DNA from: a virus
Length of the DNA stretch: 64,000 nt
IMG/VR virus record: IMGVR_UViG_3300045988_154277
Reading direction: 5' to 3' (one strand)
Shown here: positions 1 to 64,000 of the stretch, piece by piece
How positions within the stretch are numbered: position 1 is the stretch's first letter
Layout: each line of letters opens with the position of its first letter
Translations under genes and position numbers: made by a program
Notes under the pieces: model-generated
What the model was told of the DNA's origin: nothing
The model's database searches: none
What the model saw: the letters and a program-made list of their open reading frames with translations, nothing else

Positions 1-35
1 ATGCATCCGGACAGGCACAGACGATCAGCGAGTGG

Positions 36-1106
36 ATGAGATACGTGAACACAGTCGAACTGAGAACCAGTATCTATAAAACTCGATTTTTAATGGGACC
101 TTTTGTTTACAGTCCATTCGTCAATCTGTGCAAACAGATCTTACACGATGTAGCAGTGACTGATCTATTAAAAAATAGAAGTGATTACGCGAGGTATCAA
201 CAGATCTACTATCTAATCGGATCTTACCGAGGGATGTTCGATCCTGTATACAACGTGAAATCATCTGGAGGTCTCTTCACCAAAGGTTCTACAGCTGATT
301 ACGTTCTCAACGTGATGAGAACTTCTCCGATGCAATCTTTGCCATTGGATCGTTCTTGGGATCACTGGAAAGAACTGCAACCGACCAGGATCATCTACCA
401 CGACTCTATGGAGTTGGTGACCGATCTCGGATCATTCAGTGTTGAGTTCAAGAAACATCCAGCATCTTGGATGACCTGTTCAATCGATCTGATCCTGCTG
501 ATCTTCAAATATCTGAAGTTCGTGGAATACGGTAACAACACCGGAGATGATACCGATATCGAAACCTATCTTCAACGTTACGTAATCCCAGGATGGTTCG
601 ATGATCTTCGCAACATCTGGCTGTTCAACGTATTGAACGCGATGATGTTCGATCAGTTCCGTAGGGAAGACGTTTACACAGATGGGACGATCGCTCCTTT
701 ATCTGGATTACTCGGGGTTGCTCCTGATATCCACAGGATCCAAGCAGAAGCTCAACAGAAAACTCTGTTGTTCGGTGAAGTATTGGTAACCGAATGGTTC
801 GGTCATACCAAGCCATTGCTCGCATGGATCCGTGAGATTCACGATGATCTCAGTGTACCAGATCTCAGGCAATATGCACATCTGAAGTTCCTGGAAGAGT
901 TCCCGTATGTTGCATTCGTCATACGACTGAACAACATGATCCGTTCCAGGGAAAGTGCGAAGGTGAATCGAGAGCTCTATCAGCTCCTGAAACGCTACGA
1001 TGATAGTAATATCTATGCGAACCTTCCTCAACAGCAACTGAGAGACAAAATGTCGTATGAAGTAGGACATCTTCTGTCAGAGACGAAAGAATACCAATCC
1101 TACTAA
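36..1106 (+). CDS. hypothetical protein; reading frame is open back to the window edge, so it may be 5'-truncated
   Basis: 356-aa ORF with phage-like codon usage. No stop in frame between nt 3 and 36. No recognisable motif. Confidence 0.5.
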   Translation: MRYVNTVELRTSIYKTRFLMGPFVYSPFVNLCKQILHDVAVTDLLKNRSDYARYQQIYYLIGSYRGMFDPVYNVKSSGGLFTKGSTADYVLNVMRTSPMQSLPLDRSWDHWKELQPTRIIYHDSMELVTDLGSFSVEFKKHPASWMTCSIDLILLIFKYLKFVEYGNNTGDDTDIETYLQRYVIPGWFDDLRNIWLFNVLNAMMFDQFRREDVYTDGTIAPLSGLLGVAPDIHRIQAEAQQKTLLFGEVLVTEWFGHTKPLLAWIREIHDDLSVPDLRQYAHLKFLEEFPYVAFVIRLNNMIRSRESAKVNRELYQLLKRYDDSNIYANLPQQQLRDKMSYEVGHLLSETKEYQSY

Positions 1107-1247
1107 AAGACAGTATGTGCTCTATGCCATCAGGACAGTGACCCTTGCGAGTCAACCATTCTGACAGTATAAGATATATACGTCAGTAAAAATATATTGA
1201 TACATAGAGAAGGACTCACCATCCTTCTCTATGTATCGTTATACTGG

Positions 1248-2888
1248 TTAGAAGATCCCAACCTTAGGTCCTGTCCCAATCGCGTTCATAAGGGTAGCAA
1301 CATTGCCTCCTCCATTGTTGCTGGCGATAGCACCAGCTAACGCTGCGATATCTTGACCTCCACTGGAGACCTCTCTATTTGATCTCGCAGAGTCGATATC
1401 CGACACCGTATCACCCGTCGGTGCATTGTTCGCCGGAGTATACTCCAAAGACAATACCAGATCGCATTGACAGGTATGAACATACTCACTACCGTGACGA
1501 CCTACTTCTAAGAAAGTGTAGGATACTCCAGAACAGATCCCTGTTTTGGTGGTATACATCGAAGTAGCACTGACGGTAGCACCTTGTTCTCCATTAGCGA
1601 TATTGTCTCCATCGTAATGGTAATAGACACAGTATCCTGGTTTAAATGTGAATGGTACTGCAGCAGCCCATTGTGTTGTTACGATCACTCTACGATAAGC
1701 GTTCAAGAGTTCACGAAGCTTATACGGGTTGCTATCATCGAACCGGAACATCGGTTGATAAGCGTTGTACGTCATACCGAGATCCGACTCACCTGCCGAG
1801 AACATATTGGTATTCAACTCACTGACCGATACCTTACCAAGTCCCGTAGCACCTGACTCACCGATCGTAGTTGCACTGTCAATGATCCTGGTAGCATCTT
1901 GGATGATCATAGAGGTACCGTCCATCTCGGACCCACTATCTTGGAGATCTTGCTCCTTAGCGAATCCGTTCAAGATGATGTGTGTGATCGTATCCGCCAT
2001 CGCGTGGTTGACATCGTTACCAGTGTAGTTGTTGCCCACATAGTAAAGATGTGCTGACTCAGGAGTGGTTGGTTTGGTCTCGCACTCAGGGAACACGTAG
2101 AGTGTTTCGTCAGTATAGTAGAACCCTAATCCCTTGTTGTACACTCCATAGTAGGACTGTAAGAACACCATCGCCTGATCGAACGACAAGCTCGGTGGGA
2201 TGTAGAAGTTTTCATAGGTTTTAGTGTTGTCCGGCTGAACGATCGCTGTCTTCTTGATCTCACACAACTTACAGATCAACAAGATCGCATCTTTTATCGT
2301 CACTTGTCTGGCGATGAAGTTCAACTTGATCTTACGGAGATTGTAAGAGGATTGGTCGATCAACTGGAACTCAGCATCAGGGATCATCGCTCCTTGTTGT
2401 TCTTGAGTCATCTGACCCTGTGTATCCGGAACAAGAGCTTCTTTGGAGTACTTCTTACGAATATCGGATTTATCCTTGAAGATCACAAGATACTCTTTGA
2501 TGATTGTGGGAGCAGTCTCACGTTTCATCGTGTTCTTATTCGTCGGTATGAACTTCAGAGAACATTTCAACCCTCTTGAGTTGTCATACATCTGAAGATA
2601 CTGCGCTGGCATCAATGACACCACCAATGAGATCTCATCGGTATAACTACTGTTGAAGTTCTGTTCGATCGTAAGCTTCACAACTTCAAACGGTGTTACC
2701 TCAAATCGTTCGTTGTTCGTTCTATTATCACCAAAGAACAGACATTCGATCGTGTACGATCCGAAGGTAGGACGTTCTGTGATGTTGATCGAAGAAGTGT
2801 TCGGTGTATCCGGAGACGATGCTTCGTTAAGGATCAGATCCACGTTGGCTTTCATCGTATCCGATACTGGCATGATGTATTGAGACAT
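1248..2888 (-). CDS. hypothetical protein, possibly structural
   Basis: 546-aa ORF, Gly/Thr/Ser-rich C-terminus. First gene of a coupled minus-strand block 1248..6671. Confidence 0.5.
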   Translation of the reverse strand: MSQYIMPVSDTMKANVDLILNEASSPDTPNTSSINITERPTFGSYTIECLFFGDNRTNNERFEVTPFEVVKLTIEQNFNSSYTDEISLVVSLMPAQYLQMYDNSRGLKCSLKFIPTNKNTMKRETAPTIIKEYLVIFKDKSDIRKKYSKEALVPDTQGQMTQEQQGAMIPDAEFQLIDQSSYNLRKIKLNFIARQVTIKDAILLICKLCEIKKTAIVQPDNTKTYENFYIPPSLSFDQAMVFLQSYYGVYNKGLGFYYTDETLYVFPECETKPTTPESAHLYYVGNNYTGNDVNHAMADTITHIILNGFAKEQDLQDSGSEMDGTSMIIQDATRIIDSATTIGESGATGLGKVSVSELNTNMFSAGESDLGMTYNAYQPMFRFDDSNPYKLRELLNAYRRVIVTTQWAAAVPFTFKPGYCVYYHYDGDNIANGEQGATVSATSMYTTKTGICSGVSYTFLEVGRHGSEYVHTCQCDLVLSLEYTPANNAPTGDTVSDIDSARSNREVSSGGQDIAALAGAIASNNGGGNVATLMNAIGTGPKVGIF

Positions 2889-2896
2889 AGGTCACC

Positions 2897-3532
2897 TCAC
2901 TTCATCATCTTCAAGAGATCCAACAAGGAGTTGGATTTTGGTGTTTCGATACCGTGATTCAACGCGTAGTCGCGTTTCAGCTCTTCATAAGCAGTCTTGA
3001 GTTTCCCGCATGTGCCTCTCATCGTTTCGATGTACTGTTTCAACTCTGAACTCCTGGAGATATAGGAGAACATCTCTTGTTCATACCCCTCCATGATCGC
3101 CCAGACCTTCGGCATATCCTCGATGTTCTGGAACTTGAAAGGAACATTATTCACATCCATATCCACGATCATAGCTGGTGGACAGGAGCTAATACACATA
3201 TTCAATTCAGCAGCCACATAGATCGGTTGTGGGATGAAATCATCTCTCATCACAGGTTCTCCTGTGATCTCCTGATACTCCTCATCGGTCACCATACGTC
3301 CATTGACGACAGCGTAACCGGAGTTACGATGTTGTTTGAAATAGTTCGGAAGCGTTGGTTGGTAATACTCTGGTATGTATACTCGGAAGACTTCATCGTT
3401 CATCCTGTCCGAGAATAGTTTTGTGTTCTGAGACATAAGAACCTCCGTAGATTTAGCATAGGGTGGTACTAGCAGGGTGAAGAAATACACCCTGCTAGTA
3501 CAGTGATCTTTACCAGGCATCTGCCGTTTCAA
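2897..3532 (-). CDS. hypothetical protein
   Basis: 211-aa ORF, tightly spaced with its neighbours. Confidence 0.45.
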   Translation of the reverse strand: MKRQMPGKDHCTSRVYFFTLLVPPYAKSTEVLMSQNTKLFSDRMNDEVFRVYIPEYYQPTLPNYFKQHRNSGYAVVNGRMVTDEEYQEITGEPVMRDDFIPQPIYVAAELNMCISSCPPAMIVDMDVNNVPFKFQNIEDMPKVWAIMEGYEQEMFSYISRSSELKQYIETMRGTCGKLKTAYEELKRDYALNHGIETPKSNSLLDLLKMMK

Positions 3533-5195
3533 ACGGATTGTAACCCAGTCGTTGAGCTAATGCTCGTTCGTCAGGAGGAAGACCTTCGTAAGACTCACCA
3601 CAATCTCCGTTGATTTCAGGAGGCTTGCCGTAATCGTCTTGCGCACGTCCACCATCATCGGGGATACAGTACCGATCACAATCTTCCAGACCATCCGTCC
3701 AAGGAGGTCCCGGATGATGTGGTGGAACAGGCATCGGAGGTCCTGGTTTGTGACAAGGACAACATCCCGATCCACCCGGAGGTGGTCCAGGAGGAGGCAT
3801 CGGAGGTTTCCGATCACAATCACAGCAGTACACACAAGTACTGCAGTCCATATCACAAGCATCGTTGGTGGGTTCTTCCACGATGATACCGCCCGATCCT
3901 GTTTCCAAGATCCCTTGGAGTTTCTTCAGAAGGAACACCAAGATCGGTATGAAGTAGAACCTCGCCAGTCGTTTACAGGTGAGGATCTTATCCACTAACT
4001 CCAGAAGTACTTTCGGTCTCACTTTCCCTTCCGACAGATACAGAAGGATCTGCATCTGGATCGTTCTCGTCTCAGCATCGTATTCTGTTGGGATGTTGAA
4101 CGGAGGATAGTTGTGTCTTCCATTCGGATGCAAACGAATATAACAGCGATTCGTCAGAGCGTTGATCCCAGCTGTTCTGTAATGAACACCCTTCAGGATG
4201 CGATAACATTTGTCGACAACGACTTCTTCAGGTACGGTATCTGGATCCAAAAGTCTTGCCCAGAAGGATCTGGACCACCACTCTGGTGATGGAACCAACT
4301 GGGTTGGGTATGCTCTGAAGTATTTATAATCGAACACTCTTGTGATGAACTCCACGATGTAAGGATCGTAGAGACAAGGGTTCTCAATGAATGTACGGTA
4401 GATATATTTCTCGTAGAACTCACTCACGTAATACTTGGAGAGTTTGGTGATGGCGTCTTTGACTTGACCCAAGGTCTCCGTCTCATCAGAGGTGAGAAGA
4501 GCTCCTTCTCCAGAGATATAACGTTGAAGATTGAAGTAACGTTCTTCAGTTACACGATCGTTCAACGTATCCAGTTGTTCTTTGGAGAGATAATCTACCA
4601 AGATAAACTTGATCTCATGGCCGGTGAGATCCTTGATCGACAGACGAGTTGGTGGGTCTGTTATCTTGTACAGACCATACACGCCTTTCTGTACTTCATA
4701 GATGAACAGGTCACCCGTCCAAGGTACGAAGAAAGGATAGAGTACCGCTTCTCCCGTGACTTGGGATTTCACCTTGCTTCCGTCATAGGAGAATGCAAGG
4801 CTGTCTTTCAACTTCATCTGGAAGTTGTTGATCTTCAGATACGCAACGTGTACATTATCCTGTTGAAAAGAAAGATCGTTGAAGAATGATCTCGCTGTTG
4901 CATCATTGTTCAGATTGTGATAGAACGTCACAGTGATGGACATTCCGGCACTGTATGCGAGGAGTGCTGTATCCAACGTCGTCTTCGCTGTAGTAGCTAC
5001 GGTGTTGTCAGCAGCATCCGTTGCTTGCACATATGGTTCAGATGCCAACGCCTGGGATGGTGTTGGGTTGACCACTGCGGACGAATCCACTTCTGGTTTC
5101 TCGGAAGGAGGAACCACGAAGCAACTGGTCTCACAGTTGGGTCTATTAGGGTTCTTTGGCTTACGAAGCGTGCCATTCGCTTTTGACATAGGCAT
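3510..5195 (-). CDS. hypothetical protein with a C-terminal Cys/Pro-rich tail
   Basis: 561 aa. The C-terminus contains CDMDCSTCVYCCDCD followed by a PPMPPPGPPPGG..CCPCHKPGPP low-complexity tail. Shares segments (NPCLYDPY, VVVDKCYR) with the adjacent ORF 5199..6671. Confidence 0.5.
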   Translation of the reverse strand: MPMSKANGTLRKPKNPNRPNCETSCFVVPPSEKPEVDSSAVVNPTPSQALASEPYVQATDAADNTVATTAKTTLDTALLAYSAGMSITVTFYHNLNNDATARSFFNDLSFQQDNVHVAYLKINNFQMKLKDSLAFSYDGSKVKSQVTGEAVLYPFFVPWTGDLFIYEVQKGVYGLYKITDPPTRLSIKDLTGHEIKFILVDYLSKEQLDTLNDRVTEERYFNLQRYISGEGALLTSDETETLGQVKDAITKLSKYYVSEFYEKYIYRTFIENPCLYDPYIVEFITRVFDYKYFRAYPTQLVPSPEWWSRSFWARLLDPDTVPEEVVVDKCYRILKGVHYRTAGINALTNRCYIRLHPNGRHNYPPFNIPTEYDAETRTIQMQILLYLSEGKVRPKVLLELVDKILTCKRLARFYFIPILVFLLKKLQGILETGSGGIIVEEPTNDACDMDCSTCVYCCDCDRKPPMPPPGPPPGGSGCCPCHKPGPPMPVPPHHPGPPWTDGLEDCDRYCIPDDGGRAQDDYGKPPEINGDCGESYEGLPPDERALAQRLGYNPFETADAW

Positions 5196-5198
5196 ACG

Positions 5199-6671
5199 TT
5201 ATTTCTCCTTTTGAATGGCTGTCTCCGCAACGATCACACAATCCCATACGAAGTGCCAAGGGTTACGTCCTTCTTTAATCAGAGGTGTCTTGCAGAGAAC
5301 CAACCGATAGATCCTGTTCGCACCCATCGTGTTCGGGAACTTCAAGTATCGTCCGTCGAATTCCAGTTTCTTAGGATCTACTTGAACATCGTCTGCGAAT
5401 ACAGCCAAGTTGTAAGGAGCGTCCGGATAGAGACACTCTTTCGGATGTTCTCTGTAGTAATCGACAACCACTTTCTTCAGAGCATGTGGTTCCAGATCTT
5501 CATAAAGATCCACTGTCGTGTATCGACACGGACAACACTCACACTTACAACGATCTTGACACGATGTACACGCTGTGTTATCCAGAGTGAAGACTCCGAT
5601 CAAGAACGGTTCTGCATGTTCGAAGGTGTGTCGACTGTAACTCGGTAAGGACCAATTGTCGTACCAAGGTAAACGGACAGGAAGCCGATACAAGAACTTC
5701 GAATTCTGATAAGCACCGTCAAATGACTCATACGGGTGTTTCAGATACCGAATCAAACGACCATACGCATCACTCTTCTCAACATGGACCAGTTCCTCTG
5801 GGATCAGAGTGTTGTGCAATACGATCGGATACTTCAGATAGAGCATATTCACCCTACCGAATTGAAGAGTTACATTGAAACTCAATGTGATCGCATCCGC
5901 TGAAGTACCAACTCCTTCTACCGTCGGTTCATCTGCATTGTAATCGATCGTAGCCAATACTTCATACAACTCCCTATGAACCACCATCTCGTGATGTTTC
6001 CCAGGGTTATACTCGTTGGTGATCAACCGCATCTTCCCCTGAGAACATTTGGTGATCCACTCCATCCCTTTACCCTTCTCAACACCAGACATCCGTCCAA
6101 GAACATAGAGTTCATTCAACAGAGGGATGGGAAACTTATAATCGTAAGTGAAGTTGTTCACAGTCAACAACTCACCACGTACGTAGGTACTCATCATGTT
6201 CGTCACAGCATCGAATGCGACCACTCGATCTGTGAAAGTCAACGCACACTCCATCTCTAAGAGACAAGGTTGTTCTCTCTCGATGATGTGTACATTCGTA
6301 GTGGGATCCAAGAACAGAGGTTTTGTGATCAACGCATCTCTTCTGTGGATCGCAGGATCCATGTGCTGACCAGGTGAGGTCACACTCCATTTCAATCCGA
6401 GCGGATTCGAATTGAATTTGATATTCACTGTCATCCCTGGTTCATTCAGGATGGCATGTCTTGATTGGATATCTCTCCATGATTTGGAAGGACCTGTGTA
6501 ACTGCTATTAATGTACACATGGTTCTTCATGTACTCCAGAAGTCCGAGATCCTGAAGGATCTTACGTGACATCTGATCCGCAAGAGGCTTCCAAACGTGG
6601 ATGATATTTTCAGACAACGTTGAGGAAGATATCAGCATAATACCCTCTTGATAAGTTAAACTTTTAAGCAT
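5199..6671 (-). CDS. hypothetical protein with a Cys cluster; partial paralog of 3510..5195
   Basis: 490 aa. Contains CTSCQDRCKCECCPCRY and VVVDYYREHPKECLYPDAPY, which match segments of the neighbouring gene. Confidence 0.5.
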   Translation of the reverse strand: MLKSLTYQEGIMLISSSTLSENIIHVWKPLADQMSRKILQDLGLLEYMKNHVYINSSYTGPSKSWRDIQSRHAILNEPGMTVNIKFNSNPLGLKWSVTSPGQHMDPAIHRRDALITKPLFLDPTTNVHIIEREQPCLLEMECALTFTDRVVAFDAVTNMMSTYVRGELLTVNNFTYDYKFPIPLLNELYVLGRMSGVEKGKGMEWITKCSQGKMRLITNEYNPGKHHEMVVHRELYEVLATIDYNADEPTVEGVGTSADAITLSFNVTLQFGRVNMLYLKYPIVLHNTLIPEELVHVEKSDAYGRLIRYLKHPYESFDGAYQNSKFLYRLPVRLPWYDNWSLPSYSRHTFEHAEPFLIGVFTLDNTACTSCQDRCKCECCPCRYTTVDLYEDLEPHALKKVVVDYYREHPKECLYPDAPYNLAVFADDVQVDPKKLEFDGRYLKFPNTMGANRIYRLVLCKTPLIKEGRNPWHFVWDCVIVAETAIQKEK

Positions 6672-6740
6672 AGCATGACCCCTGATAGGTAGGCTAGCCT
6701 ACCTATCAGGGGTATGGTGTATGCTTGTAAAGAGTACCGT

Positions 6741-7313
6741 TTACTGGGGCTTTTCGACGGTTTCCTGAGGTTCTTCTTTGGGAGCTTCAACAGCTTCCTT
6801 CTGTTCCACAGGAGCATCCGGTGTCCGTTGAGACAACATCTTGTCGACTTCATCCGGTTCCAGGATGACGTTGTACTGTTTCGGATTGATGAGCTTCCCG
6901 TCTTCTCCGGTGGAGCGATCGAAACTGTAGTACTTGTTCGGAAGAACAGCTTCGATCTGGAGTCCGTTGTACTGAGCGAATCCAAACACATCTCCGAAGG
7001 CTTTGCACTGGAGATACTTGTTCCAGTAGATAAAGTTGATGATCTTCAGATCCGAAGACGCAGTGTCTTCCTTATAGTTGATCTGGTAGACCGCTTCCAG
7101 AGGACGCTGAGAGAACAAAGTACCACCGAAGTCATCCATGACTTTACGGACACACAGTTCGAACGGGTTCTTGTCAGAACCATCCTGGATCTTCACCCAA
7201 AGGTTAACCGAGGCGATGGTTGCGGCGACGAGACGGTTGAGATGAAGGTCTTTGTCGATGAATACGGCGGGAAGAGGCTTCCCGTTCTTGACCAGTTGTA
7301 ATGCGACTGACAT
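6741..7313 (-). CDS. hypothetical protein with an acidic, Pro/Glu-rich C-terminal tail
   Basis: Start refined to the ATG at 7313 (MSVALQL), which has an AGGAG RBS 5 nt upstream. The ORF-track version extends to 7388. Confidence 0.5.
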   Translation of the reverse strand: MSVALQLVKNGKPLPAVFIDKDLHLNRLVAATIASVNLWVKIQDGSDKNPFELCVRKVMDDFGGTLFSQRPLEAVYQINYKEDTASSDLKIINFIYWNKYLQCKAFGDVFGFAQYNGLQIEAVLPNKYYSFDRSTGEDGKLINPKQYNVILEPDEVDKMLSQRTPDAPVEQKEAVEAPKEEPQETVEKPQ

Positions 7314-7354
7314 AGGAACTCCTATTGTTAAGTTGATGATGCGTAAACAAAAAA

Positions 7355-7380
7355 GAGAACTCTTGAGCTCAAGAGTTCTC
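7355..7380 (-). terminator. terminator-like hairpin with a T-tract on the minus strand
   Basis: Palindrome gagaactcttga gc tcaagagttctc. The minus strand continues TCTTTTTTGTTT. Confidence 0.55.
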
Positions 7381-7419
7381 CCATACACATGGTACCAGTA
7401 CTATGTTTGTTACAGATAC

Positions 7420-7896
7420 TCAATCTTCATCCGGATCTGAAGTATCGAGTGTTCTGTTGTTGAGGTCGGTTAGCACGATATCGACCGTATTCGTTTTGGT
7501 TGGATGATTGAACTCGAACGCTAACGTTTTCAAAGGCATACCGAGTACCCTGCAGCAGAACTCCATAAGCCTCTTGAACGTGATATGTCCTCGTCTCATC
7601 ATCTTGAGCATATTGCTCCTCTGTGTGGATGCTTGTTGCGGATGCTGACCGAGAACTTTAATCGCATACATCTTGTATCTCTCTTGGAAATACGGTTCTG
7701 TGATGCGACTGTCCTGACACAACTTGACCGCAACCTGATCCAACGGATAGGTGCTGTAGAAGATCGGGTCATTCTCCGTAAAGATCAGCTCCCCTTGTTC
7801 TTTCAGAGCTTCCAACTCGTCGATCTCCTGTCTCCGTGCATACTTGTTTACAAACATGTCCCGGATCCTCGAGTTCGCTTGATCCGGCTTTTCCAT
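7420..7896 (-). CDS. hypothetical protein
   Basis: 158-aa ORF followed by an intrinsic-terminator-like hairpin at 7355..7380. Confidence 0.45.
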   Translation of the reverse strand: MEKPDQANSRIRDMFVNKYARRQEIDELEALKEQGELIFTENDPIFYSTYPLDQVAVKLCQDSRITEPYFQERYKMYAIKVLGQHPQQASTQRSNMLKMMRRGHITFKRLMEFCCRVLGMPLKTLAFEFNHPTKTNTVDIVLTDLNNRTLDTSDPDED

Positions 7897-7900
7897 GTCG

Positions 7901-8662
7901 TCACCTCCTTGTTCGATGTTGACTGATATGTGTGTTGATGATCGTCTGGTGAAGGAGTAACATGCTACCCAGCATCTTGTTAGCTTGCGACTTCACCTTC
8001 GGATCTTGTTCGATCTTCTTGGTGACGACAGCCAGATAGATACTGGCTACATACCGCACACTGTCCAAGGCGTACTCCAGATACTTCTTACCTACATATC
8101 GTTCATCTTTCGCCGTTGTTGAGATGATCAACTGTAGTTTACGAAGTAGATCCAACGGATCATACAACATGATAGACATACGAGCGTAACGATCGCTGCT
8201 TAATGCAAATGATTGGATCACACTGATCAACGTTGAACTCCGGTTGGGATGAAGTGGATACCACTTCGTCTCCATCAACGCGAACAGTGGCATCATCAAC
8301 ATCAAGTTGATCCCACACTCGTGCTTCTCAATACGTAATATATACGTGAGAATCTGATAGACTAACGGGGGAGCTGGCATCTCCCCCAAGATCAGAGCGT
8401 CCACCAGTTGCCTGGTGGAACGTTCTTCCAAGAACCGCATACGAACACATCCGATCCGGAACAACTGTCCTGCCATGAACAGCTCCTCAGGAGAGGCACC
8501 ACCTCCCTTGTTGTAAGGATCTCGAACGATACAAGATACTTTCGCAAGGTACTTGAAGAATGGTTCTAACTCTACGAGAGGAGGATCATCCTTATTTGTA
8601 GTATCGATCAACCAGGCTTGGAACCTGGCGATCTCAGATGTGTCGAGATCACATCGTTTCAC
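7901..8662 (-). CDS. hypothetical protein, translationally coupled to the topoisomerase gene
   Basis: 253-aa ORF. Its start overlaps the stop of the topoisomerase ORF (ATGA overlap at 8659..8662). Confidence 0.45.
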   Translation of the reverse strand: MKRCDLDTSEIARFQAWLIDTTNKDDPPLVELEPFFKYLAKVSCIVRDPYNKGGGASPEELFMAGQLFRIGCVRMRFLEERSTRQLVDALILGEMPAPPLVYQILTYILRIEKHECGINLMLMMPLFALMETKWYPLHPNRSSTLISVIQSFALSSDRYARMSIMLYDPLDLLRKLQLIISTTAKDERYVGKKYLEYALDSVRYVASIYLAVVTKKIEQDPKVKSQANKMLGSMLLLHQTIINTHISQHRTRR

Positions 8663-11109
8663 AGGACCTCCTGTTCTGGTATTTGGTTCAAGATACTCTT
8701 CACATCACCAAGAACCAACGCTTTACGAGGTGCGGTATCCACGCCCATCATGTCGTAGATACGATTCACATCCCCGATACTCGTGATCGTGGTGAATGTG
8801 CGTGTTGCAGGATCCAAACAGGTGTACTTCAACTGAGGACCACTGCATTCACCGAGACCTTTCAGACGGTGAACAGGATAGTGTTCGTCGAGTTTCTGGA
8901 GGATCCGATAGAGCTGCATGAACGTCATGGGTGCTCGTTCCATCTCCGTTGTTGTTTTGGTTGTCACCAGGAGATCGAACAACTCCCAATGAACCATCTC
9001 CAACTCAGGAAGGATGTAAGAACGGATCTCTTGAACCAAGTTCTGCATCGGAACACTGATCTCGATCCCTGCTACCGACAACAAGAGTGTCTTCGCTCCA
9101 GGATGATACGAACAATCATCCAGTTTCAGGATGTTCTTCACCATCTTGGTATCCAACTTGTACAAACTCAGATAGTCCACACAGTGAACCAACTGTTCCA
9201 GTACCATCGGATCGATCACCAACTTGTTCGCAGAACGGGTGATGATCCCACCGATCCTCTTGGTCAGGTAGATGAAATCCCGATACTGTTCTCCTTTCAG
9301 TTGACACAGATTCTTGGTCATCTGAGAGTAGAGTTCCAGATTGAAGAACTTCTCATAGATCTTGACACGGGCATCGTTCAGGGCTTTCTGGTCTCTCAAG
9401 AAGAGAGCTTTATCCCGACTTTCCATCACGTAGAGCGGAGGATTCGCCATGAACACACGTCCGCTTGCCAGGATCAAAGGATTGATCTTCAACAATGCAG
9501 TGATCACAAGGTCGTTGATGTGATAACCGTCAGGGTCAGCATCTGCCAGGATCCCGATCCTTGCGAACCGCAATCTGCTCAGATCTTGATCTCTCGGTCC
9601 AACCCCCAGGATCTTCACAAGATCTTGGTAGACTTTGTTCGCTCTAAGATCCTCCACATTAGCAGTGTGTGCATTGATCGGTTTGCCTTTCAACTTGAGT
9701 ACTGCTTGGAAGTGTTTGAACCTCTCCTGAACCACGAAGTCTCCTGCGCTGTTACCCTCAGTGATGAACAGTTCCGTGATGGTCGGATCCGTCACACGTG
9801 CAGGCACATAACAACCTTCATTGTTCATGTCGTAAGCAAGGTTCTTCGAGTTGGAACTCAAGTTCATACTCTTATTGCTGAACTGAGCGAACTTCTTCAC
9901 AAGATCATCGTGGATGATGTTGAACATCTGTTCCCACACCCCATCCTGGATCGTATCGAAGTATGCATTCAGCATCTGACCGTAGATCTTCTCGAAATCG
10001 AGATCCTTGAATCCATGCTTCGTCTGACCTTCGTATGTTGCTCCTTTGTAAAACGCTCTGATATATCCGTAGAACGGAATATTGTAGAAGCGTTCGAAGA
10101 ATGTCATGATCTCATCATCGTCCTGATCGAGATATGGAGTCAATCGTTCTCTGATCTTCTCAAAGAAGACACTGAGATGTGAAGACTCTTTATCTTTGAT
10201 CTGTGTATCATTCACAGTGGCGATATAACCATTCTGACGATCACAGTTCTTGACCAGATGAACACTGATGTCACAGGCAAGCAACTTTGGGGATGTCACC
10301 TCTTGTTTCACCTCGAGATTCCAGAGAGGTTGCTCTGTGATATTGAATTTACCACGAACGTAATCTTCAGCTGAGATCATCATAGGTGTTTCGTAGATCA
10401 ATGTACCATGCTGTTTCTGGAAGTAATTCCACATGTCTTCATATGGTTTCTTGAACCAACTGTCAGGAAGAAGTTTATCTACCTGATAGATGTGGAACTT
10501 GGTATTGGTCTTGAATGCTCCGATGTAATCCACCAACTCGAATAGACGTTGTACTCCTTCCGTTGGGAAGAATGTATGAGTGTATCTCAAGATCGTGTCA
10601 TCTGGTTGATGTACTACGATAGTACCAACGGTCTCGCGAATACTATCAATTGGCTTCATCACTTCAGACTTCACCACGTTTCCTCGGTTGAGAGTCAACC
10701 CAGCGAAACCATCCAGTCTCTTTGTGATGGCCACAAACCGTTCTGAGATGGCGTTACTTGAAACAGCACCGACACCGAACTGTCCGATACTGTATTTATA
10801 AGCAGCACTATCTGCTTTGCCAGTTGAAAACGGTATCGTGAAAACATTCCGTAACTTCTCACAAGGGATACCTCTGCCGTGATCCAGTACAGCAATCTGG
10901 TAGGTAGTATCTCCCTTGAACAATATCACGTTGATGTGATAGATCCGATTTGGGTCGATGCTCTCGTCAACCGAGTTATCGATATACTCTTTTACGCACT
11001 GTATGTTAGCGTTTAGATTCGTCTTACCCATGAGCATACCCGCATTTCTACGGGTATGCTCCATGAAGGTGAATTCTCTAATGTCACTCGATGTGTAACT
11101 GTCCGTCAT
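8659..11109 (-). CDS. type II DNA topoisomerase ATPase/TOPRIM subunit (GyrB-like), translated from an internal start
   Basis: GHKL ATPase signature (EYIDNSVDE ... VLDHGRGIP), TOPRIM motif (TEGNSAGD) and the GyrB C-terminal motif (HRLKGLGE). Internal ATG at 11109 (MTDSYTSSDIREF) is preceded by GGAGGA with a 7-nt spacer. Confidence 0.8.
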   Translation of the reverse strand: MTDSYTSSDIREFTFMEHTRRNAGMLMGKTNLNANIQCVKEYIDNSVDESIDPNRIYHINVILFKGDTTYQIAVLDHGRGIPCEKLRNVFTIPFSTGKADSAAYKYSIGQFGVGAVSSNAISERFVAITKRLDGFAGLTLNRGNVVKSEVMKPIDSIRETVGTIVVHQPDDTILRYTHTFFPTEGVQRLFELVDYIGAFKTNTKFHIYQVDKLLPDSWFKKPYEDMWNYFQKQHGTLIYETPMMISAEDYVRGKFNITEQPLWNLEVKQEVTSPKLLACDISVHLVKNCDRQNGYIATVNDTQIKDKESSHLSVFFEKIRERLTPYLDQDDDEIMTFFERFYNIPFYGYIRAFYKGATYEGQTKHGFKDLDFEKIYGQMLNAYFDTIQDGVWEQMFNIIHDDLVKKFAQFSNKSMNLSSNSKNLAYDMNNEGCYVPARVTDPTITELFITEGNSAGDFVVQERFKHFQAVLKLKGKPINAHTANVEDLRANKVYQDLVKILGVGPRDQDLSRLRFARIGILADADPDGYHINDLVITALLKINPLILASGRVFMANPPLYVMESRDKALFLRDQKALNDARVKIYEKFFNLELYSQMTKNLCQLKGEQYRDFIYLTKRIGGIITRSANKLVIDPMVLEQLVHCVDYLSLYKLDTKMVKNILKLDDCSYHPGAKTLLLSVAGIEISVPMQNLVQEIRSYILPELEMVHWELFDLLVTTKTTTEMERAPMTFMQLYRILQKLDEHYPVHRLKGLGECSGPQLKYTCLDPATRTFTTITSIGDVNRIYDMMGVDTAPRKALVLGDVKSILNQIPEQEVL

Positions 11110-12264
11110 TTGTGATTCCTCCATAGTCGTACATGATAGCGATTGTACGTCGTTTTTAACTCGGTCAATATCTGGTAAATTCTCTATACCAAACATAACC
11201 ATAAGCTCATCTGTGGTGTACTTGTGTGTTGCGATTTTTGCACGTAGATCTTGTAGTTCTTCCTTGGTAAGAGGAGTTCTATTGTTTCTATCTGCAGCAT
11301 CATGTGCAGCTTTTAATGTCTTTGCACTCTCTCCCTTTCGGTACGGTACTTCATCTGTAGTGATGCATCGATAAATCATAGCTTCCGATTTATGCATCTT
11401 AGCGCTTAGTGTATTATACGTCCATCCGAGTTTATACATATCTCTTATGTAATAAACCTCGTCTTTGGAAAGAACATCACGTATTTTAACAGTCTTCCTA
11501 GTGCCCCGGACGTTCCTTACAGGATCACCCGGATCTAACGGATAAGTGATCCCATCCAATGCATTCGAAATGGTGTGTCGATCTACATTAAAGTACTCTG
11601 CTAGTTTCCAAATCTTCCACTTCTCCTTCCCATACAGTCGACGGATCTCTTTTACTTGATCACGATTTAACTTGCTATGATTTGAATTATAGTGTTTATC
11701 ACGATAACGATCAATATCAATAGCTTTATCAGATGTTGTCCGATAGTACGTCTCATTTACAGCAGTTGATATCAACGAACCCTGTACATTGAATTCTTCT
11801 GCAAGATCTTTAATGTGTTCTCCGGACAACACACGAATTTTAAGTTCAGTAACTTGATCGTTTGTTAACTTCGCCTGTGGGTGGGCTTCACCAGACAGCA
11901 TCAGACCCATACGGACAGCGTGATGTTTGTTCTCACTAGATGATACCCATTCCAGATTGGACACATCGTTGTTTTGAGGATTTCCATCAATGTGATTTAC
12001 TTCTCTAAGATTGGCAGGATTTGGAAGAAAAGTCCATGCAACCAAGCGATGTGGGCTTGTTAGGTGACGTGACCCATCTCGTTTCACAAACACACATTTC
12101 AAACGATTATGTTTGTCTGTAAAGTATTTGAGATCCGGTATAACAAACCCTCGTTTTTTAACATACTCAGGAGAATTAGCACCTGGTTTAATACGAACAT
12201 GACCGGTTGTACTAGCTTCATAAATTCCTTCATACCCTTTTACATCTTTCCAGTATTCATTCAT
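8659..12264 (-). CDS. continuous ORF in which an HNH homing endonuclease is fused in frame to the topoisomerase subunit
   Basis: No stop codon between the HNH module and the topoisomerase. Likely start is the ATG at 12264 (MNEYWKDVKGYEGIYEAS), with GGAG 9 nt upstream. The ORF-track GTG start at 12321 overlaps the promoter-like motif. Confidence 0.6.
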   Translation of the reverse strand: MNEYWKDVKGYEGIYEASTTGHVRIKPGANSPEYVKKRGFVIPDLKYFTDKHNRLKCVFVKRDGSRHLTSPHRLVAWTFLPNPANLREVNHIDGNPQNNDVSNLEWVSSSENKHHAVRMGLMLSGEAHPQAKLTNDQVTELKIRVLSGEHIKDLAEEFNVQGSLISTAVNETYYRTTSDKAIDIDRYRDKHYNSNHSKLNRDQVKEIRRLYGKEKWKIWKLAEYFNVDRHTISNALDGITYPLDPGDPVRNVRGTRKTVKIRDVLSKDEVYYIRDMYKLGWTYNTLSAKMHKSEAMIYRCITTDEVPYRKGESAKTLKAAHDAADRNNRTPLTKEELQDLRAKIATHKYTTDELMVMFGIENLPDIDRVKNDVQSLSCTTMEESQMTDSYTSSDIREFTFMEHTRRNAGMLMGKTNLNANIQCVKEYIDNSVDESIDPNRIYHINVILFKGDTTYQIAVLDHGRGIPCEKLRNVFTIPFSTGKADSAAYKYSIGQFGVGAVSSNAISERFVAITKRLDGFAGLTLNRGNVVKSEVMKPIDSIRETVGTIVVHQPDDTILRYTHTFFPTEGVQRLFELVDYIGAFKTNTKFHIYQVDKLLPDSWFKKPYEDMWNYFQKQHGTLIYETPMMISAEDYVRGKFNITEQPLWNLEVKQEVTSPKLLACDISVHLVKNCDRQNGYIATVNDTQIKDKESSHLSVFFEKIRERLTPYLDQDDDEIMTFFERFYNIPFYGYIRAFYKGATYEGQTKHGFKDLDFEKIYGQMLNAYFDTIQDGVWEQMFNIIHDDLVKKFAQFSNKSMNLSSNSKNLAYDMNNEGCYVPARVTDPTITELFITEGNSAGDFVVQERFKHFQAVLKLKGKPINAHTANVEDLRANKVYQDLVKILGVGPRDQDLSRLRFARIGILADADPDGYHINDLVITALLKINPLILASGRVFMANPPLYVMESRDKALFLRDQKALNDARVKIYEKFFNLELYSQMTKNLCQLKGEQYRDFIYLTKRIGGIITRSANKLVIDPMVLEQLVHCVDYLSLYKLDTKMVKNILKLDDCSYHPGAKTLLLSVAGIEISVPMQNLVQEIRSYILPELEMVHWELFDLLVTTKTTTEMERAPMTFMQLYRILQKLDEHYPVHRLKGLGECSGPQLKYTCLDPATRTFTTITSIGDVNRIYDMMGVDTAPRKALVLGDVKSILNQIPEQEVL
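11110..12264 (-). mobile_element. HNH homing endonuclease module (NUMOD4 + HNH_3 + repeated HTH motifs)
   Basis: GYEGIYEASTTGHV (NUMOD4-like), NHIDGNPQNNDVSNLEWVSSSENKHHA (HNH), then repeated NUMOD1/IENR1-like helix-turn-helix segments. Confidence 0.7.
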
Positions 12265-12294
12265 AATAACAACTCCAGTTAATAGTGTTTTCTT

Positions 12295-12314
12295 AGAGTT
12301 ATATATACGTGAAG
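12295..12314 (-). promoter_or_regulatory. early-promoter-like motif (minus strand reads cacgTATATATAActct), 30-50 nt upstream of the HNH-topoisomerase start
   Basis: Member of the conserved motif family agtWatatataYNtSaaa, found only in this orientation. Confidence 0.5.
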
Positions 12315-12334
12315 TTACCACGAAACAAAAAGAG

Positions 12335-12367
12335 AAGGTATGGTGGATTTTGTATCCACCATACCTT
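12335..12367 (-). terminator. terminator-like hairpin between the two HNH genes
   Basis: 14-bp stem aaggtatggtggat / atccaccatacctt. The minus strand is followed by CTCTTTTTGTTTCG. Confidence 0.55.
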
Positions 12368-12372
12368 GTGTG

Positions 12373-13398
12373 TTAGAACGTTCTACTTCCGTATTCGATC
12401 ACATTCCATTTCTTCATAAGTTCTCTCAACGAGTACTTATTCGATGCGATATCCTCCCTTAACAGCATCAGTTCTTCTTTCGTGAATGGGACTCTATTAC
12501 GAGTCAATTGACTATTATGTTCTTCGATCAATTTGCGAACAGAATCACCATTCGAAAATGGAACCTCATCCGTAAATAACGCACGTTGCAACACACTGTA
12601 GTTACCAATATCAACCCAATGTATGATGCTTGATATACGTGCACCTCTACGATACGCATCCCGTATCTTAATAACTGTATCTTCAGACACAAGCTTAGTT
12701 AACGGGATGTGTGCGTTAGGAGATTTCAAGAATCGAATCGGTGTATCCGGTGTGATATCGTACGTTATACCACCAAGAAGATGTGACACTGTAGGAGCAT
12801 TCACATTCATTAGAGTAGATATAGCCGTTACACTATACCCGTGATCGAAGTAAAGAGATCTGATTCTACGTACATCTTCGTTTGTGAAAATGGAGCTTTG
12901 GTGATCTACTCCTGATTGTTTCACATGCAGTTTGGTACCCTCTTTACCCTCAAAACATGCACGCTGTTTCAATATGATCCCATTCACACCACTCAGACCG
13001 ATATTGAACTCTTCAGCAAGAGACTTCATCGATTCTCCTTTATGATAGCGTAAATAGATCTCGATGTCTTTAGAGCGACTGACCATTGTCATACCAGAAT
13101 CAGAAGGATCGTTAGACCAACTGAGATTGGATAACTGACAATTACTGTGATCGTAATCCTTATATCGGACATACAAACCATCACTACCAACAAAGTGACG
13201 TAGCACCAATCTCGATACGGGAGCGGTCTTCCATTCACCTTTGTCATTAACCATGTTCACAAACATGGACAAGCAGTTGTGATTCTTATGCTGCGGTAAA
13301 ATGCGATCTCCCTTTTTACGATGTCTCCTAACACGTCCGAGATTAGACACCTCGTACTTCGAGAATCCTTCTATAGACACCCAACGTTCTTCTTCCAT
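12373..13398 (-). mobile_element. free-standing HNH homing endonuclease, paralogous to the module fused to the topoisomerase
   Basis: GFSKYEVSNLGRVRR (NUMOD4), YKDYDHSNCQLSNLSW (HNH_3-like), and C-terminal HTH repeats matching the fused copy (FTKEELMLLREDIASNKYSLRELM vs TKEELQDLRAKIATHKYTTDELM). RBS is AGGAGG. Confidence 0.75.
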
Positions 13399-13440
13399 GA
13401 TACTATCCTCCTAAGTTAAGTTCTATTCACGTATCATTAC

Positions 13441-13475
13441 AGAGTAATATATACTTCAAATAGGCTTCATTTACA
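13441..13475 (-). promoter_or_regulatory. early-promoter-like motif (minus strand reads TATATATTAC), 45 nt upstream of the HNH endonuclease start
   Basis: agagtaatatatacttcaaataggcttcatttaca. The extended flank is shared with the copies at 48066 and 31298. Confidence 0.5.
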
Positions 13476-13677
13476 GTAAGACGGACCTATCTGGTTGGTT
13501 ATCCCAACCAGATAGGTCACATACAGGAGAGAGTGTGAACGACTAGGAACATCAACCCAAGAACCATTCCTAAAGCTCCCTAAACCAAAAGAAAGGATGG
13601 TGTATCGCTACACCTGTTTCTAGGTCGTTTCACATAGGATGTGCACCGTAGAGCAGAACCCCCTGAAACACAGGGAT

Positions 13678-13685
13678 ATGCTATG
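13678..13685 (+). promoter_or_regulatory. ATGCTATG motif (late-promoter-like), 56 nt upstream of the ATG at 13742
   Basis: The same octamer lies upstream of three other gene starts in the appropriate orientation. Confidence 0.35.
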
Positions 13686-13741
13686 ACAGATCCCTGCTGT
13701 AGCAAGGACAAATTACGGTGAAATCAACTAGGAGATTTAAT

Positions 13742-14197
13742 ATGGCTGAAGAAGTACAATCGTCTCCGATCGATATGTTGTTCCAGGAGTTCAATCAAGC
13801 AACCCGTGAAACGGATCAGATCCGTGATCAGATCATACAACAACTTGTGAACTCGGTGCCATCGATCAATTATGACAAAGACAGCGCACGCGACATCGAA
13901 GTGAAGATGGGTGTGATCAAAACACTTGATGATATCCTGAAGTCGAAGGAGTCATCTAAAGCGAACAAGATCACAACCTATTTGAAACGGAAGGATACTG
14001 AGAATACCGAGAACTATCAGGAAGCTGTTCTGGCAGTGCTTAGTAACTTGGATCCCGAACAGTTTCGCAAAGGTTCTGTTGCCCTTCAGAATAACGTGGA
14101 TGATCAACTTGAACATCAGTTCGAAGCGTCAGGACAATCACCGATCAAACCAGGTGAAACTGAGATCGACACTCCGATGTCAGTGGAAGAAGCATAA
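13742..14197 (+). CDS. hypothetical acidic protein
   Basis: ATG at 13742 with AGGAGA 6 nt upstream (the ORF-track GTG start is at 13718). Ends at the bidirectional hairpin 14205..14240. Confidence 0.5.
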   Translation: MAEEVQSSPIDMLFQEFNQATRETDQIRDQIIQQLVNSVPSINYDKDSARDIEVKMGVIKTLDDILKSKESSKANKITTYLKRKDTENTENYQEAVLAVLSNLDPEQFRKGSVALQNNVDDQLEHQFEASGQSPIKPGETEIDTPMSVEEA

Positions 14198-14204
14198 GTA
14201 AGTT

Positions 14205-14240
14205 AACATCAGGATGGGATGTTACTCCCATCCTGATGTT
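14205..14240. terminator. bidirectional intrinsic-terminator-like hairpin between convergent genes
   Basis: Perfect 15-bp stem: aacatcaggatggga / tcccatcctgatgtt, 6-nt loop. Confidence 0.6.
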
Positions 14241-14251
14241 ATTTCGTATGC

Positions 14252-14938
14252 TTAGCCGCGATTCTGCAACTTGGCTTGGATCCAATTGCAGAACTTGTCG
14301 TTCTTCAGGGCAAGCCGGATCGCACGGATGCTGAGACCGAACGGTTTGCGTTCCGTCTTGTGGCGGATCATCGCGTAGAAGACAGCGAAGAATGCCGAGA
14401 TACGAGACTTCTTCTGCAGGTCGGTGATCTTGTGGATCCCGGCGAGAGCCAGGTTCCGATGGATCAGACCGTTCTTCTCCTTTAGGAAGAAATCATAGAA
14501 CCGGTTGAACACTGCATAGCTGTCCGAAGCGAGGACGTATTCAGCGATGGTGTAGAACGATTCCACGAAGCGAGCACGTGTGGACTCAGACGGGTTCTTC
14601 GTCTGGACGAGGTCCTGATACTTCTTCAGGAGAGCATCCAGTTTGGCAACCTTGGCATCCGGAGTCTTGTTGTTCACAGGAGCAACCGTCTTCTGCTGAA
14701 CGGTTGTATTCACAACCGTAGCTGGGGTTTCAGCAACAGCAGCTTTGGGAACTTCTTCCTGTTTGACGACCGTCTCTTCTTTCACCTCTTCCACAGGTTT
14801 CTGTTCTTCCTGCTTCTGGGGTTCTTCCGCAGCGACGTCTTTCTTCTCTTCCAGGACCTCTTCGGTCTTCGGTTCCTGAGCTTTGTTCAGCACATCCATT
14901 GGGCTGACTTGAGGATTGTAACGATTTTTGTTCGACAT
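14252..14938 (-). CDS. hypothetical protein with an E/K/P/V-rich disordered N-terminus and a globular C-terminal domain
   Basis: 228-aa ORF immediately downstream of the beta-prime-like gene. Confidence 0.45.
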   Translation of the reverse strand: MSNKNRYNPQVSPMDVLNKAQEPKTEEVLEEKKDVAAEEPQKQEEQKPVEEVKEETVVKQEEVPKAAVAETPATVVNTTVQQKTVAPVNNKTPDAKVAKLDALLKKYQDLVQTKNPSESTRARFVESFYTIAEYVLASDSYAVFNRFYDFFLKEKNGLIHRNLALAGIHKITDLQKKSRISAFFAVFYAMIRHKTERKPFGLSIRAIRLALKNDKFCNWIQAKLQNRG

Positions 14939-14953
14939 GATGTTTCCTTATGG

Positions 14954-16606
14954 TTAGTTCAAAACGAACTTGTTGAGATCATCGATCTGATAAGTTGAGA
15001 TCTTCGTACCATGCATGCTCTTCAGAGCATCCGTGGTGAAGGTCGATGTGATATCCACTGCATCCAATGCAAGATGCTTCGCATTCTTCTTCGCATAGAT
15101 GTCGCCCATGCACATGTAACAGAGTCCATGTTGGGCTTGACAATACATCGGAGAACGCACCAAACATGTCTTACCGACGAACTTCTCCATGTTCTGTTCT
15201 GTAAGAAGAACCCAGTTCGAACCATCTTGGATATAGGAACCAAGATAACGTCCGATCTTGTACTTCGAGAAATCCACAGTAAGTCCACGTGTGGTGTGAC
15301 AGTCCTGTTCTGATACGGTAAGGTCCTGAAGAACACGGGTGATGCCTTTGGTTAGTGCACCGCCGAGTTTCGTCTGGTCACCACGGTTGAACGAACCTTT
15401 ACGGGTCTCGTTCGCCATAGCAGGCATCGTCTCTGCGGTCATCCCTTCGGACAGAGAGTTCGGAATAAACACGAAGTTCCCAGTTGTCTTGGAGAACTCT
15501 TCCACACCACCGACCGTCAGATACATCTTCTTACGGGAGATGTTGAAGGGTTTGTCACCGAGCGGCCCATAGAATCGCATCACTTCATCATCTTTGAGAT
15601 AGTTCTTATCCATCGCGATCAAGGTATTCTCGATCTCCATGATGACGTTCGGATCGTTCAACTTATCCTTGTACTTCTCCATCAACTCTTGTTTCACTTT
15701 CCTCACATTCGGATCTGTGGTAAGTGATTTACGAGTATAAGTCGGTACACAGAGTTCAGTGAAGTGTCCGATGAAGTAGAGATCGTTCACATATTGCTTA
15801 TATGCGGATACCGGGATAGAACCGTCCAACATACCTTTGGCAACGATCGTATCGATATAACCGAGATCAAATACGGAGTTCTGATAAGAGATCTTGTCTT
15901 GGAATGGATGAACCAGAAGAAGGTAGTTCAATAAGAACCGACCTACGGTGGTAATCATCTCTTCCTTGCAGTTGATGATCTCACCGGGATTCAGTTGGAA
16001 CGTATCGATCTCACCGAATGCTCTCTGGATCCCGTTGTCCAGGTAGTTCAATGTGAACGAATATGTCTCCTGATCGATATCCGAGACATACACCAGACAG
16101 GACTGACTGCTACCCACAACGGATGCCAAGAACACATCTCCTTCTTGCAAAACACATTTCTGGAAGTGTGTTGCGTTGTAATTCGCAGAGGTGTAGTAAT
16201 CGAAGAGCTCTTGGTTCGTCTTGTTGTAGAGGTCTTTGCTGAACTGATCTGCTTCTTCTTTCTTCTCTGGAGAGAGAGCAAGGTAGTTCCTATACTGGAA
16301 CAGAAGATGGAAAAGACTATCGTTGAACGGATACACCAGTGCGATTTGTCGCATCGCGATCTGTTTCAAAACTTCATCGTCTGTGATATCTTGCTCTTGC
16401 AGAGGAATATACACCGCATCTTCCGGAGGTGTCTTCAATGTAACACGAACAGAATGACGTTCCGGTGTGATCGCTTCGCTCTCATACAGAGGGAAAACAG
16501 GACGTCCACCAACCTGTGTCATGATGTCGATCAAAAATGCACGTTCTAACAGACGTCTCTGGTACTTGATCAAAAACTCTTTCTTATGGATCGGAAGTTC
16601 CATCAC
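14954..16606 (-). CDS. multisubunit RNA polymerase beta-prime subunit fragment (catalytic loop region to the second zinc-binding motif)
   Basis: [42 protein letters not shown] aligns with the E. coli beta-prime bridge helix ([38 protein letters not shown]). [20 protein letters not shown] aligns with [50 protein letters not shown] aligns with [26 protein letters not shown]. Confidence 0.75.
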   Translation of the reverse strand: [550 protein letters not shown]

Positions 16607-17634
16607 TTAGTCCCTCCCAATAATGCTGTCCAAGGAACCTGACGATACAAGTCCCACATGAACCGATAGGTCTGCTCTGAAGCGATCCCTTGATACCGTT
16701 CCAGCTCCTTCTTCATCTTGGCTTCTGGAAGTTCGTCCAGGATCAGAGAGATTACGATCATCACAGCGACTTCATTCGCCAACTCAACCAACTGGTTTAT
16801 CTTCTTCAGATGTTCCCAATGCTCGATGTGATGATCATCTTTCAAATGATGTTGTTGAAGGAACCCAGGTTCTCCGATCTTCTCCTTCTCTTCATGGGAC
16901 AGTGAGTTCCATTTAGCGAAAAGAAGAACGGTATCCGGATGGAGCTTCTCTTTATCATACTGTTTGACAAGACGCATCAGTTTCGTTTTGTTCAACAGTC
17001 CTGTAAATCGATCCAAGATGTAGTTGACATATGCGGTAACCTTCTGTTCCCGTTCGGTCATTACCATCAAGAATTGTTTCACCATCGCAAGCTCATCCTC
17101 TTGGATCGGGATGGGATTCGGATCAGTGTTCATCTCCATCCTCAACTGGATGTTGACGAGATGCGATACCAGAGCATCCGTGCTGTACCAGTATTCGGTA
17201 CCACGATTGATGTACTCCCAAGCGATATCCGTTGGGAAGAGATCGTTGAAGTAAGCCGCGATCTCAAAAAGATAATCCTCAGGAAGATCGATGTTCTCGA
17301 TCATCGCATTGTACTCGGACAACTGTTGTTCATCGAAACTCTTCAGTACTCGATAGTAGTTGTCGAAGTCAAATTTGTGTGCGAGATAGAACATCGTTTC
17401 CAAATCGATAGAGGATTCCAACAACTCTTCTACTGAGAAGTTGGAGTGGATGCCGATCTCTTCCAGGAGATCGAGAACCAGAGTGATCGCTGTATTAAGA
17501 AGATACTGAGGAGTGATCTCCTCAACGTTCTCAACTTCAGCGATGTACCTCTGTTCTTCAAAATAATCGTTGATCCCAGGTGACACGGCACGGCACCTGA
17601 AGATCAACTGTTCAATATAAGGATCGGGTTGCAT
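16603..17634 (-). CDS. hypothetical protein, translationally coupled upstream of the beta-prime fragment
   Basis: 343-aa acidic ORF whose stop overlaps the start of the beta-prime gene. No RNAP motif recognised. Confidence 0.45.
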   Translation of the reverse strand: MQPDPYIEQLIFRCRAVSPGINDYFEEQRYIAEVENVEEITPQYLLNTAITLVLDLLEEIGIHSNFSVEELLESSIDLETMFYLAHKFDFDNYYRVLKSFDEQQLSEYNAMIENIDLPEDYLFEIAAYFNDLFPTDIAWEYINRGTEYWYSTDALVSHLVNIQLRMEMNTDPNPIPIQEDELAMVKQFLMVMTEREQKVTAYVNYILDRFTGLLNKTKLMRLVKQYDKEKLHPDTVLLFAKWNSLSHEEKEKIGEPGFLQQHHLKDDHHIEHWEHLKKINQLVELANEVAVMIVISLILDELPEAKMKKELERYQGIASEQTYRFMWDLYRQVPWTALLGGTK

Positions 17635-17664
17635 CGTTGTCTCCTATTTTGGCATAGGATGTGC

Positions 17665-18147
17665 CTACCGTGTAGACTTATGGTGATCATCAGCACTCTT
17701 CTGTGCGTAGTAATCGCAGATGCGATTCGCATTAGACCTGTAGTCTTTGCGAAAGGTATGGGCTTTTACCCACTCTGCTTTTACGTTGTGTACTTGCATG
17801 AGATCGTAAAGTCGTTTGACTAGATCGAGATTCGCAACAGGAGTACCACCTTTGGTAATCCAGTTGTTTCGTTTCCAACCATAGATCCACCCGTTGATCG
17901 TGTTGACGACCAACTTGCTATCTGCGATCACTTTCACATTACAAGGCTCGGTCAACTCTTCCAAACCGTGGATCACTCCTGTCAACTCCATCCTGGAGAT
18001 CGTTGTATCTTGATCACTGGATGTCACCAGTTTCCAATGTGGCCAGTACACCAATAGAGAAGTCCAGCCACCGGCATTCAACTTCCCTTTCCAAGAACCA
18101 TCCGTGAATAGTTCTACTGTTTTCAATTTCGGATCATGTTTTCGCAT
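17665..18147 (-). CDS. rnhA: ribonuclease H (RNase HI-like)
   Basis: VELFTDGS ... ELTGVIHGLEEL ... IADSKLVVNTINGWIYGWKRNNW ... VKAHTF match the RNase HI catalytic DEDD core. Start refined to MRKHDPK, with AGAGGTGA upstream. Confidence 0.8.
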   Translation of the reverse strand: MRKHDPKLKTVELFTDGSWKGKLNAGGWTSLLVYWPHWKLVTSSDQDTTISRMELTGVIHGLEELTEPCNVKVIADSKLVVNTINGWIYGWKRNNWITKGGTPVANLDLVKRLYDLMQVHNVKAEWVKAHTFRKDYRSNANRICDYYAQKSADDHHKSTR

Positions 18148-18192
18148 AGATTCACCTCTTACGTTCACAGCATGTTGTAGACAGAAAAGATA

Positions 18193-18226
18193 CTACTCTA
18201 CCAGGGACTACACCCTGGTAGAGTAG
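18193..18226 (-). terminator. hairpin between ligA and the RNase H gene
   Basis: 14-bp stem ctactctaccaggg / ccctggtagagtag. Confidence 0.5.
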
Positions 18227-18233
18227 TGGATAC

Positions 18234-20090
18234 TTACATCTGTCGGAACTGTGATTCCGTCACGATCTGGATCCCGTAGCGTCTGGCTTTCACCAGTTTC
18301 GTACTTTCATCCTCTTGTTCTTCATCCGGAACAACGAGTAATGAGAGATCTTTTGTGACAGCAGGTACTGGTTGATAACCTTTGGATCTGGCATAAGCTT
18401 CCAACTCAGATCTTGGGGCACTCATTTTACCTGTGAAACAGATCGTCATGTCGAAGTTCTGACCAACACTGTTGAGATTGGTGCAGAGCATCAGACAGAG
18501 AGCCAGATTCTGAACATTCTCAGAATAGGACAACCATCTCACAAGGGACAATCCTGTTTCACCAAACGATTGAAACTTCTCTAAAGCGTGTTCCGTTGAA
18601 AGCGTTGTAAGATCTTCGATCGAACAAACGGTCAACAGCATCGCTGCGTTAGCTTTGCTGATCCTCGGGATCCCTAACGCTGACAGCAGCATCGCAGGTG
18701 TTGCTGTCCGAAGAGCGTTCTGGATCGAAGCATACAACTTTGTCGCTACCTTAGGTGATACGTCCGCGTAAGAACATAGTCCTTCCAAGGAGATAGACAG
18801 AAGTTGATGCAACTGCAACACCTTGTTGGATACCAGGTTCATAAGTACTACCTTCCCGAAACCATCCAGCTTCAGCTCCTTCGCTGCTTTGCGAAGGATC
18901 GCCAATGCAACACCAGGACAATCAGGGTTGGTGCAAACCAACTCTACATCTTCCTGATGAGTCGGATGTCCACACGATGGGCAGGTATGTGGTATCATCA
19001 GTTCACCTTGGTTACGGACATGATCTTCCACACAGATGTGAGGAACAACATCACCCGCTCGTTCCACCTTGACGATATCTCCGAGTCTGAAATCATTCTT
19101 GATCACATACGCCAGGTTGAACAACGATGCTTGCTGTATCGTGACATTCCCGATCTTCACAGGATCGATGATGCCTTTCGGAGTGATACTCCGCATCCCA
19201 ACATTCCACTCGATCCCACGTAAGGTAGAAGTCTGAGACTCATTGGCGAACTTGAACGCCATCATCCCTCTTGGATGGTGTTGTGTTGCACCAAGTTCTT
19301 GAATCTTGGATATATCACCAAGTTTGATCACCATCCCATCCGTCGGATAGTTTAGTTCTTCCACATCCAAGACAAGTTTATCCCACTCTTCTGGATCCTC
19401 CAACATATTCAACGTCATGATCGTTGAATAGAAGGTGTAATCCACGAATGTCAGGATCTTCTTGCCTTTCAGATCAGGAAGTGGTTCTTTGGATGCCAGG
19501 ATGCCCGCAACCGTATTCCTCTGTGTATTATATTTTTCACCATTCTGTTTCAGGATCTTACCAGAGAGGAAGTACTCTTCGAAGTCCTCATCTGTGATGA
19601 TGATCTCACCATAGAACGGTGTGTTCAGAAGAAGCAACTGTATTGCTTTGTTAGGATGTCTCATCGCCTGTAACAAAACAGTTGAAGTTGTCTTTACTTC
19701 GATCAGAGGCAACTTGCTAGTGATATCCTCTCCGACATGTCCATCTCCTCTGGTGCTCAGTTGCCAACCACGAGTTGTGTAGACCAGTTTACCTGCGATC
19801 CCATCATACTTCGGTTGCACTACGAACGTGCTGTCTTCTCGTCCAACACTCTTGCACCACTTGACGATCTCTTCGTGCGTGTAGCGTTTGTCCAGAGAGA
19901 GCATCGGTGGATTGTGGATCACAGAGCCTTTCTCTCCTCCGATATAGGTGAGTCTTGGATCATCAGGATCCAAGACACGAAGTTGTTCGATCAACTTATC
20001 ATACTCCTGATCGGAGATGATGGGTTGGTGATCGGTCCAATATTTCACATTGGCTTCATCGATCTTCTTCCGTAAAGTGTCAATGTCCAT
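18234..20090 (-). CDS. ligA: NAD-dependent DNA ligase
   Basis: KYDGIAG (KxDG adenylation motif), ERAGDVVP, the zinc finger CPSCGHPTHQEDVELVCTNPDCPG, and a C-terminal BRCT-like region. RBS is AAGGAG. Confidence 0.9.
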   Translation of the reverse strand: MDIDTLRKKIDEANVKYWTDHQPIISDQEYDKLIEQLRVLDPDDPRLTYIGGEKGSVIHNPPMLSLDKRYTHEEIVKWCKSVGREDSTFVVQPKYDGIAGKLVYTTRGWQLSTRGDGHVGEDITSKLPLIEVKTTSTVLLQAMRHPNKAIQLLLLNTPFYGEIIITDEDFEEYFLSGKILKQNGEKYNTQRNTVAGILASKEPLPDLKGKKILTFVDYTFYSTIMTLNMLEDPEEWDKLVLDVEELNYPTDGMVIKLGDISKIQELGATQHHPRGMMAFKFANESQTSTLRGIEWNVGMRSITPKGIIDPVKIGNVTIQQASLFNLAYVIKNDFRLGDIVKVERAGDVVPHICVEDHVRNQGELMIPHTCPSCGHPTHQEDVELVCTNPDCPGVALAILRKAAKELKLDGFGKVVLMNLVSNKVLQLHQLLSISLEGLCSYADVSPKVATKLYASIQNALRTATPAMLLSALGIPRISKANAAMLLTVCSIEDLTTLSTEHALEKFQSFGETGLSLVRWLSYSENVQNLALCLMLCTNLNSVGQNFDMTICFTGKMSAPRSELEAYARSKGYQPVPAVTKDLSLLVVPDEEQEDESTKLVKARRYGIQIVTESQFRQM

Positions 20091-20141
20091 AGAGAACTCC
20101 TTCTAGTTGTATATTTTACGTAGTATGCTCAATTTTCCTCA

Positions 20142-20167
20142 AGTTGTAATATATACGTAAAGCATAG
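20142..20167 (-). promoter_or_regulatory. early-promoter-like motif upstream of ligA
   Basis: agttgtaatatatacgtaaagcatag. The minus strand reads gctttacgTATATATTACaact, about 55 nt upstream of the ligA ATG. Confidence 0.5.
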
Positions 20168-20208
20168 TTGAGTATACTGGTAAGTGGATACCAGTATACT
20201 CAGGAAGA

Positions 20209-21558
20209 TTATTTCATTCTAGAGATCATCGTTTTAATCTGTGCTTTAGCCCAATTCAGTTCACCCAATGTCGGTACGTATTTCTTTTCATTGCCGTAAG
20301 CACGACGTTCTTCCTGATCATCGTTACTTCGATTTTTATCAAACTGTTTATAGTTTTGACCATCCGACAGATGAGTGCATTCATGTACGATCGTGACTAG
20401 CATCAAGCGAGCTGCACGTTCAATTCCATCAGGTGAAATATCTCTTAAGAGATATCTAGCATTGATCCAAAGGTCTCTTGCACCGATAGATCCATAACTT
20501 GCATGACACCAACCAATGATTGTATTGTTATCATCAGTAGGCCAGGTATTCGGCTCCTTCGTCGTCACAATAATGTTATCAACACGAACAGAATCTCCTA
20601 TGATCTGTTCAATGTGACGATGAAAACCTGGATCGATCGTTGTGGTATAATGTAACGTAAACCCTGAGTTATCGTAGATCTTTCCGATCCTGATCATGAT
20701 CCCAGGTAACGGTTCCAAGATGTTGGATATCGATACCGTAATGTATCCTAATGTCTTAATACACTCCAACACAACATTCTTCAAATCAGATACTGTTCTA
20801 GGAGAGGTATCCGGTATCATCAAAAAGTCGTATGTTGTAGCTGATGAAACATTTACAAGTTGTGCTGTTCCACGAATCAACTTGGAAGTTAATGAAACTA
20901 CATCAGTCACAGTTTCAGCCTTATCGATCAGATACCGTACTTCACTTACGTTCTCAGAAAGGGCGATCGCCTGAACTTCTAAGAAGTTCAGATAATCAAC
21001 GATCCTTCTACAAACAGAACAACATTTCGACTTCATGATCCGAATCGATCGATCTCGTTCCAATACCAACTCGTGCCAGATCTGGAACCAACCACTGATA
21101 TCACGACTGATCTTCTGTCCATTATCCTGAGTTACTTGAATCGGTAACTTCTCACGGAAGCCTTTTAGATGTTCAAAGATCTCTTCCACATTGTAAGGTA
21201 TGAAGATCTCTTTATCCTCAAACGAAGAAACTCGATAATGTGTTGATGTGATCGAATGAATAAACGTACTACGTCGGTTCGAGACCAACCCGAAGATAGT
21301 TGCTTTCAGATATTTGACGAACGTGATGAATTTGTGTAAGAGATCTAACACTTTCTGTTTTAACCAACTGAGGAACTTTTGAAATCCATCAGAGAGTTCT
21401 GTCAAAAGACTTTCTTGTCCGTAGTCCAATTGATCTTGAAAAACCTGTGCTTGTACAATTACATCGTTGGCTGCAAAAACAAGATCTTGTGCTGACTGTT
21501 CAAAAGGGGTAAGCATAGTTCTCCTTATCGTTGTTTTGTGATGAGATATCGGATCCAT
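20209..21558 (-). CDS. HExxH zinc-metallopeptidase-like protein; paralog of 45844..47187
   Basis: IVHECTHL near the C-terminus, WCHASYGS, and the N-terminal helix FQKFLSWLKQKVLDLL are shared with 45844..47187 and 43050..44066. Confidence 0.5.
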   Translation of the reverse strand: MDPISHHKTTIRRTMLTPFEQSAQDLVFAANDVIVQAQVFQDQLDYGQESLLTELSDGFQKFLSWLKQKVLDLLHKFITFVKYLKATIFGLVSNRRSTFIHSITSTHYRVSSFEDKEIFIPYNVEEIFEHLKGFREKLPIQVTQDNGQKISRDISGWFQIWHELVLERDRSIRIMKSKCCSVCRRIVDYLNFLEVQAIALSENVSEVRYLIDKAETVTDVVSLTSKLIRGTAQLVNVSSATTYDFLMIPDTSPRTVSDLKNVVLECIKTLGYITVSISNILEPLPGIMIRIGKIYDNSGFTLHYTTTIDPGFHRHIEQIIGDSVRVDNIIVTTKEPNTWPTDDNNTIIGWCHASYGSIGARDLWINARYLLRDISPDGIERAARLMLVTIVHECTHLSDGQNYKQFDKNRSNDDQEERRAYGNEKKYVPTLGELNWAKAQIKTMISRMK

Positions 21559-21965
21559 GCAATCTGATCATCTCTTAGTTGCCACTTCGGAACCACTGTC
21601 TCAATGTTATCATCAATCTCAATGATATCTGATTCAGTTTCATGAAACACGACTCGATGTGCTGGATGGTTTGTGATGTATGAGAAAACAACATCCATAT
21701 TGCGTTGTACAGGTATCACATTCACGTACTTTGTTGGGTTAGACTTTGGTTCAATAACCATAAAACTCTTGTAACGACAAATCACATCGAACTGATCAAT
21801 CATGAGGTCTGATGATTTACATCGATAAGAGAATCGATCACCTGGAACGCTACCAAGTGACTCGTGATAGTTGATGATAAGCGTATCTTGATCGATAACC
21901 ACCGTATCAATGATATCACAGCATGTCCCATAAAAACACAGATCATGTGGAAATGATAGTTCCAT
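21525..21965 (-). CDS. hypothetical protein
   Basis: Start refined to MELSFPHDL at 21965, with GGAGGTG upstream. Preceded by the hairpin at 21993..22018. Confidence 0.4.
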   Translation of the reverse strand: MELSFPHDLCFYGTCCDIIDTVVIDQDTLIINYHESLGSVPGDRFSYRCKSSDLMIDQFDVICRYKSFMVIEPKSNPTKYVNVIPVQRNMDVVFSYITNHPAHRVVFHETESDIIEIDDNIETVVPKWQLRDDQIAWIRYLITKQR

Positions 21966-21992
21966 ACACACCTCCTTATGCAAAAAAAGAAA

Positions 21993-22018
21993 CACTAGTG
22001 AGTAACTACTCACTAGTG
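21993..22018 (-). terminator. terminator-like hairpin with a T-tract
   Basis: 11-bp stem cactagtgagt / actcactagtg. The minus strand is followed by TTTCTTTTTTTGC. Confidence 0.55.
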
Positions 22019-22110
22019 TATGATGTTTCACTCGCGTTTCTTAGATTTACGATCGCGTATTTTTCTTACATTCGGCGATGATCCAATCAAACATCTCAAC
22101 CTCCTTTCTA

Positions 22111-22656
22111 TTACAGTTTCCATCTCCCTTTTCCCATAACAGATTGCACGATCGACCTGTGCAGTTTAGAATTATCAGGAAGATGCATTCCGATCTCGTA
22201 CGGGATCGTGATACTGAACGCAGTATCGTCATGTATCCCATGTTCCGGACCATGAGACGGGATGGACACTCCCGTTACACGATAACAGTAGTTTGAATCG
22301 TCATACGTTATATCGGATGCTGTTGTGTGGAACATCAGATACTTCGGTTCCAGAGAGGGTATTTGTTCGAGACAGTTCCTCAAGACCTCTGTATCCACAA
22401 GAACATAGTGACCGAAACCATCATGGAAGCACCTGAAATCAATTAAGATCTGAGCTGCTTGCAGGCAGTAATACGTGTACTTCCGGTAGATCGTATCGAA
22501 GAAATCATCATTGTGTTTCAGACCCAACGCACGTGTGATCTTCTGGTTTTGCCATCCGTAAGCATCCACATATGCGATCTGGTTCATTTTCTCAACCAGA
22601 CGTTTCAGTTCTTGGATCTTATCCGAATCAGCATTCGTGTTAGAACAAGTGCTCAT
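22111..22656 (-). CDS. hypothetical protein
   Basis: Start refined to MSTCSN at 22656, with a GGGAGTGG RBS. Confidence 0.4.
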   Translation of the reverse strand: MSTCSNTNADSDKIQELKRLVEKMNQIAYVDAYGWQNQKITRALGLKHNDDFFDTIYRKYTYYCLQAAQILIDFRCFHDGFGHYVLVDTEVLRNCLEQIPSLEPKYLMFHTTASDITYDDSNYCYRVTGVSIPSHGPEHGIHDDTAFSITIPYEIGMHLPDNSKLHRSIVQSVMGKGRWKL

Positions 22657-22927
22657 CGTAACCACTCCCTTCCAAGTCATCATTTAGACTTAATTCACCT
22701 TCGATGTAGTCGTTGTCGATCCCTTCGTCCAACTCCACATACTCAGGCTGCAGGTTATCATCCTCCCTGATGATCTCAGGGGTATCATCTGACGATGCGC
22801 TGATCTCCACCATCTGATCCGGTACTTGTTCACTAGAACAAGTAGGACAGAACATGTAGTCAACGACATCGTCGAACTCCTCTGTGTCATACCAGCGATG
22901 ACACTTACAACATTTGAAATAGCTCAT
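22640..22927 (-). CDS. small zinc-ribbon protein with a polyacidic C-terminal tail
   Basis: CCKCH..(17)..CPTC, then a tail rich in D/E (DDTPEIIREDDNLQPEYVELDEGIDNDYIEGELSLNDDLEGSGYDE). Paralogous in architecture to 28500..28751. Confidence 0.5.
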   Translation of the reverse strand: MSYFKCCKCHRWYDTEEFDDVVDYMFCPTCSSEQVPDQMVEISASSDDTPEIIREDDNLQPEYVELDEGIDNDYIEGELSLNDDLEGSGYDEHLF

Positions 22928-23714
22928 GTATCTTTCCTTTCGGGATCCAAGTCATCCCTTTTGTTAAGTACGTCATACCGGTAATATTCGCATCTACGAA
23001 CCATTTGTGGCTGATGTCGATACTGGATGATGATCGTTTACCATCCGCTCTTTTGAATACGATCTTGAGTCGATCCATCCGGTCATCCCACTTAAGAGAG
23101 TAGTGTTTGCGTGTCTCATCATCGAGCGACTGCATGATGATATCACAGCAGTCGCTCTCAGAGTAGTGTGATGTACTGTTTTGATAATACCAGATGTAGA
23201 AGAAGCGTTGGAGATCCTCCTCCAACGCACCATAGTGTTTGGTCCACTCTCCAGTCGTATCACGACTGGGTTGACTATGTCCCAACTCACACAACTTCTT
23301 GAAATGATGCGATATATGCTCCAAATAGTTGTCGTATCTATCAAGATGTAAATACTGATTCACATCTTCGATCTGAACACGATGCCCGACAACGCTGTTG
23401 TCTTTCGTGTAGAGTTCACAATAAACGAAACGATGATCTCGTTCATACTTACGTGACTCTTTATACGGTTGGATGAAACACTTGCAGGTACCACTCACAG
23501 GATCCCAATCGACGCTGGTTATGATATCGTACTTCGGGTTGTCATCTTGGAACGCATCTACGATGATGGATAGGAAAGTGTGATGTAAACACACTTCCAT
23601 TTCCATCTCATCTTTACACTCCGGAAGTGGACTGCCTTCACATGCAATGCATGCTTTGACAACCACATCTTTCAAAGCTTGTAACGTTTTGACGATCTTC
23701 TGTTCTCTTGTCAT
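22905..23714 (-). CDS. hypothetical protein, possibly a distant member of the tandem paralog family
   Basis: RKYERDHRFVYCELY and LKIVFKRADGK weakly resemble family motifs (DRHHRNCNHYLY, VQFKEGRG). RBS is AAGGAG. Confidence 0.4.
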   Translation of the reverse strand: MTREQKIVKTLQALKDVVVKACIACEGSPLPECKDEMEMEVCLHHTFLSIIVDAFQDDNPKYDIITSVDWDPVSGTCKCFIQPYKESRKYERDHRFVYCELYTKDNSVVGHRVQIEDVNQYLHLDRYDNYLEHISHHFKKLCELGHSQPSRDTTGEWTKHYGALEEDLQRFFYIWYYQNSTSHYSESDCCDIIMQSLDDETRKHYSLKWDDRMDRLKIVFKRADGKRSSSSIDISHKWFVDANITGMTYLTKGMTWIPKGKIHELFQML

Positions 23715-23750
23715 AGTTTACTCCTTCGTGCATAATGTTAAGTTTGACGT

Positions 23751-23780
23751 ATAGAGCGGGATGATACTATCCCGCTCTAT
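23751..23780 (-). terminator. hairpin between paralog-region genes
   Basis: 11-bp stem atagagcggga / tcccgctctat. Confidence 0.4.
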
Positions 23781-23789
23781 ACACAGTAA

Positions 23790-24488
23790 TCATCGATTGA
23801 TATTGATCAACGTGTACCAATGCTTTTTGATCTTGATCGGTACTTCGTGCAACACTCCATAGAACGAGAGTGTGAGATGTCTCTGCTTGGGATACCGTGC
23901 CAAATAACACTGCATCGTCTGACACACCTCAAGGTGCTCTTTCAGATACTTGATGAATGCAGGATATCCATCCACAAGTCCGATACACTCCATATGACTG
24001 TAGATATCCTGGAACTCTTCGTTGAGTTCACGAACAGTTAAGTTCGTATCCCCGCAGATCGCTTCTTGTATGTGTGCATTCAACTGATTGATTTGCTTGT
24101 CCAAAATACCGATCGGAAAGAATCGGCAGATGGACTCGATCTGCAAACGATATCCTACAATCAAACCACGACTCATCGATCTATAAGATCCAACGAAGAT
24201 CTGTCCATACACGAACTGATCAAAATCACGATCCGCATCGACAGGTCTGAGGTAGAACGTATAGGTGTTCCTCCAGGTATCCCATTTCCCATCATATTCG
24301 ATATTGATGGTTGGGAATTTAGTCTCCAGCTGATGTATCACGTTCATCAATGAACTACGGAGCTGCCCTTCTATGCTACGAGTATCAACACCCGTTAACG
24401 GACAATACATCAAAATATTGATATGAGCACTTATGGTGTTCCGTATGGTGCCCACGATCAATGATTCTTTCAATGTTACTTGTTCCAT
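23790..24488 (-). CDS. divergent member of the tandem paralog family
   Basis: YTFYLRPVDADRDFDQFVYGQI matches FMFRLDRYHDDCKHFVYGSI of 26209..26949. GLIVGYRLQIESICRFFPIG matches FLIHGVNIQIAPVISRRI. Confidence 0.5.
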   Translation of the reverse strand: MEQVTLKESLIVGTIRNTISAHINILMYCPLTGVDTRSIEGQLRSSLMNVIHQLETKFPTINIEYDGKWDTWRNTYTFYLRPVDADRDFDQFVYGQIFVGSYRSMSRGLIVGYRLQIESICRFFPIGILDKQINQLNAHIQEAICGDTNLTVRELNEEFQDIYSHMECIGLVDGYPAFIKYLKEHLEVCQTMQCYLARYPKQRHLTLSFYGVLHEVPIKIKKHWYTLININR

Positions 24489-24501
24489 TTTGATATTCCT
24501 T

Positions 24502-25029
24502 TCACTGTAACTGTTTAATGCAATCTGTTAGAGCTGCTTCCAACCGCGGGTTGTGATAACGCTCACCAAGTTGCAAGACGGAGTTGATCTCTTCCTGTGA
24601 CAAAACACGCATGAACTTCGTATCTGCTTTGAGACACTGGTGTTCATCGAAATAATGAGATAACCATGCGATTTCGTGTACATTATCTGTACGAAAATCC
24701 GATGGATCGAGGATCTCTACATCGACTCCAAAATCAGACGGATCAGAACCATCACACCCGAAGATGTGATAATACGAGCCATCGATACGTGCGTAATAAT
24801 GATTGTACGTACCACGCAATACCTCCTTCCGTAATGTATGGTACGGGGTTCCTTCTAACATCATCCCTACACCAACGATGTGACTATCGTAATGGTGAAA
24901 TGCTGTACAAAGGATCTGAGCGAACCGAAAGCACTGTCCGTTCGCATAGATGAGTTCATGCCATAGTCCGACACTCGGTTGTTCCTTCGGATGGAACAAC
25001 TCGATGAAATCTATCACCTCCTGATGCAT
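24502..25029 (-). CDS. hypothetical protein
   Basis: 175 aa. The GAGGAGTG RBS overlaps the upstream stop. Confidence 0.45.
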   Translation of the reverse strand: MHQEVIDFIELFHPKEQPSVGLWHELIYANGQCFRFAQILCTAFHHYDSHIVGVGMMLEGTPYHTLRKEVLRGTYNHYYARIDGSYYHIFGCDGSDPSDFGVDVEILDPSDFRTDNVHEIAWLSHYFDEHQCLKADTKFMRVLSQEEINSVLQLGERYHNPRLEAALTDCIKQLQ

Positions 25030-25036
25030 ATTCCAT

Positions 25037-25423
25037 TCACTCCTCTGGATAGATCCAACTCAAGTTGATACCCTGTCCTCGATATAAGACCTGTTTGGTC
25101 GGATAACGACCTCCGAGTAACTCTATGATCATCATTGCAGTATCCGGAAGTCCAGCATACCGGAACTTCACGTATTGACACCATTTATCACTGTGACGTG
25201 AAGTATAGATCTGCTGGAACGTCAAAAGACGTTCCGGATGTTGAATATTGAGTTCACTTACATAATGCTCAAGAGCATCATTCACTTTTGAATGAGTGGT
25301 CCTCTCAATAAACTCCATCTCGGTCTCATACTCAAACGGTTTAAACGAGTCAACCAAATGGCGTCTCAGATCAGTAAGGTTGATCTGATCTTTCAGTTGT
25401 TGTGATATCGTAAGTTCTTCCAT
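25037..25423 (-). CDS. hypothetical protein
   Basis: 128-aa ORF, coupled to its neighbours. Confidence 0.45.
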   Translation of the reverse strand: MEELTISQQLKDQINLTDLRRHLVDSFKPFEYETEMEFIERTTHSKVNDALEHYVSELNIQHPERLLTFQQIYTSRHSDKWCQYVKFRYAGLPDTAMMIIELLGGRYPTKQVLYRGQGINLSWIYPEE

Positions 25424-25438
25424 GATGAAGTCTCCTTG

Positions 25439-26137
25439 TTATTCAAACGTGTCTAAAAGTGAATCATTTAACGCGATATGACGAACCAGGATCGCGTTAC
25501 CTTTGTAATAGAATCCGATGACCAAATTACCCTGCTCGTACCAAAACTTGATGTTGCGATATCCTGTATATCCCAACATCTTCTTCAATGATTGACAGAA
25601 TGCACGTTTGCTCAGATCAGGATCTCGCCACTTGGAAATATTCCAAAGTTCTTCGATACATGGTTTCAGCAATTCTAAATAGTTCGGTACAATCGAATAT
25701 GCTACCTTGAACGCGATCAAGATCTGATCGATGAGTTTTCTCGCTGTGGACTGTGCGTTCTGATACTGCGTATCAGAGAACCGATCAGGGATCGGCAAGC
25801 ACTCCACATTGACAGCTCTGATCAACCACAGGTTGTCATCCTGACAAGTCATTTCTATTTGACCGCACAAATACTGATGTGTTGGACGAACCGTGTCGGT
25901 GAGTGTAAACCTGATACAACAAGTACGGTTCTCTTCTCGTTTGGATTCGTCACCGTTGTCGCACAATCGCTTCAGTTCTGGATAGACAAAACGAAGTACA
26001 TAGCGCACGTCCCACAGTGCATGGTGGATAACGCGTGTGGGATATGGATACTTTTTCCCTAGCAGTCCACCAAGTGTTTTTAACACGGTCTCCTGGAGTT
26101 GATACAAATTCTGATTTTGTGTTGTTATCTGAGTCAT
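25439..26137 (-). CDS. tandem paralog family member 1
   Basis: Shares WLIRAVNVECLPIPDRFSD, IEELWNISKWRDPDLSKRAF and GYRNIKFWYEQGNLVIGFYYKGNAIL with the three following genes. Confidence 0.55.
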   Translation of the reverse strand: MTQITTQNQNLYQLQETVLKTLGGLLGKKYPYPTRVIHHALWDVRYVLRFVYPELKRLCDNGDESKREENRTCCIRFTLTDTVRPTHQYLCGQIEMTCQDDNLWLIRAVNVECLPIPDRFSDTQYQNAQSTARKLIDQILIAFKVAYSIVPNYLELLKPCIEELWNISKWRDPDLSKRAFCQSLKKMLGYTGYRNIKFWYEQGNLVIGFYYKGNAILVRHIALNDSLLDTFE

Positions 26138-26162
26138 GATGGTCCTCTTTGTTAATGACTCG

Positions 26163-26198
26163 TACTTAGGGGTAGTAAAATAACTACCCCTAAGTACT
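26163..26198 (-). terminator. hairpin between tandem paralogs 1 and 2
   Basis: 14-bp stem gtacttaggggtag / ctacccctaagtac. Confidence 0.5.
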
Positions 26199-26208
26199 TA
26201 TGTTGTTA

Positions 26209-26949
26209 TTAGAAATGCGGGTTCAGTGAGATAACAGTCTGATGTTCTTTCTGTCCACGATGGTGGTACTCGATGAACAACTTGTTCTTTTCAGAGCGGA
26301 AGTAGATCGTACGATATCCATCGTAGTCCAGAAGAGACTTGATCCTCTTGGCGAACTGACAGATTGTGATATCGGGATTCGTCCATTTGCAGTGATCCCA
26401 AATTCTGTCGATACGTTCGTCCAGCTTGTTTTCAACAGGTTTCAGATAATGCTGAAGATCGTGATCTGATCGATCCTTTCTAATCTTCTGAAGACCCGAC
26501 TGGATATCTTCGATGTACCGTCGAGCGAACATCCGATCACTGCGGAATTCGTCTGCATCAATACGACGACTTATCACAGGTGCAATCTGTATATTTACAC
26601 CGTGGATCAAGAAGGATCCCTCCTGATGAGTGGTCATAATCGATCCGTAGACGAAGTGTTTGCAATCATCGTGGTACCGATCCAACCGAAACATGAATTT
26701 ACTGTGACTGTATCGTTCCCCGTGTTGACCCTTCGGTGACAGCCACTTCGTATCGATGTGATCCATGAAGAGTTCCAATTCAGGAAGTGAGAGTTTACCT
26801 CGTAGGTTGTGGTGAAGTTCATGAAGGAGTCTGTTGATCACTTTCTCGGGTTGTGTGTAGGAACGACCAAGCAACGATTGGGTTGCTTCCAGTGATGCGA
26901 TCTGGATCTGTTTCAGATCGCTTGCGTAAGGATCGTGTGTTTGTGCCAT
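26209..26949 (-). CDS. tandem paralog family member 2
   Basis: Start refined to MAQTHDPY at 26949 (ACGGAGGAA RBS). Motifs FRLDRYHDDCKHFVYG, FLIHGVNIQIAPV, IDRIWDHCKWTNPD, DYDGYRTIYF. Confidence 0.55.
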   Translation of the reverse strand: MAQTHDPYASDLKQIQIASLEATQSLLGRSYTQPEKVINRLLHELHHNLRGKLSLPELELFMDHIDTKWLSPKGQHGERYSHSKFMFRLDRYHDDCKHFVYGSIMTTHQEGSFLIHGVNIQIAPVISRRIDADEFRSDRMFARRYIEDIQSGLQKIRKDRSDHDLQHYLKPVENKLDERIDRIWDHCKWTNPDITICQFAKRIKSLLDYDGYRTIYFRSEKNKLFIEYHHRGQKEHQTVISLNPHF

Positions 26950-26989
26950 GGGGTTCTTCCTCCGTATGGTTATTGGGTTATGTTTTGTA

Positions 26990-27017
26990 TTAGGAGGGAA
27001 CACGATATCCCTCCTAA
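26990..27017 (-). terminator. hairpin between tandem paralogs 2 and 3
   Basis: 10-bp stem ttaggaggga / tccctcctaa. Confidence 0.4.
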
Positions 27018-27030
27018 TGCACTGCTTCGT

Positions 27031-27714
27031 TTACAGTATCTCGTCAAATGCAGAATACAAGACGAGATGTTTTGTGGTCATGAGTTCGTCTTTGTAATAG
27101 AAGTTGATCAACATCTCACATCCACGACCTTCCTTGAACTGAACGGTACGACAACGTTCATAGTCAAGAAGAGCTGGTAATGTACGACGGACGAATGTCG
27201 TCCGATCCAACTCAGGATGTTGCCACTTCATGATACACCAGATGTTGAAGATGGTTGCTCCTAAAAACTCCATCTTATCACAAATGCATTGAGATGTTCC
27301 ACGGATCCCACGCTGGATCTGTCCGATCGTAAGTTTCACATCATGGATGTCTTCACAGAGCGTATCATTCGATCTGTAGTCGCCTGGGATCCGTCTACAT
27401 GTCACTGCGACAGCGTGGATCAACCAAGATCCGTTGAAGAGTTCCATATCAACTCTGATGTAAAGATAATGATTACAGTTGCGATGGTGACGATCCATCC
27501 GGAGGATGATCGTGTAAGAAGTGGTATCTTCTGGATCTAACTCTTGTGGATCCCTAAATACTTCCAATCCTCTGTCGATATACTTCGTAGTTGCTGATGC
27601 GATCGTTTGACCGATCGTCGTTACGGGATCCAGATGGTACGTCCCGATCAACTTCTGGAATGATTTCAACAGATCAGCTTGGATCCGTCTTAAGATTTCT
27701 TCCGATGTTAACAT
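27031..27714 (-). CDS. tandem paralog family member 3
   Basis: Likely start is MLTSEEIL at 27714 (the ORF-track start at 27732 lies inside a hairpin and has no SD). Motifs MDRHHRNCNHYLYIRVDME, WLIHAVAVTCRRIPGDYRSND, IWCIMKWQHPELDRTTF, DYERCRTVQFKEGRGCEMLINFYYKDEL. Confidence 0.55.
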   Translation of the reverse strand: MLTSEEILRRIQADLLKSFQKLIGTYHLDPVTTIGQTIASATTKYIDRGLEVFRDPQELDPEDTTSYTIILRMDRHHRNCNHYLYIRVDMELFNGSWLIHAVAVTCRRIPGDYRSNDTLCEDIHDVKLTIGQIQRGIRGTSQCICDKMEFLGATIFNIWCIMKWQHPELDRTTFVRRTLPALLDYERCRTVQFKEGRGCEMLINFYYKDELMTTKHLVLYSAFDEIL

Positions 27715-27737
27715 AATGATATTTCCTTTCATGTTGC

Positions 27738-27773
27738 CTACTTGGTAAGGGTATCGATACCCTTACCAAGTAG
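27738..27773 (-). terminator. hairpin between tandem paralogs 3 and 4
   Basis: 17-bp stem ctacttggtaagggtat cg atacccttaccaagtag. Confidence 0.5.
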
Positions 27774-27780
27774 GATGTTG

Positions 27781-28500
27781 TTACAATAGATCCTCGAGTG
27801 ATTCACTCAGATGGATCTTGTGGGCAAGGATCAGTTCTCTCTTATAGTAGAACTCTACGATCAACTCACCATCTTTTCCTTCTTTGAATTGAACCTTCGT
27901 ATAACGTTCGTATTCCAAGTAGGACGTTAATCCAGAACTGATGAATGTCTTAAGTGGCATCCACGGTTCGTGCCATTTGGTGAAGGACCAGATGTGTAAG
28001 ATCTTGGAGTCTAAAAACTCCAAAGTACGTGTAATCGTACCATCGTAGTCCAATGTATTCACGAACCCTCTTGCGGATCGGATCATCAGATGGAGCTTAT
28101 CGAATGCACGTCTTGCATCTGAGATACTCCTGGCAAGTTCATCACTGGTTCTATATACATCCGGAACCGGTTTGCATTTCACAGTAACGGAGTGGATCAA
28201 CCACTTATGATCAGCACAGTGTTCCATCTCCACTTTACCGTAAAGATAGTGGGCACTGCTACAACGACCGTGACCGATCCTCACCAAGAACGCATACATA
28301 GTACCCTGTTCCGTGTGTCTCGGTAACAGGTTCTTGCCATCATAGATGTAAAGTCCGTAACCCGAGTACTGCTCATATATAGAACCGAGCACATGTGTGA
28401 TCCGCAGTAACGGATCATCAGAACTGGTTCCAAGGAACCCACGAAGTTCCTTCAGTAAAGTTGTTTGGATACCCCTAAGGAACTGTTCTTCTTGTGTCAT
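27781..28500 (-). CDS. tandem paralog family member 4
   Basis: Motifs HGRCSSAHYLYGKVEME, WLIHSVTVKCKPVPDVYRTSD, IWSFTKWHEPWMPLKTF, EYERYTKVQFKEGKDGELIVEFYYKREL. Its start overlaps the stop of the upstream zinc-ribbon gene (TAATG). Confidence 0.55.
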   Translation of the reverse strand: MTQEEQFLRGIQTTLLKELRGFLGTSSDDPLLRITHVLGSIYEQYSGYGLYIYDGKNLLPRHTEQGTMYAFLVRIGHGRCSSAHYLYGKVEMEHCADHKWLIHSVTVKCKPVPDVYRTSDELARSISDARRAFDKLHLMIRSARGFVNTLDYDGTITRTLEFLDSKILHIWSFTKWHEPWMPLKTFISSGLTSYLEYERYTKVQFKEGKDGELIVEFYYKRELILAHKIHLSESLEDLL

Positions 28501-28751
28501 TATAACTCCTCCTCGAACTCTTCGTTCGGTACATCGATGTCATCGTAAGATGCATCGAGATAGTTGTCTCCATCGTCGTAGAGATCATCCTCTTCCTCGT
28601 ACAGCTCTTCCATCTCATCTGTGTCATCCTCTACACTGAACATGTTCCCTCTGTACAGGCAGTCGGGACAGCAGTCCTCTGCAGCTTCAGACTCATCAGT
28701 GTAGTCGGATGGTTCATACATGTCACCACAATACTTGCAACGGTACATCAT
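28500..28751 (-). CDS. small zinc-ribbon protein with a polyacidic tail
   Basis: CKYCGD..(14)..CCPDC, then EDDTDEMEELYEEEDDLYDDGDNYLDASYDDIDVPNEEFEEEL. Translationally coupled to paralog member 4. Confidence 0.55.
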   Translation of the reverse strand: MMYRCKYCGDMYEPSDYTDESEAAEDCCPDCLYRGNMFSVEDDTDEMEELYEEEDDLYDDGDNYLDASYDDIDVPNEEFEEEL

Positions 28752-28770
28752 ACTGTTCCTCCTTGTAAGA

Positions 28771-29265
28771 TTACCATTCTGGTTGTTTACTTGCTAATAC
28801 CTCTACGTTCGAAGAACGAACGTAGTACTTGCCTTGGCGTTGACGGATGGACAGCGTCATCTTGTAACGTAATTTGGACTCCACCTCAAACGAGTTGGAC
28901 TCTCGCCCTTTGGCCATCACCTCCGGTGCGTAATCGATCCATTTTCTCTCACATGCGATGTACACGATACACGCACCTGTCCATGACGTGGCTGTTGTAG
29001 TCGTATCTTGGATCGAGATCGATACTTTCGGAGTAGTATCACGAGATTTATCATCATGATACTTAGGATCTTTCACCATCTCGTTGATCCAACTGTATAA
29101 CCATTGTAAAATCTGATCCAGAGATGTGTTTTCAATGGTAACGTCAGGATACAGAGATGGTAGGTCTCTGCTTCTTTGTACGACATGGTTGATCCGTTCG
29201 TGAAGTTCAGACCGAACATGTCGTGTATAGCGATACCGCTCTTGTTCTAGTTTCTTAGTGATCAT
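28771..29265 (-). CDS. hypothetical protein
   Basis: 164-aa ORF. Confidence 0.45.
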   Translation of the reverse strand: MITKKLEQERYRYTRHVRSELHERINHVVQRSRDLPSLYPDVTIENTSLDQILQWLYSWINEMVKDPKYHDDKSRDTTPKVSISIQDTTTTATSWTGACIVYIACERKWIDYAPEVMAKGRESNSFEVESKLRYKMTLSIRQRQGKYYVRSSNVEVLASKQPEW

Positions 29266-29456
29266 ACTTCATCCTCCTTCTTGAAGAACGTATAGTGAAC
29301 ACCATAGACGATGTACGTTCCGATATAAGTACCGACCAGTTGATAGTAGATCCGACACACATCAGAACGTTGTTCTGCTACACCATACGTGATCACGATA
29401 TCGACATAGACCTCTTGTCGATCAACGGTAACAGGGTCTAATACTTCGAACTTCAT
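29262..29456 (-). CDS. small hypothetical protein
   Basis: 64-aa ORF whose stop overlaps the next start. Confidence 0.3.
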   Translation of the reverse strand: MKFEVLDPVTVDRQEVYVDIVITYGVAEQRSDVCRIYYQLVGTYIGTYIVYGVHYTFFKKEDEV

Positions 29457-29614
29457 ATCGGGTAGTTTCTCTTTTTATACGGATGGTGTTGACCGTGGTG
29501 TTCAACACATCTTAGATTTTGATGATTTTAACATGAAGTCATCTAGAGTGTGATACACCCCTGATATAACAAGGATGTTGTTGCTCTAGATGGTTAAATA
29601 TAAGGTTCTGTGCT

Positions 29615-30226
29615 CTACTGATCACAGGTGTTCTTAGAGAGGGTAAGATCCTCCTGTTGGATCTGTCGATAAATATACCGTAAGATGCGATAACATGCCT
29701 CACCGCGTTCGGTCAGATGGGATGACTGGATGGTACCTACATGATCGGTGATCCCAGCAGCATGTAAGAACTGCAAGATCAGTTCACAACCATCCAAAAG
29801 ATCGAGGTACAAGATACCGGTATGATCACATCGATGGTAACTATGAGAGCTGATATGAACCGTAACAGCATGGTTCGGATCACAGAACCTGATCCATAGA
29901 TGTCTGTTGTGCAGTCGTCGGATGATCATGTATAGAAGTTCATCGGTACCATTACCATAATAACATCCACACATCCCGAACGACTTATGAACGTATCGGA
30001 TCACATCGACATAGTGGTAGATGTCCATATCACCATGTCGTACGGGATCATAGATCGACAAGATGTCACGAACGATGTTCTTGGGCAGTATCACCCTGCC
30101 CTCTCGCATCGCAGACAAGAACGAAGGGAACCTATGTTCCGTATCCAGAAGAACAGACTCCGGTACAGGAACCTCAGCATACTCATAAAGAGGAAGTATC
30201 TCTTGGTTGTAAAGATCGTTAGACAT
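29615..30226 (-). CDS. His/Cys-rich hypothetical protein
   Basis: 203 aa with many His and Cys residues (possible metal binding). No firm assignment. Confidence 0.45.
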   Translation of the reverse strand: MSNDLYNQEILPLYEYAEVPVPESVLLDTEHRFPSFLSAMREGRVILPKNIVRDILSIYDPVRHGDMDIYHYVDVIRYVHKSFGMCGCYYGNGTDELLYMIIRRLHNRHLWIRFCDPNHAVTVHISSHSYHRCDHTGILYLDLLDGCELILQFLHAAGITDHVGTIQSSHLTERGEACYRILRYIYRQIQQEDLTLSKNTCDQ

Positions 30227-30240
30227 AAACGGTTATCTCC

Positions 30241-30849
30241 TTATCGGTTGTGATGCCAATGTTTCACATGTTGTGGTAGATCTTGTTCTTTGGTATAGAT
30301 TTTGCTTAAGTAGCTATATTTGTAAATAGCGTTCTTAAAGTGTTCGATCGACATCTGATCTCGTTCTAGTATCATCCTGTTGCACTCAGCACTGCGGTAT
30401 TCGACCAATCCAGGAAGATATACTCCGATCGTATTACACCAGTGACATTCTAACACTTCTCCTATGGTGATAAAGCTTTTACATACACTACCATCCACCC
30501 ATAAGGCGAGATGGTAGTGTTGATGTGTACTATCGTTGCGTTCTCTTACCCATACGTAAGAAGGATGAGTGAACGCTATCCCTCGTAGGAATAATTCCAT
30601 CGTATTGCAGAAACAAGTGTTATCATTCACAGCCTCCTGGTAAAAGAATTGAGGGAACCTTATAGTGAAGGTTCCAAATAGAGTTGATTTCCTCCTATCT
30701 AGAATACGCTCTGTCAATCGTATTCCGTATTCAAGGATATTGAGATAATGCCCCATCTCATCTGTAGTTCGTACTGGAGATTGGTAAAGAGGCAGTTGAT
30801 CTCCGTTATAAGGGTAATAAGGAATTACCCATTTCTTGTATCGGTACAT
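30241..30849 (-). CDS. HUH-superfamily (Rep-like) endonuclease candidate
   Basis: Motif order and spacing resemble rolling-circle Rep proteins: LFGTFTIRF (motif 1, FuTuT), HQHYHLALWV (HUH motif 2), AIYKYSYLSKIYTK (Tyr motif 3). Confidence 0.4.
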   Translation of the reverse strand: MYRYKKWVIPYYPYNGDQLPLYQSPVRTTDEMGHYLNILEYGIRLTERILDRRKSTLFGTFTIRFPQFFYQEAVNDNTCFCNTMELFLRGIAFTHPSYVWVRERNDSTHQHYHLALWVDGSVCKSFITIGEVLECHWCNTIGVYLPGLVEYRSAECNRMILERDQMSIEHFKNAIYKYSYLSKIYTKEQDLPQHVKHWHHNR

Positions 30850-31046
30850 ATCGTACAGCTCCTTTCATTAATGTTGGTTCTCTATGTTGTGATGCACCCT
30901 TCGTCAGGCTCAGGGACATCGATGACTACGTTCGCTAGGTGTCTTGGAGGACACTACGCTCTCTTCGTTGCTCTTTTATACGCTTATGATGTGCATATAG
31001 AGAGACTGTGATATGGAACTAACGTTGTTCCTTCACTGGTGATCTA

Positions 31047-31256
31047 CTAACGTAGATCTAAGACGTTACGGTGTTGTGTCTCTCTATATGCTTCTGTTGT
31101 TAGATCTTCATTGTACTTATCGATGAATGAAGTACGGATTATGAATGGTATCTTAACTGTAGCTACATATGGTTGGGTTATATAGTTACTACCATAATAC
31201 CTGGTTAAGATTTGAGGGTAAGTTGAGGGTAAAATAACGATGGGATAAATCGTCAT
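31047..31256 (-). CDS. small hypothetical protein
   Basis: 69-aa ORF, 40-50 nt downstream (leftward) of the promoter-like motif at 31298..31332. Confidence 0.3.
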   Translation of the reverse strand: MTIYPIVILPSTYPQILTRYYGSNYITQPYVATVKIPFIIRTSFIDKYNEDLTTEAYRETQHRNVLDLR

Positions 31257-31297
31257 ATGACTATTATATTTACTCTACTAGATCCCATCTATCAACA

Positions 31298-31332
31298 AGT
31301 AATATATACGTGAAATAGACTTCAGTTACACT
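31298..31332 (-). promoter_or_regulatory. early-promoter-like motif upstream of small ORF 31047..31256
   Basis: aagtaatatatacgtgaaatagacttcagttacac. Confidence 0.45.
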
Positions 31333-31380
31333 AAAAGAGTAAAAGAAGAAGACTAGGGTGACTAGTCTTCACTATCTAAG

Positions 31381-31599
31381 TTAGAGAAGATCTTGGATCT
31401 TCTCTACTAAGATCGCATCGATCAGAAGTTGAGGGATGCTTTTGGTATAGACGAGGATGTAATCACCATCTCTTATCAGATCGTAACCCTCATGCTTATA
31501 TTGGTTGTAGGATGCGATAGCCATCTTCTGATCCATGGTACGTGCTTGACGTTTCAGGATAGCAAGATGAATCGTATTACCCATGGATAGGATCTTCAT
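31381..31599 (-). CDS. small hypothetical protein
   Basis: Start refined to MKILSMGN at 31599 (GGAGA RBS). The ORF-track version (to 31707) would overlap a terminator hairpin and the upstream gene. Confidence 0.4.
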   Translation of the reverse strand: MKILSMGNTIHLAILKRQARTMDQKMAIASYNQYKHEGYDLIRDGDYILVYTKSIPQLLIDAILVEKIQDLL

Positions 31600-31624
31600 G
31601 GTAGTATCTCCTATATAAGAAAAA

Positions 31625-31651
31625 GAGAAGGTGGTGTAGTACCACCTTCTC
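31625..31651 (-). terminator. terminator-like hairpin with a T-tract after ORF 31661..32434
   Basis: 11-bp stem gagaaggtggt / accaccttctc. The minus strand is followed by CTCTTTTTCTT. Confidence 0.55.
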
Positions 31652-31660
31652 GGTTCGATG

Positions 31661-32434
31661 TTAGAAGAGATTGGAGACCGTATCGGAAGCGGTCTCAGCA
31701 GCACCATCTCCGCAGAAGATCTTCTTCACACCGTAGACGATGGCTGCACCAGCAGCCATACCAACGATGACTCCCATCCCGTAGGATGCTCCGATGGTGA
31801 AGGCACTCCCAGCTTCACGAGCCAGGGTGGAACCATGCCGGTCACGTTCAGCGGGCTTGTTGGGATCGGGATGATCTTCCTGTTCCTCTTTGGGAGTGTC
31901 CTTCTTGGGTTCTTCTTTCGGAACATCCTGCTTGGGGTTGGGATCCACTTTCTTGGACTCCTGTTTGGTGTCCTTGGGATCGACCTTCGGTTCCGTCTTG
32001 GGCTGTTCCGGGTTGCCGTTGGTGTTCTTGGTTTCGGTGTTGACTTTGGTTTCTTCCATTTTGGATTCCTCCTGGTTGTGGTTGGTGTTGTTGGGGTTGA
32101 TGGTTGCGTTGTTCTTGTTGTCTTCCATTTTGTTTTCCTCTTTTTGGTTAGGGGTTGTATGGGTTGCTTGTTTGGTTGCATGTTCCTGCAGCAGATCTTC
32201 CATCTGCTGACCGACGTTGATACCGAATGAGTCTCTCGGGACTTCCTCGGTAAACTCCTCCACAGTAACACCTGTGGGGTTGTTCTCTGGATGATCCAGA
32301 GAGATCACAACGGTTCGACCAGTTGTGATGTTCGGCATATGAGCCGGATAGTCCGGTTCAGTAATGCCAGGACCAGTGAGACCTGGTGCCTGGTTTTCGA
32401 ATGAACCACGGAATTTGTGTCGTTTGTGTCCCAT
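31661..32434 (-). CDS. low-complexity protein rich in Pro/Thr/Lys/Asn/Glu, with a C-terminal glycine-zipper hydrophobic segment
   Basis: The C-terminus GASYGMGVIVGMAAGAAIVYG is a putative transmembrane or glycine-zipper segment. The N-terminal two-thirds is compositionally biased. Overlapping plus-strand ORFs are judged to be artefacts. Confidence 0.45.
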   Translation of the reverse strand: MGHKRHKFRGSFENQAPGLTGPGITEPDYPAHMPNITTGRTVVISLDHPENNPTGVTVEEFTEEVPRDSFGINVGQQMEDLLQEHATKQATHTTPNQKEENKMEDNKNNATINPNNTNHNQEESKMEETKVNTETKNTNGNPEQPKTEPKVDPKDTKQESKKVDPNPKQDVPKEEPKKDTPKEEQEDHPDPNKPAERDRHGSTLAREAGSAFTIGASYGMGVIVGMAAGAAIVYGVKKIFCGDGAAETASDTVSNLF

Positions 32435-32570
32435 ATGAGACCTCCTTATGTTAAGTTTTGAATTGGATGCTTATGTCTACCACGCCCTTGTTTAAAAGTA
32501 TTGATGATCGCGATACTTTGAGCGTGGTAGTTGGTCTACCCTACAAAGAAGGCAGACAGAACTAACGATG

Positions 32571-32720
32571 TTACTTGGCGATCAACAAGTTGTCCATCGT
32601 GAGCTGGAATGCTTTATTTAACGCCTCATACCAGGTGAGGCTGGTCTTAGCCCAAATCTCTTCCCCGATCACATAGATCGGTCTCCTGAGATCCAAGCTG
32701 CTGTAGTCAAATTCTGACAT
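32571..32720 (-). CDS. small ORF (49 aa), not in the supplied ORF track
   Basis: ATG at 32720 with an AAGGAGA RBS. Lies 140 nt downstream (leftward) of promoter-like motif 32862..32900, with the hairpin 32771..32806 in its 5' UTR. Confidence 0.3.
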   Translation of the reverse strand: MSEFDYSSLDLRRPIYVIGEEIWAKTSLTWYEALNKAFQLTMDNLLIAK

Positions 32721-32861
32721 ACAGTCTCCTTCTTAGGAAAGTTGTAGAACAACGTCACTCTCCACAACGACCTAACACTAGAGTGTGGTAGCACTCTAGT
32801 GTTAGGGTCCTTTACTATTACTGGAGTCGTGATAAGAAGTCATCGCTCTACTAGTATCATA

Positions 32862-32900
32862 AGAGTTATATATATTCGAAATATTTTGAACTACACTTTT
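32862..32900 (-). promoter_or_regulatory. early-promoter-like motif; 33 nt identical to the copy at 62208..62240
   Basis: agagttatatatattcgaaatattttgaactacactttt. Confidence 0.45.
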
Positions 32901-32927
32901 AGATAGAGTACTCTGTGTTGATCCGAG

Positions 32928-32935
32928 ATGCTATG
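32928..32935 (+). promoter_or_regulatory. ATGCTATG motif, 27 nt upstream of the ATG at 32962
   Basis: gagATGCTATGtcc. Confidence 0.35.
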
Positions 32936-32961
32936 TCCATATACAGAAGGAGGACATAAGC

Positions 32962-33027
32962 ATGAGTGCTAAAATCTACACAAATGGAAAGTGGGTTGAT
33001 CTTTCCCCTGCTACGGGGGGGGGGTAA
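32962..33027 (+). CDS. 21-codon ORF starting at an ATG with a strong RBS and ending just after a G10 tract; probable true 5' end of the downstream gene if the tract is G11
   Basis: AAGGAGGA RBS, then MSAKIYTNGKWVDLSPATGGG* . One extra G would fuse it in frame to 33045..33380. Confidence 0.35.
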   Translation: MSAKIYTNGKWVDLSPATGGG

Positions 33028-33044
33028 TCAGTCTTGGAGACTCC

Positions 33045-33380
33045 GTGTTTGAAAACCAATTGTCGTCCGAGAATGGTGTTCGATTCGGATCGCAAGCAAC
33101 AGCTACATCGTTCGTTCAAATGTCATTCCGTTATGCTGGAAAATCAGATGCAACAGGAACGGGATACATCGCGGTAGGAGAACAAGATCGATCTGTTGAT
33201 CCTAAAACGTTTACACGAAGAGGATATCTGCTTATCCCCTTGACAGATGCTGGATATTACTCTGTATCCTTTGTAGTATCCGAAGGTATGTATCCTGCGT
33301 GGAAGTTTGAAGAAGGTAAGTCGTTTGGAAACATCCTTACATATATGACCACCACACCACTCACGATCGTATCAAACTGA
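33045..33380 (+). CDS. hypothetical protein (frame is open back to 33000)
   Basis: 111-aa ORF with a GTG start in the track. Its frame is open from 33000 across the G10 tract. Confidence 0.45.
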   Translation: MFENQLSSENGVRFGSQATATSFVQMSFRYAGKSDATGTGYIAVGEQDRSVDPKTFTRRGYLLIPLTDAGYYSVSFVVSEGMYPAWKFEEGKSFGNILTYMTTTPLTIVSN

Positions 33381-33396
33381 TCTCGATATAAAAGAA

Positions 33397-33431
33397 GAAC
33401 TACAGGGAGTTGGTTAGACTCCCTGTAGTTC
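33397..33431. terminator. bidirectional hairpin between convergent genes
   Basis: 14-bp stem gaactacagggagt / actccctgtagttc. Confidence 0.55.
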
Positions 33432-33442
33432 CATATGTTGCA

Positions 33443-35539
33443 TCATCCGTAAAGGTCCATCAGAAGTGTCTTAGTCTCTTTATTGAGATGAGCCACTCCG
33501 ATGTTGAGTTTGTTCAGGACTCGATACAGAGCAGAACAGTTGTGATAGATGATCTTCTTGTAATCCACCAAAGGGATGATCTCTTTGGGGATCGCATTCG
33601 CAGCTGGGTTGATCAGGACGTTGTTCGGGAACTTCTTATGCTGTTCTACGAACTTCATCGTCTCTTGATAGATGGATTTATTCATCTTCTCAAGCTCCTG
33701 ATAATAACCGGCTGTAGGGGTGTACAGGGATACGTAAATCACCTTAGCTGGCGGTTGAACATCCCCGTATTTCTTGGCATAAACAGCTTGCCAGAACATC
33801 CAAGCGAAGAACACAGAGGTTGACTCAGGATCACTGTAATCTCTCTCATACTTCAAGGATGTGATCTGGAGGAACTCTGTTTCTCCACGTTTGATACTAT
33901 CCATGATGTTGTGTTCCCACCCAAGTACTTTATCGATCAACTTATTGGCTGATAGCTTCCCTTGGATGGAAGGATACAACACATCGTTCTCGATGAAGTT
34001 CTGGATGAAATCAAGAGAGGTTGAACAGATCGAAGATCCTCTGAGTGTTTGACCTTTGATATCCGCTTTGGGTTTGGGTAGGATTACTCCTTCCTGCACC
34101 GCTTGGATCCCACAATACGTCTTCTTGATACCGAAGAGCAACATGATGGGATAGAGGAACTCATTCTTCATCGCCAGCACACGACGATGCTCAGGAGATA
34201 CCCCATGAAGGATACTGTATCGATAGCAAGCGTGACGAACACTATGATGGAGCCAGTAGATCACCAAGGAAGTGATCTGATAACTCTCATCTGTGATGTC
34301 ATAGTGGATCCCACCACGATACCAATCATCCCACTCAGCAGCTGTGAAGATTTCACTATCCGTATCACTGATGATAACGGTGTTCCGCCAGGTCATTTGT
34401 TTCTTACGAACCTCTGGAACATCCGCATCTGTGTTGACGAACGTATCGAACAGGAGATCCAGCATGTGGACTTTCTTCTCGATGCTCTTACAGTAAGCTA
34501 CCACCTTCGGGATCAACTCTGGATGTTCTTCCACGATGATCTTGATCGAGTAGTTGTTGAACTCCTTCGCAAGACCCACTGTTGTGATCGCCAGCACCGT
34601 CTCATCTTGTTTGAAGATATCATCCGCTGTTACATTCGGATCGATCTGTACTTTACTGGTATCGAACACATAGTGGATGAACCCTTTGAAGATCTCAGAG
34701 TTGTACCACATGATGTGTCTCAGATTACAGTAGTAGAAGAGGAAAGTCACTTCCAATGGGGTGAGTCGACTTACCAGTCGGTCTACAGAAGCCATCTGAC
34801 AACCAGGACAGTACCGATGTAATGTCTCAGTGTAGAAATCGATCAGCTGCATGTGATCGATCATCTTCAGTTTATACTTCTGGATCGCTTGGTTGATCTG
34901 ATCATCCGAAGGACGCAACCTTAAGTTAAGTAGGATGTGGTTCACCAGTTCATCTTCACTGAACCAGGAGAAGTTCCCACCCAACAACTGTTCTGCTACC
35001 GTGTATGCTCTTACGATCATACAGCGAGCAGCAGATGTGATCGTGTTGTATCCCGGTTTATCATAGAAGATATTGAACGGAGATCCGAATCCTCCAGGTA
35101 GACTGTTACAGTTGATCTTGATCGTAGCTTGCTGATACCAGCAACGCTTCGCTTCCAAGTCATCACCCACCGCTTCTGCAGCAAGTTGTTTCTTCTTAAC
35201 CTTCTTACGTTCTTTCAGCTTATCGACGACCATCTCTGCGATGAACGAAGATTGTTCGATCGTTGGTTTGTACATCGATCCAGCTGGTGTGATTACTTTG
35301 GATTTTTGTTGATTCAAGAACTGGTAGAAATCTTCCTCCACGATCTTCTCATTCCCAGGAGAGACCGTCTTATTGTAAATAACTCGTTTACTCTGATATC
35401 GTTCTCGGAAGGTATCCTTCAGGAACCGTTTGATCTCATTATCATCTTCAAATCCAGTCATCCTCTTTAGATAGTCATAATGCATCCGCATCGCTTCCTG
35501 GAAGATATCGGGTCTTACTATCTGATCGGTTGTTAGCAT
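33443..35539 (-). CDS. large hypothetical protein with weak polymerase-like motifs
   Basis: Start refined to MLTTDQIV at 35539 (AGGTG RBS). Contains KINCNSLPGGFG and ISDTDSEIF, which resemble family-B polymerase motifs B and C. No motif A is present and the spacing is atypical, so the assignment is not confident. Confidence 0.5.
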   Translation of the reverse strand: MLTTDQIVRPDIFQEAMRMHYDYLKRMTGFEDDNEIKRFLKDTFRERYQSKRVIYNKTVSPGNEKIVEEDFYQFLNQQKSKVITPAGSMYKPTIEQSSFIAEMVVDKLKERKKVKKKQLAAEAVGDDLEAKRCWYQQATIKINCNSLPGGFGSPFNIFYDKPGYNTITSAARCMIVRAYTVAEQLLGGNFSWFSEDELVNHILLNLRLRPSDDQINQAIQKYKLKMIDHMQLIDFYTETLHRYCPGCQMASVDRLVSRLTPLEVTFLFYYCNLRHIMWYNSEIFKGFIHYVFDTSKVQIDPNVTADDIFKQDETVLAITTVGLAKEFNNYSIKIIVEEHPELIPKVVAYCKSIEKKVHMLDLLFDTFVNTDADVPEVRKKQMTWRNTVIISDTDSEIFTAAEWDDWYRGGIHYDITDESYQITSLVIYWLHHSVRHACYRYSILHGVSPEHRRVLAMKNEFLYPIMLLFGIKKTYCGIQAVQEGVILPKPKADIKGQTLRGSSICSTSLDFIQNFIENDVLYPSIQGKLSANKLIDKVLGWEHNIMDSIKRGETEFLQITSLKYERDYSDPESTSVFFAWMFWQAVYAKKYGDVQPPAKVIYVSLYTPTAGYYQELEKMNKSIYQETMKFVEQHKKFPNNVLINPAANAIPKEIIPLVDYKKIIYHNCSALYRVLNKLNIGVAHLNKETKTLLMDLYG

Positions 35540-35589
35540 ATTCACCTCTAGTTGTAATATTCAGTCGTATAGGTTGAAACTCTTTCATT

Positions 35590-35613
35590 GAGTAATATAT
35601 GCTTGAAAGAACG
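35590..35613 (-). promoter_or_regulatory. early-promoter-like motif about 50 nt upstream of the 700-aa ORF start
   Basis: gagtaatatatgcttgaaagaacg. The minus strand reads caTATATTACtc. Confidence 0.45.
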
Positions 35614-35629
35614 ATGGTGATCCCAAGTC

Positions 35630-35637
35630 ATGCTATG
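35630..35637 (+). promoter_or_regulatory. ATGCTATG motif, 30-45 nt upstream of the chaperonin-operon start
   Basis: tcATGCTATGctt. Confidence 0.35.
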
Positions 35638-35668
35638 CTTAAACTTGTCTCAACAATAACTTTTACAT

Positions 35669-36844
35669 ATGGAGTCTATGATGATCCCTAACCCTGCTTG
35701 TCTTGGTCTGGAAGCACTGATCCCGTCGGAGACGATCGCTTACCAGCAAATCCAGAAGATGTCCCATGATCTGAATGTTACTCAGAAACAACTGTTCGAT
35801 CAGATGGGACTTCTCCGCAATGCTCATGATCTTTACATCGACAGCCGTCGTAGTCCTGTGGCTTATGTTGCAGCGATGCGTGCGATGGATCTGAAACAAC
35901 CAGGTGATCTGGTTAGGATGTATGCTTCTGTTGAAGATGCTTACGATACTGCTTTCCGCACATACGAAGCTTGTGTGGATCGGTTCGTAAGGTTCTGCAA
36001 GGAACATATGACGGATGAGAAATACAAACTCGCTTATCAAGCTGCGATCGAGAATATCCAGATGCAGTACCATAACCTACTCTGTCTGGATCCGAGAGCG
36101 AACGGTGGTGTCGACATCGGTCCTTCCACAGAAAGTCTTGTGATGGGGGATGTATCGGATGCATCGATGGAAGGGTTCTTCAAGAATATCATCGAGAGCA
36201 TCAAGCATACATTCACACGAGATCTCAAGTGCAAAGAGATCATGAGTGAGATTGCGGCAAGAGCATCCAGCGCTTCGAAAGAAGCTGATGATAAATTCAA
36301 ATCCATCGCTCATGAGTTCAAGTGTCCTCCAGCTGATGACCTGCAAGAAGGAATCGCATACATCGGACCAACGACGAAGTTCCTTAGTGAACGGTTCGAT
36401 GCGTTCATGAACGCACACAAATCGATCTTCACCAGGAAGATGTCTGGAGCAGAACAGGAAGCTTATTTGAAGAAGTTCTTGAAAGAACATAAAGATCACT
36501 TCAATCAGTGGGGTGCGAAATATGGTGATTACCATATGTCGTATCGCAAGGAAGGCAACTATGGCTCCCTCGGTTACAACATGAAGAAAGTGGTTCAGCT
36601 GTTCAAAGCCTTCGAAACGACATCTTCGGGTGCGCGCTCTATGTTGAAAAAGATGTTCGAACAGACAGAAGGGCACACTCAAATTGATGGTGCTTCCTAC
36701 AACGGGAGTGGTGTTACCATCTACTATTCCATCAAGAAGGAATGGAGACTGTGCAATGCTCACCTCGAACGTGTCTTGGAGATCTACGACCAAGTTGATT
36801 ACACGATCTTCCGTATCGGCAAAGACGTGAAATCCTGTCTCTAA
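35669..36844 (+). CDS. hypothetical protein; first gene of a rightward operon ending at 42998
   Basis: Three candidate ATGs (35669, 35678, 35681), with GGAG at 35671. No recognisable domain. Confidence 0.5.
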   Translation: MESMMIPNPACLGLEALIPSETIAYQQIQKMSHDLNVTQKQLFDQMGLLRNAHDLYIDSRRSPVAYVAAMRAMDLKQPGDLVRMYASVEDAYDTAFRTYEACVDRFVRFCKEHMTDEKYKLAYQAAIENIQMQYHNLLCLDPRANGGVDIGPSTESLVMGDVSDASMEGFFKNIIESIKHTFTRDLKCKEIMSEIAARASSASKEADDKFKSIAHEFKCPPADDLQEGIAYIGPTTKFLSERFDAFMNAHKSIFTRKMSGAEQEAYLKKFLKEHKDHFNQWGAKYGDYHMSYRKEGNYGSLGYNMKKVVQLFKAFETTSSGARSMLKKMFEQTEGHTQIDGASYNGSGVTIYYSIKKEWRLCNAHLERVLEIYDQVDYTIFRIGKDVKSCL

Positions 36845-36871
36845 AACATACACAACTTAAGGATAACAACA

Positions 36872-37393
36872 ATGAAAACACAACCTGTCAATACCGCTGT
36901 ACAAACTGCAGTGATCCGCGAATCTGCGATCGTAGCTCTTCTGGAAGACTACGGGAGATTCCTTCTGAAACATCAACGTGTCTCTTCGATGGAAGAGTGT
37001 CGGGATAAGATCGGACAGATCATCAGTCTCGCCATGGATCGAGGAGATGCTACCCAGAACACTCTCGCTCACATCGAACGTTGGCTCTCCAAGAGAACGG
37101 TCAGCACAGACTTCACTTGTTGCTGCAAGAGGATCGAAAAGTATCTCAGTCACGCTCTTGTGGAAGAGATGGGTGAGGTAATGCAGGAACACAATGTCGC
37201 ATCGGATGACCCGAGTTATGCTGAATTCAAACAAGTGTACGATATTTATCTTCAGTGCAAACAAGCGACGGAAGCTCTGATTGCGAAGTATGGTCAACAG
37301 GTCAAATCGATTGCTGCTCAATTCATCACGGAATACAAGCAGGCGTTCGATCCGGAGTTCGTTGCCAAAGTGGAACAAGCGAAGAACTGCTAA
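36872..37393 (+). CDS. hypothetical protein
   Basis: 173 aa with an AAGGA RBS. Followed by a terminator hairpin at 37403..37434. Confidence 0.5.
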   Translation: MKTQPVNTAVQTAVIRESAIVALLEDYGRFLLKHQRVSSMEECRDKIGQIISLAMDRGDATQNTLAHIERWLSKRTVSTDFTCCCKRIEKYLSHALVEEMGEVMQEHNVASDDPSYAEFKQVYDIYLQCKQATEALIAKYGQQVKSIAAQFITEYKQAFDPEFVAKVEQAKNC

Positions 37394-37402
37394 CATTTAA
37401 TT

Positions 37403-37434
37403 ACTGATGGGTGGTTGTGTGACCACCCATCAGT
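37403..37434 (+). terminator. terminator-like hairpin
   Basis: 13-bp stem actgatgggtggt / accacccatcagt, followed by atatttctatc. Confidence 0.5.
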
Positions 37435-37481
37435 ATATTTCTATCTATGCGGATGATCCTACCTTATAGGAGGTGGTGAAT

Positions 37482-38237
37482 ATGGAACCTAATGATGTTA
37501 AATATTTCTTAGAACAACTGAAGCTCGTGTTCTCTTCGTTGTTCGCAAGACAGATGTCGTATGTGATCTTCGGATGTCCGAAGTTACAAGACAACGAACT
37601 GTTGTTCTCTAATGTGGACTCAGTAGCGATTGAAGTTTACGAGAACGATCCGGAGTTCTACTTTCACAAAGTAACGATCCATGATCAACGATTCTTGGAT
37701 CTTCTGTATCAGCAGTATCCGATATTGAAATCTCATGTAATCTGTATGGATGTGAAGACATTCATGTCAGCTGTGAACAAATCAACCAAGTCGCTGACAG
37801 AGAGCAAATTGTCCTTGGCTGAGCAGGAGCTTCTCTTCGAATGTCAGGAGATTTCGATACCCTGTGGACAGATGATTTCAGAGTTCACAGCGAACCATTA
37901 TTACGACATCTTCTTATCCGGATTACCGGATGGTGAAGATCCGTATGTGGTACAGTTACAACTGGATCAGATCGATCCGACGAAGATTACATATTTGGAT
38001 ATCAATGACCACGGTGGTCAGACGATCCAGGAGATCCTTCATTCCAGATGTATGTTGTTACAAGGTAAGAATATCATCTCTACGAAGGAGTATATCCCGA
38101 AGTCCAAGATATCCGAGTACACCTTACAGTTAACAGCAGGCGGAACCAAACAAGCACTGAAAGTGTCGATGATGTTCCAGAATGAGTTGTTATCTGTCGT
38201 ATCCTCACAACCTGGGATACGGTATTACGTACGATAG
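37482..38237 (+). CDS. hypothetical protein
   Basis: ATG at 37482 with an AGGAGGTG RBS. Followed by the hairpin at 38256..38290. Confidence 0.5.
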   Translation: MEPNDVKYFLEQLKLVFSSLFARQMSYVIFGCPKLQDNELLFSNVDSVAIEVYENDPEFYFHKVTIHDQRFLDLLYQQYPILKSHVICMDVKTFMSAVNKSTKSLTESKLSLAEQELLFECQEISIPCGQMISEFTANHYYDIFLSGLPDGEDPYVVQLQLDQIDPTKITYLDINDHGGQTIQEILHSRCMLLQGKNIISTKEYIPKSKISEYTLQLTAGGTKQALKVSMMFQNELLSVVSSQPGIRYYVR

Positions 38238-38255
38238 TATACAGAACATGTGGCA

Positions 38256-38290
38256 GAACTACACTACGTTGTAATGACGTAGTGTAGTTC
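38256..38290 (+). terminator. terminator-like hairpin
   Basis: 14-bp stem gaactacactacgt / acgtagtgtagttc, followed by tctatt. Confidence 0.5.
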
Positions 38291-38360
38291 TCTATTAGTA
38301 GTGTTAAATCGTATACCTACTAGAATATTTGAACACTCTTACAATAAGGAGTATACCACT

Positions 38361-40247
38361 ATGGAACGTCGACCGATTAATCGTGTTGTCCAACCGATGG
38401 AAGATGGTCTTCCTGAAGTCCCGCCAACTGAAGTGATTGTGGATAAACATCCAGAACCACAGCCTTCTGAACCAACACCATCTGCTGTGACAGATGAGGA
38501 CTGGGCGAAGGAGATCGAGCGTGAGAAAGCGGAACAGGAAGCTGTCCTGAAGAAACTTGCGGAAGAAGAGAAAGCTACTGAGCAGAAGGTAACAGAGACT
38601 CAACAGCATGAGATGCAAGCGGATCAGAAGATCGCCGAACTGGAACGACAGCTGGCTGAACTGAAAGCCCAGCAAGCCAAACCGGTACAGGAACCACCGA
38701 AGCCACAGCCGCAACCTGTTGCCCCTAAAGAACCCAAACAAGAAGCACAACAGCCTGCTCCCTCAGCACCTGTGAATCCTCTTGAAAAACTCCAACAGGA
38801 TGAACTGGGTGGGACTTTGTCACAGAATACCCCTGAAGCGAATGCTCCGAAAGAGGAGATCGTCGATCCCGTCCAGAAGAAACACGATGAGATCGCTACC
38901 AAGAACAACTGTTCCAACCGTGTCTTTACAGACAATGGTACGGAAGATGATCTGGACAACGCGATCATCACGTACGACAGAGAGGATCAGCGAGATGAAG
39001 AAGCCAAAGAGGAATCGCCTTCTCCTGGTATCATCGCGATGTCACTCTGTGCACAAGCGGGACAGAAGACCAAACAAGCTCGTATGATGAACCGGTATAT
39101 CAATGAGCTCAAGGAGTTGAATCAGAAGTTCGAGATCCTCACGGAAAGCGTCCTCCGTCTGTCCAAGATCACTCCTCGCCTCCCCAAGAACGACAAGACA
39201 ACACCGATCCATCTGTCCGGCGATGCTGCGAAGATCGCCGTTCTTTCCAGAACACAGGGACTGTACCGGATCATGCTCTACAACAGTGGCTTTTGGATCA
39301 CGGTTCGTCCTCTTACGGTATCGGATGCTTCTGCGTTCGTTCATGAAGTGGACAATGATTTCAAAGAACTGGGTCGGATCTTGGGTGGACAATTCCATCT
39401 GGTCCTCGGTGCCTATCTGAAACAGAAGGTGCTGGAGATCCTTCCCAATGTGATCGTCTCTTCGAACCTGGAAGACTGGGATCAGCCGGATGTGCTCGGA
39501 GAAGCGATCTCCATGCACGATTACGATACGATCCTCTGGGGGATCTGTTGTTCCATGTATCGAGACGGGATCGGGATCGGGGTCCACTGCACCAATATGG
39601 AATGTCGTCATATCGACGCCAACCAATATGTGGATCTCACCAAGGCGTGTTACATCAATCCCGATGTGTTCAATGAGGAAGCGATGACGTGGATGCGCGA
39701 TACGAGAGTCAACAGGACCTTGGATGATTGTCTCAGATATCGCAACACTATCCTGAAGTCTACCAAGACGCTCCCGATGGATGACAACAAGGTGTTGATC
39801 CACATGCGTGTTCCCTCTATCCAGACCTACACAAAACGCAGTGTTGAACTGATCGGGAAGATGCAGTCTGCGATCTATCGGGCGAAGACCCGTAAGAACC
39901 AGGAACTGCAGAATCAAGTGATCTTCCACATTTACAAGATGCTGGCTCCCTGGATTTCATCGATCGTCTACAAGAACGAGTCGGATGCGGATGTTGTGAT
40001 CGAAGGTTACGATGCGATCTGCGCCGACTTGGAAGCCAGAGCAGAACAGGACCACACTCTCTACAGCAAACTGGAAGAATATATTCGCGATACGAAATGT
40101 TCGATGTACTGTCTGACTTCGATCGAATGTCCGAAGTGTCACAAGAAACCCAATCTCAACTCTGAAGGACTGTTCCCGTTGGATGTTGAGTACCTTTTTT
40201 TCGGGTTAACCTGTCTGAAGTTGGAGCAGACAGGAGCACAATTGTAA
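38361..40247 (+). CDS. hypothetical protein with a disordered Pro/Gln/Glu-rich coiled-coil N-terminus and a globular Cys-containing C-terminal domain
   Basis: ATG at 38361 with an AAGGAG RBS. Ends 45 nt after a T_TTT_TTC slippery site. Confidence 0.5.
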   Translation: MERRPINRVVQPMEDGLPEVPPTEVIVDKHPEPQPSEPTPSAVTDEDWAKEIEREKAEQEAVLKKLAEEEKATEQKVTETQQHEMQADQKIAELERQLAELKAQQAKPVQEPPKPQPQPVAPKEPKQEAQQPAPSAPVNPLEKLQQDELGGTLSQNTPEANAPKEEIVDPVQKKHDEIATKNNCSNRVFTDNGTEDDLDNAIITYDREDQRDEEAKEESPSPGIIAMSLCAQAGQKTKQARMMNRYINELKELNQKFEILTESVLRLSKITPRLPKNDKTTPIHLSGDAAKIAVLSRTQGLYRIMLYNSGFWITVRPLTVSDASAFVHEVDNDFKELGRILGGQFHLVLGAYLKQKVLEILPNVIVSSNLEDWDQPDVLGEAISMHDYDTILWGICCSMYRDGIGIGVHCTNMECRHIDANQYVDLTKACYINPDVFNEEAMTWMRDTRVNRTLDDCLRYRNTILKSTKTLPMDDNKVLIHMRVPSIQTYTKRSVELIGKMQSAIYRAKTRKNQELQNQVIFHIYKMLAPWISSIVYKNESDADVVIEGYDAICADLEARAEQDHTLYSKLEEYIRDTKCSMYCLTSIECPKCHKKPNLNSEGLFPLDVEYLFFGLTCLKLEQTGAQL

Positions 40248-40282
40248 ATTATCTGGAAGAGTACTGGGAGAAAGGACAAGAT

Positions 40283-40639
40283 GTGATCTCCAAGAATGAG
40301 GGATTCAACAAATCCTTTCATCTCCAGCTCTTCACAGACAGTCGCTTCCACAAAGCAGATAAGCGATATCGCTTCAATAACCCCAACTGGCACATCTCGT
40401 ATAAAGAGCCAGGTGGTAACCTGGATCAGTATGAGAATCGTGTTATCGATCTGCTTCAACGAAGCGTAACACACGAACTGTTCGGACTCTCATATTGGGA
40501 TCTGATGAATATGGATCTTCCTACTTTTAACAAGATCAGGAACCGTATCTTAGACATCTGTCAGAGACAAGATGAGATGAAGAACCAGATCGATAAAGAA
40601 CAAAAGAAACTGGAAACGGCGCTCCAGAAAGGATATTAA
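40283..40639 (+). CDS. hypothetical protein; reachable by a -1 frameshift from the upstream gene
   Basis: 118 aa with a GTG start and a weak RBS. Its frame is open back to 40190. Confidence 0.4.
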   Translation: MISKNEGFNKSFHLQLFTDSRFHKADKRYRFNNPNWHISYKEPGGNLDQYENRVIDLLQRSVTHELFGLSYWDLMNMDLPTFNKIRNRILDICQRQDEMKNQIDKEQKKLETALQKGY

Positions 40640-40642
40640 CCT

Positions 40643-42529
40643 ATGCCAACTGTACAGCAAGAACCGAATATCGGCTTCGTTCCGATGGATAACAACATCG
40701 GTATGAGCAATCGGTTAGAGAAAGATGAGATGCAGAAGATCATGGTTGAAACACTCGGCGACCTTGCCGATGTGCTGAAAGATCACTGCGGTCCGTATGG
40801 TAAGTATGCAGCGATCACATCTCCTGTGAACCCCTCTGCAGAACCGATCTTCACGAAAGACGGGATCAACATCGTCCGTTCGATCGACTACGTGTCTCAG
40901 GTGCAACAGTTCATCAGGCACACACTGATGTACATGGGATCTCGTATCGAATCTACAGCAGGTGATGGTACGACTTCTGCCATGATCATCATGGCTGTTG
41001 CGATGAAGAACCTGATCCGATCGATCAACGATATTCCCTGCACCTATCAAGATCTGATCTATGTATATCAGAAATACATCCTGGACAAGATGGATGGTGG
41101 ATATAAGGAACATTATGGGTATCATGTCGATAACCAGCAGTTCAAGAACTACGCCAGTCTCCATACAGAGTACGAGGGTGGTGAAGCTTCTACGATGAAG
41201 AAGGGGATCCGTTATATCGCTTACAGTCAAGCGTATACCTCGTCGCATGGTGATATTGAACTTTCCAACATCATCGCTGATCTGTTCGCGAATACTCCGA
41301 AAGAAGTGTGGCACCTCTTCTCTCTGGACAAAGCAGCATATGAAACCAAAGAGCGGTATGTGGTGGATACGGAGTGCTGTCAGTGGAAGGTGGAGGGATG
41401 TCAGCTCTTTCCTCTTACGCAGATGTCAGAGGAGTTCGGCACCGCAGCGATCCGAGAGAACGCTACAACGTTGTTGACGGATCACGGGATATCGGTTGGA
41501 GATGACTATACCAAACCAGTCAGAAATCGAATCGAACAAGCGATCTTGAATGATGAACAGTTGACGGTTCTGGTAACTGGCAACTTAGATACCGCAACCA
41601 ACATGTGGTTGACTGGGTTGTTCCAGCAACATCCGAACCACATGATCAGTATCTACATGATCACTCCTGGAGATTATGGTCTGTGGAACGACATTCCCTA
41701 CATGAAGGTTGCATCAGGACAGCAGCCCACAGAAGTGATGGAGTTCCAACTGGACTACAAGTTCAACGGACGTGATCTCACGATCACCAAAGGTCTGTAC
41801 GAAGACGATGACAAAACTACTTGTCATATGCATCCGTTCTACAAGAACGAAGCATATCCTCTTTACAACGACTTCGTTGCCAGATTGGAACATCAGATCA
41901 AGATCCAGTCTTCTGTTGTGGCTACCAGAGAGTCCAACAACACGGTCGCCCACATGAAGAAGATGCTCAGCAAACTCATCGTGGTGAATCGCAACTACTT
42001 CCGAGTTGGCGGTGCTGCATATGACAATGCTGCCGCGGTTGATGTAGCGGTAGATGTCCTCACAGCAGTGAAGAACACTCTGATCAATGGATGCGCTCTC
42101 GGATCCAACAAGACGTTGTATCAATTCTTCCATAATCGGAAGAAGAATGCGGTTGATCTTGGTATGGATCAGAAGACTTCGAAGATCCTGGTTGCTTTTG
42201 CAGATGCGTTCATGTCTGCGATCGAAGAGACCTTCACTGCGATGTTTCGTTTCGCACCGACGATGCGTCCTGCAGATGATCGTATTAAAGAGATCCTACT
42301 GGAACCTGTTCCGTACAACATCCTGGAACAAGATCAATCCAGTGCAGAGTATCATAACCTTTATGATATGTGCTTCTCTGAACACACGAACCAACCAGCT
42401 GTGCTTCAACCGATCGATACCGATATGGCCATCGTAAGACGGTTCGGTGAAGTGGCTCTTCGGTTCGTGAAAACAGCGCGACTGGTCTCAGAGGGCGGTA
42501 TCTACGTCAACCAAAAGAAGGACTCTTGA
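40643..42529 (+). CDS. divergent chaperonin (GroEL/Cpn60-like)
   Basis: LADVLKDHCGPYGKYAAI, FTKDGINIVRSIDY and TAGDGTTSAMIIMA align with the GroEL N-terminal equatorial domain (LADAVKVTLGPKGRNVVL, ITKDGVSVAREIEL, AAGDGTTTATVLA). Length is 628 aa. Confidence 0.75.
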   Translation: MPTVQQEPNIGFVPMDNNIGMSNRLEKDEMQKIMVETLGDLADVLKDHCGPYGKYAAITSPVNPSAEPIFTKDGINIVRSIDYVSQVQQFIRHTLMYMGSRIESTAGDGTTSAMIIMAVAMKNLIRSINDIPCTYQDLIYVYQKYILDKMDGGYKEHYGYHVDNQQFKNYASLHTEYEGGEASTMKKGIRYIAYSQAYTSSHGDIELSNIIADLFANTPKEVWHLFSLDKAAYETKERYVVDTECCQWKVEGCQLFPLTQMSEEFGTAAIRENATTLLTDHGISVGDDYTKPVRNRIEQAILNDEQLTVLVTGNLDTATNMWLTGLFQQHPNHMISIYMITPGDYGLWNDIPYMKVASGQQPTEVMEFQLDYKFNGRDLTITKGLYEDDDKTTCHMHPFYKNEAYPLYNDFVARLEHQIKIQSSVVATRESNNTVAHMKKMLSKLIVVNRNYFRVGGAAYDNAAAVDVAVDVLTAVKNTLINGCALGSNKTLYQFFHNRKKNAVDLGMDQKTSKILVAFADAFMSAIEETFTAMFRFAPTMRPADDRIKEILLEPVPYNILEQDQSSAEYHNLYDMCFSEHTNQPAVLQPIDTDMAIVRRFGEVALRFVKTARLVSEGGIYVNQKKDS

Positions 42530-42530
42530 T

Positions 42531-42998
42531 ATGCCTACCACCACAGAACAAAATCTGGTGAAAGTATCTCAGTGTAATCTCGGAGATACGATTAAATTCA
42601 AGACGATCAACCCGATCGATGTCAATGTCTACTCCGGTAAGATCATCGGCATCGTGGACTTTGAACGTGCCAGAACTTACGGTGATGTTGCCGCGATCCA
42701 TCTTCAGATGGCTCAAGGTGCATCCAGCATGGGTAAAGACGATCTGATCGATGTGACTCAACAGCAGTTCCTGGTCGTGGAACTATACAACGGTGAGATC
42801 GTTCCTTACGCGTTTGAGTGGTTGCAGTCTCCAGGTGGATCCTACGGATCGGTACAGAAGATCGATGTTGGTGCAACCTACACGATCCGTCTGTACAACG
42901 TGTCGGACACTGACGCGTCGACAGCTCTGTCCATCCTGAAACAGAATGGATATGTCTGTAAACTCTTGAAGAAAACAAGAGATGGTTCCGTCTCTTAA
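42531..42998 (+). CDS. hypothetical protein, coupled to the chaperonin gene
   Basis: 155 aa. Its start is 2 nt after the chaperonin stop. Not GroES-like. Confidence 0.45.
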   Translation: MPTTTEQNLVKVSQCNLGDTIKFKTINPIDVNVYSGKIIGIVDFERARTYGDVAAIHLQMAQGASSMGKDDLIDVTQQQFLVVELYNGEIVPYAFEWLQSPGGSYGSVQKIDVGATYTIRLYNVSDTDASTALSILKQNGYVCKLLKKTRDGSVS

Positions 42999-43006
42999 GT
43001 AAGAAC

Positions 43007-43043
43007 ATCACTAGGGATGTGGATATCCACATCCCTAGTGATC
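43007..43043. terminator. bidirectional hairpin between convergent operons
   Basis: 17-bp stem atcactagggatgtgga / tccacatccctagtgat. Confidence 0.55.
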
Positions 43044-43049
43044 ATATCG

Positions 43050-44066
43050 TTATTTCTTGGAGTTATTGATCTCTTGGATGATCCACTCCGTCATAGAGTA
43101 GAACTTAGCATAATACTGTTCGATACCAACCAACAGAGATGCAGATGAGTTCATCACATATTGAGTGACGTTGAGCAGAAGCGTGATCGACTCTTCCGCA
43201 TTCGAACCTTTCCACATGTTACTCACATCTCTGATGTTCTCGTACAACGTTTCCATGTTGTCAGCGACCGGTTCGATCTCTTTCATGATGGCGGAGACCA
43301 ACGCCTCTGCATAACGAATCTGAGATCCACCATTCCAACCGAACTCTCTGGGATCAACAGGATCCGGAGATGCCGTTTCGATGATGACTTTGCATCCCTC
43401 AGATGTTACAACGACACCATCGCGATAGTGCTGGTGATTGATCTCCCTGGCGAACATATCTCTGGCTGAACGGTAGTCTTTGAATACACCGTCTATGGTT
43501 TGCTTAGCTTTGGCTGGATCGCTTTTAACTGCAGCGAATAGACTGTTCAACTTGCTGTACCAGTCTCCGATGTACACAACAAGATTGCGGAGTGCGGTTA
43601 ATCGCGTAATGAACATCTGGTAATCGAATACATTGGGAACTTGCATCCCTTTGGGGAATGATTGGATCATCATGAGTCGGCTGGCGTTCATCTTCTGTTG
43701 TTTGTTGGGACGCAGGAACCATTCTGTGATCTTGTCCATCAGATAACGGAGGAAGTCCAAGATCTTCTGGATGATGTAGTTCGCTTTATCCTTCAGCCAA
43801 CTTCCCAGGTTAGCAACATAGATGCTCTTCTTGGAGAACATGTCTTTGCCGTCCAGTTCGTGTTTGCCGATGTGAATGGCCGTTGTGAACGACTCACCAC
43901 CAACAGAATCGATCAACGGTTTGCTGTATCCGAACTCTCGAATGGTCTTCAGTACATTGCGGTGATGTTCGAACGTTGCGAAATCCTCCATGATTGACCG
44001 GTACATCTCTTTGGTTCTCTCTTGGAACTCAAAGATATCCATGTAAATAGGAATAAACATATCCAT
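43050..44066 (-). CDS. hypothetical protein sharing the N-terminal SWLK-helix with the HExxH paralogs
   Basis: LGSWLKDKANYIIQKILDFLRYL compares with SWLKQKVLDLLHKFITFVKYL (20209..21558) and SWLKEKINQLIAAVKKFF (45844..47187). Confidence 0.45.
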   Translation of the reverse strand: MDMFIPIYMDIFEFQERTKEMYRSIMEDFATFEHHRNVLKTIREFGYSKPLIDSVGGESFTTAIHIGKHELDGKDMFSKKSIYVANLGSWLKDKANYIIQKILDFLRYLMDKITEWFLRPNKQQKMNASRLMMIQSFPKGMQVPNVFDYQMFITRLTALRNLVVYIGDWYSKLNSLFAAVKSDPAKAKQTIDGVFKDYRSARDMFAREINHQHYRDGVVVTSEGCKVIIETASPDPVDPREFGWNGGSQIRYAEALVSAIMKEIEPVADNMETLYENIRDVSNMWKGSNAEESITLLLNVTQYVMNSSASLLVGIEQYYAKFYSMTEWIIQEINNSKK

Positions 44067-44081
44067 GTGTTATTATCCTCA

Positions 44082-45668
44082 TCAGTTGTTCAGTAGTTGT
44101 GAGAGCTTAGCAGCTCTGAAATAAAGTTTGTTATCCACAAGTTGCTTGGTCTTGTAGATTAGTTGTTCGTACTCTCTTGGGAATCTTCCACTGAGGATCA
44201 TGCCCACTGGTGTTTCCACAAGATAACGAAGTAGTTTGGTGAACGCAGTGATACCATCTGCGATACGGTTCGTAATGGAACGGTTATCGAGCGCTTGTAA
44301 AGTACTCTCGTAATCAGCGATGTAATACGCGAGCATATCGGGAGGAAGGTTCTGCTTGAACACTTTAACAGTCTCCTGCAGAACCAGCTGGCCACGCATC
44401 GGCATCTCATCGTGTTCTTCCAAATGATACATATCACCATTCAGAAGTGTCGTGATGAAAAACGAGAGCTTGGCAACGTTCCAAGCGATACTGCTGTTCT
44501 TCGCGAAGATCCCTGTACCAGCTCTGCTAGCGAGGTTGTAGTCCAGTTTGTTCAGAGAGGACACCAGAGCACTACCGAGTCCGTGTCGTACAACGAACTG
44601 ATCTGCCAGTCTCTCACAGAGTTTGAAGTTGTGAACAGAAACTGCTTGATCGGAGAGTTTCTTACTGGATGTGTTCAGTGCGATCAATGTGGACGTATCT
44701 CCCATATAAGAGAACAGCTGACTCAATACGGCGAATGGGATCGTTGCTATCATAGCAGCATCCATGATCGCCGAGATCAAAATGCCGAATCCATCAAGGA
44801 TGTAAGCTCCAGCAGAGTCTTTTCTATTTTGCAACAGATCATCGGTCTTATCAACAGCGTCTGGTGTATGATGGATCTTACTCAACTCAATCACCATCTT
44901 GGCTTTTTCCTCAACGGTAGCGTGTTGATTGAAATACTCATAAGCAGTCATAACCGTTCCCATCCGCATACACCCATCCAGAGCATGTTCTAACATGGAG
45001 TGAAGATGTCCGATCTCATGGATGACGATAGCAGCGATCTCTTCTGCTGTAAATGGTTGACATTTGTTATGTCCGACTTCCTGGATCAAAAAAGAAGCGA
45101 ATGGATCGAAGTACAACGTGAACGATACCTTACGACCATCGTAGAGATGATCGATTGCATAGATACCGGTATCCTTACGAAGTGAATTCACAAGGTTCTG
45201 GATGTCCTTGACGGTGGTACAGCGTAGGTCGTACTGCTTAATGATCCATTGATAATACTTCTGCATACCAGTACCGGAATACGAATCGATGAACATCTGA
45301 GCATTCCAACCGTAACGGTCACCAATATCCATCACACAAGCGAACCCGTAGTTGATCCCATTGGAGAGAACGATCTTCCTACAGTTCAACCCGGTGGTCT
45401 CTTTGACCAGTTTGCTGAACCTTGGATAGAAGATCTTTTTGGTGTAAGCGATCGTCTCTTTGACACGATCTTGGATAGAGGTGTTGATGTTGTTCCTGTA
45501 ATTGATAATATCTTGAAACAGTTCAACCAACCCTTTCGTCAAAGGAGAACTACGTTGGAAGTCGATCGCTTCCAACGAAGGATATAATCTTGACATAGTG
45601 GAAAGTTCCTTCTGTAGTTTAAGTATAGCATGTGCTGGAAGTGTTGTGAATACACACACCATAAACAA
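44082..45668 (-). CDS. HEIGH zinc-metallopeptidase-like protein
   Basis: AAIVIHEIGHLHSMLEH (HExxH ... E). Confidence 0.5.
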   Translation of the reverse strand: MFMVCVFTTLPAHAILKLQKELSTMSRLYPSLEAIDFQRSSPLTKGLVELFQDIINYRNNINTSIQDRVKETIAYTKKIFYPRFSKLVKETTGLNCRKIVLSNGINYGFACVMDIGDRYGWNAQMFIDSYSGTGMQKYYQWIIKQYDLRCTTVKDIQNLVNSLRKDTGIYAIDHLYDGRKVSFTLYFDPFASFLIQEVGHNKCQPFTAEEIAAIVIHEIGHLHSMLEHALDGCMRMGTVMTAYEYFNQHATVEEKAKMVIELSKIHHTPDAVDKTDDLLQNRKDSAGAYILDGFGILISAIMDAAMIATIPFAVLSQLFSYMGDTSTLIALNTSSKKLSDQAVSVHNFKLCERLADQFVVRHGLGSALVSSLNKLDYNLASRAGTGIFAKNSSIAWNVAKLSFFITTLLNGDMYHLEEHDEMPMRGQLVLQETVKVFKQNLPPDMLAYYIADYESTLQALDNRSITNRIADGITAFTKLLRYLVETPVGMILSGRFPREYEQLIYKTKQLVDNKLYFRAAKLSQLLNN

Positions 45669-45676
45669 AAAACAAA

Positions 45677-45712
45677 TCGTATGGTGGGAGTATTATAGCT
45701 CCCACCATACGA
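45677..45712 (-). terminator. terminator-like hairpin with a T-tract
   Basis: 14-bp stem tcgtatggtgggag / ctcccaccatacga. The minus strand is followed by TTTGTTTTTTGTTT. Confidence 0.55.
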
Positions 45713-45843
45713 AGTCGTTATCATCTCAGATGATACCACACAGTAACATATAGTTCCCTATATGACATCGTGTGATCTCATGCCTGATTAGGTCATCAGA
45801 CATGTGTTTCATTACAATGTACCACATGTGTTCCTCCTTGTTG

Positions 45844-47187
45844 TTATAGTTTTGATTTGATCTGTTTTATCACGTCCCGAACCCAACGACGATCTTCTTC
45901 GTTTAAGTATTCACGGTAATATTTCTGTTCTATCTTCTCTACCAGATCCTCTTCCTTTTTTTGGTTATTTGGGGCTTTGTCCCATTGCGCTAAGAACAGG
46001 TGATAACACTCGTGTACGATAGTTCCCATAAAACTATCTATTTGATCCTTTGTGGCGTTACCGGATGGACCCCACATGTTACTGTACAATCTGTAATTGA
46101 CATATATGTCTACAGAGCCAGACATGTTGTTCTTAGCATAACACCAACCGTACGGAGGGCGTTCTTCAGCAGTATCGTCGCTAAGACCCCACGTCATAGG
46201 TCTACGATTTGTTATAATTACATTTCGGACAGTAACAGATCCTCCAAAGAGGTGCTCCATCTTCTTTAGGATATGTGATGGGATCTTAACAGTAACCTCT
46301 ACTGGTATATCTCGATTAAACAATCTATCTATATCCAATAGATACGATACACCGATAGAGCATAGTTCAGTCGATGCTCGTGATATGGTTGTGACTATCA
46401 GTATAACTTGTTTGACACCATCCTGTATCCCGACATCCATAATGTCATCTCTAAAGATGTCATTCGCTTGTTTTGATATACCTAATATCGCCTCTTTGAA
46501 TTCTTCTTTCGTCATATCGTCTGATATTGTTAACTTAAATTCTTCCAATGCGAATACTAGGGTATCTGAAAGGAGTGCTATGTGACCAAGATCACTTGCT
46601 ATTGATCTTGCCAGATCACGAACATCTCCACGGCGATAACCAACAACTCCCTTTTGTTTTTCACAAAGCTGATGTGCTTTATCAACGTAACTATCTAGTT
46701 TTCGTTTAAAAGCATCAAATGGTGTTGATTTACATCTAGTACGCATGAACACATGGGCATCAGTGAATACTTCTGCTACCTCATCCATATATTTATACGG
46801 TATTAGTATAACACCATCTCTAGCTTGAGACATAAGTAAGAAAAGATCACTCATACTCTTCTTTACGAAATCAGAGTTACTCGTCTTAGGTGTTTCTTTG
46901 ATACCAAGTACTTTACACACCTTATGCCGAATAGCACCGAAGAACTTCTTAACAGCAGCAATCAGTTGGTTGATTTTCTCTTTCAACCAACTGATGAACT
47001 TACTGATCGCTTCTTTCGCTTGATCAACTAAGCTCTCTTCACCTATTAGTTCACGGAAGTGTTCTGTGTAACCATACTTGTTATAGTAGTTGACCACAAC
47101 GCATGCGTTGTGATACACATCGTAACCTTGTATGATTTGGTTACAGATAGTGTTGATATCGTTTAGGTATTTTAATTCAGTTTCCAT
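45844..47187 (-). CDS. HExxH zinc-metallopeptidase-like protein; paralog of 20209..21558
   Basis: GTIVHECYHLFLAQWD, WCYAKNNMSGS, and the N-terminal FISWLKEKINQLI helix. Confidence 0.5.
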   Translation of the reverse strand: METELKYLNDINTICNQIIQGYDVYHNACVVVNYYNKYGYTEHFRELIGEESLVDQAKEAISKFISWLKEKINQLIAAVKKFFGAIRHKVCKVLGIKETPKTSNSDFVKKSMSDLFLLMSQARDGVILIPYKYMDEVAEVFTDAHVFMRTRCKSTPFDAFKRKLDSYVDKAHQLCEKQKGVVGYRRGDVRDLARSIASDLGHIALLSDTLVFALEEFKLTISDDMTKEEFKEAILGISKQANDIFRDDIMDVGIQDGVKQVILIVTTISRASTELCSIGVSYLLDIDRLFNRDIPVEVTVKIPSHILKKMEHLFGGSVTVRNVIITNRRPMTWGLSDDTAEERPPYGWCYAKNNMSGSVDIYVNYRLYSNMWGPSGNATKDQIDSFMGTIVHECYHLFLAQWDKAPNNQKKEEDLVEKIEQKYYREYLNEEDRRWVRDVIKQIKSKL

Positions 47188-47995
47188 GTTCTAGATCCTC
47201 TTTAAGTAATTCATCCCAATAAGTATCGGTTGCGATGTCGTTGTCTTTTACCATAGCCTCGTATGGGATAGACCTGATCAGCTCCAGTTGCTCTTTGGTC
47301 AACAGTTCTTTGGAACAGTGCCAGCTCCGAAAGTAGTTGAAACGTGCTTTTGTGTGAAACTTCATATAGAGCCAGACAGTGTTGTTGTCTTCTGCTCTTT
47401 CGATGACCAGACGGTCACCTTCTTTGAGTCGTGCAAATTGCTCCAGGAACGCTTTGCAGTTGCAGAAACTCAGCTCACCGGCACTTACCCGGATCATCTT
47501 GCATTGCCATTCCAGAATCTCAAGCCTCCGAAGCTGCTCTCCCTCCAAATTGGATTTATGAAAAGAATGGGTTTCCGTGATGGCTTCGGGACCATTCATC
47601 AAATATCGTCTTACGACGATAGTCACCGTGTTATAGTCTTCTTTGAAAGATACCAGATCAACACGCTGATGATCCGCCACATACAACAGTTGATAACAGA
47701 GCGATTCAAACTCACTCTGTTCCGCACGTTTGTTTGCCAGCTTAAGTTGCTCTTCCTTGATTCGGACGATCCGTTCTGCGTTCAGATGTTTCTTTTGGAA
47801 TGTATATGCAACATCATAGGTGGGTAAGCTGATACCATCATGTTCTTTCCGAACGATGATCTCGAACTTGTCATCGAACTCCTGTATGCTGGTGATATAG
47901 ATGTGCTTGATCATATCATTCTGAGTTCGATCAATGTCGCGGATAACTGTGTCGAACAGTTTAGTAGACGAGGGTTTTTCAGAATGGTAAAACAT
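47177..47995 (-). CDS. hypothetical protein
   Basis: 272 aa with an AAGGAG RBS. Lies 70-100 nt downstream (leftward) of promoter-like motif 48066..48099. Confidence 0.45.
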   Translation of the reverse strand: MFYHSEKPSSTKLFDTVIRDIDRTQNDMIKHIYITSIQEFDDKFEIIVRKEHDGISLPTYDVAYTFQKKHLNAERIVRIKEEQLKLANKRAEQSEFESLCYQLLYVADHQRVDLVSFKEDYNTVTIVVRRYLMNGPEAITETHSFHKSNLEGEQLRRLEILEWQCKMIRVSAGELSFCNCKAFLEQFARLKEGDRLVIERAEDNNTVWLYMKFHTKARFNYFRSWHCSKELLTKEQLELIRSIPYEAMVKDNDIATDTYWDELLKEDLEHGN

Positions 47996-48065
47996 GCGTG
48001 ACTCCTTTATGATTGTTCTTATTGGATGTTTGATGGTTATATCAATTCGATGATATACTTCAATT

Positions 48066-48099
48066 AGTTATATATACTTCAAAAGACCTTCATTTACAC
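48066..48099 (-). promoter_or_regulatory. early-promoter-like motif about 70-100 nt upstream of ORF 47177..47995
   Basis: agttatatatacttcaaaagaccttcatttacac. Confidence 0.5.
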
Positions 48100-48120
48100 C
48101 TGCTATACTGGACATAAAGA

Positions 48121-48156
48121 CTGTACACGTGATGGTTTTATCCATCACGTGTACAG
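48121..48156 (-). terminator. hairpin downstream of the acidic repeat gene
   Basis: 15-bp stem ctgtacacgtgatgg / ccatcacgtgtacag. Confidence 0.5.
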
Positions 48157-48195
48157 TAGGGTAGACCTCTAATAGTCCTATACTAGAACCTTAGA

Positions 48196-50295
48196 TCAAA
48201 GCCATCTGAAAAGACGGTCTTGGTTCAGTTCTTTCTCAGCCGATTCGTTGGGGATGGTCTCCGGGGGAGTCTCCACAACTTCACGGTGGGGTTCGGTCAC
48301 AGCGTTCGGAACTTCCGGATCGCCGTTGGGATCGACGCCAGGAGCTGGTTCCTCCACAGGCTTCGGTTCACCTTCACCACCAGGAAGACCTTCCGGTTCC
48401 ACAACACCAGCTTCGTTGGTCAGAGCAGGCTGCGGGGGAACGAGAGGTTCTTCTTCGATCGGAGAACCATCCGGGTTGACAGGGCTCACCGGAGGAGTGA
48501 CTTCCGGGTCAACGGGAGCAGGAGTTGCAGGTTCCGCAGGAGGAACGATGGGTTCTTCCACAACGGTACCTTCCGGAGTGACGGCAGGTTCCCCTTCGTT
48601 CCGATAGACACGACGACGATTGGTCGGGTTGCCAGCGGACGGAGCCGGTTCACCACCGACAGGACCTTCCGTGCCTTCTTCCAGAGCACCAGCCGGATCC
48701 GCATTGCCATCACCAGACTTGCCTTCCCCTTCCGTATCGTCCGGAAGCGTGCTCGCCGGGTCTTCCATCTGTTTCTCAGGTTCGAACTCATGCTCGGTCA
48801 CATCACCACCCTGGAACTCATTGAAGACGCGACGACGATTGGTCGCATCACCAGTGGTGGAAGATGCACTTGGTTCGTTGCCGGAGGTCGGAGCAGGATC
48901 GCCTTTGCCTTCTCCTTCGCTTTCATCGGGGAGGGTACCAGCAGGATCATCCATCTGTTCTTCCGGTTTGAACTCATGTTCCGTGACATCGCCGCCTTCG
49001 AACTCGTTCTTGGCATGACGACGGACTTTGCCTCTGCGTTTGTTACCGAGAGGTTTCTGCTCGGTGACTTCTTCCACAGGAGTTGCAACCGGAGCCTGTT
49101 CTGGAACTTCGGCTTTCTTCAGCTTACCGCACATCGCGACAACCTGGTCAACCATGTGGCTGCAAGCCGTTCCATAAAGCTGAGCCACCGTACCAACCGT
49201 GGCAGCGAACTTACGGCACTCTTCGATTTCACCATCCGCCTTCGCATCACCTTCCATCGCGTTGATCTGTTCGACTTTCGCACAGACATCATCTTTGCAT
49301 TTACAGACAACGTCTTTGGCTTTGGCGATGTTCTCACATTTGCCGATCACAGCAGCGAGAGCAAGAGTCGCTTCTTTCAGGTTCGCAGGAGTCCAACGGA
49401 AGACCGCCATCTCCTGTTCCTGAGGAGCATCGGCAGGACCTTCGACCGGGATCGCTTCCGCCGTCTCGCGCTGTTCCAGATCTTCCTGAGACTTACCTTC
49501 TTCAGCAGCCGGAGTTTCGGCGACAGGAGCAGACATCACTTCTTCCGGAGCAGGAGCTTCCGCCTCTGCTACAGCAGGAGACTCTTCCACGATCGCGACC
49601 TTCTCTTCGACCTGATAACCGAGTGTCTTGAGAGCCGGTTCGATCTCAGCAAGCTTGGCGGGATCCAGAGTCGGCATCGCAGCATTGATCGTTTCCAGAG
49701 CTTTGATGCGTTCCATGAACACAGGCTGAGTAAATCCGAAGACTTCGTCCGTAGCGAACGCAGCCGCATCGATCGCTTCGATGTTGCCGAGCAGATCGTT
49801 GGCAAGGTCGTTCAGAGTTTCCTGCTGACATTTGGAAGTTTCACAGAGTTTGTCGAGGTAATCGCAAACGGTGTGAGCCAGGGAGTGGAAGAACTCACAG
49901 ACTTTGGCATACGCATTCTCAACGACGTTGTCGATGCCTTCGCAGCAGAGTTTGCCGACCTGACGAGTATTGAGAGAGGTGACGTTCGGGATTTCGATGC
50001 CGATCGCATTCGCAAGCTGGTTGCCGTCATTGAAGACCGCAAGCAGACCTTCCGTAGCGCCGTGCTCTGTGAACAGAGCTTTCGCCTGTTTCAGAGTGGC
50101 AACCGCATCATAGACCGCTTTGTCCTGGCAGATGATACGGCTGATCTTGTTGCCCTTCATTTCAAGGGCAACTTGACAGTTCTGCATGTTGGCGAGATGG
50201 ATCCAGAAGAACCCCTTGCTGACAACTTTCTTCGCAGTAGAGTGCTGCTTGGGAGCAAGGATGCTCTTGAGATTGAGGTTGATTCCGTTACTCAT
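48196..50295 (-). CDS. acidic Ala/Glu/Pro-rich protein with internal repeats, encoded by a GC-rich DNA segment
   Basis: 699 aa. Contains a tandem ~75-aa repeat (NEFEGGDVTEHEFKPEEQMDDPAGTLPDESEGEGK / NEFQGGDVTEHEFEPEKQMEDPASTLPDDTEGEGK) and two Cys-containing N-terminal subdomains. The plus-strand ORF 48220..50340 is judged to be an antisense artefact. Confidence 0.5.
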   Translation of the reverse strand: MSNGINLNLKSILAPKQHSTAKKVVSKGFFWIHLANMQNCQVALEMKGNKISRIICQDKAVYDAVATLKQAKALFTEHGATEGLLAVFNDGNQLANAIGIEIPNVTSLNTRQVGKLCCEGIDNVVENAYAKVCEFFHSLAHTVCDYLDKLCETSKCQQETLNDLANDLLGNIEAIDAAAFATDEVFGFTQPVFMERIKALETINAAMPTLDPAKLAEIEPALKTLGYQVEEKVAIVEESPAVAEAEAPAPEEVMSAPVAETPAAEEGKSQEDLEQRETAEAIPVEGPADAPQEQEMAVFRWTPANLKEATLALAAVIGKCENIAKAKDVVCKCKDDVCAKVEQINAMEGDAKADGEIEECRKFAATVGTVAQLYGTACSHMVDQVVAMCGKLKKAEVPEQAPVATPVEEVTEQKPLGNKRRGKVRRHAKNEFEGGDVTEHEFKPEEQMDDPAGTLPDESEGEGKGDPAPTSGNEPSASSTTGDATNRRRVFNEFQGGDVTEHEFEPEKQMEDPASTLPDDTEGEGKSGDGNADPAGALEEGTEGPVGGEPAPSAGNPTNRRRVYRNEGEPAVTPEGTVVEEPIVPPAEPATPAPVDPEVTPPVSPVNPDGSPIEEEPLVPPQPALTNEAGVVEPEGLPGGEGEPKPVEEPAPGVDPNGDPEVPNAVTEPHREVVETPPETIPNESAEKELNQDRLFRWL
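48600..49035. repeat. tandem ~225-bp direct repeat inside the acidic protein gene
   Basis: ttcgaactcatgctcggtcacatcaccaccctggaactcattgaagacgcgacgacgattggtcgc (about 48784..48850) recurs as ttgaactcatgttccgtgacatcgccgccttcgaactcgtt (about 48968..49010). gacgacgattggtcg recurs near 48610. Confidence 0.6.
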
Positions 50296-50326
50296 AATCC
50301 TATTCCTTTGTATAAGGTGAAATGTT

Positions 50327-51292
50327 TCAGTTTACTGTGAGTATATTGTTCCACGTATCGATAAGCATACCGCTCATCTGTGTTACATAGGATTGAAAGA
50401 CGACCGCACATTTGAACACGTAGCTGGCACGTAAGCTCTTGTTGTTGAGCTCGTATTGCAGCTGTTGTGCACCTGCATCATCTCCCAATGCGATGTATTT
50501 ATCGATCGTACGGATGGAAGCGGTTACATCGTTCTCCAACGAGTTCTTCAGATCGTTCAGTTCAGCAGCTTGTGTACAAAGCATCGCAACACGATTGGTG
50601 ATCTGTTTCAGATGCTCCACGGACCAGTCACTGCTCTTCATCGTCATACGACCTGCTCTGATCTTGTAAGGATTCACTTCATAGATCACTCCGTCTTTGA
50701 CCGTGTATCCGAATTGGGTGATCCCTGTTTTGAAGGTAGCAGCATCTTGGATCGAAGGAACTTTAGACAACTCCATCACGTCGTGATAGAGGATCTCGAG
50801 ACTACTGATCACTTCAACCGACTCCTTATAAGTAGGAAGATAAAGATCGACAGTCTGCAACTTCAGATCAGCGTCGTTGGATCGATTCTTATCGAACTCT
50901 CTCTGCAGGTTGTAGAGAGTCGTCCTCGTTCTGGAGTTCGTATCGAACATCCGTTTGAAGAACGCTACGATGCTAGCCCACAGATTCATGAAGAAGTTCT
51001 TAAGTGACAGAAGTGCATTCCGGAACATCGATGACAGTCCTTCCTGAGAACTGTTCATCAGTTTCTCACTTCCCAGAGCATCTCGGAGCACGATATCCTT
51101 CATACCCGCATAATCGATCAAAGAGTGGATATTGAAGGTCTTCAAGATCTCATCCTGAATGGCGTGGAAGTTGTTTACAACAACACGTTCCAAGTCATCC
51201 ATAGTGGAGATCTGAGAAGCGAGTTCTTCGATCGACCAGTTGCAGATAGGAGGAGGCGCTGGGAATGCTTGTTTCAAAGCGTTCGTGATCAT
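50327..51292 (-). CDS. hypothetical protein
   Basis: 321 aa. First of four coupled genes 50327..54351. Confidence 0.45.
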   Translation of the reverse strand: MITNALKQAFPAPPPICNWSIEELASQISTMDDLERVVVNNFHAIQDEILKTFNIHSLIDYAGMKDIVLRDALGSEKLMNSSQEGLSSMFRNALLSLKNFFMNLWASIVAFFKRMFDTNSRTRTTLYNLQREFDKNRSNDADLKLQTVDLYLPTYKESVEVISSLEILYHDVMELSKVPSIQDAATFKTGITQFGYTVKDGVIYEVNPYKIRAGRMTMKSSDWSVEHLKQITNRVAMLCTQAAELNDLKNSLENDVTASIRTIDKYIALGDDAGAQQLQYELNNKSLRASYVFKCAVVFQSYVTQMSGMLIDTWNNILTVN

Positions 51293-52239
51293 ACCTCAGT
51301 ATCCTCCATAGTCAGATGATCCTGGAGATATTTGGTGTATGCATACAGGGTTTCCAGTGTTTCCACATTGGAGATATCCGCTTGCTGGATAGGAAGATCC
51401 AGATCGGTATCCGTATCCAGACAGATCAGATGAGTCATCTTGAGAAGACCGTATTTGACCGTGAATCGACTGGATGCTTCCCGGAGTTCCTGTTTCATCC
51501 AACCCCAACGGAATGCACTGGACGGAAGTTTCAGAACATCTTCTTTGCGTTCGATCTTCGCCTGATGTGCGATCAGAAGGAGAACCTTCAGATACTCGAT
51601 CACCGCTTGGATCTTCGTATGGTAGTCCACAGCGATGCTGTCGTTGCTGTTCGTCTTCTGGAAACAGCCTTTGATCTTCTCATCCACGATGTCCATGAAG
51701 AGGAGGAATCGTTCCTGTGGGATCAGATACTTTGAGATATCGAAATCCTGGTTCCAAGTCTGGAACCACTCTTCACTGTTCCTCAGGAGAGAAGATTTGA
51801 ATGCATTGAACTGAAGCGTATCGTCCGCACCAGGATCTTGTTTGTGGAGCAAGAGCAGGTTGTTGAACATCGTCAAACTGTTCGTCGGAATAGAGAACGG
51901 GTAGTTCTTGTTCTTCTCAGCGAGGGAACGCCAACGTCTGGAGATCTTGCTGATTACATTGAACAAGCTCTGGTAAACGAACACCTTGATCGCCTGCTGA
52001 TACGAAGTGGCCAGTTCTCGGAGTTGCTCATCGTTCAAGTTCGTGATATCACGACGATACACATCAGCGTAGATCCGCATCATGTTCTCATCGAACGACG
52101 GAGTAACATCTCCGATGTTCCACACCGCTACCATATCGCAGATCCACTGGAACTCCACATATCTGCGTTGTGACATCTGAGCGGTCATGGTAGCAACCTG
52201 AGCTGCTCGTTTTAATCCAATATCGAATCCCATGATCAA
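51289..52239 (-). CDS. hypothetical protein
   Basis: 316 aa. Stop and start overlap with its neighbours. Confidence 0.45.
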   Translation of the reverse strand: MIMGFDIGLKRAAQVATMTAQMSQRRYVEFQWICDMVAVWNIGDVTPSFDENMMRIYADVYRRDITNLNDEQLRELATSYQQAIKVFVYQSLFNVISKISRRWRSLAEKNKNYPFSIPTNSLTMFNNLLLLHKQDPGADDTLQFNAFKSSLLRNSEEWFQTWNQDFDISKYLIPQERFLLFMDIVDEKIKGCFQKTNSNDSIAVDYHTKIQAVIEYLKVLLLIAHQAKIERKEDVLKLPSSAFRWGWMKQELREASSRFTVKYGLLKMTHLICLDTDTDLDLPIQQADISNVETLETLYAYTKYLQDHLTMEDTEV

Positions 52240-53192
52240 TCCTCCATATAGCTGCTGATCTTGAGATCGAGATCTCGGATCATATCGTTATAAGTGTTGA
52301 TGATCTTCACAGCTTTCCGGTATTCATCGCTGTTGGGATCAATACCATTCAGCTGAAGTTTCAGAAGGTCAGTGTGGTTCTGCAACCACTCTTTCTCCTG
52401 GACCATCTTCTGGTATTTCAGGTTGCGCATCAGAACACCCCACTCTCCGAAATAACGGAAGATAGAGGCGAGGATCGTAGCGCCACCCTCGATGAGACCG
52501 AACTTGTTCTTGACGGTCTTGATCATATCGTTCACTCGATCCTGATCATCGAGCAACGTTGTATCGCTTGACTTGCGAAGAGTATCGATCTCGGTGATCA
52601 ATTGATTCGCACTGGATGGCAGAGAACCAACCTTAAGCAGTTCAACAACGCCGAGTTTATACTTGTTGATGAACTCATACCGATATGGTTTCGGTTGGTT
52701 GAGTTCATGAACACCTTCATTGACGATGATCTCGTACAACACTCCATCGAACAGATAAACAGCGTAGTTGCTGAAGATCTGTGCCTGTTCCACGATACGG
52801 AACACCGCCAGCTGGCTGACTTTCGCATTGTAGATCGTAGTGAACTTCTCGTTGAAGAGAACATTCACATTACGTTCGATCATCTGAAGAACCGTTGTAA
52901 GGTTCTGAGCAAGCATAACGAACGGATCGAATCCAACCTTCTGAGAGCGCAACAGCTTGTTGATCTCTACACAAGTGTTGCAGAAGAGGTTGCCTGGAAC
53001 GGCGAATGTATTGATCCTCTGAGAGAACTGTTCCTTATCCGATCCAGTAATGTTGTTAAGTGTATTGATGAAGTTGGTAAGCTGTCCCTCAACCAGTTTA
53101 AGATTCTCTTTGAAGTCTTCTTTCGAGATCTTCCGCATCTTCTTGGATTCGACAGCAACCACTTCACCTACGTCTTTCAATATATCTCGCAT
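52236..53192 (-). CDS. hypothetical protein
   Basis: 318 aa. Stop and start overlap with its neighbours. Confidence 0.45.
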   Translation of the reverse strand: MRDILKDVGEVVAVESKKMRKISKEDFKENLKLVEGQLTNFINTLNNITGSDKEQFSQRINTFAVPGNLFCNTCVEINKLLRSQKVGFDPFVMLAQNLTTVLQMIERNVNVLFNEKFTTIYNAKVSQLAVFRIVEQAQIFSNYAVYLFDGVLYEIIVNEGVHELNQPKPYRYEFINKYKLGVVELLKVGSLPSSANQLITEIDTLRKSSDTTLLDDQDRVNDMIKTVKNKFGLIEGGATILASIFRYFGEWGVLMRNLKYQKMVQEKEWLQNHTDLLKLQLNGIDPNSDEYRKAVKIINTYNDMIRDLDLKISSYMED

Positions 53193-53205
53193 AGTGGCTA
53201 CTCCT

Positions 53206-54285
53206 TTAGAATCTGGGACTCATACCCTGGGAGAAAGTCTGCATGATCTCTGCGAGATTGAAGCTGTCCTTCCCCTTGGCTCCCACTTTATTCAACATCT
53301 GGAACGTGTAAGTTCCCTTCACGTCGATGCCGTTGAAATACATATCGACGGTTCCACCCATCACGTCGACAACAACCACGAAGATCGCCATCGTCTTCAA
53401 CATGAAACTCTGACGATAACCTTTGTCTGCAAAGTTCGCACCGACCTCTTTGCAAGCTTCGGTAAAGGTTGGTTTGTCCATGATGATCATGGAGTTCGCC
53501 AAGTTTCCGGATGTGGGTTTCATACCGATCAGGCGAAGTGCCCAGTTGAAAAGCTTATTGTGCTGGTTGGTAAGGATCGCAGCCAGAACACCGGACTTGT
53601 CTTCCTTCAGGAGTTTTTCCTGCTTCTTGAGCAGGTCTCTGGAGAGCATGAAGTCGTTCCAGAAACTGATCTCCTTCGCCTCCACCTGTTTCCAACGAAC
53701 GGACATCGGCGGATGGAAGTTGATGTTCATGAAACCTTTGCAGATGTTGGAAGACAAGATGATCGGGATCAGCTGGACATACACGTATACTTTAAACGTG
53801 TTCACCTTGCCGCCCCCTTCAAGCGTAAGATCGACCTCCAAAAGACGTCCGGTAACCAGTCGCTGGCTGTCCTTCTCCAGGTCCACCACTTGTGACTCCA
53901 TAGAGACGTTCATCTCTTTGATCGTGGAGTTCAGAGTCTCCTGACCGAAGTCATCCGCGATGATCGTGACGGTATCTTGAAGGGTTTCTGTGGCGATGAT
54001 ACCGTACAGTTCTTTCACCGTCTTTCCGCCAACCACTACATTTTGCATATTCAAAGCGGTCATGATGTAGCTAGCATAAAGCTGGTTCAGGGTACCGAGC
54101 AACGGTAACGCGATGTCGTCTTGAGCGACACTTTCCTGCAGATACACTCGACTGATGATGTTCGCAGGTTTGTTCATTTGTGTCAGCGATACTGTCTGCA
54201 TCTCGTTGACCTTATTCACACCTTGTGCGACGATCTTCAAGATTTCAGACAGTCCTGCTGGCAGCAGATCTGGGATAGAAGCCAT
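53206..54285 (-). CDS. hypothetical protein
   Basis: Start refined to MASIPDLL at 54285 (GTGAGGA RBS). The ORF-track version extends to 54351. Confidence 0.45.
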   Translation of the reverse strand: MASIPDLLPAGLSEILKIVAQGVNKVNEMQTVSLTQMNKPANIISRVYLQESVAQDDIALPLLGTLNQLYASYIMTALNMQNVVVGGKTVKELYGIIATETLQDTVTIIADDFGQETLNSTIKEMNVSMESQVVDLEKDSQRLVTGRLLEVDLTLEGGGKVNTFKVYVYVQLIPIILSSNICKGFMNINFHPPMSVRWKQVEAKEISFWNDFMLSRDLLKKQEKLLKEDKSGVLAAILTNQHNKLFNWALRLIGMKPTSGNLANSMIIMDKPTFTEACKEVGANFADKGYRQSFMLKTMAIFVVVVDVMGGTVDMYFNGIDVKGTYTFQMLNKVGAKGKDSFNLAEIMQTFSQGMSPRF

Positions 54286-54344
54286 ATGAAATATCCTCAC
54301 TTTGCGGGATAAAATACCCCTTGATTTTGTGGATTCAATGCAGC

Positions 54345-54353
54345 ATAGCATGT
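54345..54353 (-). promoter_or_regulatory. ATGCTATG motif on the minus strand, 60 nt upstream of the refined start at 54285
   Basis: The minus strand reads gacATGCTATGctg. Confidence 0.35.
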
Positions 54354-54417
54354 CCAGGAACGCACCCTCAACTATGAGATGCTAGACTCTATTATTCCTT
54401 AATATAAGGAGACAACC

Positions 54418-55920
54418 ATGCCTTCCAATGAACGAGAAAGAACTCCGAAGGATATCCTCGGATACTTCGATGAGTTTTTACCATCTGCGTACAGGGGTAA
54501 GAATCTTCAATCGATCCCTGAGGATGTTCTTCAAACTGCATACAATCAGATGATGCGATCCACGGTCGATCCAGATGCTCTTACCAAAGAGATGAAAGAT
54601 CGAGTCGCCAACCTCGCATTCGTCACGTCAGGTGCAGGTCCTTACTTCAACCAGATCCAAACCTATTTAACTTGTTTGGATCGATTCAAAGGGAACCTCC
54701 TCCCTATCAACACGATGGAATCCGGTCTGACATTCATCACCAGACCGAGGCTCTGTCTGCAGTCATCTAATATTCGTAACAATCGTAGAATGGCAGCGTT
54801 GGATACTTTGAACCCAACATCGATGGCGTTCATGATCCGATGCTTGTTGGATACGAACTTTGGAGAAGTGAATAATCAGCGGTACAAAAGCATCGTCAAC
54901 AGTTCTCCGTTGATTGACTCCTATAACCCATTCTTAGTTCCACTCTGCAACTCTCTGTTGTCCATCAGCGGGTTCCCGGACATGATGATTCAGACTCAGA
55001 CGACCGATGGTGGGTATCAAGCAGAAGCACAGACCTTCGCTGTTGGAGGTGATGATTTCAACCGAGCAACCTACAACTTGAATCTAGAGTTCAAGGATAT
55101 CCAGCACGGTCCGATCTCAGCGATCATCTACTACTGGTTGGAATACATCCGTTGTGTGACAAGAGGGATCCTCTTGGCATATGCAGATGACATCGATGAA
55201 CAGAGACTCAATTACACAGTGTCCATCTATCGGTTCGCTCTGGATCCAACGAAAACTTATATCGTGGATTGGTGTAAGTGTACCGGATGCTTCCCGACGA
55301 ACTTGAACACCGGTGCAATCATGCAGGTAAATGACGGGGAAGAGTTCGTATCAGCAGCTACCAGGATCAATGTGGGATTCGCATGCAATAAGGTAGAGTA
55401 CCGAGATCATGCGATCTTCATGGATTTCAACACACTGATCCAGAGATACTTCCCAGATATCAACAAAGACGTCAATGGGAAGTATGCGGAACCGGATGAA
55501 CAGGGTGTCAACCATGCAACCTTAAGATACCCCAACCTTCCGAAAGAACCTTATGCCAACTTCCGAGGTATTCCATATATCACCTCTGATATGCACGGAC
55601 CCCGATTGGAGTTCCGTCGTTCTCCTACTCCGGTGTTCCCATACTCCAGAGGAACGAATGATCTTGTTGATCAGTTGCTTATGATCGACATGATGCGAAA
55701 AGCCCAAGAGTTTGGAAAACAGAACTACACTCGTTATGCAGAGATGTATACACCTGAGTATATGAAACAAGCGAATAGTCAGAACCTCGGTGCGAACATT
55801 AAAGCATTCTTCCGGAGAGTTATGAACGATAAAACGCATGATTCGAAGGGGTTCGATGCGATCCAGTATCGAGATGATACCCCTCCTAGCTCAGCGCAAA
55901 ATACACAAGGAGTTAACTGA
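54418..55920 (+). CDS. putative virion structural protein (500 aa)
   Basis: TAAGGAGA RBS. Its stop overlaps the start of the 1442-aa gene (TGATG). No specific family recognised. Confidence 0.45.
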   Translation: MPSNERERTPKDILGYFDEFLPSAYRGKNLQSIPEDVLQTAYNQMMRSTVDPDALTKEMKDRVANLAFVTSGAGPYFNQIQTYLTCLDRFKGNLLPINTMESGLTFITRPRLCLQSSNIRNNRRMAALDTLNPTSMAFMIRCLLDTNFGEVNNQRYKSIVNSSPLIDSYNPFLVPLCNSLLSISGFPDMMIQTQTTDGGYQAEAQTFAVGGDDFNRATYNLNLEFKDIQHGPISAIIYYWLEYIRCVTRGILLAYADDIDEQRLNYTVSIYRFALDPTKTYIVDWCKCTGCFPTNLNTGAIMQVNDGEEFVSAATRINVGFACNKVEYRDHAIFMDFNTLIQRYFPDINKDVNGKYAEPDEQGVNHATLRYPNLPKEPYANFRGIPYITSDMHGPRLEFRRSPTPVFPYSRGTNDLVDQLLMIDMMRKAQEFGKQNYTRYAEMYTPEYMKQANSQNLGANIKAFFRRVMNDKTHDSKGFDAIQYRDDTPPSSAQNTQGVN

Positions 55921-58900
55921 TGCCTAACACAGATAATGCAACGGAGATGACGTTGCAGCTCTATACGGTTCCACAGAGGATCCAGGCGAGAGCTCTGGAT
56001 CTTCTCCAAGAGAAAGTCTTGGATGGTCGTGAAATGGTCGATGGGAACAACCCAACCACCTTCTTGCTTGAGTTCTCTGCAACTGTTGCTGCAGGGATCA
56101 CCAACGAAGTATCCCAGTCGTTGTCGTCACTGTATCCAAGCCGTGCTCAGACGACAGCGGATCTGTATCGTCATATGGCAGATTACGATTATGTCAATCT
56201 GTTCAGCACACCTTCTAACACGATGATCGAGATCGTATTGAACCGAAACTATCTGATCCAGAATGCTGTTCGTTATGGAAACTCAGATTACAAGAAGATC
56301 GTGATCCCAGAGTACAGTACATTCAAGATCGGAGAGTATACGTTCGGGATCTACTACCCAATCGAGATCCAGATCAAAGAATCCAGAGAGAACGGTGTAC
56401 TCGATTACGACAACTGTCTGATCACGACCAAATGGGATCTCACCAATGAGAATCCCCTGATGACGATGGAGACGAACATCCTGGAGAACAGAACATATAT
56501 GCGGGATGGGATCACGATGCTCTGCATCAGTATCCCGATCCACCAGTTCGTCTCCACGATCCACCAAGAGGACACGGTTGCAAGCACTGGGTTCTCGAAA
56601 CGATATACGTATACCGATCAGTTCTATGCTGCACGGATCTTCCACTACTTCGGTGGTTCCTGGGTAGAACTGGCTCAGACATTGTCCGATGTCGTATACG
56701 ATCCGATGTTGGCAACGGCGAAACTCACTGTACTGACAGATCTGAGTGTACTGCAAGTTGACATCCCACAGGTGTATTTCACCAAGAACATGATCGGATC
56801 GAAGATCCGCATTTACGTCTACACTTCCAAAGGTGCACTGGATGTGGATATCACGGAATACAGCGCAGAGCAGTTCAGTGCATCGTTCCTGTTGAACGAT
56901 GAGGTGGTGGATGATACCTACAGCGCGATGTTGAAGAGGATCCCCTATTGTCAGGTCCTTCCTCTCTCCAAGAGGATCGCCAGCGGATCTGATGGATTGA
57001 CCTTTGAAGAGTTGAGAGAACGAGTGGTGCACGATTCGACTTACAGTCTGCTGATCACGCCTGCTGATATCGAGAACTACTTCAAAGACCAAGGATTCAT
57101 CGCCAAACGATATCTCGACAACCTTACAGATCGTATCTATCTGGCTCAGAAAGTGATGACAGACGGAGCAGGTGTCACGATCAGTGCTGGTGATCAGACC
57201 GCTGTATTCCAAAGTGATGTTTTCCATCGTGAGACAGATCCAGATACCAACGAAGTGATCATATCGAACTACCGTACGATCAAATACATCAACGATCGTT
57301 CGTTCATGATCTTACCTTCTACGGTGTATCAGTACGATCAGGGTACCAACACGGTTGTTCCGATGAACAACACTTGGATGGATGCGTTGGATGATATGTC
57401 TGCTGCTCAGAAAGTATCTCTTCTGAACAGTGGAGTTTACATGTACTCTCCATTCCACTTAAAACTCACAACGACAAACTCTACTCCGGTTGCGTGTTAT
57501 TACGATCTTCTACAACCGAAGATCACAAGTACAACATTTCTCAGTGAGAACCAGAATATCACCTCTCAGATCTCGATCTACAACTCCAGTATCACCCATA
57601 TGGAGAACGGAACAGGTGGATATCGGTTCTACATCAGTCTGTACAAGACGTCGGATATGCAGAAAGTTCCAGTACTGGGTGAAGATGGTCTGACTCCGAA
57701 CATCACCGTTGTTCTTAAGACCGAAACAGCGGAAGGTCAGGAACTCTACATGTACGGACAGTATGCGGGTCAGTACAGCGATCACGATGTATTCGTGTTC
57801 GATATCAAAACCTCATACAAGATCAATGAGGATAACGAAATCGATGTGTCCTCGTTCAACAGTATGTCCTCTGGTCAGAAGACCACGATGATGATCCCTC
57901 TGACCAACACTTACAAGATCATGTTCTTCGTGAATCGGTCGTTCATCTCATCGATCAGTGCAATGACAGGTGTGGATGTATCGCAGTTCCCACCGGATCT
58001 TGGAGCAGGTGGTGTGGTATGGTTGGCAACGCAGCAGTTCACATTGGAACTTGGTTCCGCACTGAACTCGTTGTTCACCAACGTAGCGGTTCATGTGGAA
58101 GCTCAGCAATACCAGACCTATCCAACTACTGTGTACGCCACGTATACCAACCCTGTATATGCGAGGTATACCGAAGAGGATGTGAAAAACGGTGTTGTCT
58201 CTGAGTACTACGGACCGATTACAGAAGAACTTGTTGGTGTGTACAAGTATCCGTTGGAACTGATCCACGACGCGGATGAAGTGATCCTGAGTCCTGTTTA
58301 CAATGAGACGATCCCACCAGCTTGTAAGGTGAAGATCCCAAATGCAGAAGATGAGTCGATCACCACGTATCCTCTGTATCTGCAACCGATTTACACAGCA
58401 AGCTCGTCTTCTACGAACCTTTGGTTGCCTCCTCCAGAAGGGATGGATGCGTACGATGTGAACAACAAGATGCGGTTGGAAGTGGTGGATGTGTTGCAGT
58501 TCGCACTTACGGATGTGTCGAAAGCATCCGGTGTGGTGAAAGAACCATCCGAACTTCAGATCCAGTTCAGAGATGAGACGATCACCAACGAGGACGGATC
58601 TACCACCGTTGTTCGTACCTCATACGACCCTCATGTTGGTCAGATGTTCATGTTCGTAACAGATGCGGAGAATGACCTCTCCGATCCTGAGAACACCTTC
58701 AGTCTTGGATCCGGAAGCACGGAACCATCCCTCACGGGAGCTCTGTATCGTCGTGATGCGAGCGCTACGGATTACGATTACACTGGATTCTCCTACCGGT
58801 TGGCAGGGGATACGGAGTATCATAGTCTTACAGCTGAAGTTCTGGAACAGATCTACAACGATCTCGCTACCATGACAGAAGATGCGGTCAGTCAGAAATA

Positions 58901-60248
58901 CAGCATGACGAAGTCTGTGCTGAAGAGATTGAACGGATCGATCCGTTCTCCATGGATCAAAGTGATCCAAGCGGAGTCGATACAACAGTTGTCCAATTAC
59001 TGGAACAACCGTCGGATCTTGAACACCACAGCGGATTATCTCTACGCTATCCAGAAACAGTTGAGTCGTGTTCCAGAGTATGCGAGTTACACAGCGTTGT
59101 TGGATGCGGAAAAAAGCATCGTAACAGGATCGATCGTGTGGGTCACAGATGTGAGCGATTACGGTGGAGAACTGCCTGTTCGGTTGATCGGTGATCTGAC
59201 CGTTACTGGGACACAGACACAAGGTGCTCTGCTTCGTAAGCTTGATACCGGTTGGGAGTGGATCATCACAGGTCCTTACAAGAAATCCTGTATCGCTTCT
59301 GTGAACTCCACCAATACCTTCAGTGGGTTCGCTTACCTGATCAGTGAACAGGATGCGTCTGGAACATACATCCCACGGTACATCAATCTTTTGTCTTATA
59401 CGGACAAAGGGAAGTTAAGCATCGATTTCTCCACGTATACGTGGGCATTGATCGATCACTGGGCGTGGGAAATCACCACTCCTTGGGTATCCATCAGCAC
59501 AGGTACCAACTCCGGTGTTGATCTGGATATCGATACGACCACTTCAGCGAAGATCGCTCAGTATGGTGGTGATGTTCAGTTGGATGAGAACGGGAATCTT
59601 GTGGGTGTGATCACCGATGCGAATGGTAACCCGGTCGAAGAGGACGATGAGTATGCAGATACTCGTAAGATCGCTTACCGAGTTCGTACTTTGCAAGCAG
59701 ATTACAAACTCACCTACTCCACAGAAGCTCAACATCTCACCTATCGGAACGACATCCTCGAACTGCTTCGGTCGTATTTCAATACGATCAATACAGCGAG
59801 AGCATCGTTACTGGAGAGAACAGAGTTCTACTACTCTCCGATCCGTACGATGGGTTATGCGGAGTTCAAAGGAACGAACGCAGAAGTGGAATCGAGATCG
59901 TTGGATATCACGATGGGGTTCCGGCTGTACGTGCAAGACTACGTTGCGAACTCTTCGGATAACCGAGAAGCGATCATGAACAACGTTCTCAGTATCATCG
60001 ACAGCCATATGGCAACGGGTTCTATCTCGACGACTCAGTTGGCAGAGGAGATCCGCGCATCTCTCTCTGATACAGTACAGTTCGTAGAGAACCTTGGGAT
60101 CAACGGAGATCCTGAGTTGAGAGTACTGGTCCTGAATGAAAGTATGGAGGAGTGTATCCCCCATCTGAAACAGGAACTTTATCTCGATGAAGGGAACCAG
60201 ATCAAAGTCAATCGTGGTGTTACGTTGGAATACGTAGCGATCAACTAA
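55920..60248 (+). CDS. very large putative virion structural protein (1442 aa)
   Basis: Long beta-rich sequence with Ser/Thr/Asn-rich stretches, translationally coupled to 54418..55920. Followed by a bidirectional hairpin at 60260..60299. Confidence 0.45.
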   Translation: MPNTDNATEMTLQLYTVPQRIQARALDLLQEKVLDGREMVDGNNPTTFLLEFSATVAAGITNEVSQSLSSLYPSRAQTTADLYRHMADYDYVNLFSTPSNTMIEIVLNRNYLIQNAVRYGNSDYKKIVIPEYSTFKIGEYTFGIYYPIEIQIKESRENGVLDYDNCLITTKWDLTNENPLMTMETNILENRTYMRDGITMLCISIPIHQFVSTIHQEDTVASTGFSKRYTYTDQFYAARIFHYFGGSWVELAQTLSDVVYDPMLATAKLTVLTDLSVLQVDIPQVYFTKNMIGSKIRIYVYTSKGALDVDITEYSAEQFSASFLLNDEVVDDTYSAMLKRIPYCQVLPLSKRIASGSDGLTFEELRERVVHDSTYSLLITPADIENYFKDQGFIAKRYLDNLTDRIYLAQKVMTDGAGVTISAGDQTAVFQSDVFHRETDPDTNEVIISNYRTIKYINDRSFMILPSTVYQYDQGTNTVVPMNNTWMDALDDMSAAQKVSLLNSGVYMYSPFHLKLTTTNSTPVACYYDLLQPKITSTTFLSENQNITSQISIYNSSITHMENGTGGYRFYISLYKTSDMQKVPVLGEDGLTPNITVVLKTETAEGQELYMYGQYAGQYSDHDVFVFDIKTSYKINEDNEIDVSSFNSMSSGQKTTMMIPLTNTYKIMFFVNRSFISSISAMTGVDVSQFPPDLGAGGVVWLATQQFTLELGSALNSLFTNVAVHVEAQQYQTYPTTVYATYTNPVYARYTEEDVKNGVVSEYYGPITEELVGVYKYPLELIHDADEVILSPVYNETIPPACKVKIPNAEDESITTYPLYLQPIYTASSSSTNLWLPPPEGMDAYDVNNKMRLEVVDVLQFALTDVSKASGVVKEPSELQIQFRDETITNEDGSTTVVRTSYDPHVGQMFMFVTDAENDLSDPENTFSLGSGSTEPSLTGALYRRDASATDYDYTGFSYRLAGDTEYHSLTAEVLEQIYNDLATMTEDAVSQKYSMTKSVLKRLNGSIRSPWIKVIQAESIQQLSNYWNNRRILNTTADYLYAIQKQLSRVPEYASYTALLDAEKSIVTGSIVWVTDVSDYGGELPVRLIGDLTVTGTQTQGALLRKLDTGWEWIITGPYKKSCIASVNSTNTFSGFAYLISEQDASGTYIPRYINLLSYTDKGKLSIDFSTYTWALIDHWAWEITTPWVSISTGTNSGVDLDIDTTTSAKIAQYGGDVQLDENGNLVGVITDANGNPVEEDDEYADTRKIAYRVRTLQADYKLTYSTEAQHLTYRNDILELLRSYFNTINTARASLLERTEFYYSPIRTMGYAEFKGTNAEVESRSLDITMGFRLYVQDYVANSSDNREAIMNNVLSIIDSHMATGSISTTQLAEEIRASLSDTVQFVENLGINGDPELRVLVLNESMEECIPHLKQELYLDEGNQIKVNRGVTLEYVAIN

Positions 60249-60259
60249 ACGAATGATAT

Positions 60260-60299
60260 CGTAAGTACGTGTAGAGAGATAACCCTCTACACGTACTTA
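60260..60299. terminator. bidirectional hairpin after the 1442-aa gene
   Basis: 16-bp stem gtaagtacgtgtagag / ctctacacgtacttac. Confidence 0.55.
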
Positions 60300-60323
60300 C
60301 CTTTTACAATTTACCATGTGACA

Positions 60324-60713
60324 TCATTCATCGTTAGGCTCCTGTTGTGGACGAGTGATCCGTCCTGGTGAGTGGATCGCCAAGATCTGTGGGATCTTAA
60401 CCAGGGCACCTTCTGGTAACTGGGAGATCTGTTCATCCATGATCTTGGATACTTGGTTCCCAAGCTCTTCACAACGGATCCGTTGTCCGTTGGTGACATC
60501 GATCATATCACCACTGGTGGTGATATAGTTGTTCTCTTTGAGATAATCCATCACTTCATCAGATACATCGAGAGATGGGAGTGGTTTGACACTGTCGGTC
60601 AGTGTCATCAATGCACCCAGTAGTTCACCTGCTGGGATATTCTTCTCTCCGTCTTGGAGGAAGAACTGCTGCACGGTAACAGCAGAGGGTTTAATATTGA
60701 CATCAGAGGACAT
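60324..60713 (-). CDS. hypothetical protein
   Basis: 129-aa ORF. Confidence 0.4.
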   Translation of the reverse strand: MSSDVNIKPSAVTVQQFFLQDGEKNIPAGELLGALMTLTDSVKPLPSLDVSDEVMDYLKENNYITTSGDMIDVTNGQRIRCEELGNQVSKIMDEQISQLPEGALVKIPQILAIHSPGRITRPQQEPNDE

Positions 60714-61200
60714 AGGGTTTTCCTTTCGGGTCGTTGGGATGATCGTTTTCCATAAAGTTCAGTGAGATACGTGGCACCATGGAGAAGGTGAGGTGTGCAA
60801 GTTCTTCTCCTTGGTGAATCGTCTGTACGTTACGACTGATATTGTGAATGATCAACAAGATCTCACTGTGATGAGTAGCAGGAAGTACGGTTGGTGCAAC
60901 CAACACGATCCCTTTTGACTCAACGAGATATGGACTGGAATGCAAATTGATTTGAAGCACCAGTTTGGAATACTTGGAAGTAGTATTACCTTCCTTAGTG
61001 GTTTCAACGATGTTGGGAGTCATAAGACGGATCCCCGTCGGTACAGGGGCGTAGACTCCTGGGTTGATCGGAAGTTTCTTCTGGCAGAGAAGAGCGAAGA
61101 TCGAAGCATCTTCGGACAACTTCAATGGAAGATATCGAAAGTCAGTTCCAATGGTGGTGAATGGAACCGTGGTATTGAGTTTGTCATATTTTCTGGACAT
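60703..61200 (-). CDS. dUTPase-like beta-barrel protein (degenerate motifs)
   Basis: VPTGIRL, ILLIIHNIS and GEELAHLTF weakly resemble dUTPase motifs (IPTGI, VILFNHS, GDRIAQLIF). Catalytic residues are not confirmed. Confidence 0.35.
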   Translation of the reverse strand: MSRKYDKLNTTVPFTTIGTDFRYLPLKLSEDASIFALLCQKKLPINPGVYAPVPTGIRLMTPNIVETTKEGNTTSKYSKLVLQINLHSSPYLVESKGIVLVAPTVLPATHHSEILLIIHNISRNVQTIHQGEELAHLTFSMVPRISLNFMENDHPNDPKGKPYVL

Positions 61201-61302
61201 GATGTCTCCTAACGTTGTGTTCTGGTATAGGCTGGTTGATGCTACACAACAAAAAAGAAAATACAGAGTTAGGGGTAACCTAACTCTGTACCGAAGAACG
61301 AC

Positions 61303-61704
61303 TTAGTCGTTATCTTCTTCCTTGTCATCCTCCGGATCGTCCTTGAAGAGATTCTTCGACTTGGCTTCCCAATACTCGGACTCTTCCTCGTACTTCTTAG
61401 TACGAGCTTTGGACTCTTCGACAGAGGCTTTGACTTCCTGGTCACGGAGTTCAAGGCGTTTCACGTCCATCTTCATCTGGTGTTCGATTACCTTATCGAC
61501 CTTCGCATCGGCGAAGGTGAAGATGGCTTTCAACAAACCGACCGCACCGTCGGTCGAGATCTTCACGTTCTCATCGGTGATGTCGGCATGTGCAGACATC
61601 TTGAGGTTCTTCAAGGTGATACCCTTGAATTCCACTTCTCCGATGGTGAACTCGAAGTTGGCGGTGCTGTTGTTGCGGACGTTGTTGGTGGTTTCGTTGC
61701 TCAT
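61303..61704 (-). CDS. hypothetical protein with an acidic C-terminus
   Basis: 133-aa ORF. Confidence 0.4.
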   Translation of the reverse strand: MSNETTNNVRNNSTANFEFTIGEVEFKGITLKNLKMSAHADITDENVKISTDGAVGLLKAIFTFADAKVDKVIEHQMKMDVKRLELRDQEVKASVEESKARTKKYEEESEYWEAKSKNLFKDDPEDDKEEDND

Positions 61705-62202
61705 GGTTTGATTCCTTTTGTTAAGGGTTGTTGGGTTGAGCTAAGATATGGAGAAGAACGAAGGTTCGTATCGTTGTCACTAACACAACGATCTTCTCCT
61801 TCGAATCTTCGACTTGTTTACTACACGAATGACTTTTGTACAAAACTAGACTATGTAAACACACTATGAGAGAGGTTAGTGTCTCATATGTGTTAAATGA
61901 ACGTTACCGACCGACTCTTGTCGGTATGTACAACAATACGAATTAGTTCGTCGGATATTCGGTACCACAACGAACTTCGTACTGTATTACTGCAACTGCA
62001 CGCTGCATCGCGTCAAGAACATCTTGTCCTTCACGCAGGAACTGGTTTAACAGTTCGTAATAACGTTGATGAAACGTCTTCACGTAGTCACCTCCTTTCT
62101 TGATGTTAGTGTACAGAGTGTAGATGCGTCAACATCTACACTCTGTACACGGTTATCAGTTTGACACATCTCTAATTAGACATGTCTTCGGTATTATCAA
62201 TA

Positions 62203-62240
62203 AAGTAATATATATTCGAAATATTTTGAACTACACTTTT
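62203..62240 (-). promoter_or_regulatory. early-promoter-like motif (duplicate of the 32862 module)
   Basis: aagtaatatatattcgaaatattttgaactacactttt. Downstream (leftward) lie the hairpin 62108..62149 and a small minus-strand ORF with an AGGAGGTG RBS (approximately 61946..62086). Confidence 0.45.
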
Positions 62241-62277
62241 CAAGACAGTCGATGGTATGCAAGATAGGAGGTTAACG

Positions 62278-62580
62278 ATGATAGGTAGGATCTTCAGTAT
62301 ATTAAAAGCAATATGGGCTCGACCAGCGGTTCAAGCCTCTGTATGGTTGGTGATCGAGAGCATCGCGATCTGGTTGAAAGACTGGATCGTTACATTCTTC
62401 AAGAGGAACAGTCCTTGTTGTGAGCAACCGAAGTCAGAAGACTACACTCCAGGTGAGACGAAAAGTGATCGTAAAACAACTCGAAGAGCTCCTCGTAGGA
62501 AGAAATGTTCTAAGACCCCAACAACCCTTGCTACACCAAGGACTTCTACTCGTAAAACGAGGACGAAACGAAAAGTGTGA
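62278..62580 (+). CDS. small membrane protein with a basic C-terminal tail
   Basis: ATG at 62278 with AGGAGG upstream. Hydrophobic N-terminal segment (IFSILKAIWARPAVQASVWLVIESIAIWL), then K/R/T-rich tail. Confidence 0.4.
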   Translation: MIGRIFSILKAIWARPAVQASVWLVIESIAIWLKDWIVTFFKRNSPCCEQPKSEDYTPGETKSDRKTTRRAPRRKKCSKTPTTLATPRTSTRKTRTKRKV

Positions 62581-62581
62581 T

Positions 62582-62619
62582 GTATCGTACACGGTGGCAT
62601 AACTCACCGTGTACGATAC
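62582..62619. terminator. bidirectional hairpin between convergent genes
   Basis: 15-bp stem gtatcgtacacggtg / caccgtgtacgatac. Confidence 0.5.
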
Positions 62620-62624
62620 CTATT

Positions 62625-63551
62625 TTAATCAAGTGATAGTTCGATCCCGAACGCTTTCCGGAACAAGATCTTCAAGTCCTCACTTTGATGGATCCCTTTC
62701 GTAGATCCAGCATAGATGTTGGAGAATAGATGTTTGGTCCCAAGGAGAAGATCGATCCTTGTGATCGGAACTTTGTCAGCAGAACACAGCTTAGTGAACT
62801 CTTTCAATGTAACAGGATGTTCTGCATACAAGAGTTGTAGTTTCTGTCGGAACAGTAGAACTTTAACTGTGTTGTTGACAGCTCTCGCTGCGAACCGATT
62901 GAACGTCAGTTCACTGGAGAGTTGTTTCAAGAACGCTTCCAACGAGTAGTCCTTATGAAGAAGTTCATCGTCTATCTTCCAAGCATATTGTGACTTCCTG
63001 CCTTTTCGTTCTACCTTCTTCTCCAGTTCTTTAATTGGCGCTTGAGAAGCTCTTTTCTCTTGCGCATCTTTCTCAGTTGTCTTTGGTTCCTGTTTCTTCG
63101 TCTTAGATTGTTCAGCCGATTGATCTCTTTTTGATTGAACGGTTGACTTGAGTTGTTGGAACACTCTTCGATCGTCATCCATGTCTTGGAGGATTCCAGG
63201 ATGGAACAGGGCATTCCAAGCATTAGTAAGATAAGGGAACGAAGCCCCATCCAACATCTTGTTAAAATCATCTTCAGATAGATCACAATATCTCCTCAAT
63301 TCCTCTTGTACCTGGAACTTCCCTTCCAGATAAGCGACGATCTCTCGTCGTGTTTTGGTTGTATAGTCTTTAATATTGACGATGATAACTCGTCTTAAGT
63401 ACTCGATGAACTTCTCTCTGGAAGTTTCTCTTGGGATGCCCTTGATAACGAGAGTGAATGTTTTCTTATTCCACCTTCTCTGTTGTTCTGCGAGCTCTTC
63501 CCAATCCTTCCAATCTCCTTCGTCGGGTACATATACGTCCTCTTCTGGCAT
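62625..63551 (-). CDS. hypothetical protein
   Basis: 308 aa with a central K/E-rich linker. Confidence 0.45.
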   Translation of the reverse strand: MPEEDVYVPDEGDWKDWEELAEQQRRWNKKTFTLVIKGIPRETSREKFIEYLRRVIIVNIKDYTTKTRREIVAYLEGKFQVQEELRRYCDLSEDDFNKMLDGASFPYLTNAWNALFHPGILQDMDDDRRVFQQLKSTVQSKRDQSAEQSKTKKQEPKTTEKDAQEKRASQAPIKELEKKVERKGRKSQYAWKIDDELLHKDYSLEAFLKQLSSELTFNRFAARAVNNTVKVLLFRQKLQLLYAEHPVTLKEFTKLCSADKVPITRIDLLLGTKHLFSNIYAGSTKGIHQSEDLKILFRKAFGIELSLD

Positions 63552-63604
63552 AAAGATCCCTCCTATTGTTTTGTTCGCAAACTATGGTTGTTCTCAGTAA
63601 GAAG

Positions 63605-63644
63605 ATCTATGAGTGGAAGGCGTCCAACCCTTCCACTCATAGAT
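63605..63644. other. perfect 16-bp stem-loop at the edge of a 450-bp non-coding tail
   Basis: atctatgagtggaagg / ccttccactcatagat. Confidence 0.4.
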
Positions 63645-64000
63645 CGTTGCATAGGAGCAGGATAAGAGGTCGCTCAAGATCCTTCAGAGAACATCGGATC
63701 AAGAGCTACGGACCGACCGCAGCCCAGTAATAGAACTCGAGCGGACTTCAGGCGTGTCCTCAGATCACTGACGAAAGATAGGTGGTTCCTCCTAGACTGC
63801 GTCGCGAACTACACGCAGACCAACTTCACTTCCGGCGCAAAGCGAGGTCGTTCCTATGTGGGTAATCATCGAAGAGTCTGGGAGTTTGACCCTATCGATG
63901 GAAGGTTGTCAGGTCTCAACGAGTTCTTTTCGGCACGATGGTTTACCAGACCACCGAATACAGGTTGTGCCCAAGTGCGTCCTTGCCTAAGGTAGCGTCA

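Follow-up and report, generated by a model that had tools for sequence, protein, structure and literature searches.

The tetranucleotide GATC is the site of Dam systems such as the gammaproteobacterial Dam-SeqA-MutH system and the Dam enzymes of phages T4, T1 and P1. Codon choice can follow the Grosjean-Fiers rule of intermediate codon-anticodon strength, which applies to in-frame codons only. Restriction-site avoidance in phage genomes was reportedly treated by Rusinov and colleagues in 2018. Short palindromes that serve as restriction sites are avoided in phage genomes, with a 'normal' band of the Karlin ratio between 0.78 and 1.23 (Rusinov et al. 2015, PMC4687349). In the subcluster B3 mycobacteriophages, GATC and GGATCC each occur at about four times the expectation, and this genome-wide, lineage-specific excess is functionally unexplained (Siranosian et al. 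2015, PMC4841201). For these phages, GGATCC was proposed to act as a signal of higher order (PMC4841201).

The DNA analysed here (the window) is a stretch of 64,000 bp from the IMG/VR record IMGVR_UViG_3300045988_154277, with a genome of roughly 200 kb overall; a related IMG/VR contig has 197.7 kb. Judged by its predicted proteins, it is a distant phiKZ-like jumbo phage, uncultivated and derived from gut metagenomes. The window has in common with phiKZ-like phages a divergent family-B DNA polymerase (33443..35545, minus strand; PF20286, E = 3.6e-105), the beta subunit of a split RNA polymerase (phrog_2962, 4e-97) and phiKZ-type internal head, tail-tube and virion proteins, including a match to the tail-tube family PF23971 and a weak one to phiKZ_IP, which together form the phiKZ-like/Chimalliviridae genomic context (divergent PolB, split RNA polymerase, phiKZ-type virion and inner-body proteins). 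The promoter-like motif TATATATTAC is a further likeness to these jumbo phages. The tblastn comparison with 290-314 jumbo phage records showed about 25% identity, and cultured phiKZ-like members share no more than about 25% protein identity with the window. With 8 kb as the query, megablast found no match among GenBank phages, and exact-protein look-ups of both window-end genes returned nothing on record. Four large unknown window proteins did not match the solved structures and annotated homologues of chimallin, and PhuZ was not seen within the 64 kb; both genes may lie outside the window. Among the other genes are a chaperonin-like gene (40643-42529, plus strand), a low-GC HNH endonuclease gene and the largest gene of the window, which encodes a virion structural protein of 1442 aa (55920..60248, plus strand). 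One relative was binned in a sheep-colon 'Clostridia' MAG, which is a weak host clue.

GATC occurs 938 times in the 64,000 bp, or once per 68 bp, which is 3.8 times (3.82x) the 245 sites predicted from base composition and places it first among the 256 tetramers by enrichment. The excess spans the whole window and nearly all genes, as the preliminary description of this DNA had claimed: the 2-kb bins contain 17-46 sites each, 890 sites lie within the 56 genes, and 53 of these genes exceed the expectation specific to their proteins. The gene at 55920..60248, with 86 sites where about 41-51 are expected from codon usage, is typical of the coding enrichment. The over-representation is thus real, but the proposed density of 1 per 30-50 bp and the 5-10-fold enrichment are true only of hand-picked dense stretches. 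The hand counts themselves are correct (11 sites in the 420 bp of 40621-41040, a dense stretch in the chaperonin-like gene, 8 in 57001-57300 and 5 in 421-540); because these stretches exceed the average density, which is 1 per 65 bp for coding DNA overall, the coding enrichment is about 4-fold. The breakdown of the genic sites by codon phase (561 xxG·ATC, 285 GAT·Cxx and 44 xGA·TCx, the dot marking the codon junction) agreed with the claim that the enrichment works via codon choice on both strands.

The expectation for the 56 genes depended strongly on the properties retained in the null model. Base composition predicts 220 sites, the protein sequences 266-298 if synonymous codons are used without bias, real codon usage 533-553, codon usage together with junction dinucleotides 733-762, and junction trinucleotides kept as well 844-868, compared with the 890 observed. 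GATC is the leading outlier at almost every layer. Under the codon-preserving nulls it has a z of about 24 (ratio 1.6) when synonymous codons are shuffled and of about 12 (ratio 1.2) when junction dinucleotides are preserved, and even the strictest null, which preserves junction trinucleotides, leaves a small excess specific to the word (z 3.5-5.4, ratio 1.03-1.06, 22-46 surplus sites). These results, together with the fact that GATC is the sole 4-bp palindrome not depleted in the window, argue for positive selection of a useful GATC density through Dam-type methylation or hypermodification by a phage or host enzyme. Such a density might mark the DNA as self, shield it from defence systems, or supply sites for a function of the SeqA, MutH or nicking type. 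We consider this explanation rather unlikely. GATC has a second-order Markov ratio of 1.05 and a Karlin tau of 0.92, which ranks 227th of 256; therefore, GATC is not over-represented as a word, and given its half-sites the proposed selection on GATC itself is unsupported. The half-sites are the top trimers (GAT 2.05x, ATC 1.92x) and are enriched outside GATC too, as GAT without a following C still reaches 1.44x; part of this half-site bias could itself have arisen through selection on GATC. Correction for dinucleotides and codons leaves GATC at 1.2-1.9x and as the top outlier, and correction for half-sites brings it to 1.05 or 0.92, so that the excess withstands one kind of correction and not the other.

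The arrangement of the sites likewise speaks against positive selection. Peak counts per 60-500 bp are those of randomly placed sites, 500-bp bins give a variance/mean ratio of 1.29, the longest GATC-free gap (515 bp) is as long as expected, and neither clusters nor regular or periodic spacing were found in the window. No extended consensus surrounds the sites, whose flanking positions are flat; GGATCC is present at 3.64x, all four NGATCN palindromes are raised equally, and the HIP1-type 8-mer GCGATCGC occurs once where 0.6 is expected and is not over-represented. GATC shows neither a word excess beyond its sub-words nor the clusters or regular spacing by which a functional site could be recognised.

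The tetramers of the class G/C-(A/T)(A/T)-G/C are at 1.72x, whereas tetramers made only of A/T reach 0.47 and those made only of G/C 0.35; AAAA is at 0.35x. The residual beyond dinucleotides is 1.87 for GATC and nearly as high for CAAC (1.79), GAAG (1.77) and GAAC (1.73), so that tetramers following the same rule are raised about as much and the uniqueness ascribed to GATC finds no support. Among the other palindromes, a Karlin ratio of 0.78 or less, taken as the threshold of restriction-site avoidance, was recorded for GGCC (0.43), CTAG (0.71), AATT (0.74) and TTAA (0.78), and GCGC also behaves as an avoided site; GATC lies above the threshold.

The codon usage of the window shuns all-A/T and all-G/C codons. 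Ile is encoded by ATC in 81%, Phe by TTC in 83% and Asp by GAT in 75% of cases, AAC accounts for 64%, GGT and GGA together make up 75% of Gly codons, and CGT is the top Arg codon. The search for tRNA genes able to explain this bias found none. At codon junctions, G is preferred before codons starting with A, chiefly before AT and AA, and T before C, the latter in all NNY codon families; A·A, G·C and C·C are avoided. A synonymous G-ending codon is used 2.06x before ATC, 1.90x before ATG and 1.4-1.6x before AAN. A junction effect specific to GATC finds no support in these figures, and the fact that GATG is nearly as favoured as GATC at the synonymous level weighs against positive selection.

GATC density is probably a by-product of these codon and junction habits of the lineage, combined with the lack of purging of GATC, and not something kept for its own sake. 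The shunning of uniform codons is one habit, and the junction preferences for G before A-starting codons and T before C, with avoidance of A·A, G·C and C·C, are another; the third, which results from them, is the raising of all G/C-(A/T)(A/T)-G/C tetramers and the depletion of A/T or G/C runs. The three habits would stack, with GATC sitting at their intersection, and since the other 4-bp palindromes are held down and GATC is not, GATC tops the ranking here. The account starts from direct observations, namely the layered statistics, the confinement of the excess to genes and the way relatives compare with the window. The habits could originate from selection at the translation or mRNA level, from host adaptation or from avoiding resemblance to the phage's own AT-rich promoters.

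Of the 4,180 bp of non-coding DNA, which carry 20 GATC sites, the final 449 bp are probably coding; without them, 14 sites remain in 3,731 bp. Over the 3,731 bp the GATC ratio is 1.04, so that the much weaker enrichment noted earlier for intergenic DNA was borne out; the interval 32721..33044, for instance, has 2 sites in 324 bp and is not enriched. A density with a function at the DNA level should not end at gene ends, which again argues against positive selection. The same data bear on the distinctly doubtful explanation that the bias is a mutational or host signature at the DNA level, by context-dependent mutation or by convergence on a GATC-rich, GC-dinucleotide-poor host, with codons merely reflecting whole-genome composition. 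In its favour, the junction biases show approximate strand symmetry (GA 1.41, TC 1.43), the GC dinucleotide has an O/E of 0.62, and the junction-level excess is present in all genes, however strong their codon bias and whatever their GC content; the HNH endonuclease gene, which is low in GC, is one of them. Per-gene GC, GC3 or ATC usage showed no correlation with this excess. However, the GA/TC excess is absent from non-coding DNA (GA 1.06), as is that of GATC, although this sample is just 3.7 kb and full of regulatory signals.

The preliminary description also singled out a GC-rich gene as compositionally foreign and nearly devoid of GATC. This gene (48196..50295, minus strand) has 55% GC and encodes an acidic, Pro/Glu/Ala-rich protein with an internal repeat. 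The long ORF at 48220-50340 on the plus strand is spurious, being antisense to it. The part 48400-49100 has indeed only 4 sites, but the whole gene carries 19, more than the 14-15 that its own amino acids and codons predict, and does not escape the enrichment. Its sites are few because Ile (3.4%) and Asp (5.2%) are low in the protein. The foreign origin was rejected, as the native codon-usage score per codon of this gene is among the three highest in the window.

With regard to modification, the six-frame scan of the 64-kb window for [DNS]PP[YFWH] gave no match inside a real gene, and Pfam and PHROG scans of the window proteins, which cover 64 kb of the roughly 200-kb genome, detected no methyltransferase or base-modifying enzyme. 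The dam-like or base-modifying gene proposed earlier as worth searching for was thus not found in the window, nor was a GATC N6-adenine methyltransferase of the Dam type (DPPY motif, Dam/MethyltransfD12 families), which also counts against positive selection.

The PF20286 polymerase served as an anchor to gather 85 related loci and map GATC across the phage family. Two sublineages have GATC at 2.9x or more, and their sisters at 1.5-2.3x; other relatives are wholly purged of it (0 sites in about 20 kb, second-order Markov ratio 0-0.1), and GATC avoidance was recorded in L036, L043, L045, L047, L059 and L082. GATC itself is held down in most relatives. The same bias as in the window was found in relatives with 75-99% polymerase identity from independent datasets, namely a co-assembly of human faecal samples in IMG/VR and public sequencing runs assembled by Logan. 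In the GATC-rich lineages, both the codon bias and the G·A junction bias are stronger than in most relatives, and the G·ATC:G·ATG ratio is 1.04-1.4, compared with 0.5-0.9 in most relatives. The flank-interaction odds ratio of the window is 1.17, in the top tenth of the family (median 0.89; GC-matched sister phages 0.52-0.67). This odds ratio, the persistence of the trait over 75-99% polymerase identity and its apparent recurrence in a second sublineage favour positive selection, and the enrichment in two separate sublineages could reflect a shared selective pressure. The convergence of two gut sublineages on one pattern from which their sisters differ is also compatible with the DNA-level signature. 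It appears improbable that full methylation or other modification of the DNA at GATC, as protection or self label, led each of the two sublineages independently to about 1 GATC per 70 bp, while sisters facing GATC-directed nucleases purged it to zero; if true, GATC density would be the selected trait and the site would serve in a two-way arms race inside a single phage family.

Compared with a 97%-identical relative, wobble divergence is 2.4% inside GATC and 7.1% outside, a difference mostly gone once preferred codons are compared like for like. G·ATC ranks second among the best conserved junction words, which is in line with positive selection; however, conservation against relatives with 97%, 68% and 64% aa identity favours GATC without being significant under matched controls for preferred codons and junctions, and at high divergence such site-conservation tests merely re-measure context bias. 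Gains (17) and losses (16) relative to the 97%-identical relative are balanced. This balance, the position of the sites in frame within long ORFs for recognisable jumbo-phage proteins and the shared bias of independently assembled relatives leave hardly any room for a synthetic construct, an assembly error or contamination with a GATC-rich adapter or linker. Nothing was found in favour of the artefactual or synthetic origin raised earlier, and it is refuted as far as sequence data permit.

MboI, DpnII and Sau3AI-type enzymes would reduce the unmethylated DNA of this phage to very small fragments, and DpnI-type enzymes would do so with methylated DNA. Because DNA with GATC every ~68 bp is highly cuttable, we infer that the phage must live beyond the reach of such nucleases, in hosts without them or with its DNA methylated or physically shielded. 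The family range from zero sites in 20 kb to a four-fold excess makes GATC a sensitive indicator of exposure to host defence, and its usage may also serve as a marker in host assignment and binning. The striking raw k-mer excess vanishes under standard lower-order corrections, and a raw ratio should not be taken as evidence of site selection; the window is a clear case of such a ratio misleading on selection.

The window resembles the B3 mycobacteriophages in its raw excess of about four-fold, the genome-wide spread, the restriction of the excess to certain lineages and the raised GGATCC. The B3 phages differ in host phylum, GC content and phage family, and a GGATCC signal was suggested for them, whereas the NGATCN palindromes of the window are equally raised with flat flanks; moreover, the codon-level decomposition done here was not part of the B3 study. 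Restriction-site avoidance is visible in the window for GGCC, CTAG, AATT, TTAA and GCGC, and in several relatives for GATC. The raw count of GATC in the window has the opposite sign to that expected from the avoidance literature, but its tau is neutral, within the band of 0.78-1.23 (PMC4687349). The site of the Dam systems is dense in this phage, and any Dam, DpnI, DpnII, MboI or MutH activity would weigh heavily on it; unlike those systems, the window has no detected Dam-type gene and lacks functional clusters of GATC like those of oriC or P1 pac. The likeness to the Grosjean-Fiers rule lies in codons that start with two A/T and end in C, and in those that start with two G/C and end in T or A. 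Beyond that rule, the balancing in the window spans codon junctions, as the scarcity of AAAA and the preference for G·AW show, and extends to weakly biased genes.

A total of 938 GATC sites were found in the window (1 per 68 bp), while 245 are expected from base composition, which corresponds to a 3.8-fold excess and to the highest observed/expected (O/E) ratio among all 256 tetramers. The excess is real and numerically striking, yet mostly derivative. The hand counts of three stretches in the preliminary description were confirmed (11, 8 and 5 sites), but these stretches are denser than average, as coding DNA overall carries 1 GATC per 65 bp. Its suggestion that the excess is achieved through codon choice agreed with the breakdown by codon phase, which gave 561 sites as xxG|ATC, 285 as GAT|Cxx and 44 as xGA|TCx (the bar marks the codon junction), and intergenic DNA was indeed less enriched, with 14 sites in 3.7 kb of non-coding DNA (O/E 1.04). 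GATC is present in all 56 genes, 53 of which lie above the expectation from their own protein sequence. The placement of the sites is random, with maxima per counting interval of 60-500 bp that match random placement and a variance/mean ratio of 1.29. The flanking bases are flat, and AGATCT, CGATCG, GGATCC and TGATCA each reach 3.2-3.8x; GCGATCGC occurs a single time in the window, while the frequency of GATCGATC is that predicted from independent placement.

The nested null models were run on the 890 GATC located within the 56 confident genes, which were called by an iterated codon model. Base composition predicts 220 sites in these genes, and the same proteins written with unbiased synonymous codons predict 266-298. 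The expectation rises to 533-553 when the real codon usage is retained in a synonymous shuffle (z ~24, rank 1), to 733-762 when the junction dinucleotides (third base/first base) are also kept (z ~12, rank 1) and to 844-868 when the junction trinucleotides are kept (z 3.5-5.4). For the whole window, the GATC ratio is 1.87 under a first-order and 1.05 under a second-order Markov model. Studies of restriction-site avoidance rely on Karlin's tau, with thresholds of 0.78 and 1.23 (PMC4687349); its value for GATC here is 0.92 (rank 227 of 256). Because the second-order Markov ratio and tau are both unremarkable, GATC as a word is normally represented, and the oddity resides in its components. As to the selection on the site envisaged in the preliminary description, an excess beyond codon usage was upheld, but it nearly vanished in the second-order Markov comparison.

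GATC is the meeting point of several general rules. ATC accounts for 81% of Ile codons, TTC for 83% of Phe, AAC for 64% of Asn and GAT for 75% of Asp, while GGC, GCC, CGC and CCC each make up 8-12% of their own codon family. The highest-ranked trimers are GAT (2.05x) and ATC (1.92x), the dinucleotide O/E is about 1.4 for GA and TC, 0.62 for GC and 0.68 for TA, and tetramers of the class G/C-(A/T)(A/T)-G/C reach 1.72x, compared with 0.47 for all-A/T and 0.35 for all-G/C words. Beyond dinucleotides, the residual of GATC (1.87) is near those of GAAC/GTTC (1.73), GAAG/CTTC (1.77) and CAAC/GTTG (1.79). A G-ending synonymous codon occurs at 2.06x the expected frequency before ATC, 1.90x before ATG, 1.4-1.6x before AAN and about 1.0x before ACN or AGN, and a T-ending codon is preferred before C in every NNY family. 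The junction component of the excess is unrelated to the GC content or codon bias of the gene, and GATG, a word that Dam does not recognise, is favoured nearly as strongly as GATC. Among other short words in the window, GGCC is near-absent (10 copies, compared with about 170 under base composition and 55-74 in codon shuffles; tau 0.43), CTAG, AATT, TTAA and GCGC are likewise depleted, and AAAA reaches about 0.35 of the number predicted by codon shuffling.

The GC-rich gene that had been described as escaping the GATC bias and as foreign is neither. This gene (48196-50295, minus strand), which encodes a Pro/Glu/Ala-rich acidic protein with an internal repeat, contains 19 GATC, whereas its own amino-acid content and codons predict 14-15; Ile makes up 3.4% of the product, about half the usual share, and the gene's codon-usage score per codon is among the three most native in the window. 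A 706-aa plus-strand ORF antisense to it (48220-50340) is spurious. It is the longest of several very long stop-free ORFs opposite real genes, the others being at 36857-37396, 36077-36853 and 35663-36073 (all minus strand); such ORFs arise because the codon usage is poor in TTA, CTA and TCA, and a length-based gene caller would be misled by them. The repeat of the acidic protein spans about 73 aa (48606-48857, minus strand; NEFEGGDVTEHEFKPEEQMDDPAGTLPDESEGEGKG... and NEFQGGDVTEHEFEPEKQMEDPASTLPDDTEGEGKSG...). The gene's neighbours at 50327-54351 are four genes encoding 316-381 aa; two have a PHROG or Pfam match, and only one, 50327-51292, matches phiKZ internal-head proteins, weakly.

The window encodes a divergent family-B DNA polymerase (33443-35545, minus strand; PF20286), a split RNA polymerase beta subunit (14954-16606, minus strand), an NAD-dependent ligase, RNase H, a chaperonin-like protein, a tail-tube protein and a 1442-aa virion protein; four large unknown proteins encoded in it matched neither solved chimallin structures nor annotated homologues. 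A GyrB/topoisomerase-like ORF of 1220 aa (8659-12321, minus strand) carries an N-terminal NUMOD4 and HNH endonuclease module (aa 22-379), a paralogue (27% identity) of a free-standing HNH endonuclease encoded directly upstream (12373-13398, minus strand). It may represent a homing endonuclease fused in frame or two genes read as one. Four tandem paralogous genes without a family match (25439-28500, minus strand; 232-264 aa, 24-33% identity) lie in a region that varies by strain: the 97%-identical relative L001 lacks an equivalent of positions 23542-26846, and in L084, another relative, the region is considerably shorter. The genes 20209-21558 and 45844-47187 (both minus strand) are distantly paralogous (22% identity across 429 aa, E = 6e-19) and lack a family match. 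Their GC is low (0.39-0.40) and their codon usage is the least native of all genes in the window; they may be more recent arrivals.

The motif GTWATATATRYKT is present in nine copies, all in a single orientation, with 0.7 expected by chance (8335-8347, 12298-12310, 13444-13456, 20146-20158, 31299-31311, 32865-32877, 35592-35604, 48067-48079 and 62205-62217). Read on the minus strand as ...TATATATTAC, it resembles the phiKZ early-promoter consensus, TATATTAC. Most copies sit directly upstream of minus-strand genes, e.g., those of the ligase, the polymerase and the HNH endonuclease, two lie in a common 77-nt conserved block (32833-32909 and 62173-62249), and the copy at 12298 falls within the annotated start of the 8659-12321 ORF.

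The proteins of the window matched about 300 phiKZ-like jumbo phages at only ~25% identity (tblastn), and no nucleotide-level match was obtained among GenBank phages. A 197.7-kb contig, IMGVR_UViG_3300045988_142450, is 93-97% identical to the window, a further contig from its IMG dataset was described in a preprint as a co-assembly from human faecal samples, and a sheep-colon MAG holds a polymerase 54% identical to that of the window. Other related contigs are IMGVR_UViG_3300045988_163688 (361 kb) and two ENA/Logan contigs of 247 and 194 kb. Given the near-identical relative, the faecal dataset and the sheep-colon polymerase, the window belongs to a natural, uncultivated, gut-associated jumbo phage. 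The artefactual or synthetic origin considered earlier is, given this relative and those from gut samples, ruled out to the extent that sequence data allow.

The comparison with 85 related loci, fetched via polymerase alignment, showed that the window's own lineage (75-99% polymerase identity) has GATC at 3.75-4.0x base composition; L084 (86% polymerase identity) has the same coding density, 14.7 per kb. The nearest polymerase cluster comprises 121 sequences. A second sublineage (L005, L004 and L012) reaches 2.9-3.55x, while the sisters of both stand at 1.5-2.3x and most other family members at about 1-2x. Four relatives (L043, L045, L059 and L082) have no GATC in 7.6-22 kb, and two (L036 and L047) have 0.1x the expectation, so extreme avoidance and four-fold excess coexist in one phage family. 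In the avoiding relatives GATC is depleted as a word (second-order Markov O/E 0-0.1), while this O/E remains 1.0-1.1 in the rich ones. In the rich lineages, ATC and GAT are used heavily, G|A junctions are strongly preferred and the G|ATC:G|ATG ratio lies at 1.04-1.4; in most other relatives, including L009 despite its equal ATC usage, this ratio is 0.5-0.9, a sign of mild avoidance. The flank-interaction odds ratio is 1.17 in the window, 0.52-0.67 in GC-matched sisters and 0.89 in the family median. Based on the gene-level comparison and these odds ratios, the rise from ~1.5x to 3.8x is due in part to stronger general habits and in part to release from avoidance. The trait may have arisen twice, although this is tentative given a simple neighbour-joining tree of the polymerase.

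Direct selection for GATC density, e.g., via Dam-type methylation, is unlikely. Compared with the 97%-identical relative, 2.4% of wobble bases differ inside GATC and 7.1% outside, and gains and losses of sites are balanced (16 and 17). Matched controls leave a small, non-significant difference: ATC changes in 2.4% of cases after G and 4.2% after another base, GAT in 3.8% before C and 4.7% before another base, and xxG in 2.0% before ATC and 5.6% before other A-starting codons (p = 0.09). G|ATC ranks second in junction-word conservation, with G|AAG, C|AAC, G|GAT and G|ATG similar, and at higher divergence such a test merely re-measures context bias. Purifying selection specific to GATC is thus at most weakly suggested. 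Moreover, no methyltransferase or modification gene was found in the 64-kb window, about a third of the genome.

The GATC density is probably a by-product of the coding habits of the lineage, without removal of sites. A lineage-specific preference for codons and junctions balanced between A/T and G/C, in a composition rich in GA/TC and poor in GC/TA, would automatically yield many GATC, which would be left in place here, in contrast to the other short palindromes of the genome and to GATC in the related phages. As a corollary, GATC-directed nucleases would fail to reach the phage DNA: the hosts may be without such enzymes, or methylation or shielding, e.g., in a phage nucleus, may protect the DNA. 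A mutational or host signature acting at the DNA level is less likely still than selection on the site, being disfavoured by the unbiased non-coding DNA, albeit a small sample of 3.7 kb.

A genome-wide four-fold excess of GATC and GGATCC, left unexplained, was described in subcluster B3 mycobacteriophages (Siranosian et al. 2015, PMC4841201). The window shares with them a genome-wide GATC excess of about four-fold, although the phage and its habitat are very different. The present phage is a further example of this kind of excess, now with a codon-level decomposition.

Follow-up and report, generated by a model that had tools for sequence, protein, structure and literature searches.

In the window, the 64,000-nucleotide stretch of viral DNA analysed here, an HNH-type homing endonuclease gene (HEG), HNH#1, runs in frame into the gene of a GyrB-like topoisomerase subunit. 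HNH#1 is likely a mobile cassette, without a promoter or a stop codon of its own, which resides in the 5'UTR of the topoisomerase gene of a gut jumbo phage of ~280 kb. The fusion itself is real and old.

The fused reading frame

The stop-free ORF occupies 8659..12321 on the minus strand, on which all the features described below are located, and has an ATG at 12264. From this ATG to 8659, a single uninterrupted frame of 1201 codons encodes a 1201-aa protein, in which an I-HmuI-like NUMOD4/HNH/HTH module (aa 1 to ~365) is followed by a linker of ~20 aa and a complete GyrB-like subunit. Pfam detected NUMOD4 (aa 3-28) and HNH_3 (aa 88-113) in the endonuclease half and HATPase_c (aa 422-509), Toprim (aa 831-939) and DNA_gyraseB_C (aa 1128-1182) in the topoisomerase half, all above the curated cut-offs, and HTH-type matches at about aa 191-233, below them. 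PHROGs assigned aa 1-302 to phrog_59 (HNH endonuclease) and aa 377-996 to phrog_543 (topoisomerase II large subunit). The ORF list, Pfam and PHROGs thus agree with the earlier note, which had described an in-frame HNH-topoisomerase ORF without an intervening stop and without intein features. Pfam found neither a Hint nor an intein domain in the 1201-aa ORF and the insertion is N-terminal rather than within the gene; thus, the fused ORF is not an intein. Rfam gave no match in the region, which argues that HNH#1 is not intron-encoded.

In random sequence with the composition of the window, a linker of 28 codons would lack a stop with P of about 0.14. The window by itself is therefore not decisive, and comparative data decide. 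At least 19 independent contigs encode fused products of 1201 aa, which fall into 9 protein clusters at 98-100% identity. Diverged fused versions are P0017 (1203 aa, 77% aa identity) and P0018 (1200 aa, 71% aa identity), and synonymous sites between these lineages are saturated. The earlier note had considered a sequencing error or a recent loss of the stop codon. Such an artefact, or a very recent stop loss in one genome, would agree with the prior expectation that endonuclease genes are stop-terminated, its only support. However, the identical ORF recurs in independent assemblies from different studies, the fusion persists at 71-77% identity, and UTR-derived sequence follows directly on the 3' edge of the cassette, without any trace of a stop. 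These contigs and diverged lineages refute the idea, to which we assign practically no probability. Relatives, in which a separate HNH gene differing by a single base had been envisaged, either lack the cassette or carry it fused.

The HNH#1 cassette and its empty sites

The comparison with insertion-less relatives that the earlier note had proposed revealed empty sites and defined the cassette edges. In the empty-site allele of L001, whose topoisomerase is 99% identical to that of the window, the upstream paralog HNH#2 is followed by 135 nt and then by the 816-aa topoisomerase gene. Homology of L001 to the window ends at 12288 and resumes from 11085, and window positions 12287..11086 stand in place of 74 nt of L001. 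The cassette is also absent from L004, L005-7, L019, L020, L103 and L104. Defined against these empty-site phages, the cassette proper extends over 11159..12287 (left edge exact, right edge within about 15 nt), is ~1.15-1.2 kb in size, and is promoterless and stop-less. It contains its own SD GGAG (12276..12273), the ATG at 12264 and a NUMOD4-HNH-HTH coding sequence with no stop. The HNH#1 frame continues for 385 codons to the topoisomerase start (11110..12264). The GC content of the cassette is 37-41%, compared to 46-50% in the flanks.

A promoter-like motif of the topoisomerase gene, TTCACGTATATATAAC, is located at 12298..12313 and may now drive the HNH#1-topoisomerase transcript. The window contains 8 copies of it (0.48 expected), all of them on the minus strand, and the motif lies 5' of the topoisomerase gene in all HEG-plus and all empty alleles. 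The insertion point is 10-13 nt 3' of this motif and about 50 nt 5' of the topoisomerase ATG. The same site is used in three phage lineages, with the left junction 10-13 nt after TATATA(A/T)AC, and each of the three backbones keeps its own lineage-specific upstream flank there.

Towards its 5' end, the topoisomerase gene is mosaic. A segment of about 825 nt (10285..11109), likely a co-conversion tract travelling with the cassette, shows 63-85% identity to HEG-less L019 and L005, compared to 89-100% for the downstream remainder. L002 and its HEG-less sibling L020 show a like pattern across about 550 nt. Overall, the 5' 550-825 nt are 61-85% identical to HEG-less siblings and the rest 89-100%. 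The N-terminal segments of HEG-plus lineages A and D share 84% identity, whereas each shares 72-74% with its own HEG-less sibling. The similarity orders of endonuclease and backbone also disagree (HNH identity 79% for A-D and 58% for A-C; backbone 76% and 81%, respectively). L001 has no cassette but a 5' topoisomerase sequence of the HEG-plus type, which fits either gain or loss. Cassette presence or absence and mosaic flanks could also reflect ordinary recombination plus loss instead of active homing.

The catalytic motif of HNH#1 spans V89-H115 (12000..11920) and is followed by 3-4 helix-turn-helix units. In the PDB, HNH#1 matches I-HmuI (1u3e) alone (E 1.7e-9), and its His91 and Asn112 align with catalytic-motif positions of that enzyme. 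HNH#1 is under purifying selection, with pN of 0.11-0.32 versus pS of 0.68-0.90 between lineages. Because it scores for Pfam NUMOD4 and HNH_3, retains the His and Asn of I-HmuI and has pN far below pS, the nuclease looks functional, its activity and target being predicted by homology. The AF2 model of the module is poor (pLDDT 50.7).

Decayed alleles are also found. An A6 run at 12154..12159 is A5 in many sister genomes, which frameshifts the endonuclease after 54 aa; L008, L009 and L021 have A5, and the window and L010 have A6. L010 has a separate frameshift, a deletion of G at 12000. The genomes carrying these frameshifted alleles are otherwise intact (234-281 kb), and at least 8 contigs contributed truncated gene calls (P0010-P0015). 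Nearly all of the ~70 complete free-standing HNH-core relatives terminate at a stop of their own, in most cases after 150-250 aa.

Topoisomerase start, linker and upstream paralog

From the internal ATG at 11109, the gene encodes an 816-aa GyrB/ParE-like type IIA topoisomerase subunit B (8659..11109). Pfam recognises GHKL, Toprim and GyrB_C domains in this protein, its alignment with TIGR01059 (gyrB) runs over the full length, and in the PDB it matches GyrB/ParE chains. Sequence inspection confirmed the internal initiation site pointed out earlier: GGAGGA at 11122..11117, a 7-nt gap, and the ATG at 11109..11107, which is M386 and encodes MTDSYTSSDIREF. Judged from sequence, this ATG is the true topoisomerase start because the SD is retained in every fused and empty allele, the full-length members among the best ~150 family clusters are nearly all ~800-850 aa long and start at query aa 386-390, 190 of 200 shuffles are more structured than the initiation region, and alleles with a frameshifted HNH#1 exist. 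The N-terminus, MTDSYTSSDI, matches the GyrB arm (MSNSYDSSSI in E. coli GyrB). A downstream gene of 253 aa (7901..8662) begins with a GTG that shares nucleotides with the topoisomerase stop (GTGA); its synteny is kept in all relatives, and it has no family assigned.

From about 11158 onward, the window aligns with the 5'UTRs of empty alleles. The linker therefore appears to be a translated remnant of the native topoisomerase 5'UTR; the remnant (11110..11158) forms its C-terminal part, contains the SD GGAGGA and directly adjoins the cassette. The linker has zero indels across three lineages, a dN/dS of 0.4-0.7 indicating relaxed constraint, and low AF2 confidence with predicted disorder. At the observed divergence, the probability of a family-1 linker without a stop is about 0.26-0.33 per lineage, and retention of the open linker inside family 1 alone is only suggestive. 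The proximal UTR is naturally open in frame in 3 of the 8 empty alleles examined; thus, read-through could have begun by chance.

The HNH#2 cassette (12328..13544) is absent from L004, whose homology to the window is interrupted between about 13545 and 12327. It carries a promoter-like motif (13459..13444), a 341-aa gene with NUMOD4/HTH and a degenerate HNH motif (12373..13398), and the terminator hairpin noted previously (12367..12335, a 14-bp stem and T-run). HNH#2 is 28% identical to HNH#1 over 361 aa (E 2e-32), so the earlier note was right in taking it as a paralog of the same family. It is not a canonical HNH endonuclease because Tyr replaces the catalytic His; in addition, the SSSENKHH segment is missing, and Pfam scores NUMOD4 and HTH only, with no HNH_3. 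Nor does a tandem duplication agree with the low identity and the separate cassettes. HNH#1 and HNH#2 are, by these comparisons, ancient paralogs in two ~1.2-kb cassettes which flank the topoisomerase promoter.

Recurrence, rival explanations and known systems

In seven lineages of another jumbo-phage clade (P0043, P0182-186, P0189), the orthologous gene has an in-frame fusion to an unrelated HNH family, phrog_374, again with an internal SD/ATG. The same architecture is present in L107, a 238-kb IMG/VR contig that is probably the P0184 contig. Over the two families, the frame is open in 10/10 sampled HEG-bearing protein lineages, which share ancestry within families and represent at least 2 origins, and HNH identity among them drops to 34-58%. 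Of 57 other GyrB-like loci of phages, none has more than 60 codons open in frame 5' of the start (median about 12). Because an unrelated HNH family is fused likewise at the orthologous gene, these data suggest that read-through into the topoisomerase is selected, not accidental.

The chimera itself may be the selected functional product, with an HNH module that needs, or at least profits from, its place at the N-terminus of topoisomerase B; we regard this as quite possible, while leaning against it. The topoisomerase might tether the nuclease to phage DNA, GHKL-gate dimers might bring two nickases together for a double-strand break, or the chimera might serve as a weapon against related phages in the same cell. 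On this view, selection would keep the read-through, which would be more than a side effect. This explanation draws on the open frame in all ten lineages despite their divergence, the indel-free family-1 linker, the own stop of almost all free-standing relatives, the short open stretches at other GyrB-like loci, and the strong purifying selection on an HNH module that is producible solely as a fusion. However, the cassette is dispensable, since empty and frameshifted alleles occur in near-identical genomes; the conserved internal SD and ATG indicate that free topoisomerase is needed; linker constraint is relaxed; and the ten cases are not independent.

It is unlikely that the long ORF is misleading and that free HNH is released by proteolysis or by recoding in the linker, such as a +1 shift to the TGA of ATGA. 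The +1 frame is indeed open from the early linker to a TGA overlapping the topoisomerase ATG in 3/3 family-1 lineages, and the internal SD lies just 5', as in prfB-type +1 shifting, in which an SD is found just upstream of the shift site. Predicted linker disorder would suit either route. However, we recognised neither a slippery nor a hungry-codon site, a stimulatory RNA structure is likewise missing (z +1.52), a +1 frame of about 25 codons can quite easily be open by chance, and the family-2 junctions are ATGG (L101) and ATGA (L105), so ATGA is not universal. It is very unlikely that HNH#1 has been domesticated as a permanent, immobile N-terminal domain. Although purifying selection on the module and the long life of the fusion agree with domestication, presence or absence at a single site among 99%-identical genomes, independent frameshift alleles, low GC, mosaic flanks and the conflicting similarity orders (79/58% vs 76/81%) speak against it, and nearly all of the best ~150 topoisomerase clusters are without a comparable N-terminal extension.

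Mitochondrial group I intron endonucleases and maturases are translated in frame with the upstream exon, and inteins likewise reside in a host polyprotein. HNH#1 resembles them as a selfish endonuclease made within a host-gene polyprotein. Unlike them, it has no intron, Hint or splicing domain, is joined to the downstream gene via the translated 5'UTR, and its host protein would come from internal initiation, not from splicing or processing. I-HmuI, the HNH nicking enzyme of Bacillus phage SPO1, has the NUMOD4-type beta region at its N-terminus and the HNH motif in common with HNH#1, but it is a 174-aa protein that is encoded within a group I intron and terminates at a stop of its own, whereas the C-terminal region of HNH#1 is far longer and the frame reads into the host gene.

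The view that homing endonucleases target phage topoisomerase genes, expressed in the earlier note, is supported by MobA, an HNH HEG cassette of about 1.1 kb in T4-like gene 39/60. MobA has its own stop and splits the gene mid-way into two ORFs, and its host has new terminal extensions and a 50-nt translational bypass (bioRxiv 10.1101/2022.08.31.505936; PMC2988022). Both cassettes target a GyrB-like phage gene, replace a few tens of target nt, extend the host protein in frame by residues from the element and vary among related phages, with the endonuclease often pseudogenised or lost later. Unlike MobA, HNH#1 lies in the 5'UTR, leaves the host gene intact with its native start, and has the endonuclease ORF itself joined to the host protein; by family assignments, the two have no sequence relation beyond the HNH motif. 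T4 Mob proteins and ICP1 HEGs are free-standing HNH genes at recombination boundaries with their own stops, and share with HNH#1 variable presence, frameshifted alleles, adjacent essential replication genes and mosaic or co-converted flanks (PMC2988022, PMC10448857). In the literature searched, no read-through into a neighbouring essential gene is described for free-standing phage HNH HEGs. Jug (jumbo gut) phages of 360-402 kb, compared to ~280 kb for the present phage, carry 88 HNH domains within other genes and hundreds of stand-alone HEGs; the text of that survey read here gives a count without architecture, junction or mechanism (PMC12880540).

We favor the mobile cassette; the production and stoichiometry of the two proteins and the reason why read-through is retained are inferred. 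The topoisomerase promoter would supply its transcription. Ribosomes starting at the cassette SD/ATG 12264 would proceed from the nuclease through the linker into the topoisomerase frame, because HNH#1 has no stop, and would make a ~138-kDa HNH-GyrB chimera as the sole production route of the nuclease. Ribosomes starting at the native SD/ATG 11109 would make the normal 816-aa subunit. During co-infection, the presumed target for nicking or cutting by the nuclease is the uninterrupted 5'UTR or 5' end of HEG-less alleles, and repair would copy in the cassette with a variable length of 5' topoisomerase sequence by co-conversion. After spread, the endonuclease would decay via frameshifts, or recombination would remove the cassette. 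The mosaic 5' topoisomerase sequence, the low GC and the two independent frameshifts fit a homing-endonuclease life cycle.

One reading frame for endonuclease and topoisomerase

ORF listing and translation gave one minus-strand frame of 1201 codons, which opens at ATG 12264 and closes with the stop codon 8661-8659; the mechanical ORF of the fusion is longer at the 5' end and reaches GTG 12321. Pfam placed NUMOD4 (aa 3-28; 29.3 bits vs. a cut-off of 23.4) and HNH_3 (aa 88-113; 30.3 bits vs. 24.8) in its endonuclease module, HNH#1, with sub-threshold HTH-type matches around aa 191-233, and then the topoisomerase domains HATPase_c (aa 422-509), Toprim (aa 831-939) and DNA_gyraseB_C (aa 1128-1182). 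PHROGs assigned aa 1-302 to an HNH endonuclease (phrog_59) and aa 377-996 to a topoisomerase II large subunit (phrog_543). The HNH#1 frame has no stop before the topoisomerase stop at 8659-8661, and the fused frame is likewise open in related-phage contigs L002, L003, L101 and L105. The single ORF and its domains confirm the earlier note, which had put HNH endonuclease and topoisomerase in one frame, and the internal ribosome-binding site and ATG that it described are at the identical position (GGAGGA 11122-11117, 7 nt, ATG 11109, minus strand). Read-through in frame 0 would give chimera peptides across the junction ...SCTTMEESQMTDSY....

The fusion product was searched against 5.8 billion proteins. 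The 1201-aa product was found at 98-100% identity in nine clusters, which represent at least 19 contigs (the longest 279 kb) of several origins; a truncated call of 1144 aa matches one TPA bacteriophage record in GenBank. The fused form also exists in two diverged versions, P0017 (1203 aa, 77%) and P0018 (1200 aa, 71%), whose ORFs are uninterrupted on their contigs. A sequencing error, one of three alternatives raised before, is excluded by these clusters, contigs and diverged versions. A second, a recent loss of the stop codon, is excluded because the fusion is kept in both diverged versions and synonymous sites are saturated among the three lineages of this family, family 1 (pS 0.68-0.90). 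The low pN of the HNH#1 module against this saturated pS (0.11-0.32 among the three lineages) indicates that the nuclease module has long been retained as a protein. The linker between the two parts (aa 359-385) evolves faster, with dN/dS of 0.4-0.7, and carries no indels or stops in the three lineages. A near-DNA search of 50,697 phage records gave no match to the window; this is a phage without a cultured close relative, and its topoisomerase is only about 25-28% identical to the GyrB of AR9, PBS1 and S6.

In all three family-1 lineages (window 11110-11190, L002 and L003), no stop interrupts the +1 frame of the linker before a TGA that overlaps the topoisomerase start codon (ATGA); this may be coincidental or may point to another way of terminating. 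A programmed frameshift at ATGA or at the A-run of the linker was considered and rejected, as no supporting signal was found.

A probably mobile cassette in the topoisomerase 5'UTR

Comparison with phages lacking the insertion, which had been proposed as a check, revealed an empty site in contig L001 and bounded the cassette. L001 encodes P0019, an 816-aa topoisomerase alone with 99% identity; the order there is HNH#2 (the upstream paralog), hairpin, promoter motif and, 135 nt after HNH#2, topoisomerase. Homology between the window and L001 (BLAST) covers 13693-12288 and then 11085-7000, and window 12287-11086 stands in place of 74 nt in L001. Among other relatives, L004 (a 263-kb contig) and L104 have no HNH gene at all, L005-7 and L019 have an HNH#2-type gene only, and L020 has neither endonuclease gene upstream of the topoisomerase; L103 has no HNH#1 there, on a contig too short to judge HNH#2. 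Three pairs of alleles with and without the HNH#1 cassette (window/L001, L002/L020 and L003/L103), from three backbone lineages, thus show presence/absence polymorphism at one defined site with the same left junction. In all three, the left edge of the cassette lies 10-13 nt after TATATA(A/T)AC, and the lineage-specific upstream sequence is kept.

In cassette-bearing alleles, the ~50 nt immediately 5' of the topoisomerase ATG align with the native 5'UTR of the empty alleles, most clearly between L003 and L103 and between the window and L104. Therefore, the linker is a translated remnant of the 5'UTR, native Shine-Dalgarno (SD) sequence included. In lineage C, insertion displaced only about 9 nt. 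The cassette carries its own SD (GGAG, 12276-12273) and has neither promoter nor stop. The element AACAACCATnnTCTACATAGGAGG is conserved in empty-site 5'UTRs and is missing or altered in cassette-bearing alleles, which makes it a candidate recognition site.

The promoter-like motif TTCACGTATATAT(A/T)AC is present upstream of the topoisomerase gene in every allele. The window has 8 copies vs. 0.48 expected, all on the coding (minus) strand, at 8350-8335, 12313-12298, 13459-13444, 20161-20146, 31314-31299, 32880-32865, 35607-35592 and 48082-48067. The copies lie mostly just 5' of genes. The motif probably serves as a phage-specific promoter, which the multisubunit RNA polymerase of the phage itself might use.

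HNH#1 has the domain architecture of I-HmuI-like endonucleases, with NUMOD4 and a C-terminal DNA-binding region. Its closest relative of solved structure is I-HmuI, the intron-encoded nicking endonuclease of Bacillus phage SPO1; in the alignment to PDB 1u3e, His91 and Asn112 of HNH#1 fall on the conserved His and Asn of the HNH motif. Both residues are invariant across the three family-1 lineages, and HNH#1 has the beta-beta-alpha-metal motif with catalytic His and conserved Asn. An AF2 model, built from a 3-sequence alignment, contains repeated three-helix units at low confidence (mean pLDDT 50.7).

The topoisomerase 5' end shows mosaicism of the kind that co-conversion at a homing site would leave. 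Against L019 and L005, identity of the window is 63-85% in the first ~825 nt of the topoisomerase gene and rises to 89-100% further on; L002 is 61-83% identical to its sibling L020 over ~550 nt of this gene and 94-99% beyond. Between lineages A and D, the N-terminal topoisomerase segments of cassette-bearing alleles agree at 84%, and each is only 72-74% identical to that of its own cassette-less sibling. The similarity orders of endonuclease and backbone are incongruent: the endonucleases are 79% (A-D) and 58% (A-C) identical, and the C-terminal backbones 76% and 81%, respectively. GC content is 37-41% in both HNH cassettes vs. 46-50% in the flanks. Decayed alleles were also found. A change of A6 to A5 at 12159-12154 cuts the nuclease short after 54 aa in L008, L009 and L021, as well as in gene calls P0010-P0015, and is present on two SNP backgrounds; L010 has a separate deletion, of G at 12000. 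Variable presence, frameshifted alleles, essential-gene neighbours and mosaic flanks are hallmarks of phage homing endonucleases (PMC10448857, PMC2988022). By motif, domains, polymorphism and mosaic flanks, HNH#1 is predicted to be an active I-HmuI-like HNH homing endonuclease.

Inteins and intron ORFs in frame with the exon are conceptual analogues, and their defining features were tested for and are absent from the fusion. No intein/Hint domain was matched by Pfam in the fusion, and the HNH#1 module precedes a complete native N-terminus of the topoisomerase, which rules out an intein. A group I intron-encoded endonuclease was ruled out by the lack of Rfam matches: nothing, group I intron or other family, reached gathering score across the window or E <= 1 within 10800-13700. 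A gene-splitting element of the MobA type, which inserts in topoisomerase genes of T4-like phages, was rejected because the insertion is 5' of the start codon and the topoisomerase ORF is unbroken at 816 aa. HNH#1 also differs from a free-standing homing-endonuclease gene, an intergenic ORF with its own stop; HNH#2 is of that form. The feature is best read as a homing-endonuclease cassette in the 5'UTR, translationally fused to an essential topoisomerase gene which keeps its own start.

HNH#2 (13398..12373, 341 aa) is followed by a hairpin with a 14-bp stem and a T-run (12367-12335). It is a distant but genuine paralog of HNH#1 (28% identity, E 2e-32). Pfam scored it for NUMOD4 and HTH only, without an HNH_3 match; the SSSENKHH segment is deleted, and Tyr stands at the catalytic-His position in all three allelic types. 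The second HNH endonuclease described before therefore holds as a paralog with a hairpin, but not as a protein with the catalytic His. The three types at this slot (window 13398-12373, L009 1218-2228, L005 4888-5856 and L019 2866-3857 were compared) are 50-53% identical in amino acids, and the flanking genes are 98-100% identical. Their pN of 0.33 is well below their pS of 0.76-0.80, and the L019 copy is split (112 + 230 aa). As judged from sequence, HNH#2 may have been kept for a DNA-binding role other than that of a nuclease, or its alleles may be replaced at a hotspot. All alleles have the same 12-14-bp stem in the terminator hairpin that separates HNH#2 from the topoisomerase promoter (window 12335-12367, L001 1327-1359, L019 about 3860-3895); the 5-nt loop reads ACAAA in the window and, inverted, TTTGT in L001 and L019, as would follow from a flip of the entire palindrome. 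The same genome type has a third HNH paralog (246-249 aa, with its own stop) outside the window, ~15 kb away, in L049 and L050 (3635-4375); its core is 57% identical to HNH#1. No further HNH paralogs were found within the 64-kb window.

Topoisomerase expression and possible selection on read-through

The topoisomerase is a divergent GyrB/ParE-like subunit B, with GHKL, Toprim and GyrB C-terminal domains in the expected order and an N-terminal arm. It aligns to TIGR01059 (gyrB) from position 1 (1-628 of 639), at a score far below the equivalog cut-off. PDB GyrB/ParE chains are matched at E 2e-37, and GyrB N-terminal fragments from residue 1-4. An exhaustive search of representatives (357 clusters at E <= 1e-30) gave family members of ~800-850 aa, and in nearly every full-length member its own residues 1-10 were aligned to query residue 386-390. 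The SD before ATG 11109 is conserved in all fused and empty alleles, and 190 of 200 shuffled sequences are more structured than the initiation region. No RNA structure sequestering either ribosome-binding site was detected (z 0.21 and +1.52). Alleles with frameshifted HNH#1 sit in apparently complete genomes of ~234-281 kb, so the topoisomerase must be independent of the upstream start there. From family length, N-terminal alignments, the SD, low structure and the frameshifted alleles, we infer that working topoisomerase is made by internal initiation at 11109. By ORF logic, the nuclease would be producible only as a ~138-kDa chimera, barring unrecognised recoding or processing.

Two other ORFs adjoin or overlap the topoisomerase gene. 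A 253-aa gene at 7901-8662 (minus strand), downstream, overlaps the topoisomerase stop (GTGA) and is syntenic in every relative; it has no matches in PHROGs or NCBIfam and may be a functional partner of the topoisomerase. The 514-aa ORF at 8638-10182 (plus strand) runs antisense to the topoisomerase gene and most probably just reflects codon usage on the opposite strand.

Whether the open frame is selected or fortuitous was assessed in both fusion families and by surveys. In simulations at the observed divergence, no stop would arise in the family-1 linker by chance with P of about 0.26-0.33 per lineage, and 3 of 8 empty alleles have a proximal UTR already open in frame. Family 1 alone is thus suggestive of selection on read-through but not decisive, so the surveys and a second family carry the argument. 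The representative search contained one more cluster with an N-terminal extension, P0043 (1094 aa). Residues 1-285 of P0043 are from a different HNH family (phrog_374, E 7e-75) and stand in frame with the topoisomerase, which has AAGGAGG and an ATG at the canonical start. This fusion is kept in P0182-P0186 (66-80% identity) and P0189 (41%; HNH part 34%), and P0187 and P0188 are relatives without the endonuclease. L101 (3001-6285), L105 (2501-5872) and L107, from another clade of jumbo phages, carry the fusion at their orthologous topoisomerase gene. Hypervariability of the topoisomerase N-terminal segment is seen in this family too, and its deepest lineage retains the internal GGAGG and ATG. 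The phrog_374 module has the motif IDRIDN, with Arg at the HNH_3 His position, and no Pfam HNH_3 match, so whether it is a nuclease is uncertain.

Of ~70 complete free-standing relatives of the HNH#1 core in metagenomes, nearly all have their own stop, mostly after 150-250 aa. Upstream of the start at 57 other GyrB-like loci of phages, the frame stays open for a median of ~12 and at most 60 codons; the sole exception is L107, a 238-kb IMG/VR contig with 287 codons, which carries a family-2 fusion and is probably the P0184 contig. Two independent origins and ten retained lineages, which are not independent of each other given common ancestry within each family, make pure chance an unlikely explanation of the open frame. 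We tentatively propose, as a possible but still doubtful reading, a distinct jumbo-phage class of homing-endonuclease cassettes, drawn from two or more unrelated HNH families: stop-less and placed in the 5'UTR of the essential GyrB-like gene, they would form obligate N-terminal fusions under selected read-through, giving a topoisomerase-tethered or dimerised nuclease, while normal topoisomerase would come from internal initiation at the native ribosome-binding site.

In an unrelated context, L058 (507-4451) has an HNH_3 and NUMOD1 module in frame inside a 1314-aa ORF, after a methyltransferase domain and before glycosyltransferase domains. It is a further predicted read-through endonuclease fusion.

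Genome setting and significance

The window encodes an RNA polymerase beta-subunit-like protein (14954-16606; phrog_2962, E 4e-97), an NAD-dependent DNA ligase (18234-20090), a DNA polymerase (33443-35545) and a GroEL-like protein (40643-42529). It has no tRNAs, and no GyrA-like partner gene was found among the scanned window ORFs. Related contigs, of 260-281 kb, are from human gut metagenomes.

Most descriptions of homing endonucleases place them in introns or inteins or treat them as free-standing genes. The closest parallel to the HNH#1 cassette, in the same kind of target gene, is MobA, a ~1.1-kb HNH cassette in the topoisomerase gene of T4-like phages, with in-frame extensions and often degraded later (bioRxiv 10.1101/2022.08.31.505936). 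MobA splits the gene and needs translational bypass, whereas the HNH#1 and family-2 cassettes leave the gene whole and fuse the nuclease to the host protein. The accessible text of a gut jumbo-phage survey counts 88 HNH domains "inside other genes" and gives no description of them (PMC12880540). Our literature search, of partial coverage, found no report of an N-terminal read-through fusion of a free-standing endonuclease.

The cassette represents a fourth arrangement of homing-endonuclease genes, seen across many natural alleles: it has no promoter and no stop, and borrows promoter, 5'UTR and frame from an essential gene, which would stay working via internal initiation. For annotation, calls of ~1100-1200 aa as "DNA gyrase subunit B" in gut jumbo phages should be read with caution as composite ORFs whose true start is probably internal. 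Together, the alleles with an intact, a frameshifted or no cassette make up a natural series in which the endonuclease life cycle can be traced in metagenomes. They also allow a natural test of the idea that a nickase homes better when tethered to a dimerising enzyme bound to DNA. Recurrence with an unrelated endonuclease at the same gene suggests a general, low-cost route for selfish nucleases into essential phage genes.

What the first reader, a model, noticed from the sequence alone, without database searches (positions are those of the whole stretch)
12295..62240. Conserved AT-rich element, eight strong copies in one orientation, reading TATATATTAC on the minus strand upstream of leftward genes; candidate early promoter of a phage RNA polymerase
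The element occurs at eight intergenic sites (12295, 13441, 20142, 31298, 32862, 35590, 48066, 62203), plus a weaker ninth copy at 1171, always with the same polarity. Its plus-strand consensus is roughly aGT(A/T)ATATATAC(G/T)T(G/C)AAA(T/A)AG(a)CTTCAtTTACA. Read on the minus strand it becomes (t/c)TCAAG/cgaaTATATATTAC. Every strong copy sits 40-150 nt upstream of the refined start codon of a minus-strand gene: the HNH-topoisomerase ORF, the HNH endonuclease, ligA, the 700-aa ORF, 47177..47995 and several small ORFs. The TATATA core is palindromic, but the flanks are not, so the uniform orientation is meaningful. It also matches the predominance of leftward genes. From memory, phiKZ-like jumbo phages have early promoters with an AT-rich TATATTAC-type consensus recognised by a virion RNA polymerase. 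This window also encodes a multisubunit RNAP beta-prime fragment and a chaperonin, which fits that phage class.
Basis: partly seen in the sequence, partly recalled or inferred. Interest (0 to 1): 0.7.

Follow-up and report, generated by a model that had tools for sequence, protein, structure and literature searches.

The report
Jumbo-phage early promoters, phiKZ type
The repeated AT-rich element is real and is almost certainly the set of early promoters read by the phage's own virion-carried RNA polymerase in an uncultivated, human-gut relative of phiKZ-like jumbo phages; this is a well-known kind of signal, so it is useful for annotation but not surprising.

Summary
A weight matrix built from the sites finds nine copies at 22-32 bits, all on the minus strand, against 0.065 expected. 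The ninth, at 8335, was missed and lies inside a conserved gene.

The minus-strand consensus is TTT-ca.g-TATATAT(T/A)AC-N4-TGA. Five sites also carry a distal GTGTAA/GTGTAGTTCAAA element.

Eight sites are intergenic, 33-144 nt upstream of a ribosome-binding site and start codon, and often directly follow a terminator hairpin. All nine are kept in a 96%-identical relative. Five stand out as conserved islands in a relative with only 61-71% protein identity.

Across the window and related loci, 38 of 40 sites face a gene start, against 13 of 41 when read in reverse.

The sequence closely matches phiKZ early promoters. The window also encodes a homologue of phiKZ gp80, a virion RNA polymerase subunit. 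Sigma-70-type sites are depleted.

Verdict: a new member of a known kind. Polymerase identity and timing are inferred, not shown.

Side finding: a second motif, ATGCTATG, lies upstream of the other gene blocks and resembles the phiKZ late TATG promoter.

The parts
8328..8354 (-). Early-type promoter P8335 (TCTCACGTATATATTAC-GTAT-TGA). It lies inside the conserved ORF 7901-8662.
   Evidence: Scores 23.7 bits. The ORF is conserved end to end with the distant relative, at 48% aa identity. The 17-nt identical run over the motif is the longest in the gene. The site is present in both relatives.
12291..12317 (-). Early-type promoter P12298, 33 nt upstream of the ATG at 12264 (HNH endonuclease fused in frame to topoisomerase II).
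   Evidence: Scores 29.8 bits. GGAG plus ATG lie downstream. Orthologous sites sit upstream of the topoisomerase gene in both relatives.
13437..13480 (-). Early-type promoter P13444 with distal CTGTAAATGAAG element, 45 nt upstream of the HNH endonuclease gene 12373-13398.
   Evidence: Scores 32.0 bits. AGGAGG plus ATG lie downstream. The site is conserved in contig 142450.
20139..20165 (-). Early-type promoter P20146, 55 nt upstream of the NAD-dependent DNA ligase gene 18234-20090.
   Evidence: Scores 22.2 bits. The ligase domains are identified. The core is conserved upstream of the ligase orthologue in the distant relative.
31292..31335 (-). Early-type promoter P31299 with distal GTGTAACTGAAG element. 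It heads an ~11-kb run of small leftward genes (31256 down to 20209).
   Evidence: Scores 31.2 bits. The site is conserved in contig 142450. The downstream genes are largely non-homologous between close relatives.
32858..32900 (-). Early-type promoter P32865 with distal GTGTAGTTCAAA element. It is followed by a 16-bp leader hairpin and then a 49-aa ORF (32571-32720).
   Evidence: Scores 29.4 bits. Start-codon distance is and the leader hairpin. The same promoter subtype occurs in 21 metagenome loci.
35585..35611 (-). Early-type promoter P35592, 52 nt upstream of the ATG at 35539 of the divergent family-B DNA polymerase gene.
   Evidence: Scores 28.9 bits. PF20286 matches at E=3.6e-105. The site is conserved in several related contigs.
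48060..48103 (-). Early-type promoter P48067 with distal GTGTAAATGAAG element, 71 nt upstream of gene 47177-47995.
   Evidence: Scores 26.3 bits. It forms a conserved island in the alignment with the distant relative.
62198..62240 (-). Early-type promoter P62205, nearly identical to P32865. It is followed by a leader hairpin and a 46-aa ORF (GTG at 62083).
   Evidence: Scores 29.7 bits. It forms a conserved island in the distant relative. The leader hairpin shows one compensatory change in a close relative.
12335..12367 (-). Terminator-like hairpin ending the HNH gene, immediately upstream of P12298.
   Evidence: 14-bp stem followed by a T-run.
13484..13518 (-). 15-bp perfect hairpin immediately upstream of P13444.
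20169..20202 (-). Terminator-like hairpin upstream of P20146.
   Evidence: 14-bp stem.
31348..31370 (-). Terminator-like hairpin upstream of P31299.
48120..48157 (-). Terminator-like hairpin upstream of P48067.
   Evidence: 16-bp stem.
14954..16606 (-). Gene for a homologue of phiKZ gp80 (virion RNA polymerase beta-prime C-terminal piece). This is a subunit of the enzyme inferred to read the motif.
   Evidence: phrog_2962 matches at E=4e-97. tblastn hits PHIKZ080 at 31% identity, E=3e-50. Gp80 is a virion RNA polymerase subunit (PMC10612078).
6669..6676 (-). Second-class candidate promoter (GTC-ATGCTATG-CTTAAA), 30 nt upstream of the SD and ATG of gene 5199-~6640.
   Evidence: An orthologous copy is present in the distant relative.
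13678..13685 (+). Second-class candidate promoter (ATGCTATG) upstream of the plus-strand gene 13718-14197. It points away from P13444.
35630..35637 (+). Second-class candidate promoter (GTC-ATGCTATG-CTTAAA) upstream of the plus-strand block starting at 35669. It points away from P35592.
54344..54351 (-). Second-class candidate promoter (ATGCTATG) at the head of gene 53206-54351.
62252..62259 (+). Second-class candidate promoter, one-mismatch form ATGGTATG, 18 nt upstream of the SD and ATG of a plus-strand gene. It points away from P62205.
   Evidence: The orthologue in L013 has the exact ATGCTATG.

Best explanation
The nine elements are promoters of the phiKZ 'early' type in an uncultivated jumbo phage that carries its own multisubunit RNA polymerases.

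Inferred mechanism, by analogy with phiKZ and AR9:
- The polymerase packed in the virion enters the cell with the DNA.
- It recognises the extended AT-rich box TATATAT(T/A)AC, about -16 to -7, together with a T-rich element near -21 and, at some sites, a further element near -30 to -40.
- It starts transcription leftward at the conserved purine of the TGA, 6-7 nt after the box.

Each promoter sits after the terminator of the preceding unit. The units drive:
- two HNH endonucleases, one of them fused to topoisomerase II;
- DNA ligase;
- the DNA polymerase;
- gene 47177-47995;
- runs of small, fast-evolving genes.

Shown here: the motif, its statistics, its position and orientation, its conservation, and its sequence match to phiKZ early promoters.

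Inferred, not shown: the start site, the early timing, and the identity of the polymerase.
For: **Motif statistics.**
- Nine hits of 22-32 bits, all on one strand, against 0.065 expected.
- Core with up to 1 mismatch: 12 matches against 2.45 expected.

**Position.**
- Eight of nine sites fall in the ~6% of the window that is intergenic.
- They lie 33-144 nt upstream of SD plus start codon.
- Five directly follow strong hairpins.

**Orientation.** 38 of 40 sites in the window plus related loci have SD, start and ORF downstream. The figure is 13 of 41 for the reverse reading and 36% for random positions.

**Conservation.**
- All nine sites are kept in contig 142450.
- Five are conserved islands in diverged intergenic DNA of contig 163688.
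- 34 further sites occur in 134 kb of related metagenome loci.

**Match to known promoters.**
- In the first 50 kb of phiKZ, all seven TATATTAC copies are intergenic and on the plus strand, 34-72 nt upstream of plus-strand genes (positions against the gene table).
- Their context is TTCAAAC-ATATTTAAACAG-TATATTAC-TAACTTGA, which aligns with the window's TTCAAAATATTTCGAATATATATTAC-TTTATTGA.
- The published descriptions agree. They report an extended -10 box plus a T-rich element upstream of -19 (PMC8244752) and conserved -10, -20 and -30 regions (PMC11512511). They place the start site 6 nt after the element (PMC5312081), and a table of related consensus sequences is in PMC7058600.

**Polymerase.** A homologue of virion RNA polymerase subunit gp80 is encoded in the window (PMC10612078).

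**Host promoter architecture.** Sigma-70-type sites are fewer than in shuffles (71 against ~115 expected). None coincides with a motif site on the minus strand.

**Variable genes.** Variable, non-homologous genes cluster in the motif-headed units, as is typical of phage early regions.
Against: - No transcript data exist, so start sites, timing and the polymerase are all inferred.
- In phiKZ the DNA polymerase gene has no such promoter in front of it. Here it does, so the temporal programme may differ.
- All copies in each genome examined are on one strand. A clean test with sites pointing both ways in one genome could not be made.
- Only one polymerase subunit is in the window. No nuclear-shell (chimallin) gene was identified in the window; only the 648-aa ORF at 38301-40247 was tested for this.
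- The 8335 copy is inside a gene, so it could be kept partly by protein constraint.
Confidence: 0.82

Rival explanations
1. The elements are ordinary host sigma-70 promoters. TATATT would serve as the -10 box and the host polymerase would transcribe these genes at the start of infection.
For: TATATT matches TATAAT at 5 of 6 positions. Many phages use host polymerase for their early genes.
Against: - No site passes a sigma-70 scan on the minus strand, because there is no -35 hexamer at 16-18 nt.
- The strongly conserved positions include the terminal AC, the TTT at -14 to -16 from the core end, and the TGA after the core. None of these is part of a sigma-70 promoter.
- Sigma-70-like sites are depleted in the window.
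- Related phages transcribe independently of the host enzyme (PMC7598289, PMC8244752).
Confidence: 0.06
2. The elements are phage-specific promoters but belong to a middle or replication class. They would be read by the non-virion polymerase, or by the virion enzyme with an added factor, rather than being immediate-early signals.
For: - The motif precedes the DNA polymerase, ligase and topoisomerase genes. In phiKZ these are not typical early-promoter genes.
- No TATATTAC lies in front of phiKZ gp50, the DNA polymerase.
Against: - The sequence matches the phiKZ early class, not the middle class (a TACT motif near -22 preceded by an A-rich repeat) or the late class (TATG at the start site) (PMC8244752, PMC7598289).
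- A separate TATG-type motif exists in the window in front of the other genes.
Confidence: 0.09
3. The elements are not promoters. They would be repeated boundary sequences, for example recombination or homing sites that flank mobile gene cassettes, or binding sites for a DNA-binding protein.
For: - Homology breaks between close relatives fall within about 130 nt of four motif copies.
- Two copies precede HNH homing endonuclease genes.
- Near-identical 33-nt copies are scattered in several genomes.
Against: - A pure boundary element would not need a fixed orientation and spacing to SD plus start codon. That spacing holds at 38 of 40 sites.
- It would not be expected to match the experimentally mapped phiKZ early promoter either (PMC8244752).
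- Promoter function and a secondary role in cassette exchange are compatible, as in T4-type PeSL elements (PMC2839356, PMC4122927).
Confidence: 0.03

Closest known systems
phiKZ early promoters (TATATTAC class), attributed to the virion RNA polymerase gp178/gp149/gp180/gp80
   Same: - AT-rich core ending in TTAC.
- TTT about 14-16 nt before the core's last base.
- A TTCAAA-like element further upstream.
- TTGA or TGA 5-8 nt after the core.
- Intergenic position, 34-72 nt (phiKZ) against 33-144 nt (here) upstream of start codons, pointing the same way as the gene (PMC8244752).
- A gp80 homologue is encoded here.
   Different: - The core has one extra TA step (TATATATTAC) and tolerates A at the third-last position.
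- The purine after the core is one base closer in most copies.
- Here the motif also precedes the DNA polymerase, ligase and topoisomerase genes.
- The proteins are only 25-35% identical to those of phiKZ-group phages.
- No start site has been mapped.
Predicted or mapped early promoters of 201phi2-1, OBP, N1M2 and EL
   Same: - The consensus TTTRARR-BTATATTAC-DWHD-GTG (201phi2-1) and TTTCARRYAKATATTAT (N1M2, OBP) share the T-rich element, the purine-rich linker, the AT core and a downstream G-containing triplet (PMC7058600).
- Conserved -10, -20 and -30 regions are reported for 201phi2-1 (PMC11512511).
   Different: The linker and distal elements differ in sequence. In 201phi2-1 the mapped early promoters precede only hypothetical genes.
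AR9 early promoters, AAATATATATTAT-(6N)-G
   Same: - Long TATATAT core with a purine start about 6-7 nt downstream.
- One AR9 early promoter sits with a gene inside an intron of a late gene (PMC5312081). This parallels the promoter-plus-HNH units seen here.
   Different: AR9 has uracil-containing DNA, its core ends in TTAT rather than TTAC, and it is a distant lineage with a Gram-positive host.
T4-type PeSL cassettes (early promoter plus stem-loop)
   Same: Hairpin-plus-early-promoter modules border variable gene sets. Homology breaks between close relatives lie next to them (PMC2839356, PMC4122927).
   Different: The phage family and the polymerase are unrelated. Recombination at the modules is not demonstrated here.
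phiKZ late promoter (-3)TATG(+1), read by the non-virion polymerase (comparison for the second motif only)
   Same: ATGCTATG ends in TATG. It lies 18-58 nt upstream of start codons of the genes that lack the AT-rich motif (PMC7598289, PMC7618050).
   Different: The motif here is at least 8-10 nt long (C-ATGCTATG-C), whereas the phiKZ consensus is only 4-5 nt. Function is untested.

Membership tests
phiKZ-type early promoter (virion RNA polymerase) | Highly conserved AT-rich box of about 10 nt of the TATATTAC type | tested here: met
   TATATAT(T/A)AC is nearly invariant in the nine sites. It aligns directly with seven phiKZ TATATTAC sites.
phiKZ-type early promoter (virion RNA polymerase) | T-rich element about 10 nt upstream of the box, with further upstream conservation (the -20 and -30 regions) | tested here: met
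   TTT lies at -16 to -14 relative to the core end, with information content of 0.9-1.6 bits per position. A distal GTGTAA or TTCAAA element is present at five sites. Literature: PMC8244752, PMC11512511.
phiKZ-type early promoter (virion RNA polymerase) | Intergenic position, upstream of and pointing the same way as genes or operons | tested here: met
   Eight of nine sites are intergenic. 38 of 40 sites face SD plus start, against 13 of 41 in reverse.
phiKZ-type early promoter (virion RNA polymerase) | The genome encodes a split multisubunit virion RNA polymerase | tested here: met
   A gp80 homologue is at 14954-16606 (PMC10612078). Only this one subunit lies in the window.
phiKZ-type early promoter (virion RNA polymerase) | Primary transcript 5' end about 6 nt downstream of the box | not testable with these tools
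   Only a conserved purine (TGA) at +5 to +7 is seen. No RNA data are available.
phiKZ-type early promoter (virion RNA polymerase) | Transcripts appear in the first minutes of infection, without new protein synthesis and independently of the host polymerase | not testable with these tools
   The phage is uncultivated and is known only from metagenome contigs.
Sigma-70 host promoter | -35 TTGACA-like hexamer 16-18 nt upstream of a TATAAT-like -10 box | tested here: not met
   No minus-strand sigma-70-type hit coincides with any of the nine sites. Such hits are depleted overall.
T4-type PeSL mobile regulatory cassette | Conserved early promoter plus stem-loop flanking variable genes and serving as a recombination junction | tested here: inconclusive
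   Hairpin-promoter modules are present and homology breaks lie near four copies. No junction inside a module was demonstrated.
phiKZ-type late promoter (non-virion RNA polymerase); second motif only | TATG overlapping the start site, upstream of late or structural genes | tested here: inconclusive
   - ATGCTATG occurs 5 times against 1.53 expected.
- 19 of 23 copies in 241 kb are followed by SD plus start within 80 nt, against 14% at random positions.
- Copies are conserved in the distant relative.
- The start site is unknown.

The most novel reading that the evidence does not exclude
The hairpin-plus-early-promoter modules may do more than promote transcription. They could also be the exchange points at which early gene cassettes are swapped in this gut jumbo-phage lineage. 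The cassettes would include HNH homing endonucleases that carry their own promoter copy. This would be a phiKZ-group counterpart of the T4-type PeSL cassettes.

Separately, the window's second motif, C-ATGCTATG-C, may be an unusually long and well-defined version of the poorly defined TATG promoter of the non-virion polymerase.
Probability: 0.3. Interest if true: 0.5.

Novelty: new member of a known kind. Interest (0 to 1): 0.3.

Why it matters
The motif gives a ready transcription map for an uncultivated jumbo-phage lineage that occurs in a human gut metagenome. It shows which genes are likely switched on first: replication enzymes, homing endonucleases and many small variable genes.

It also shows that the promoter specificity of the virion polymerase has stayed almost unchanged between phages whose proteins are only 25-35% identical.

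The accompanying ATGCTATG motif could help define what the second, non-virion polymerase recognises. That remains unclear even for phiKZ (PMC7618050).

None of this overturns current understanding.

Tried and rejected
- **Near-identical phage search.** Megablast of 20 kb against 50,697 phage records found nothing. Only protein-level relatives at 25-35% identity exist there.
- **Source contig.** Exact-protein look-ups for two window proteins found no record. The window's own contig was therefore not recovered. The closest sequences are 95-98% identical contigs.
- **Genome-wide scan.** A true whole-genome scan could not be done. Loci are limited to 10-kb flanks, and a degenerate core pattern would give thousands of chance hits in the collections. 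I used about 10 kb beyond the left edge, 42 kb of a distant relative and 134 kb of metagenome loci instead. No genome showed sites on both strands.
- **The 1171 copy.** Rejected at 1.3 bits.
- **Plus-strand reading.** Reading the palindromic core as a sigma-70 promoter on the plus strand gives a few 9/12 matches. I rejected this reading because three sites (8335, 12298, 20146) have only leftward genes on both sides, and such matches are commoner in shuffles.
- **Cross-scan of phiKZ.** The window's matrix applied to phiKZ gave 5 hits against 4 expected at a low threshold, which is uninformative. The exact TATATTAC listing was informative.
- **Nuclear-shell protein.** The 648-aa ORF at 38301-40247 is not recognisably one.
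- **RNA families.** Rfam and tRNA scans found nothing.
- **GTGTAGTTC.** The enrichment (6 against 0.42 expected) is explained by two promoter distal elements plus one hairpin, not by a separate element.

Full report

Yes. GTAATATATA with at most one mismatch occurs 12 times against 2.45 expected, and 11 of the 12 are on the plus strand.

Read on the minus strand and aligned on the last C, the sites give TTT-ca.g-TATATAT(T/A)AC-N4-TGA. A 23-nt weight matrix finds nine hits of 22-32 bits, all on the minus strand. The next best hit scores 13.9 bits. First-order Markov simulations of the window give 0.065 hits above 15 bits. Left-out sites still rank in the top 11 of 128,000 positions. An unbiased count of 8-mers shared between intergenic segments is headed by pieces of this motif.

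The ninth, at 8335-8354, was missed. I do not count it.

**2. Anatomy and position**

- Coding sequence covers about 94% of the window, yet eight of the nine sites are intergenic.
- From the last C of the core to the start codon the distances are 33, 45, 55, 42, 144, 52, 71 and 121 nt.
- All but one of these starts (31256) has a clear ribosome-binding site.

The genes served are:
- an HNH endonuclease fused in frame to topoisomerase II (start 12264);
- a second HNH endonuclease (12373-13398);
- NAD-dependent DNA ligase;
- the divergent family-B DNA polymerase (start 35539);
- gene 47177-47995;
- three small ORFs.

Strong hairpins lie just upstream of five sites: 12335-12367, 13484-13518, 20169-20202, 31348-31370 and 48120-48157. 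The layout is therefore terminator, promoter, leader, gene. Terminator-like hairpins are enriched overall, with 95 found against about 42 expected.

Five sites carry a further upstream element, GTGTAA(A/C)TGAAG or GTGTAGTTCAAA, about 24-36 nt before the core's end.

**3. What kind of genome is this?**

The window encodes:
- a divergent family-B DNA polymerase (PF20286, E=3.6e-105);
- a homologue of phiKZ gp80 (phrog_2962 at E=4e-97; tblastn to PHIKZ080 at 31% identity, E=3e-50);
- a chaperonin-like protein;
- virion proteins.

Gp80 is a subunit of the phiKZ virion RNA polymerase (PMC10612078). Identity to all deposited phages is only 25-35% at protein level, and there is no nucleotide match.

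Close relatives exist only as metagenome contigs:
- IMG/VR contig 3300045988_142450 (197,673 bp), 96% mean identity over the 84% of the window that aligns, with indels;
- a human-gut contig of 279 kb, 95-97.5% identical;
- a more distant 361-kb contig, 3300045988_163688, with 61-71% protein identity.

**4. Conservation**

All nine sites are present in contig 142450.

In the distant contig, the five orthologous intergenic or genic regions available each keep the core, and two keep the distal element. These stand out as islands in otherwise diverged sequence. The five are the sites upstream of the topoisomerase gene, the ligase gene, the 47995 gene and the 62083 ORF, plus the 8335 site.

The 8335 site is special because it lies inside ORF 7901-8662. 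That ORF is conserved over its whole length (48% identity). The 17 identical nucleotides over the motif are the longest identical run in a gene that is 58% identical overall. Five consecutive codons are kept exactly, where about half of the codons for conserved residues are kept elsewhere in the gene. This points to selection on the DNA sequence itself, that is, an internal promoter. The evidence for that is modest.

A metagenome scan for the P32865/P62205 subtype returned 21 loci totalling 134 kb. These contain 34 matrix hits. Within each locus, every hit is on the same strand.

**5. Orientation test**

The test covers the window sites plus the metagenome sites. In the motif's orientation, 38 of 40 evaluable sites have a ribosome-binding site, a start codon and an ORF of at least 35 aa within 230 nt. 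Read in the opposite direction the figure is 13 of 41, and for random positions it is 36%.

Many of these sites are orthologues, so they are not independent events. The bias is nonetheless clear.

A weakness remains. Every genome piece examined has all its sites on one strand, so there is no within-genome example of sites pointing both ways.

**6. Comparison with known promoters**

In the first 50 kb of phiKZ, TATATTAC occurs seven times. All seven are on the plus strand, intergenic, and 34-72 nt upstream of plus-strand genes. One of these genes is gp54, which has a reported early promoter (PMC8244752).

The phiKZ contexts are:
- TTCAAACATATTTAAACAGTATATTAC-TAACTTGA
- TTTAAGATCTATATTAC-TAATTTG

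They align with the window's:
- TTCAAAATATTTCGAATATATATTAC-TTTATTGA
- TTTGAAGTATATATAAC-TAATTGA

The literature describes:
- an extended -10 box plus a T-rich element upstream of -19 (PMC8244752);
- conservation at -10, -20 and -30 (PMC11512511);
- a start site 6 nt after the element in phiKZ and phiR1-37, and AAATATATATTAT-(6N)-G in AR9 (PMC5312081);
- related consensus sequences for 201phi2-1, OBP, N1M2 and EL (PMC7058600).

The review PMC7598289 states that such a motif can be found bioinformatically in every polymerase-encoding jumbo phage, and that it proved to be the early promoter wherever it was tested. The window's motif is thus a new member of this class.

**7. Rivals**

- **Host sigma-70 promoter.** This is unlikely. 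No site passes a sigma-70 scan on the minus strand. The conserved AC, TTT and TGA positions are not sigma-70 features. Sigma-70-type sites are depleted, with 71 found against about 115 expected.
- **Middle-class promoter.** This cannot be excluded from sequence alone. The motif here precedes replication genes, and phiKZ's DNA polymerase gene has no TATATTAC in front of it. Even so, the sequence matches the early class, not the middle or late ones.
- **Pure boundary or recombination element.** This would not explain the fixed spacing and orientation to gene starts.

**8. A second motif found in passing**

The genes that lack the AT-rich motif are often preceded by ATGCTATG, frequently in the form GTC-ATGCTATG-CTTAAA.

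- There are five exact copies against 1.53 expected, all next to a gene start and pointing the same way as that gene.
- Three one-mismatch copies lie in front of the RNase H gene, the 343-aa gene upstream of the polymerase subunit, and a plus-strand gene at 62278.
- Orthologous copies are conserved islands in the distant relative.
- Over 241 kb, 19 of 23 copies are followed by a ribosome-binding site and start within 80 nt, against 14% at random positions.
- In four divergent intergenic regions the AT-rich motif points left and this motif points right.
- It ends in TATG, the phiKZ late consensus in which G is the start site (PMC7598289). That consensus is described as too short to explain specificity (PMC7618050).

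This fits a two-polymerase programme and supports the main reading. It is untested.

**9. Gene turnover around the promoters**

Stretches of the window with no homology in contig 142450 total about 10 kb. Almost all lie within the motif-headed units. Breaks fall at +11 from P12298, +66 from P48067, +128 from P31299, and 17 nt upstream of P32865.

The first HNH gene (11110-12264) is inserted between P12298 and the topoisomerase gene's own ribosome-binding site and ATG (11109). It is absent from both relatives. The second HNH gene carries its own promoter and terminator and is absent from the distant relative.

This resembles T4-type promoter/stem-loop cassettes (PMC2839356, PMC4122927). No junction inside a module was shown.

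**10. Verdict**

It is a new member of a known kind: phiKZ-type early promoters, attributed to the virion RNA polymerase. Start sites, timing and the polymerase are inferred by analogy.

Interest is modest at 0.3. The value lies in annotating an uncultivated human-gut jumbo-phage lineage and in the longer TATG-type motif that came with it.

Noticed in passing
window 6669-6676(-), 13678-13685(+), 32928-32935(+), 35630-35637(+), 54344-54351(-). One-mismatch copies at 17653-17660(-), 18166-18173(-), 62252-62259(+).: A second promoter-like motif, C-ATGCTATG-C (often GTC-ATGCTATG-CTTAAA), lies 18-58 nt upstream of the start codons of genes that lack the AT-rich motif. There are 5 exact copies against 1.53 expected. 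Copies are conserved at orthologous places in the distant relative. In related DNA, 19 of 23 copies precede an SD plus start codon. It resembles the phiKZ late (-3)TATG(+1) promoter but is longer.
   Followed up: partly
window 8328-8354, inside ORF 7901-8662: A strong copy of the early-type motif lies inside a conserved 253-aa gene. The 17-nt identical stretch shared with a relative at 58% nucleotide identity is the longest in the gene. This suggests an internal promoter kept by selection at synonymous sites.
   Followed up: partly
window 11110-12264 and 12373-13398: Two paralogous HNH endonuclease genes (28% identity). The first is inserted between promoter P12298 and the topoisomerase II gene's own SD and ATG (11109). 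It reads through in frame, giving a 1201-aa ORF, and is absent from both relatives. The second has its own promoter (P13444), an upstream hairpin and a terminator, and is absent from the distant relative.
   Followed up: partly
window 22131-31662, 45848-48001, 32901-33389: Stretches with no homology in the 96%-identical contig 142450 cluster in the units headed by the early-type motif. Breakpoints lie within about 130 nt of four promoters. This resembles the promoter/stem-loop cassette shuffling of T4-type phages.
   Followed up: partly
window 32765-32805 and 62100-62145 (minus strand leaders): The near-identical promoters P32865 and P62205 are each followed by a long perfect hairpin (16-19 bp) between the predicted start site and the SD of a small ORF. 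A close relative shows one compensatory base-pair change. The distant relative has different hairpins at the same place. Their role (attenuator, stabiliser, or terminator for the opposite strand) is unknown.
   Followed up: partly
L021, L028, L029 (contig UONW01000014.1, 279,059 bp) and other loci L010-L030: The phage lineage of this window occurs in a human gut metagenome assembly at 95-97.5% nucleotide identity to the window, and in several other ENA assemblies. No isolate is close. The strong use of AGGAGG-type ribosome-binding sites may help narrow down the host.
   Followed up: no
window 48196-50340: A GC-rich stretch (54% GC) is open on both strands (699 aa on minus, 706 aa on plus). The terminator at 48120-48157 and promoter P48067 just downstream favour the minus-strand ORF. 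Neither ORF has any family match.
   Followed up: no
whole window: Sigma-70-type promoter matches are fewer than in shuffled sequence in all four sections (26 against 35, 23 against 44, 18 against 30, 4 against 6). Terminator-like hairpins are about twice as frequent as expected.
   Followed up: no
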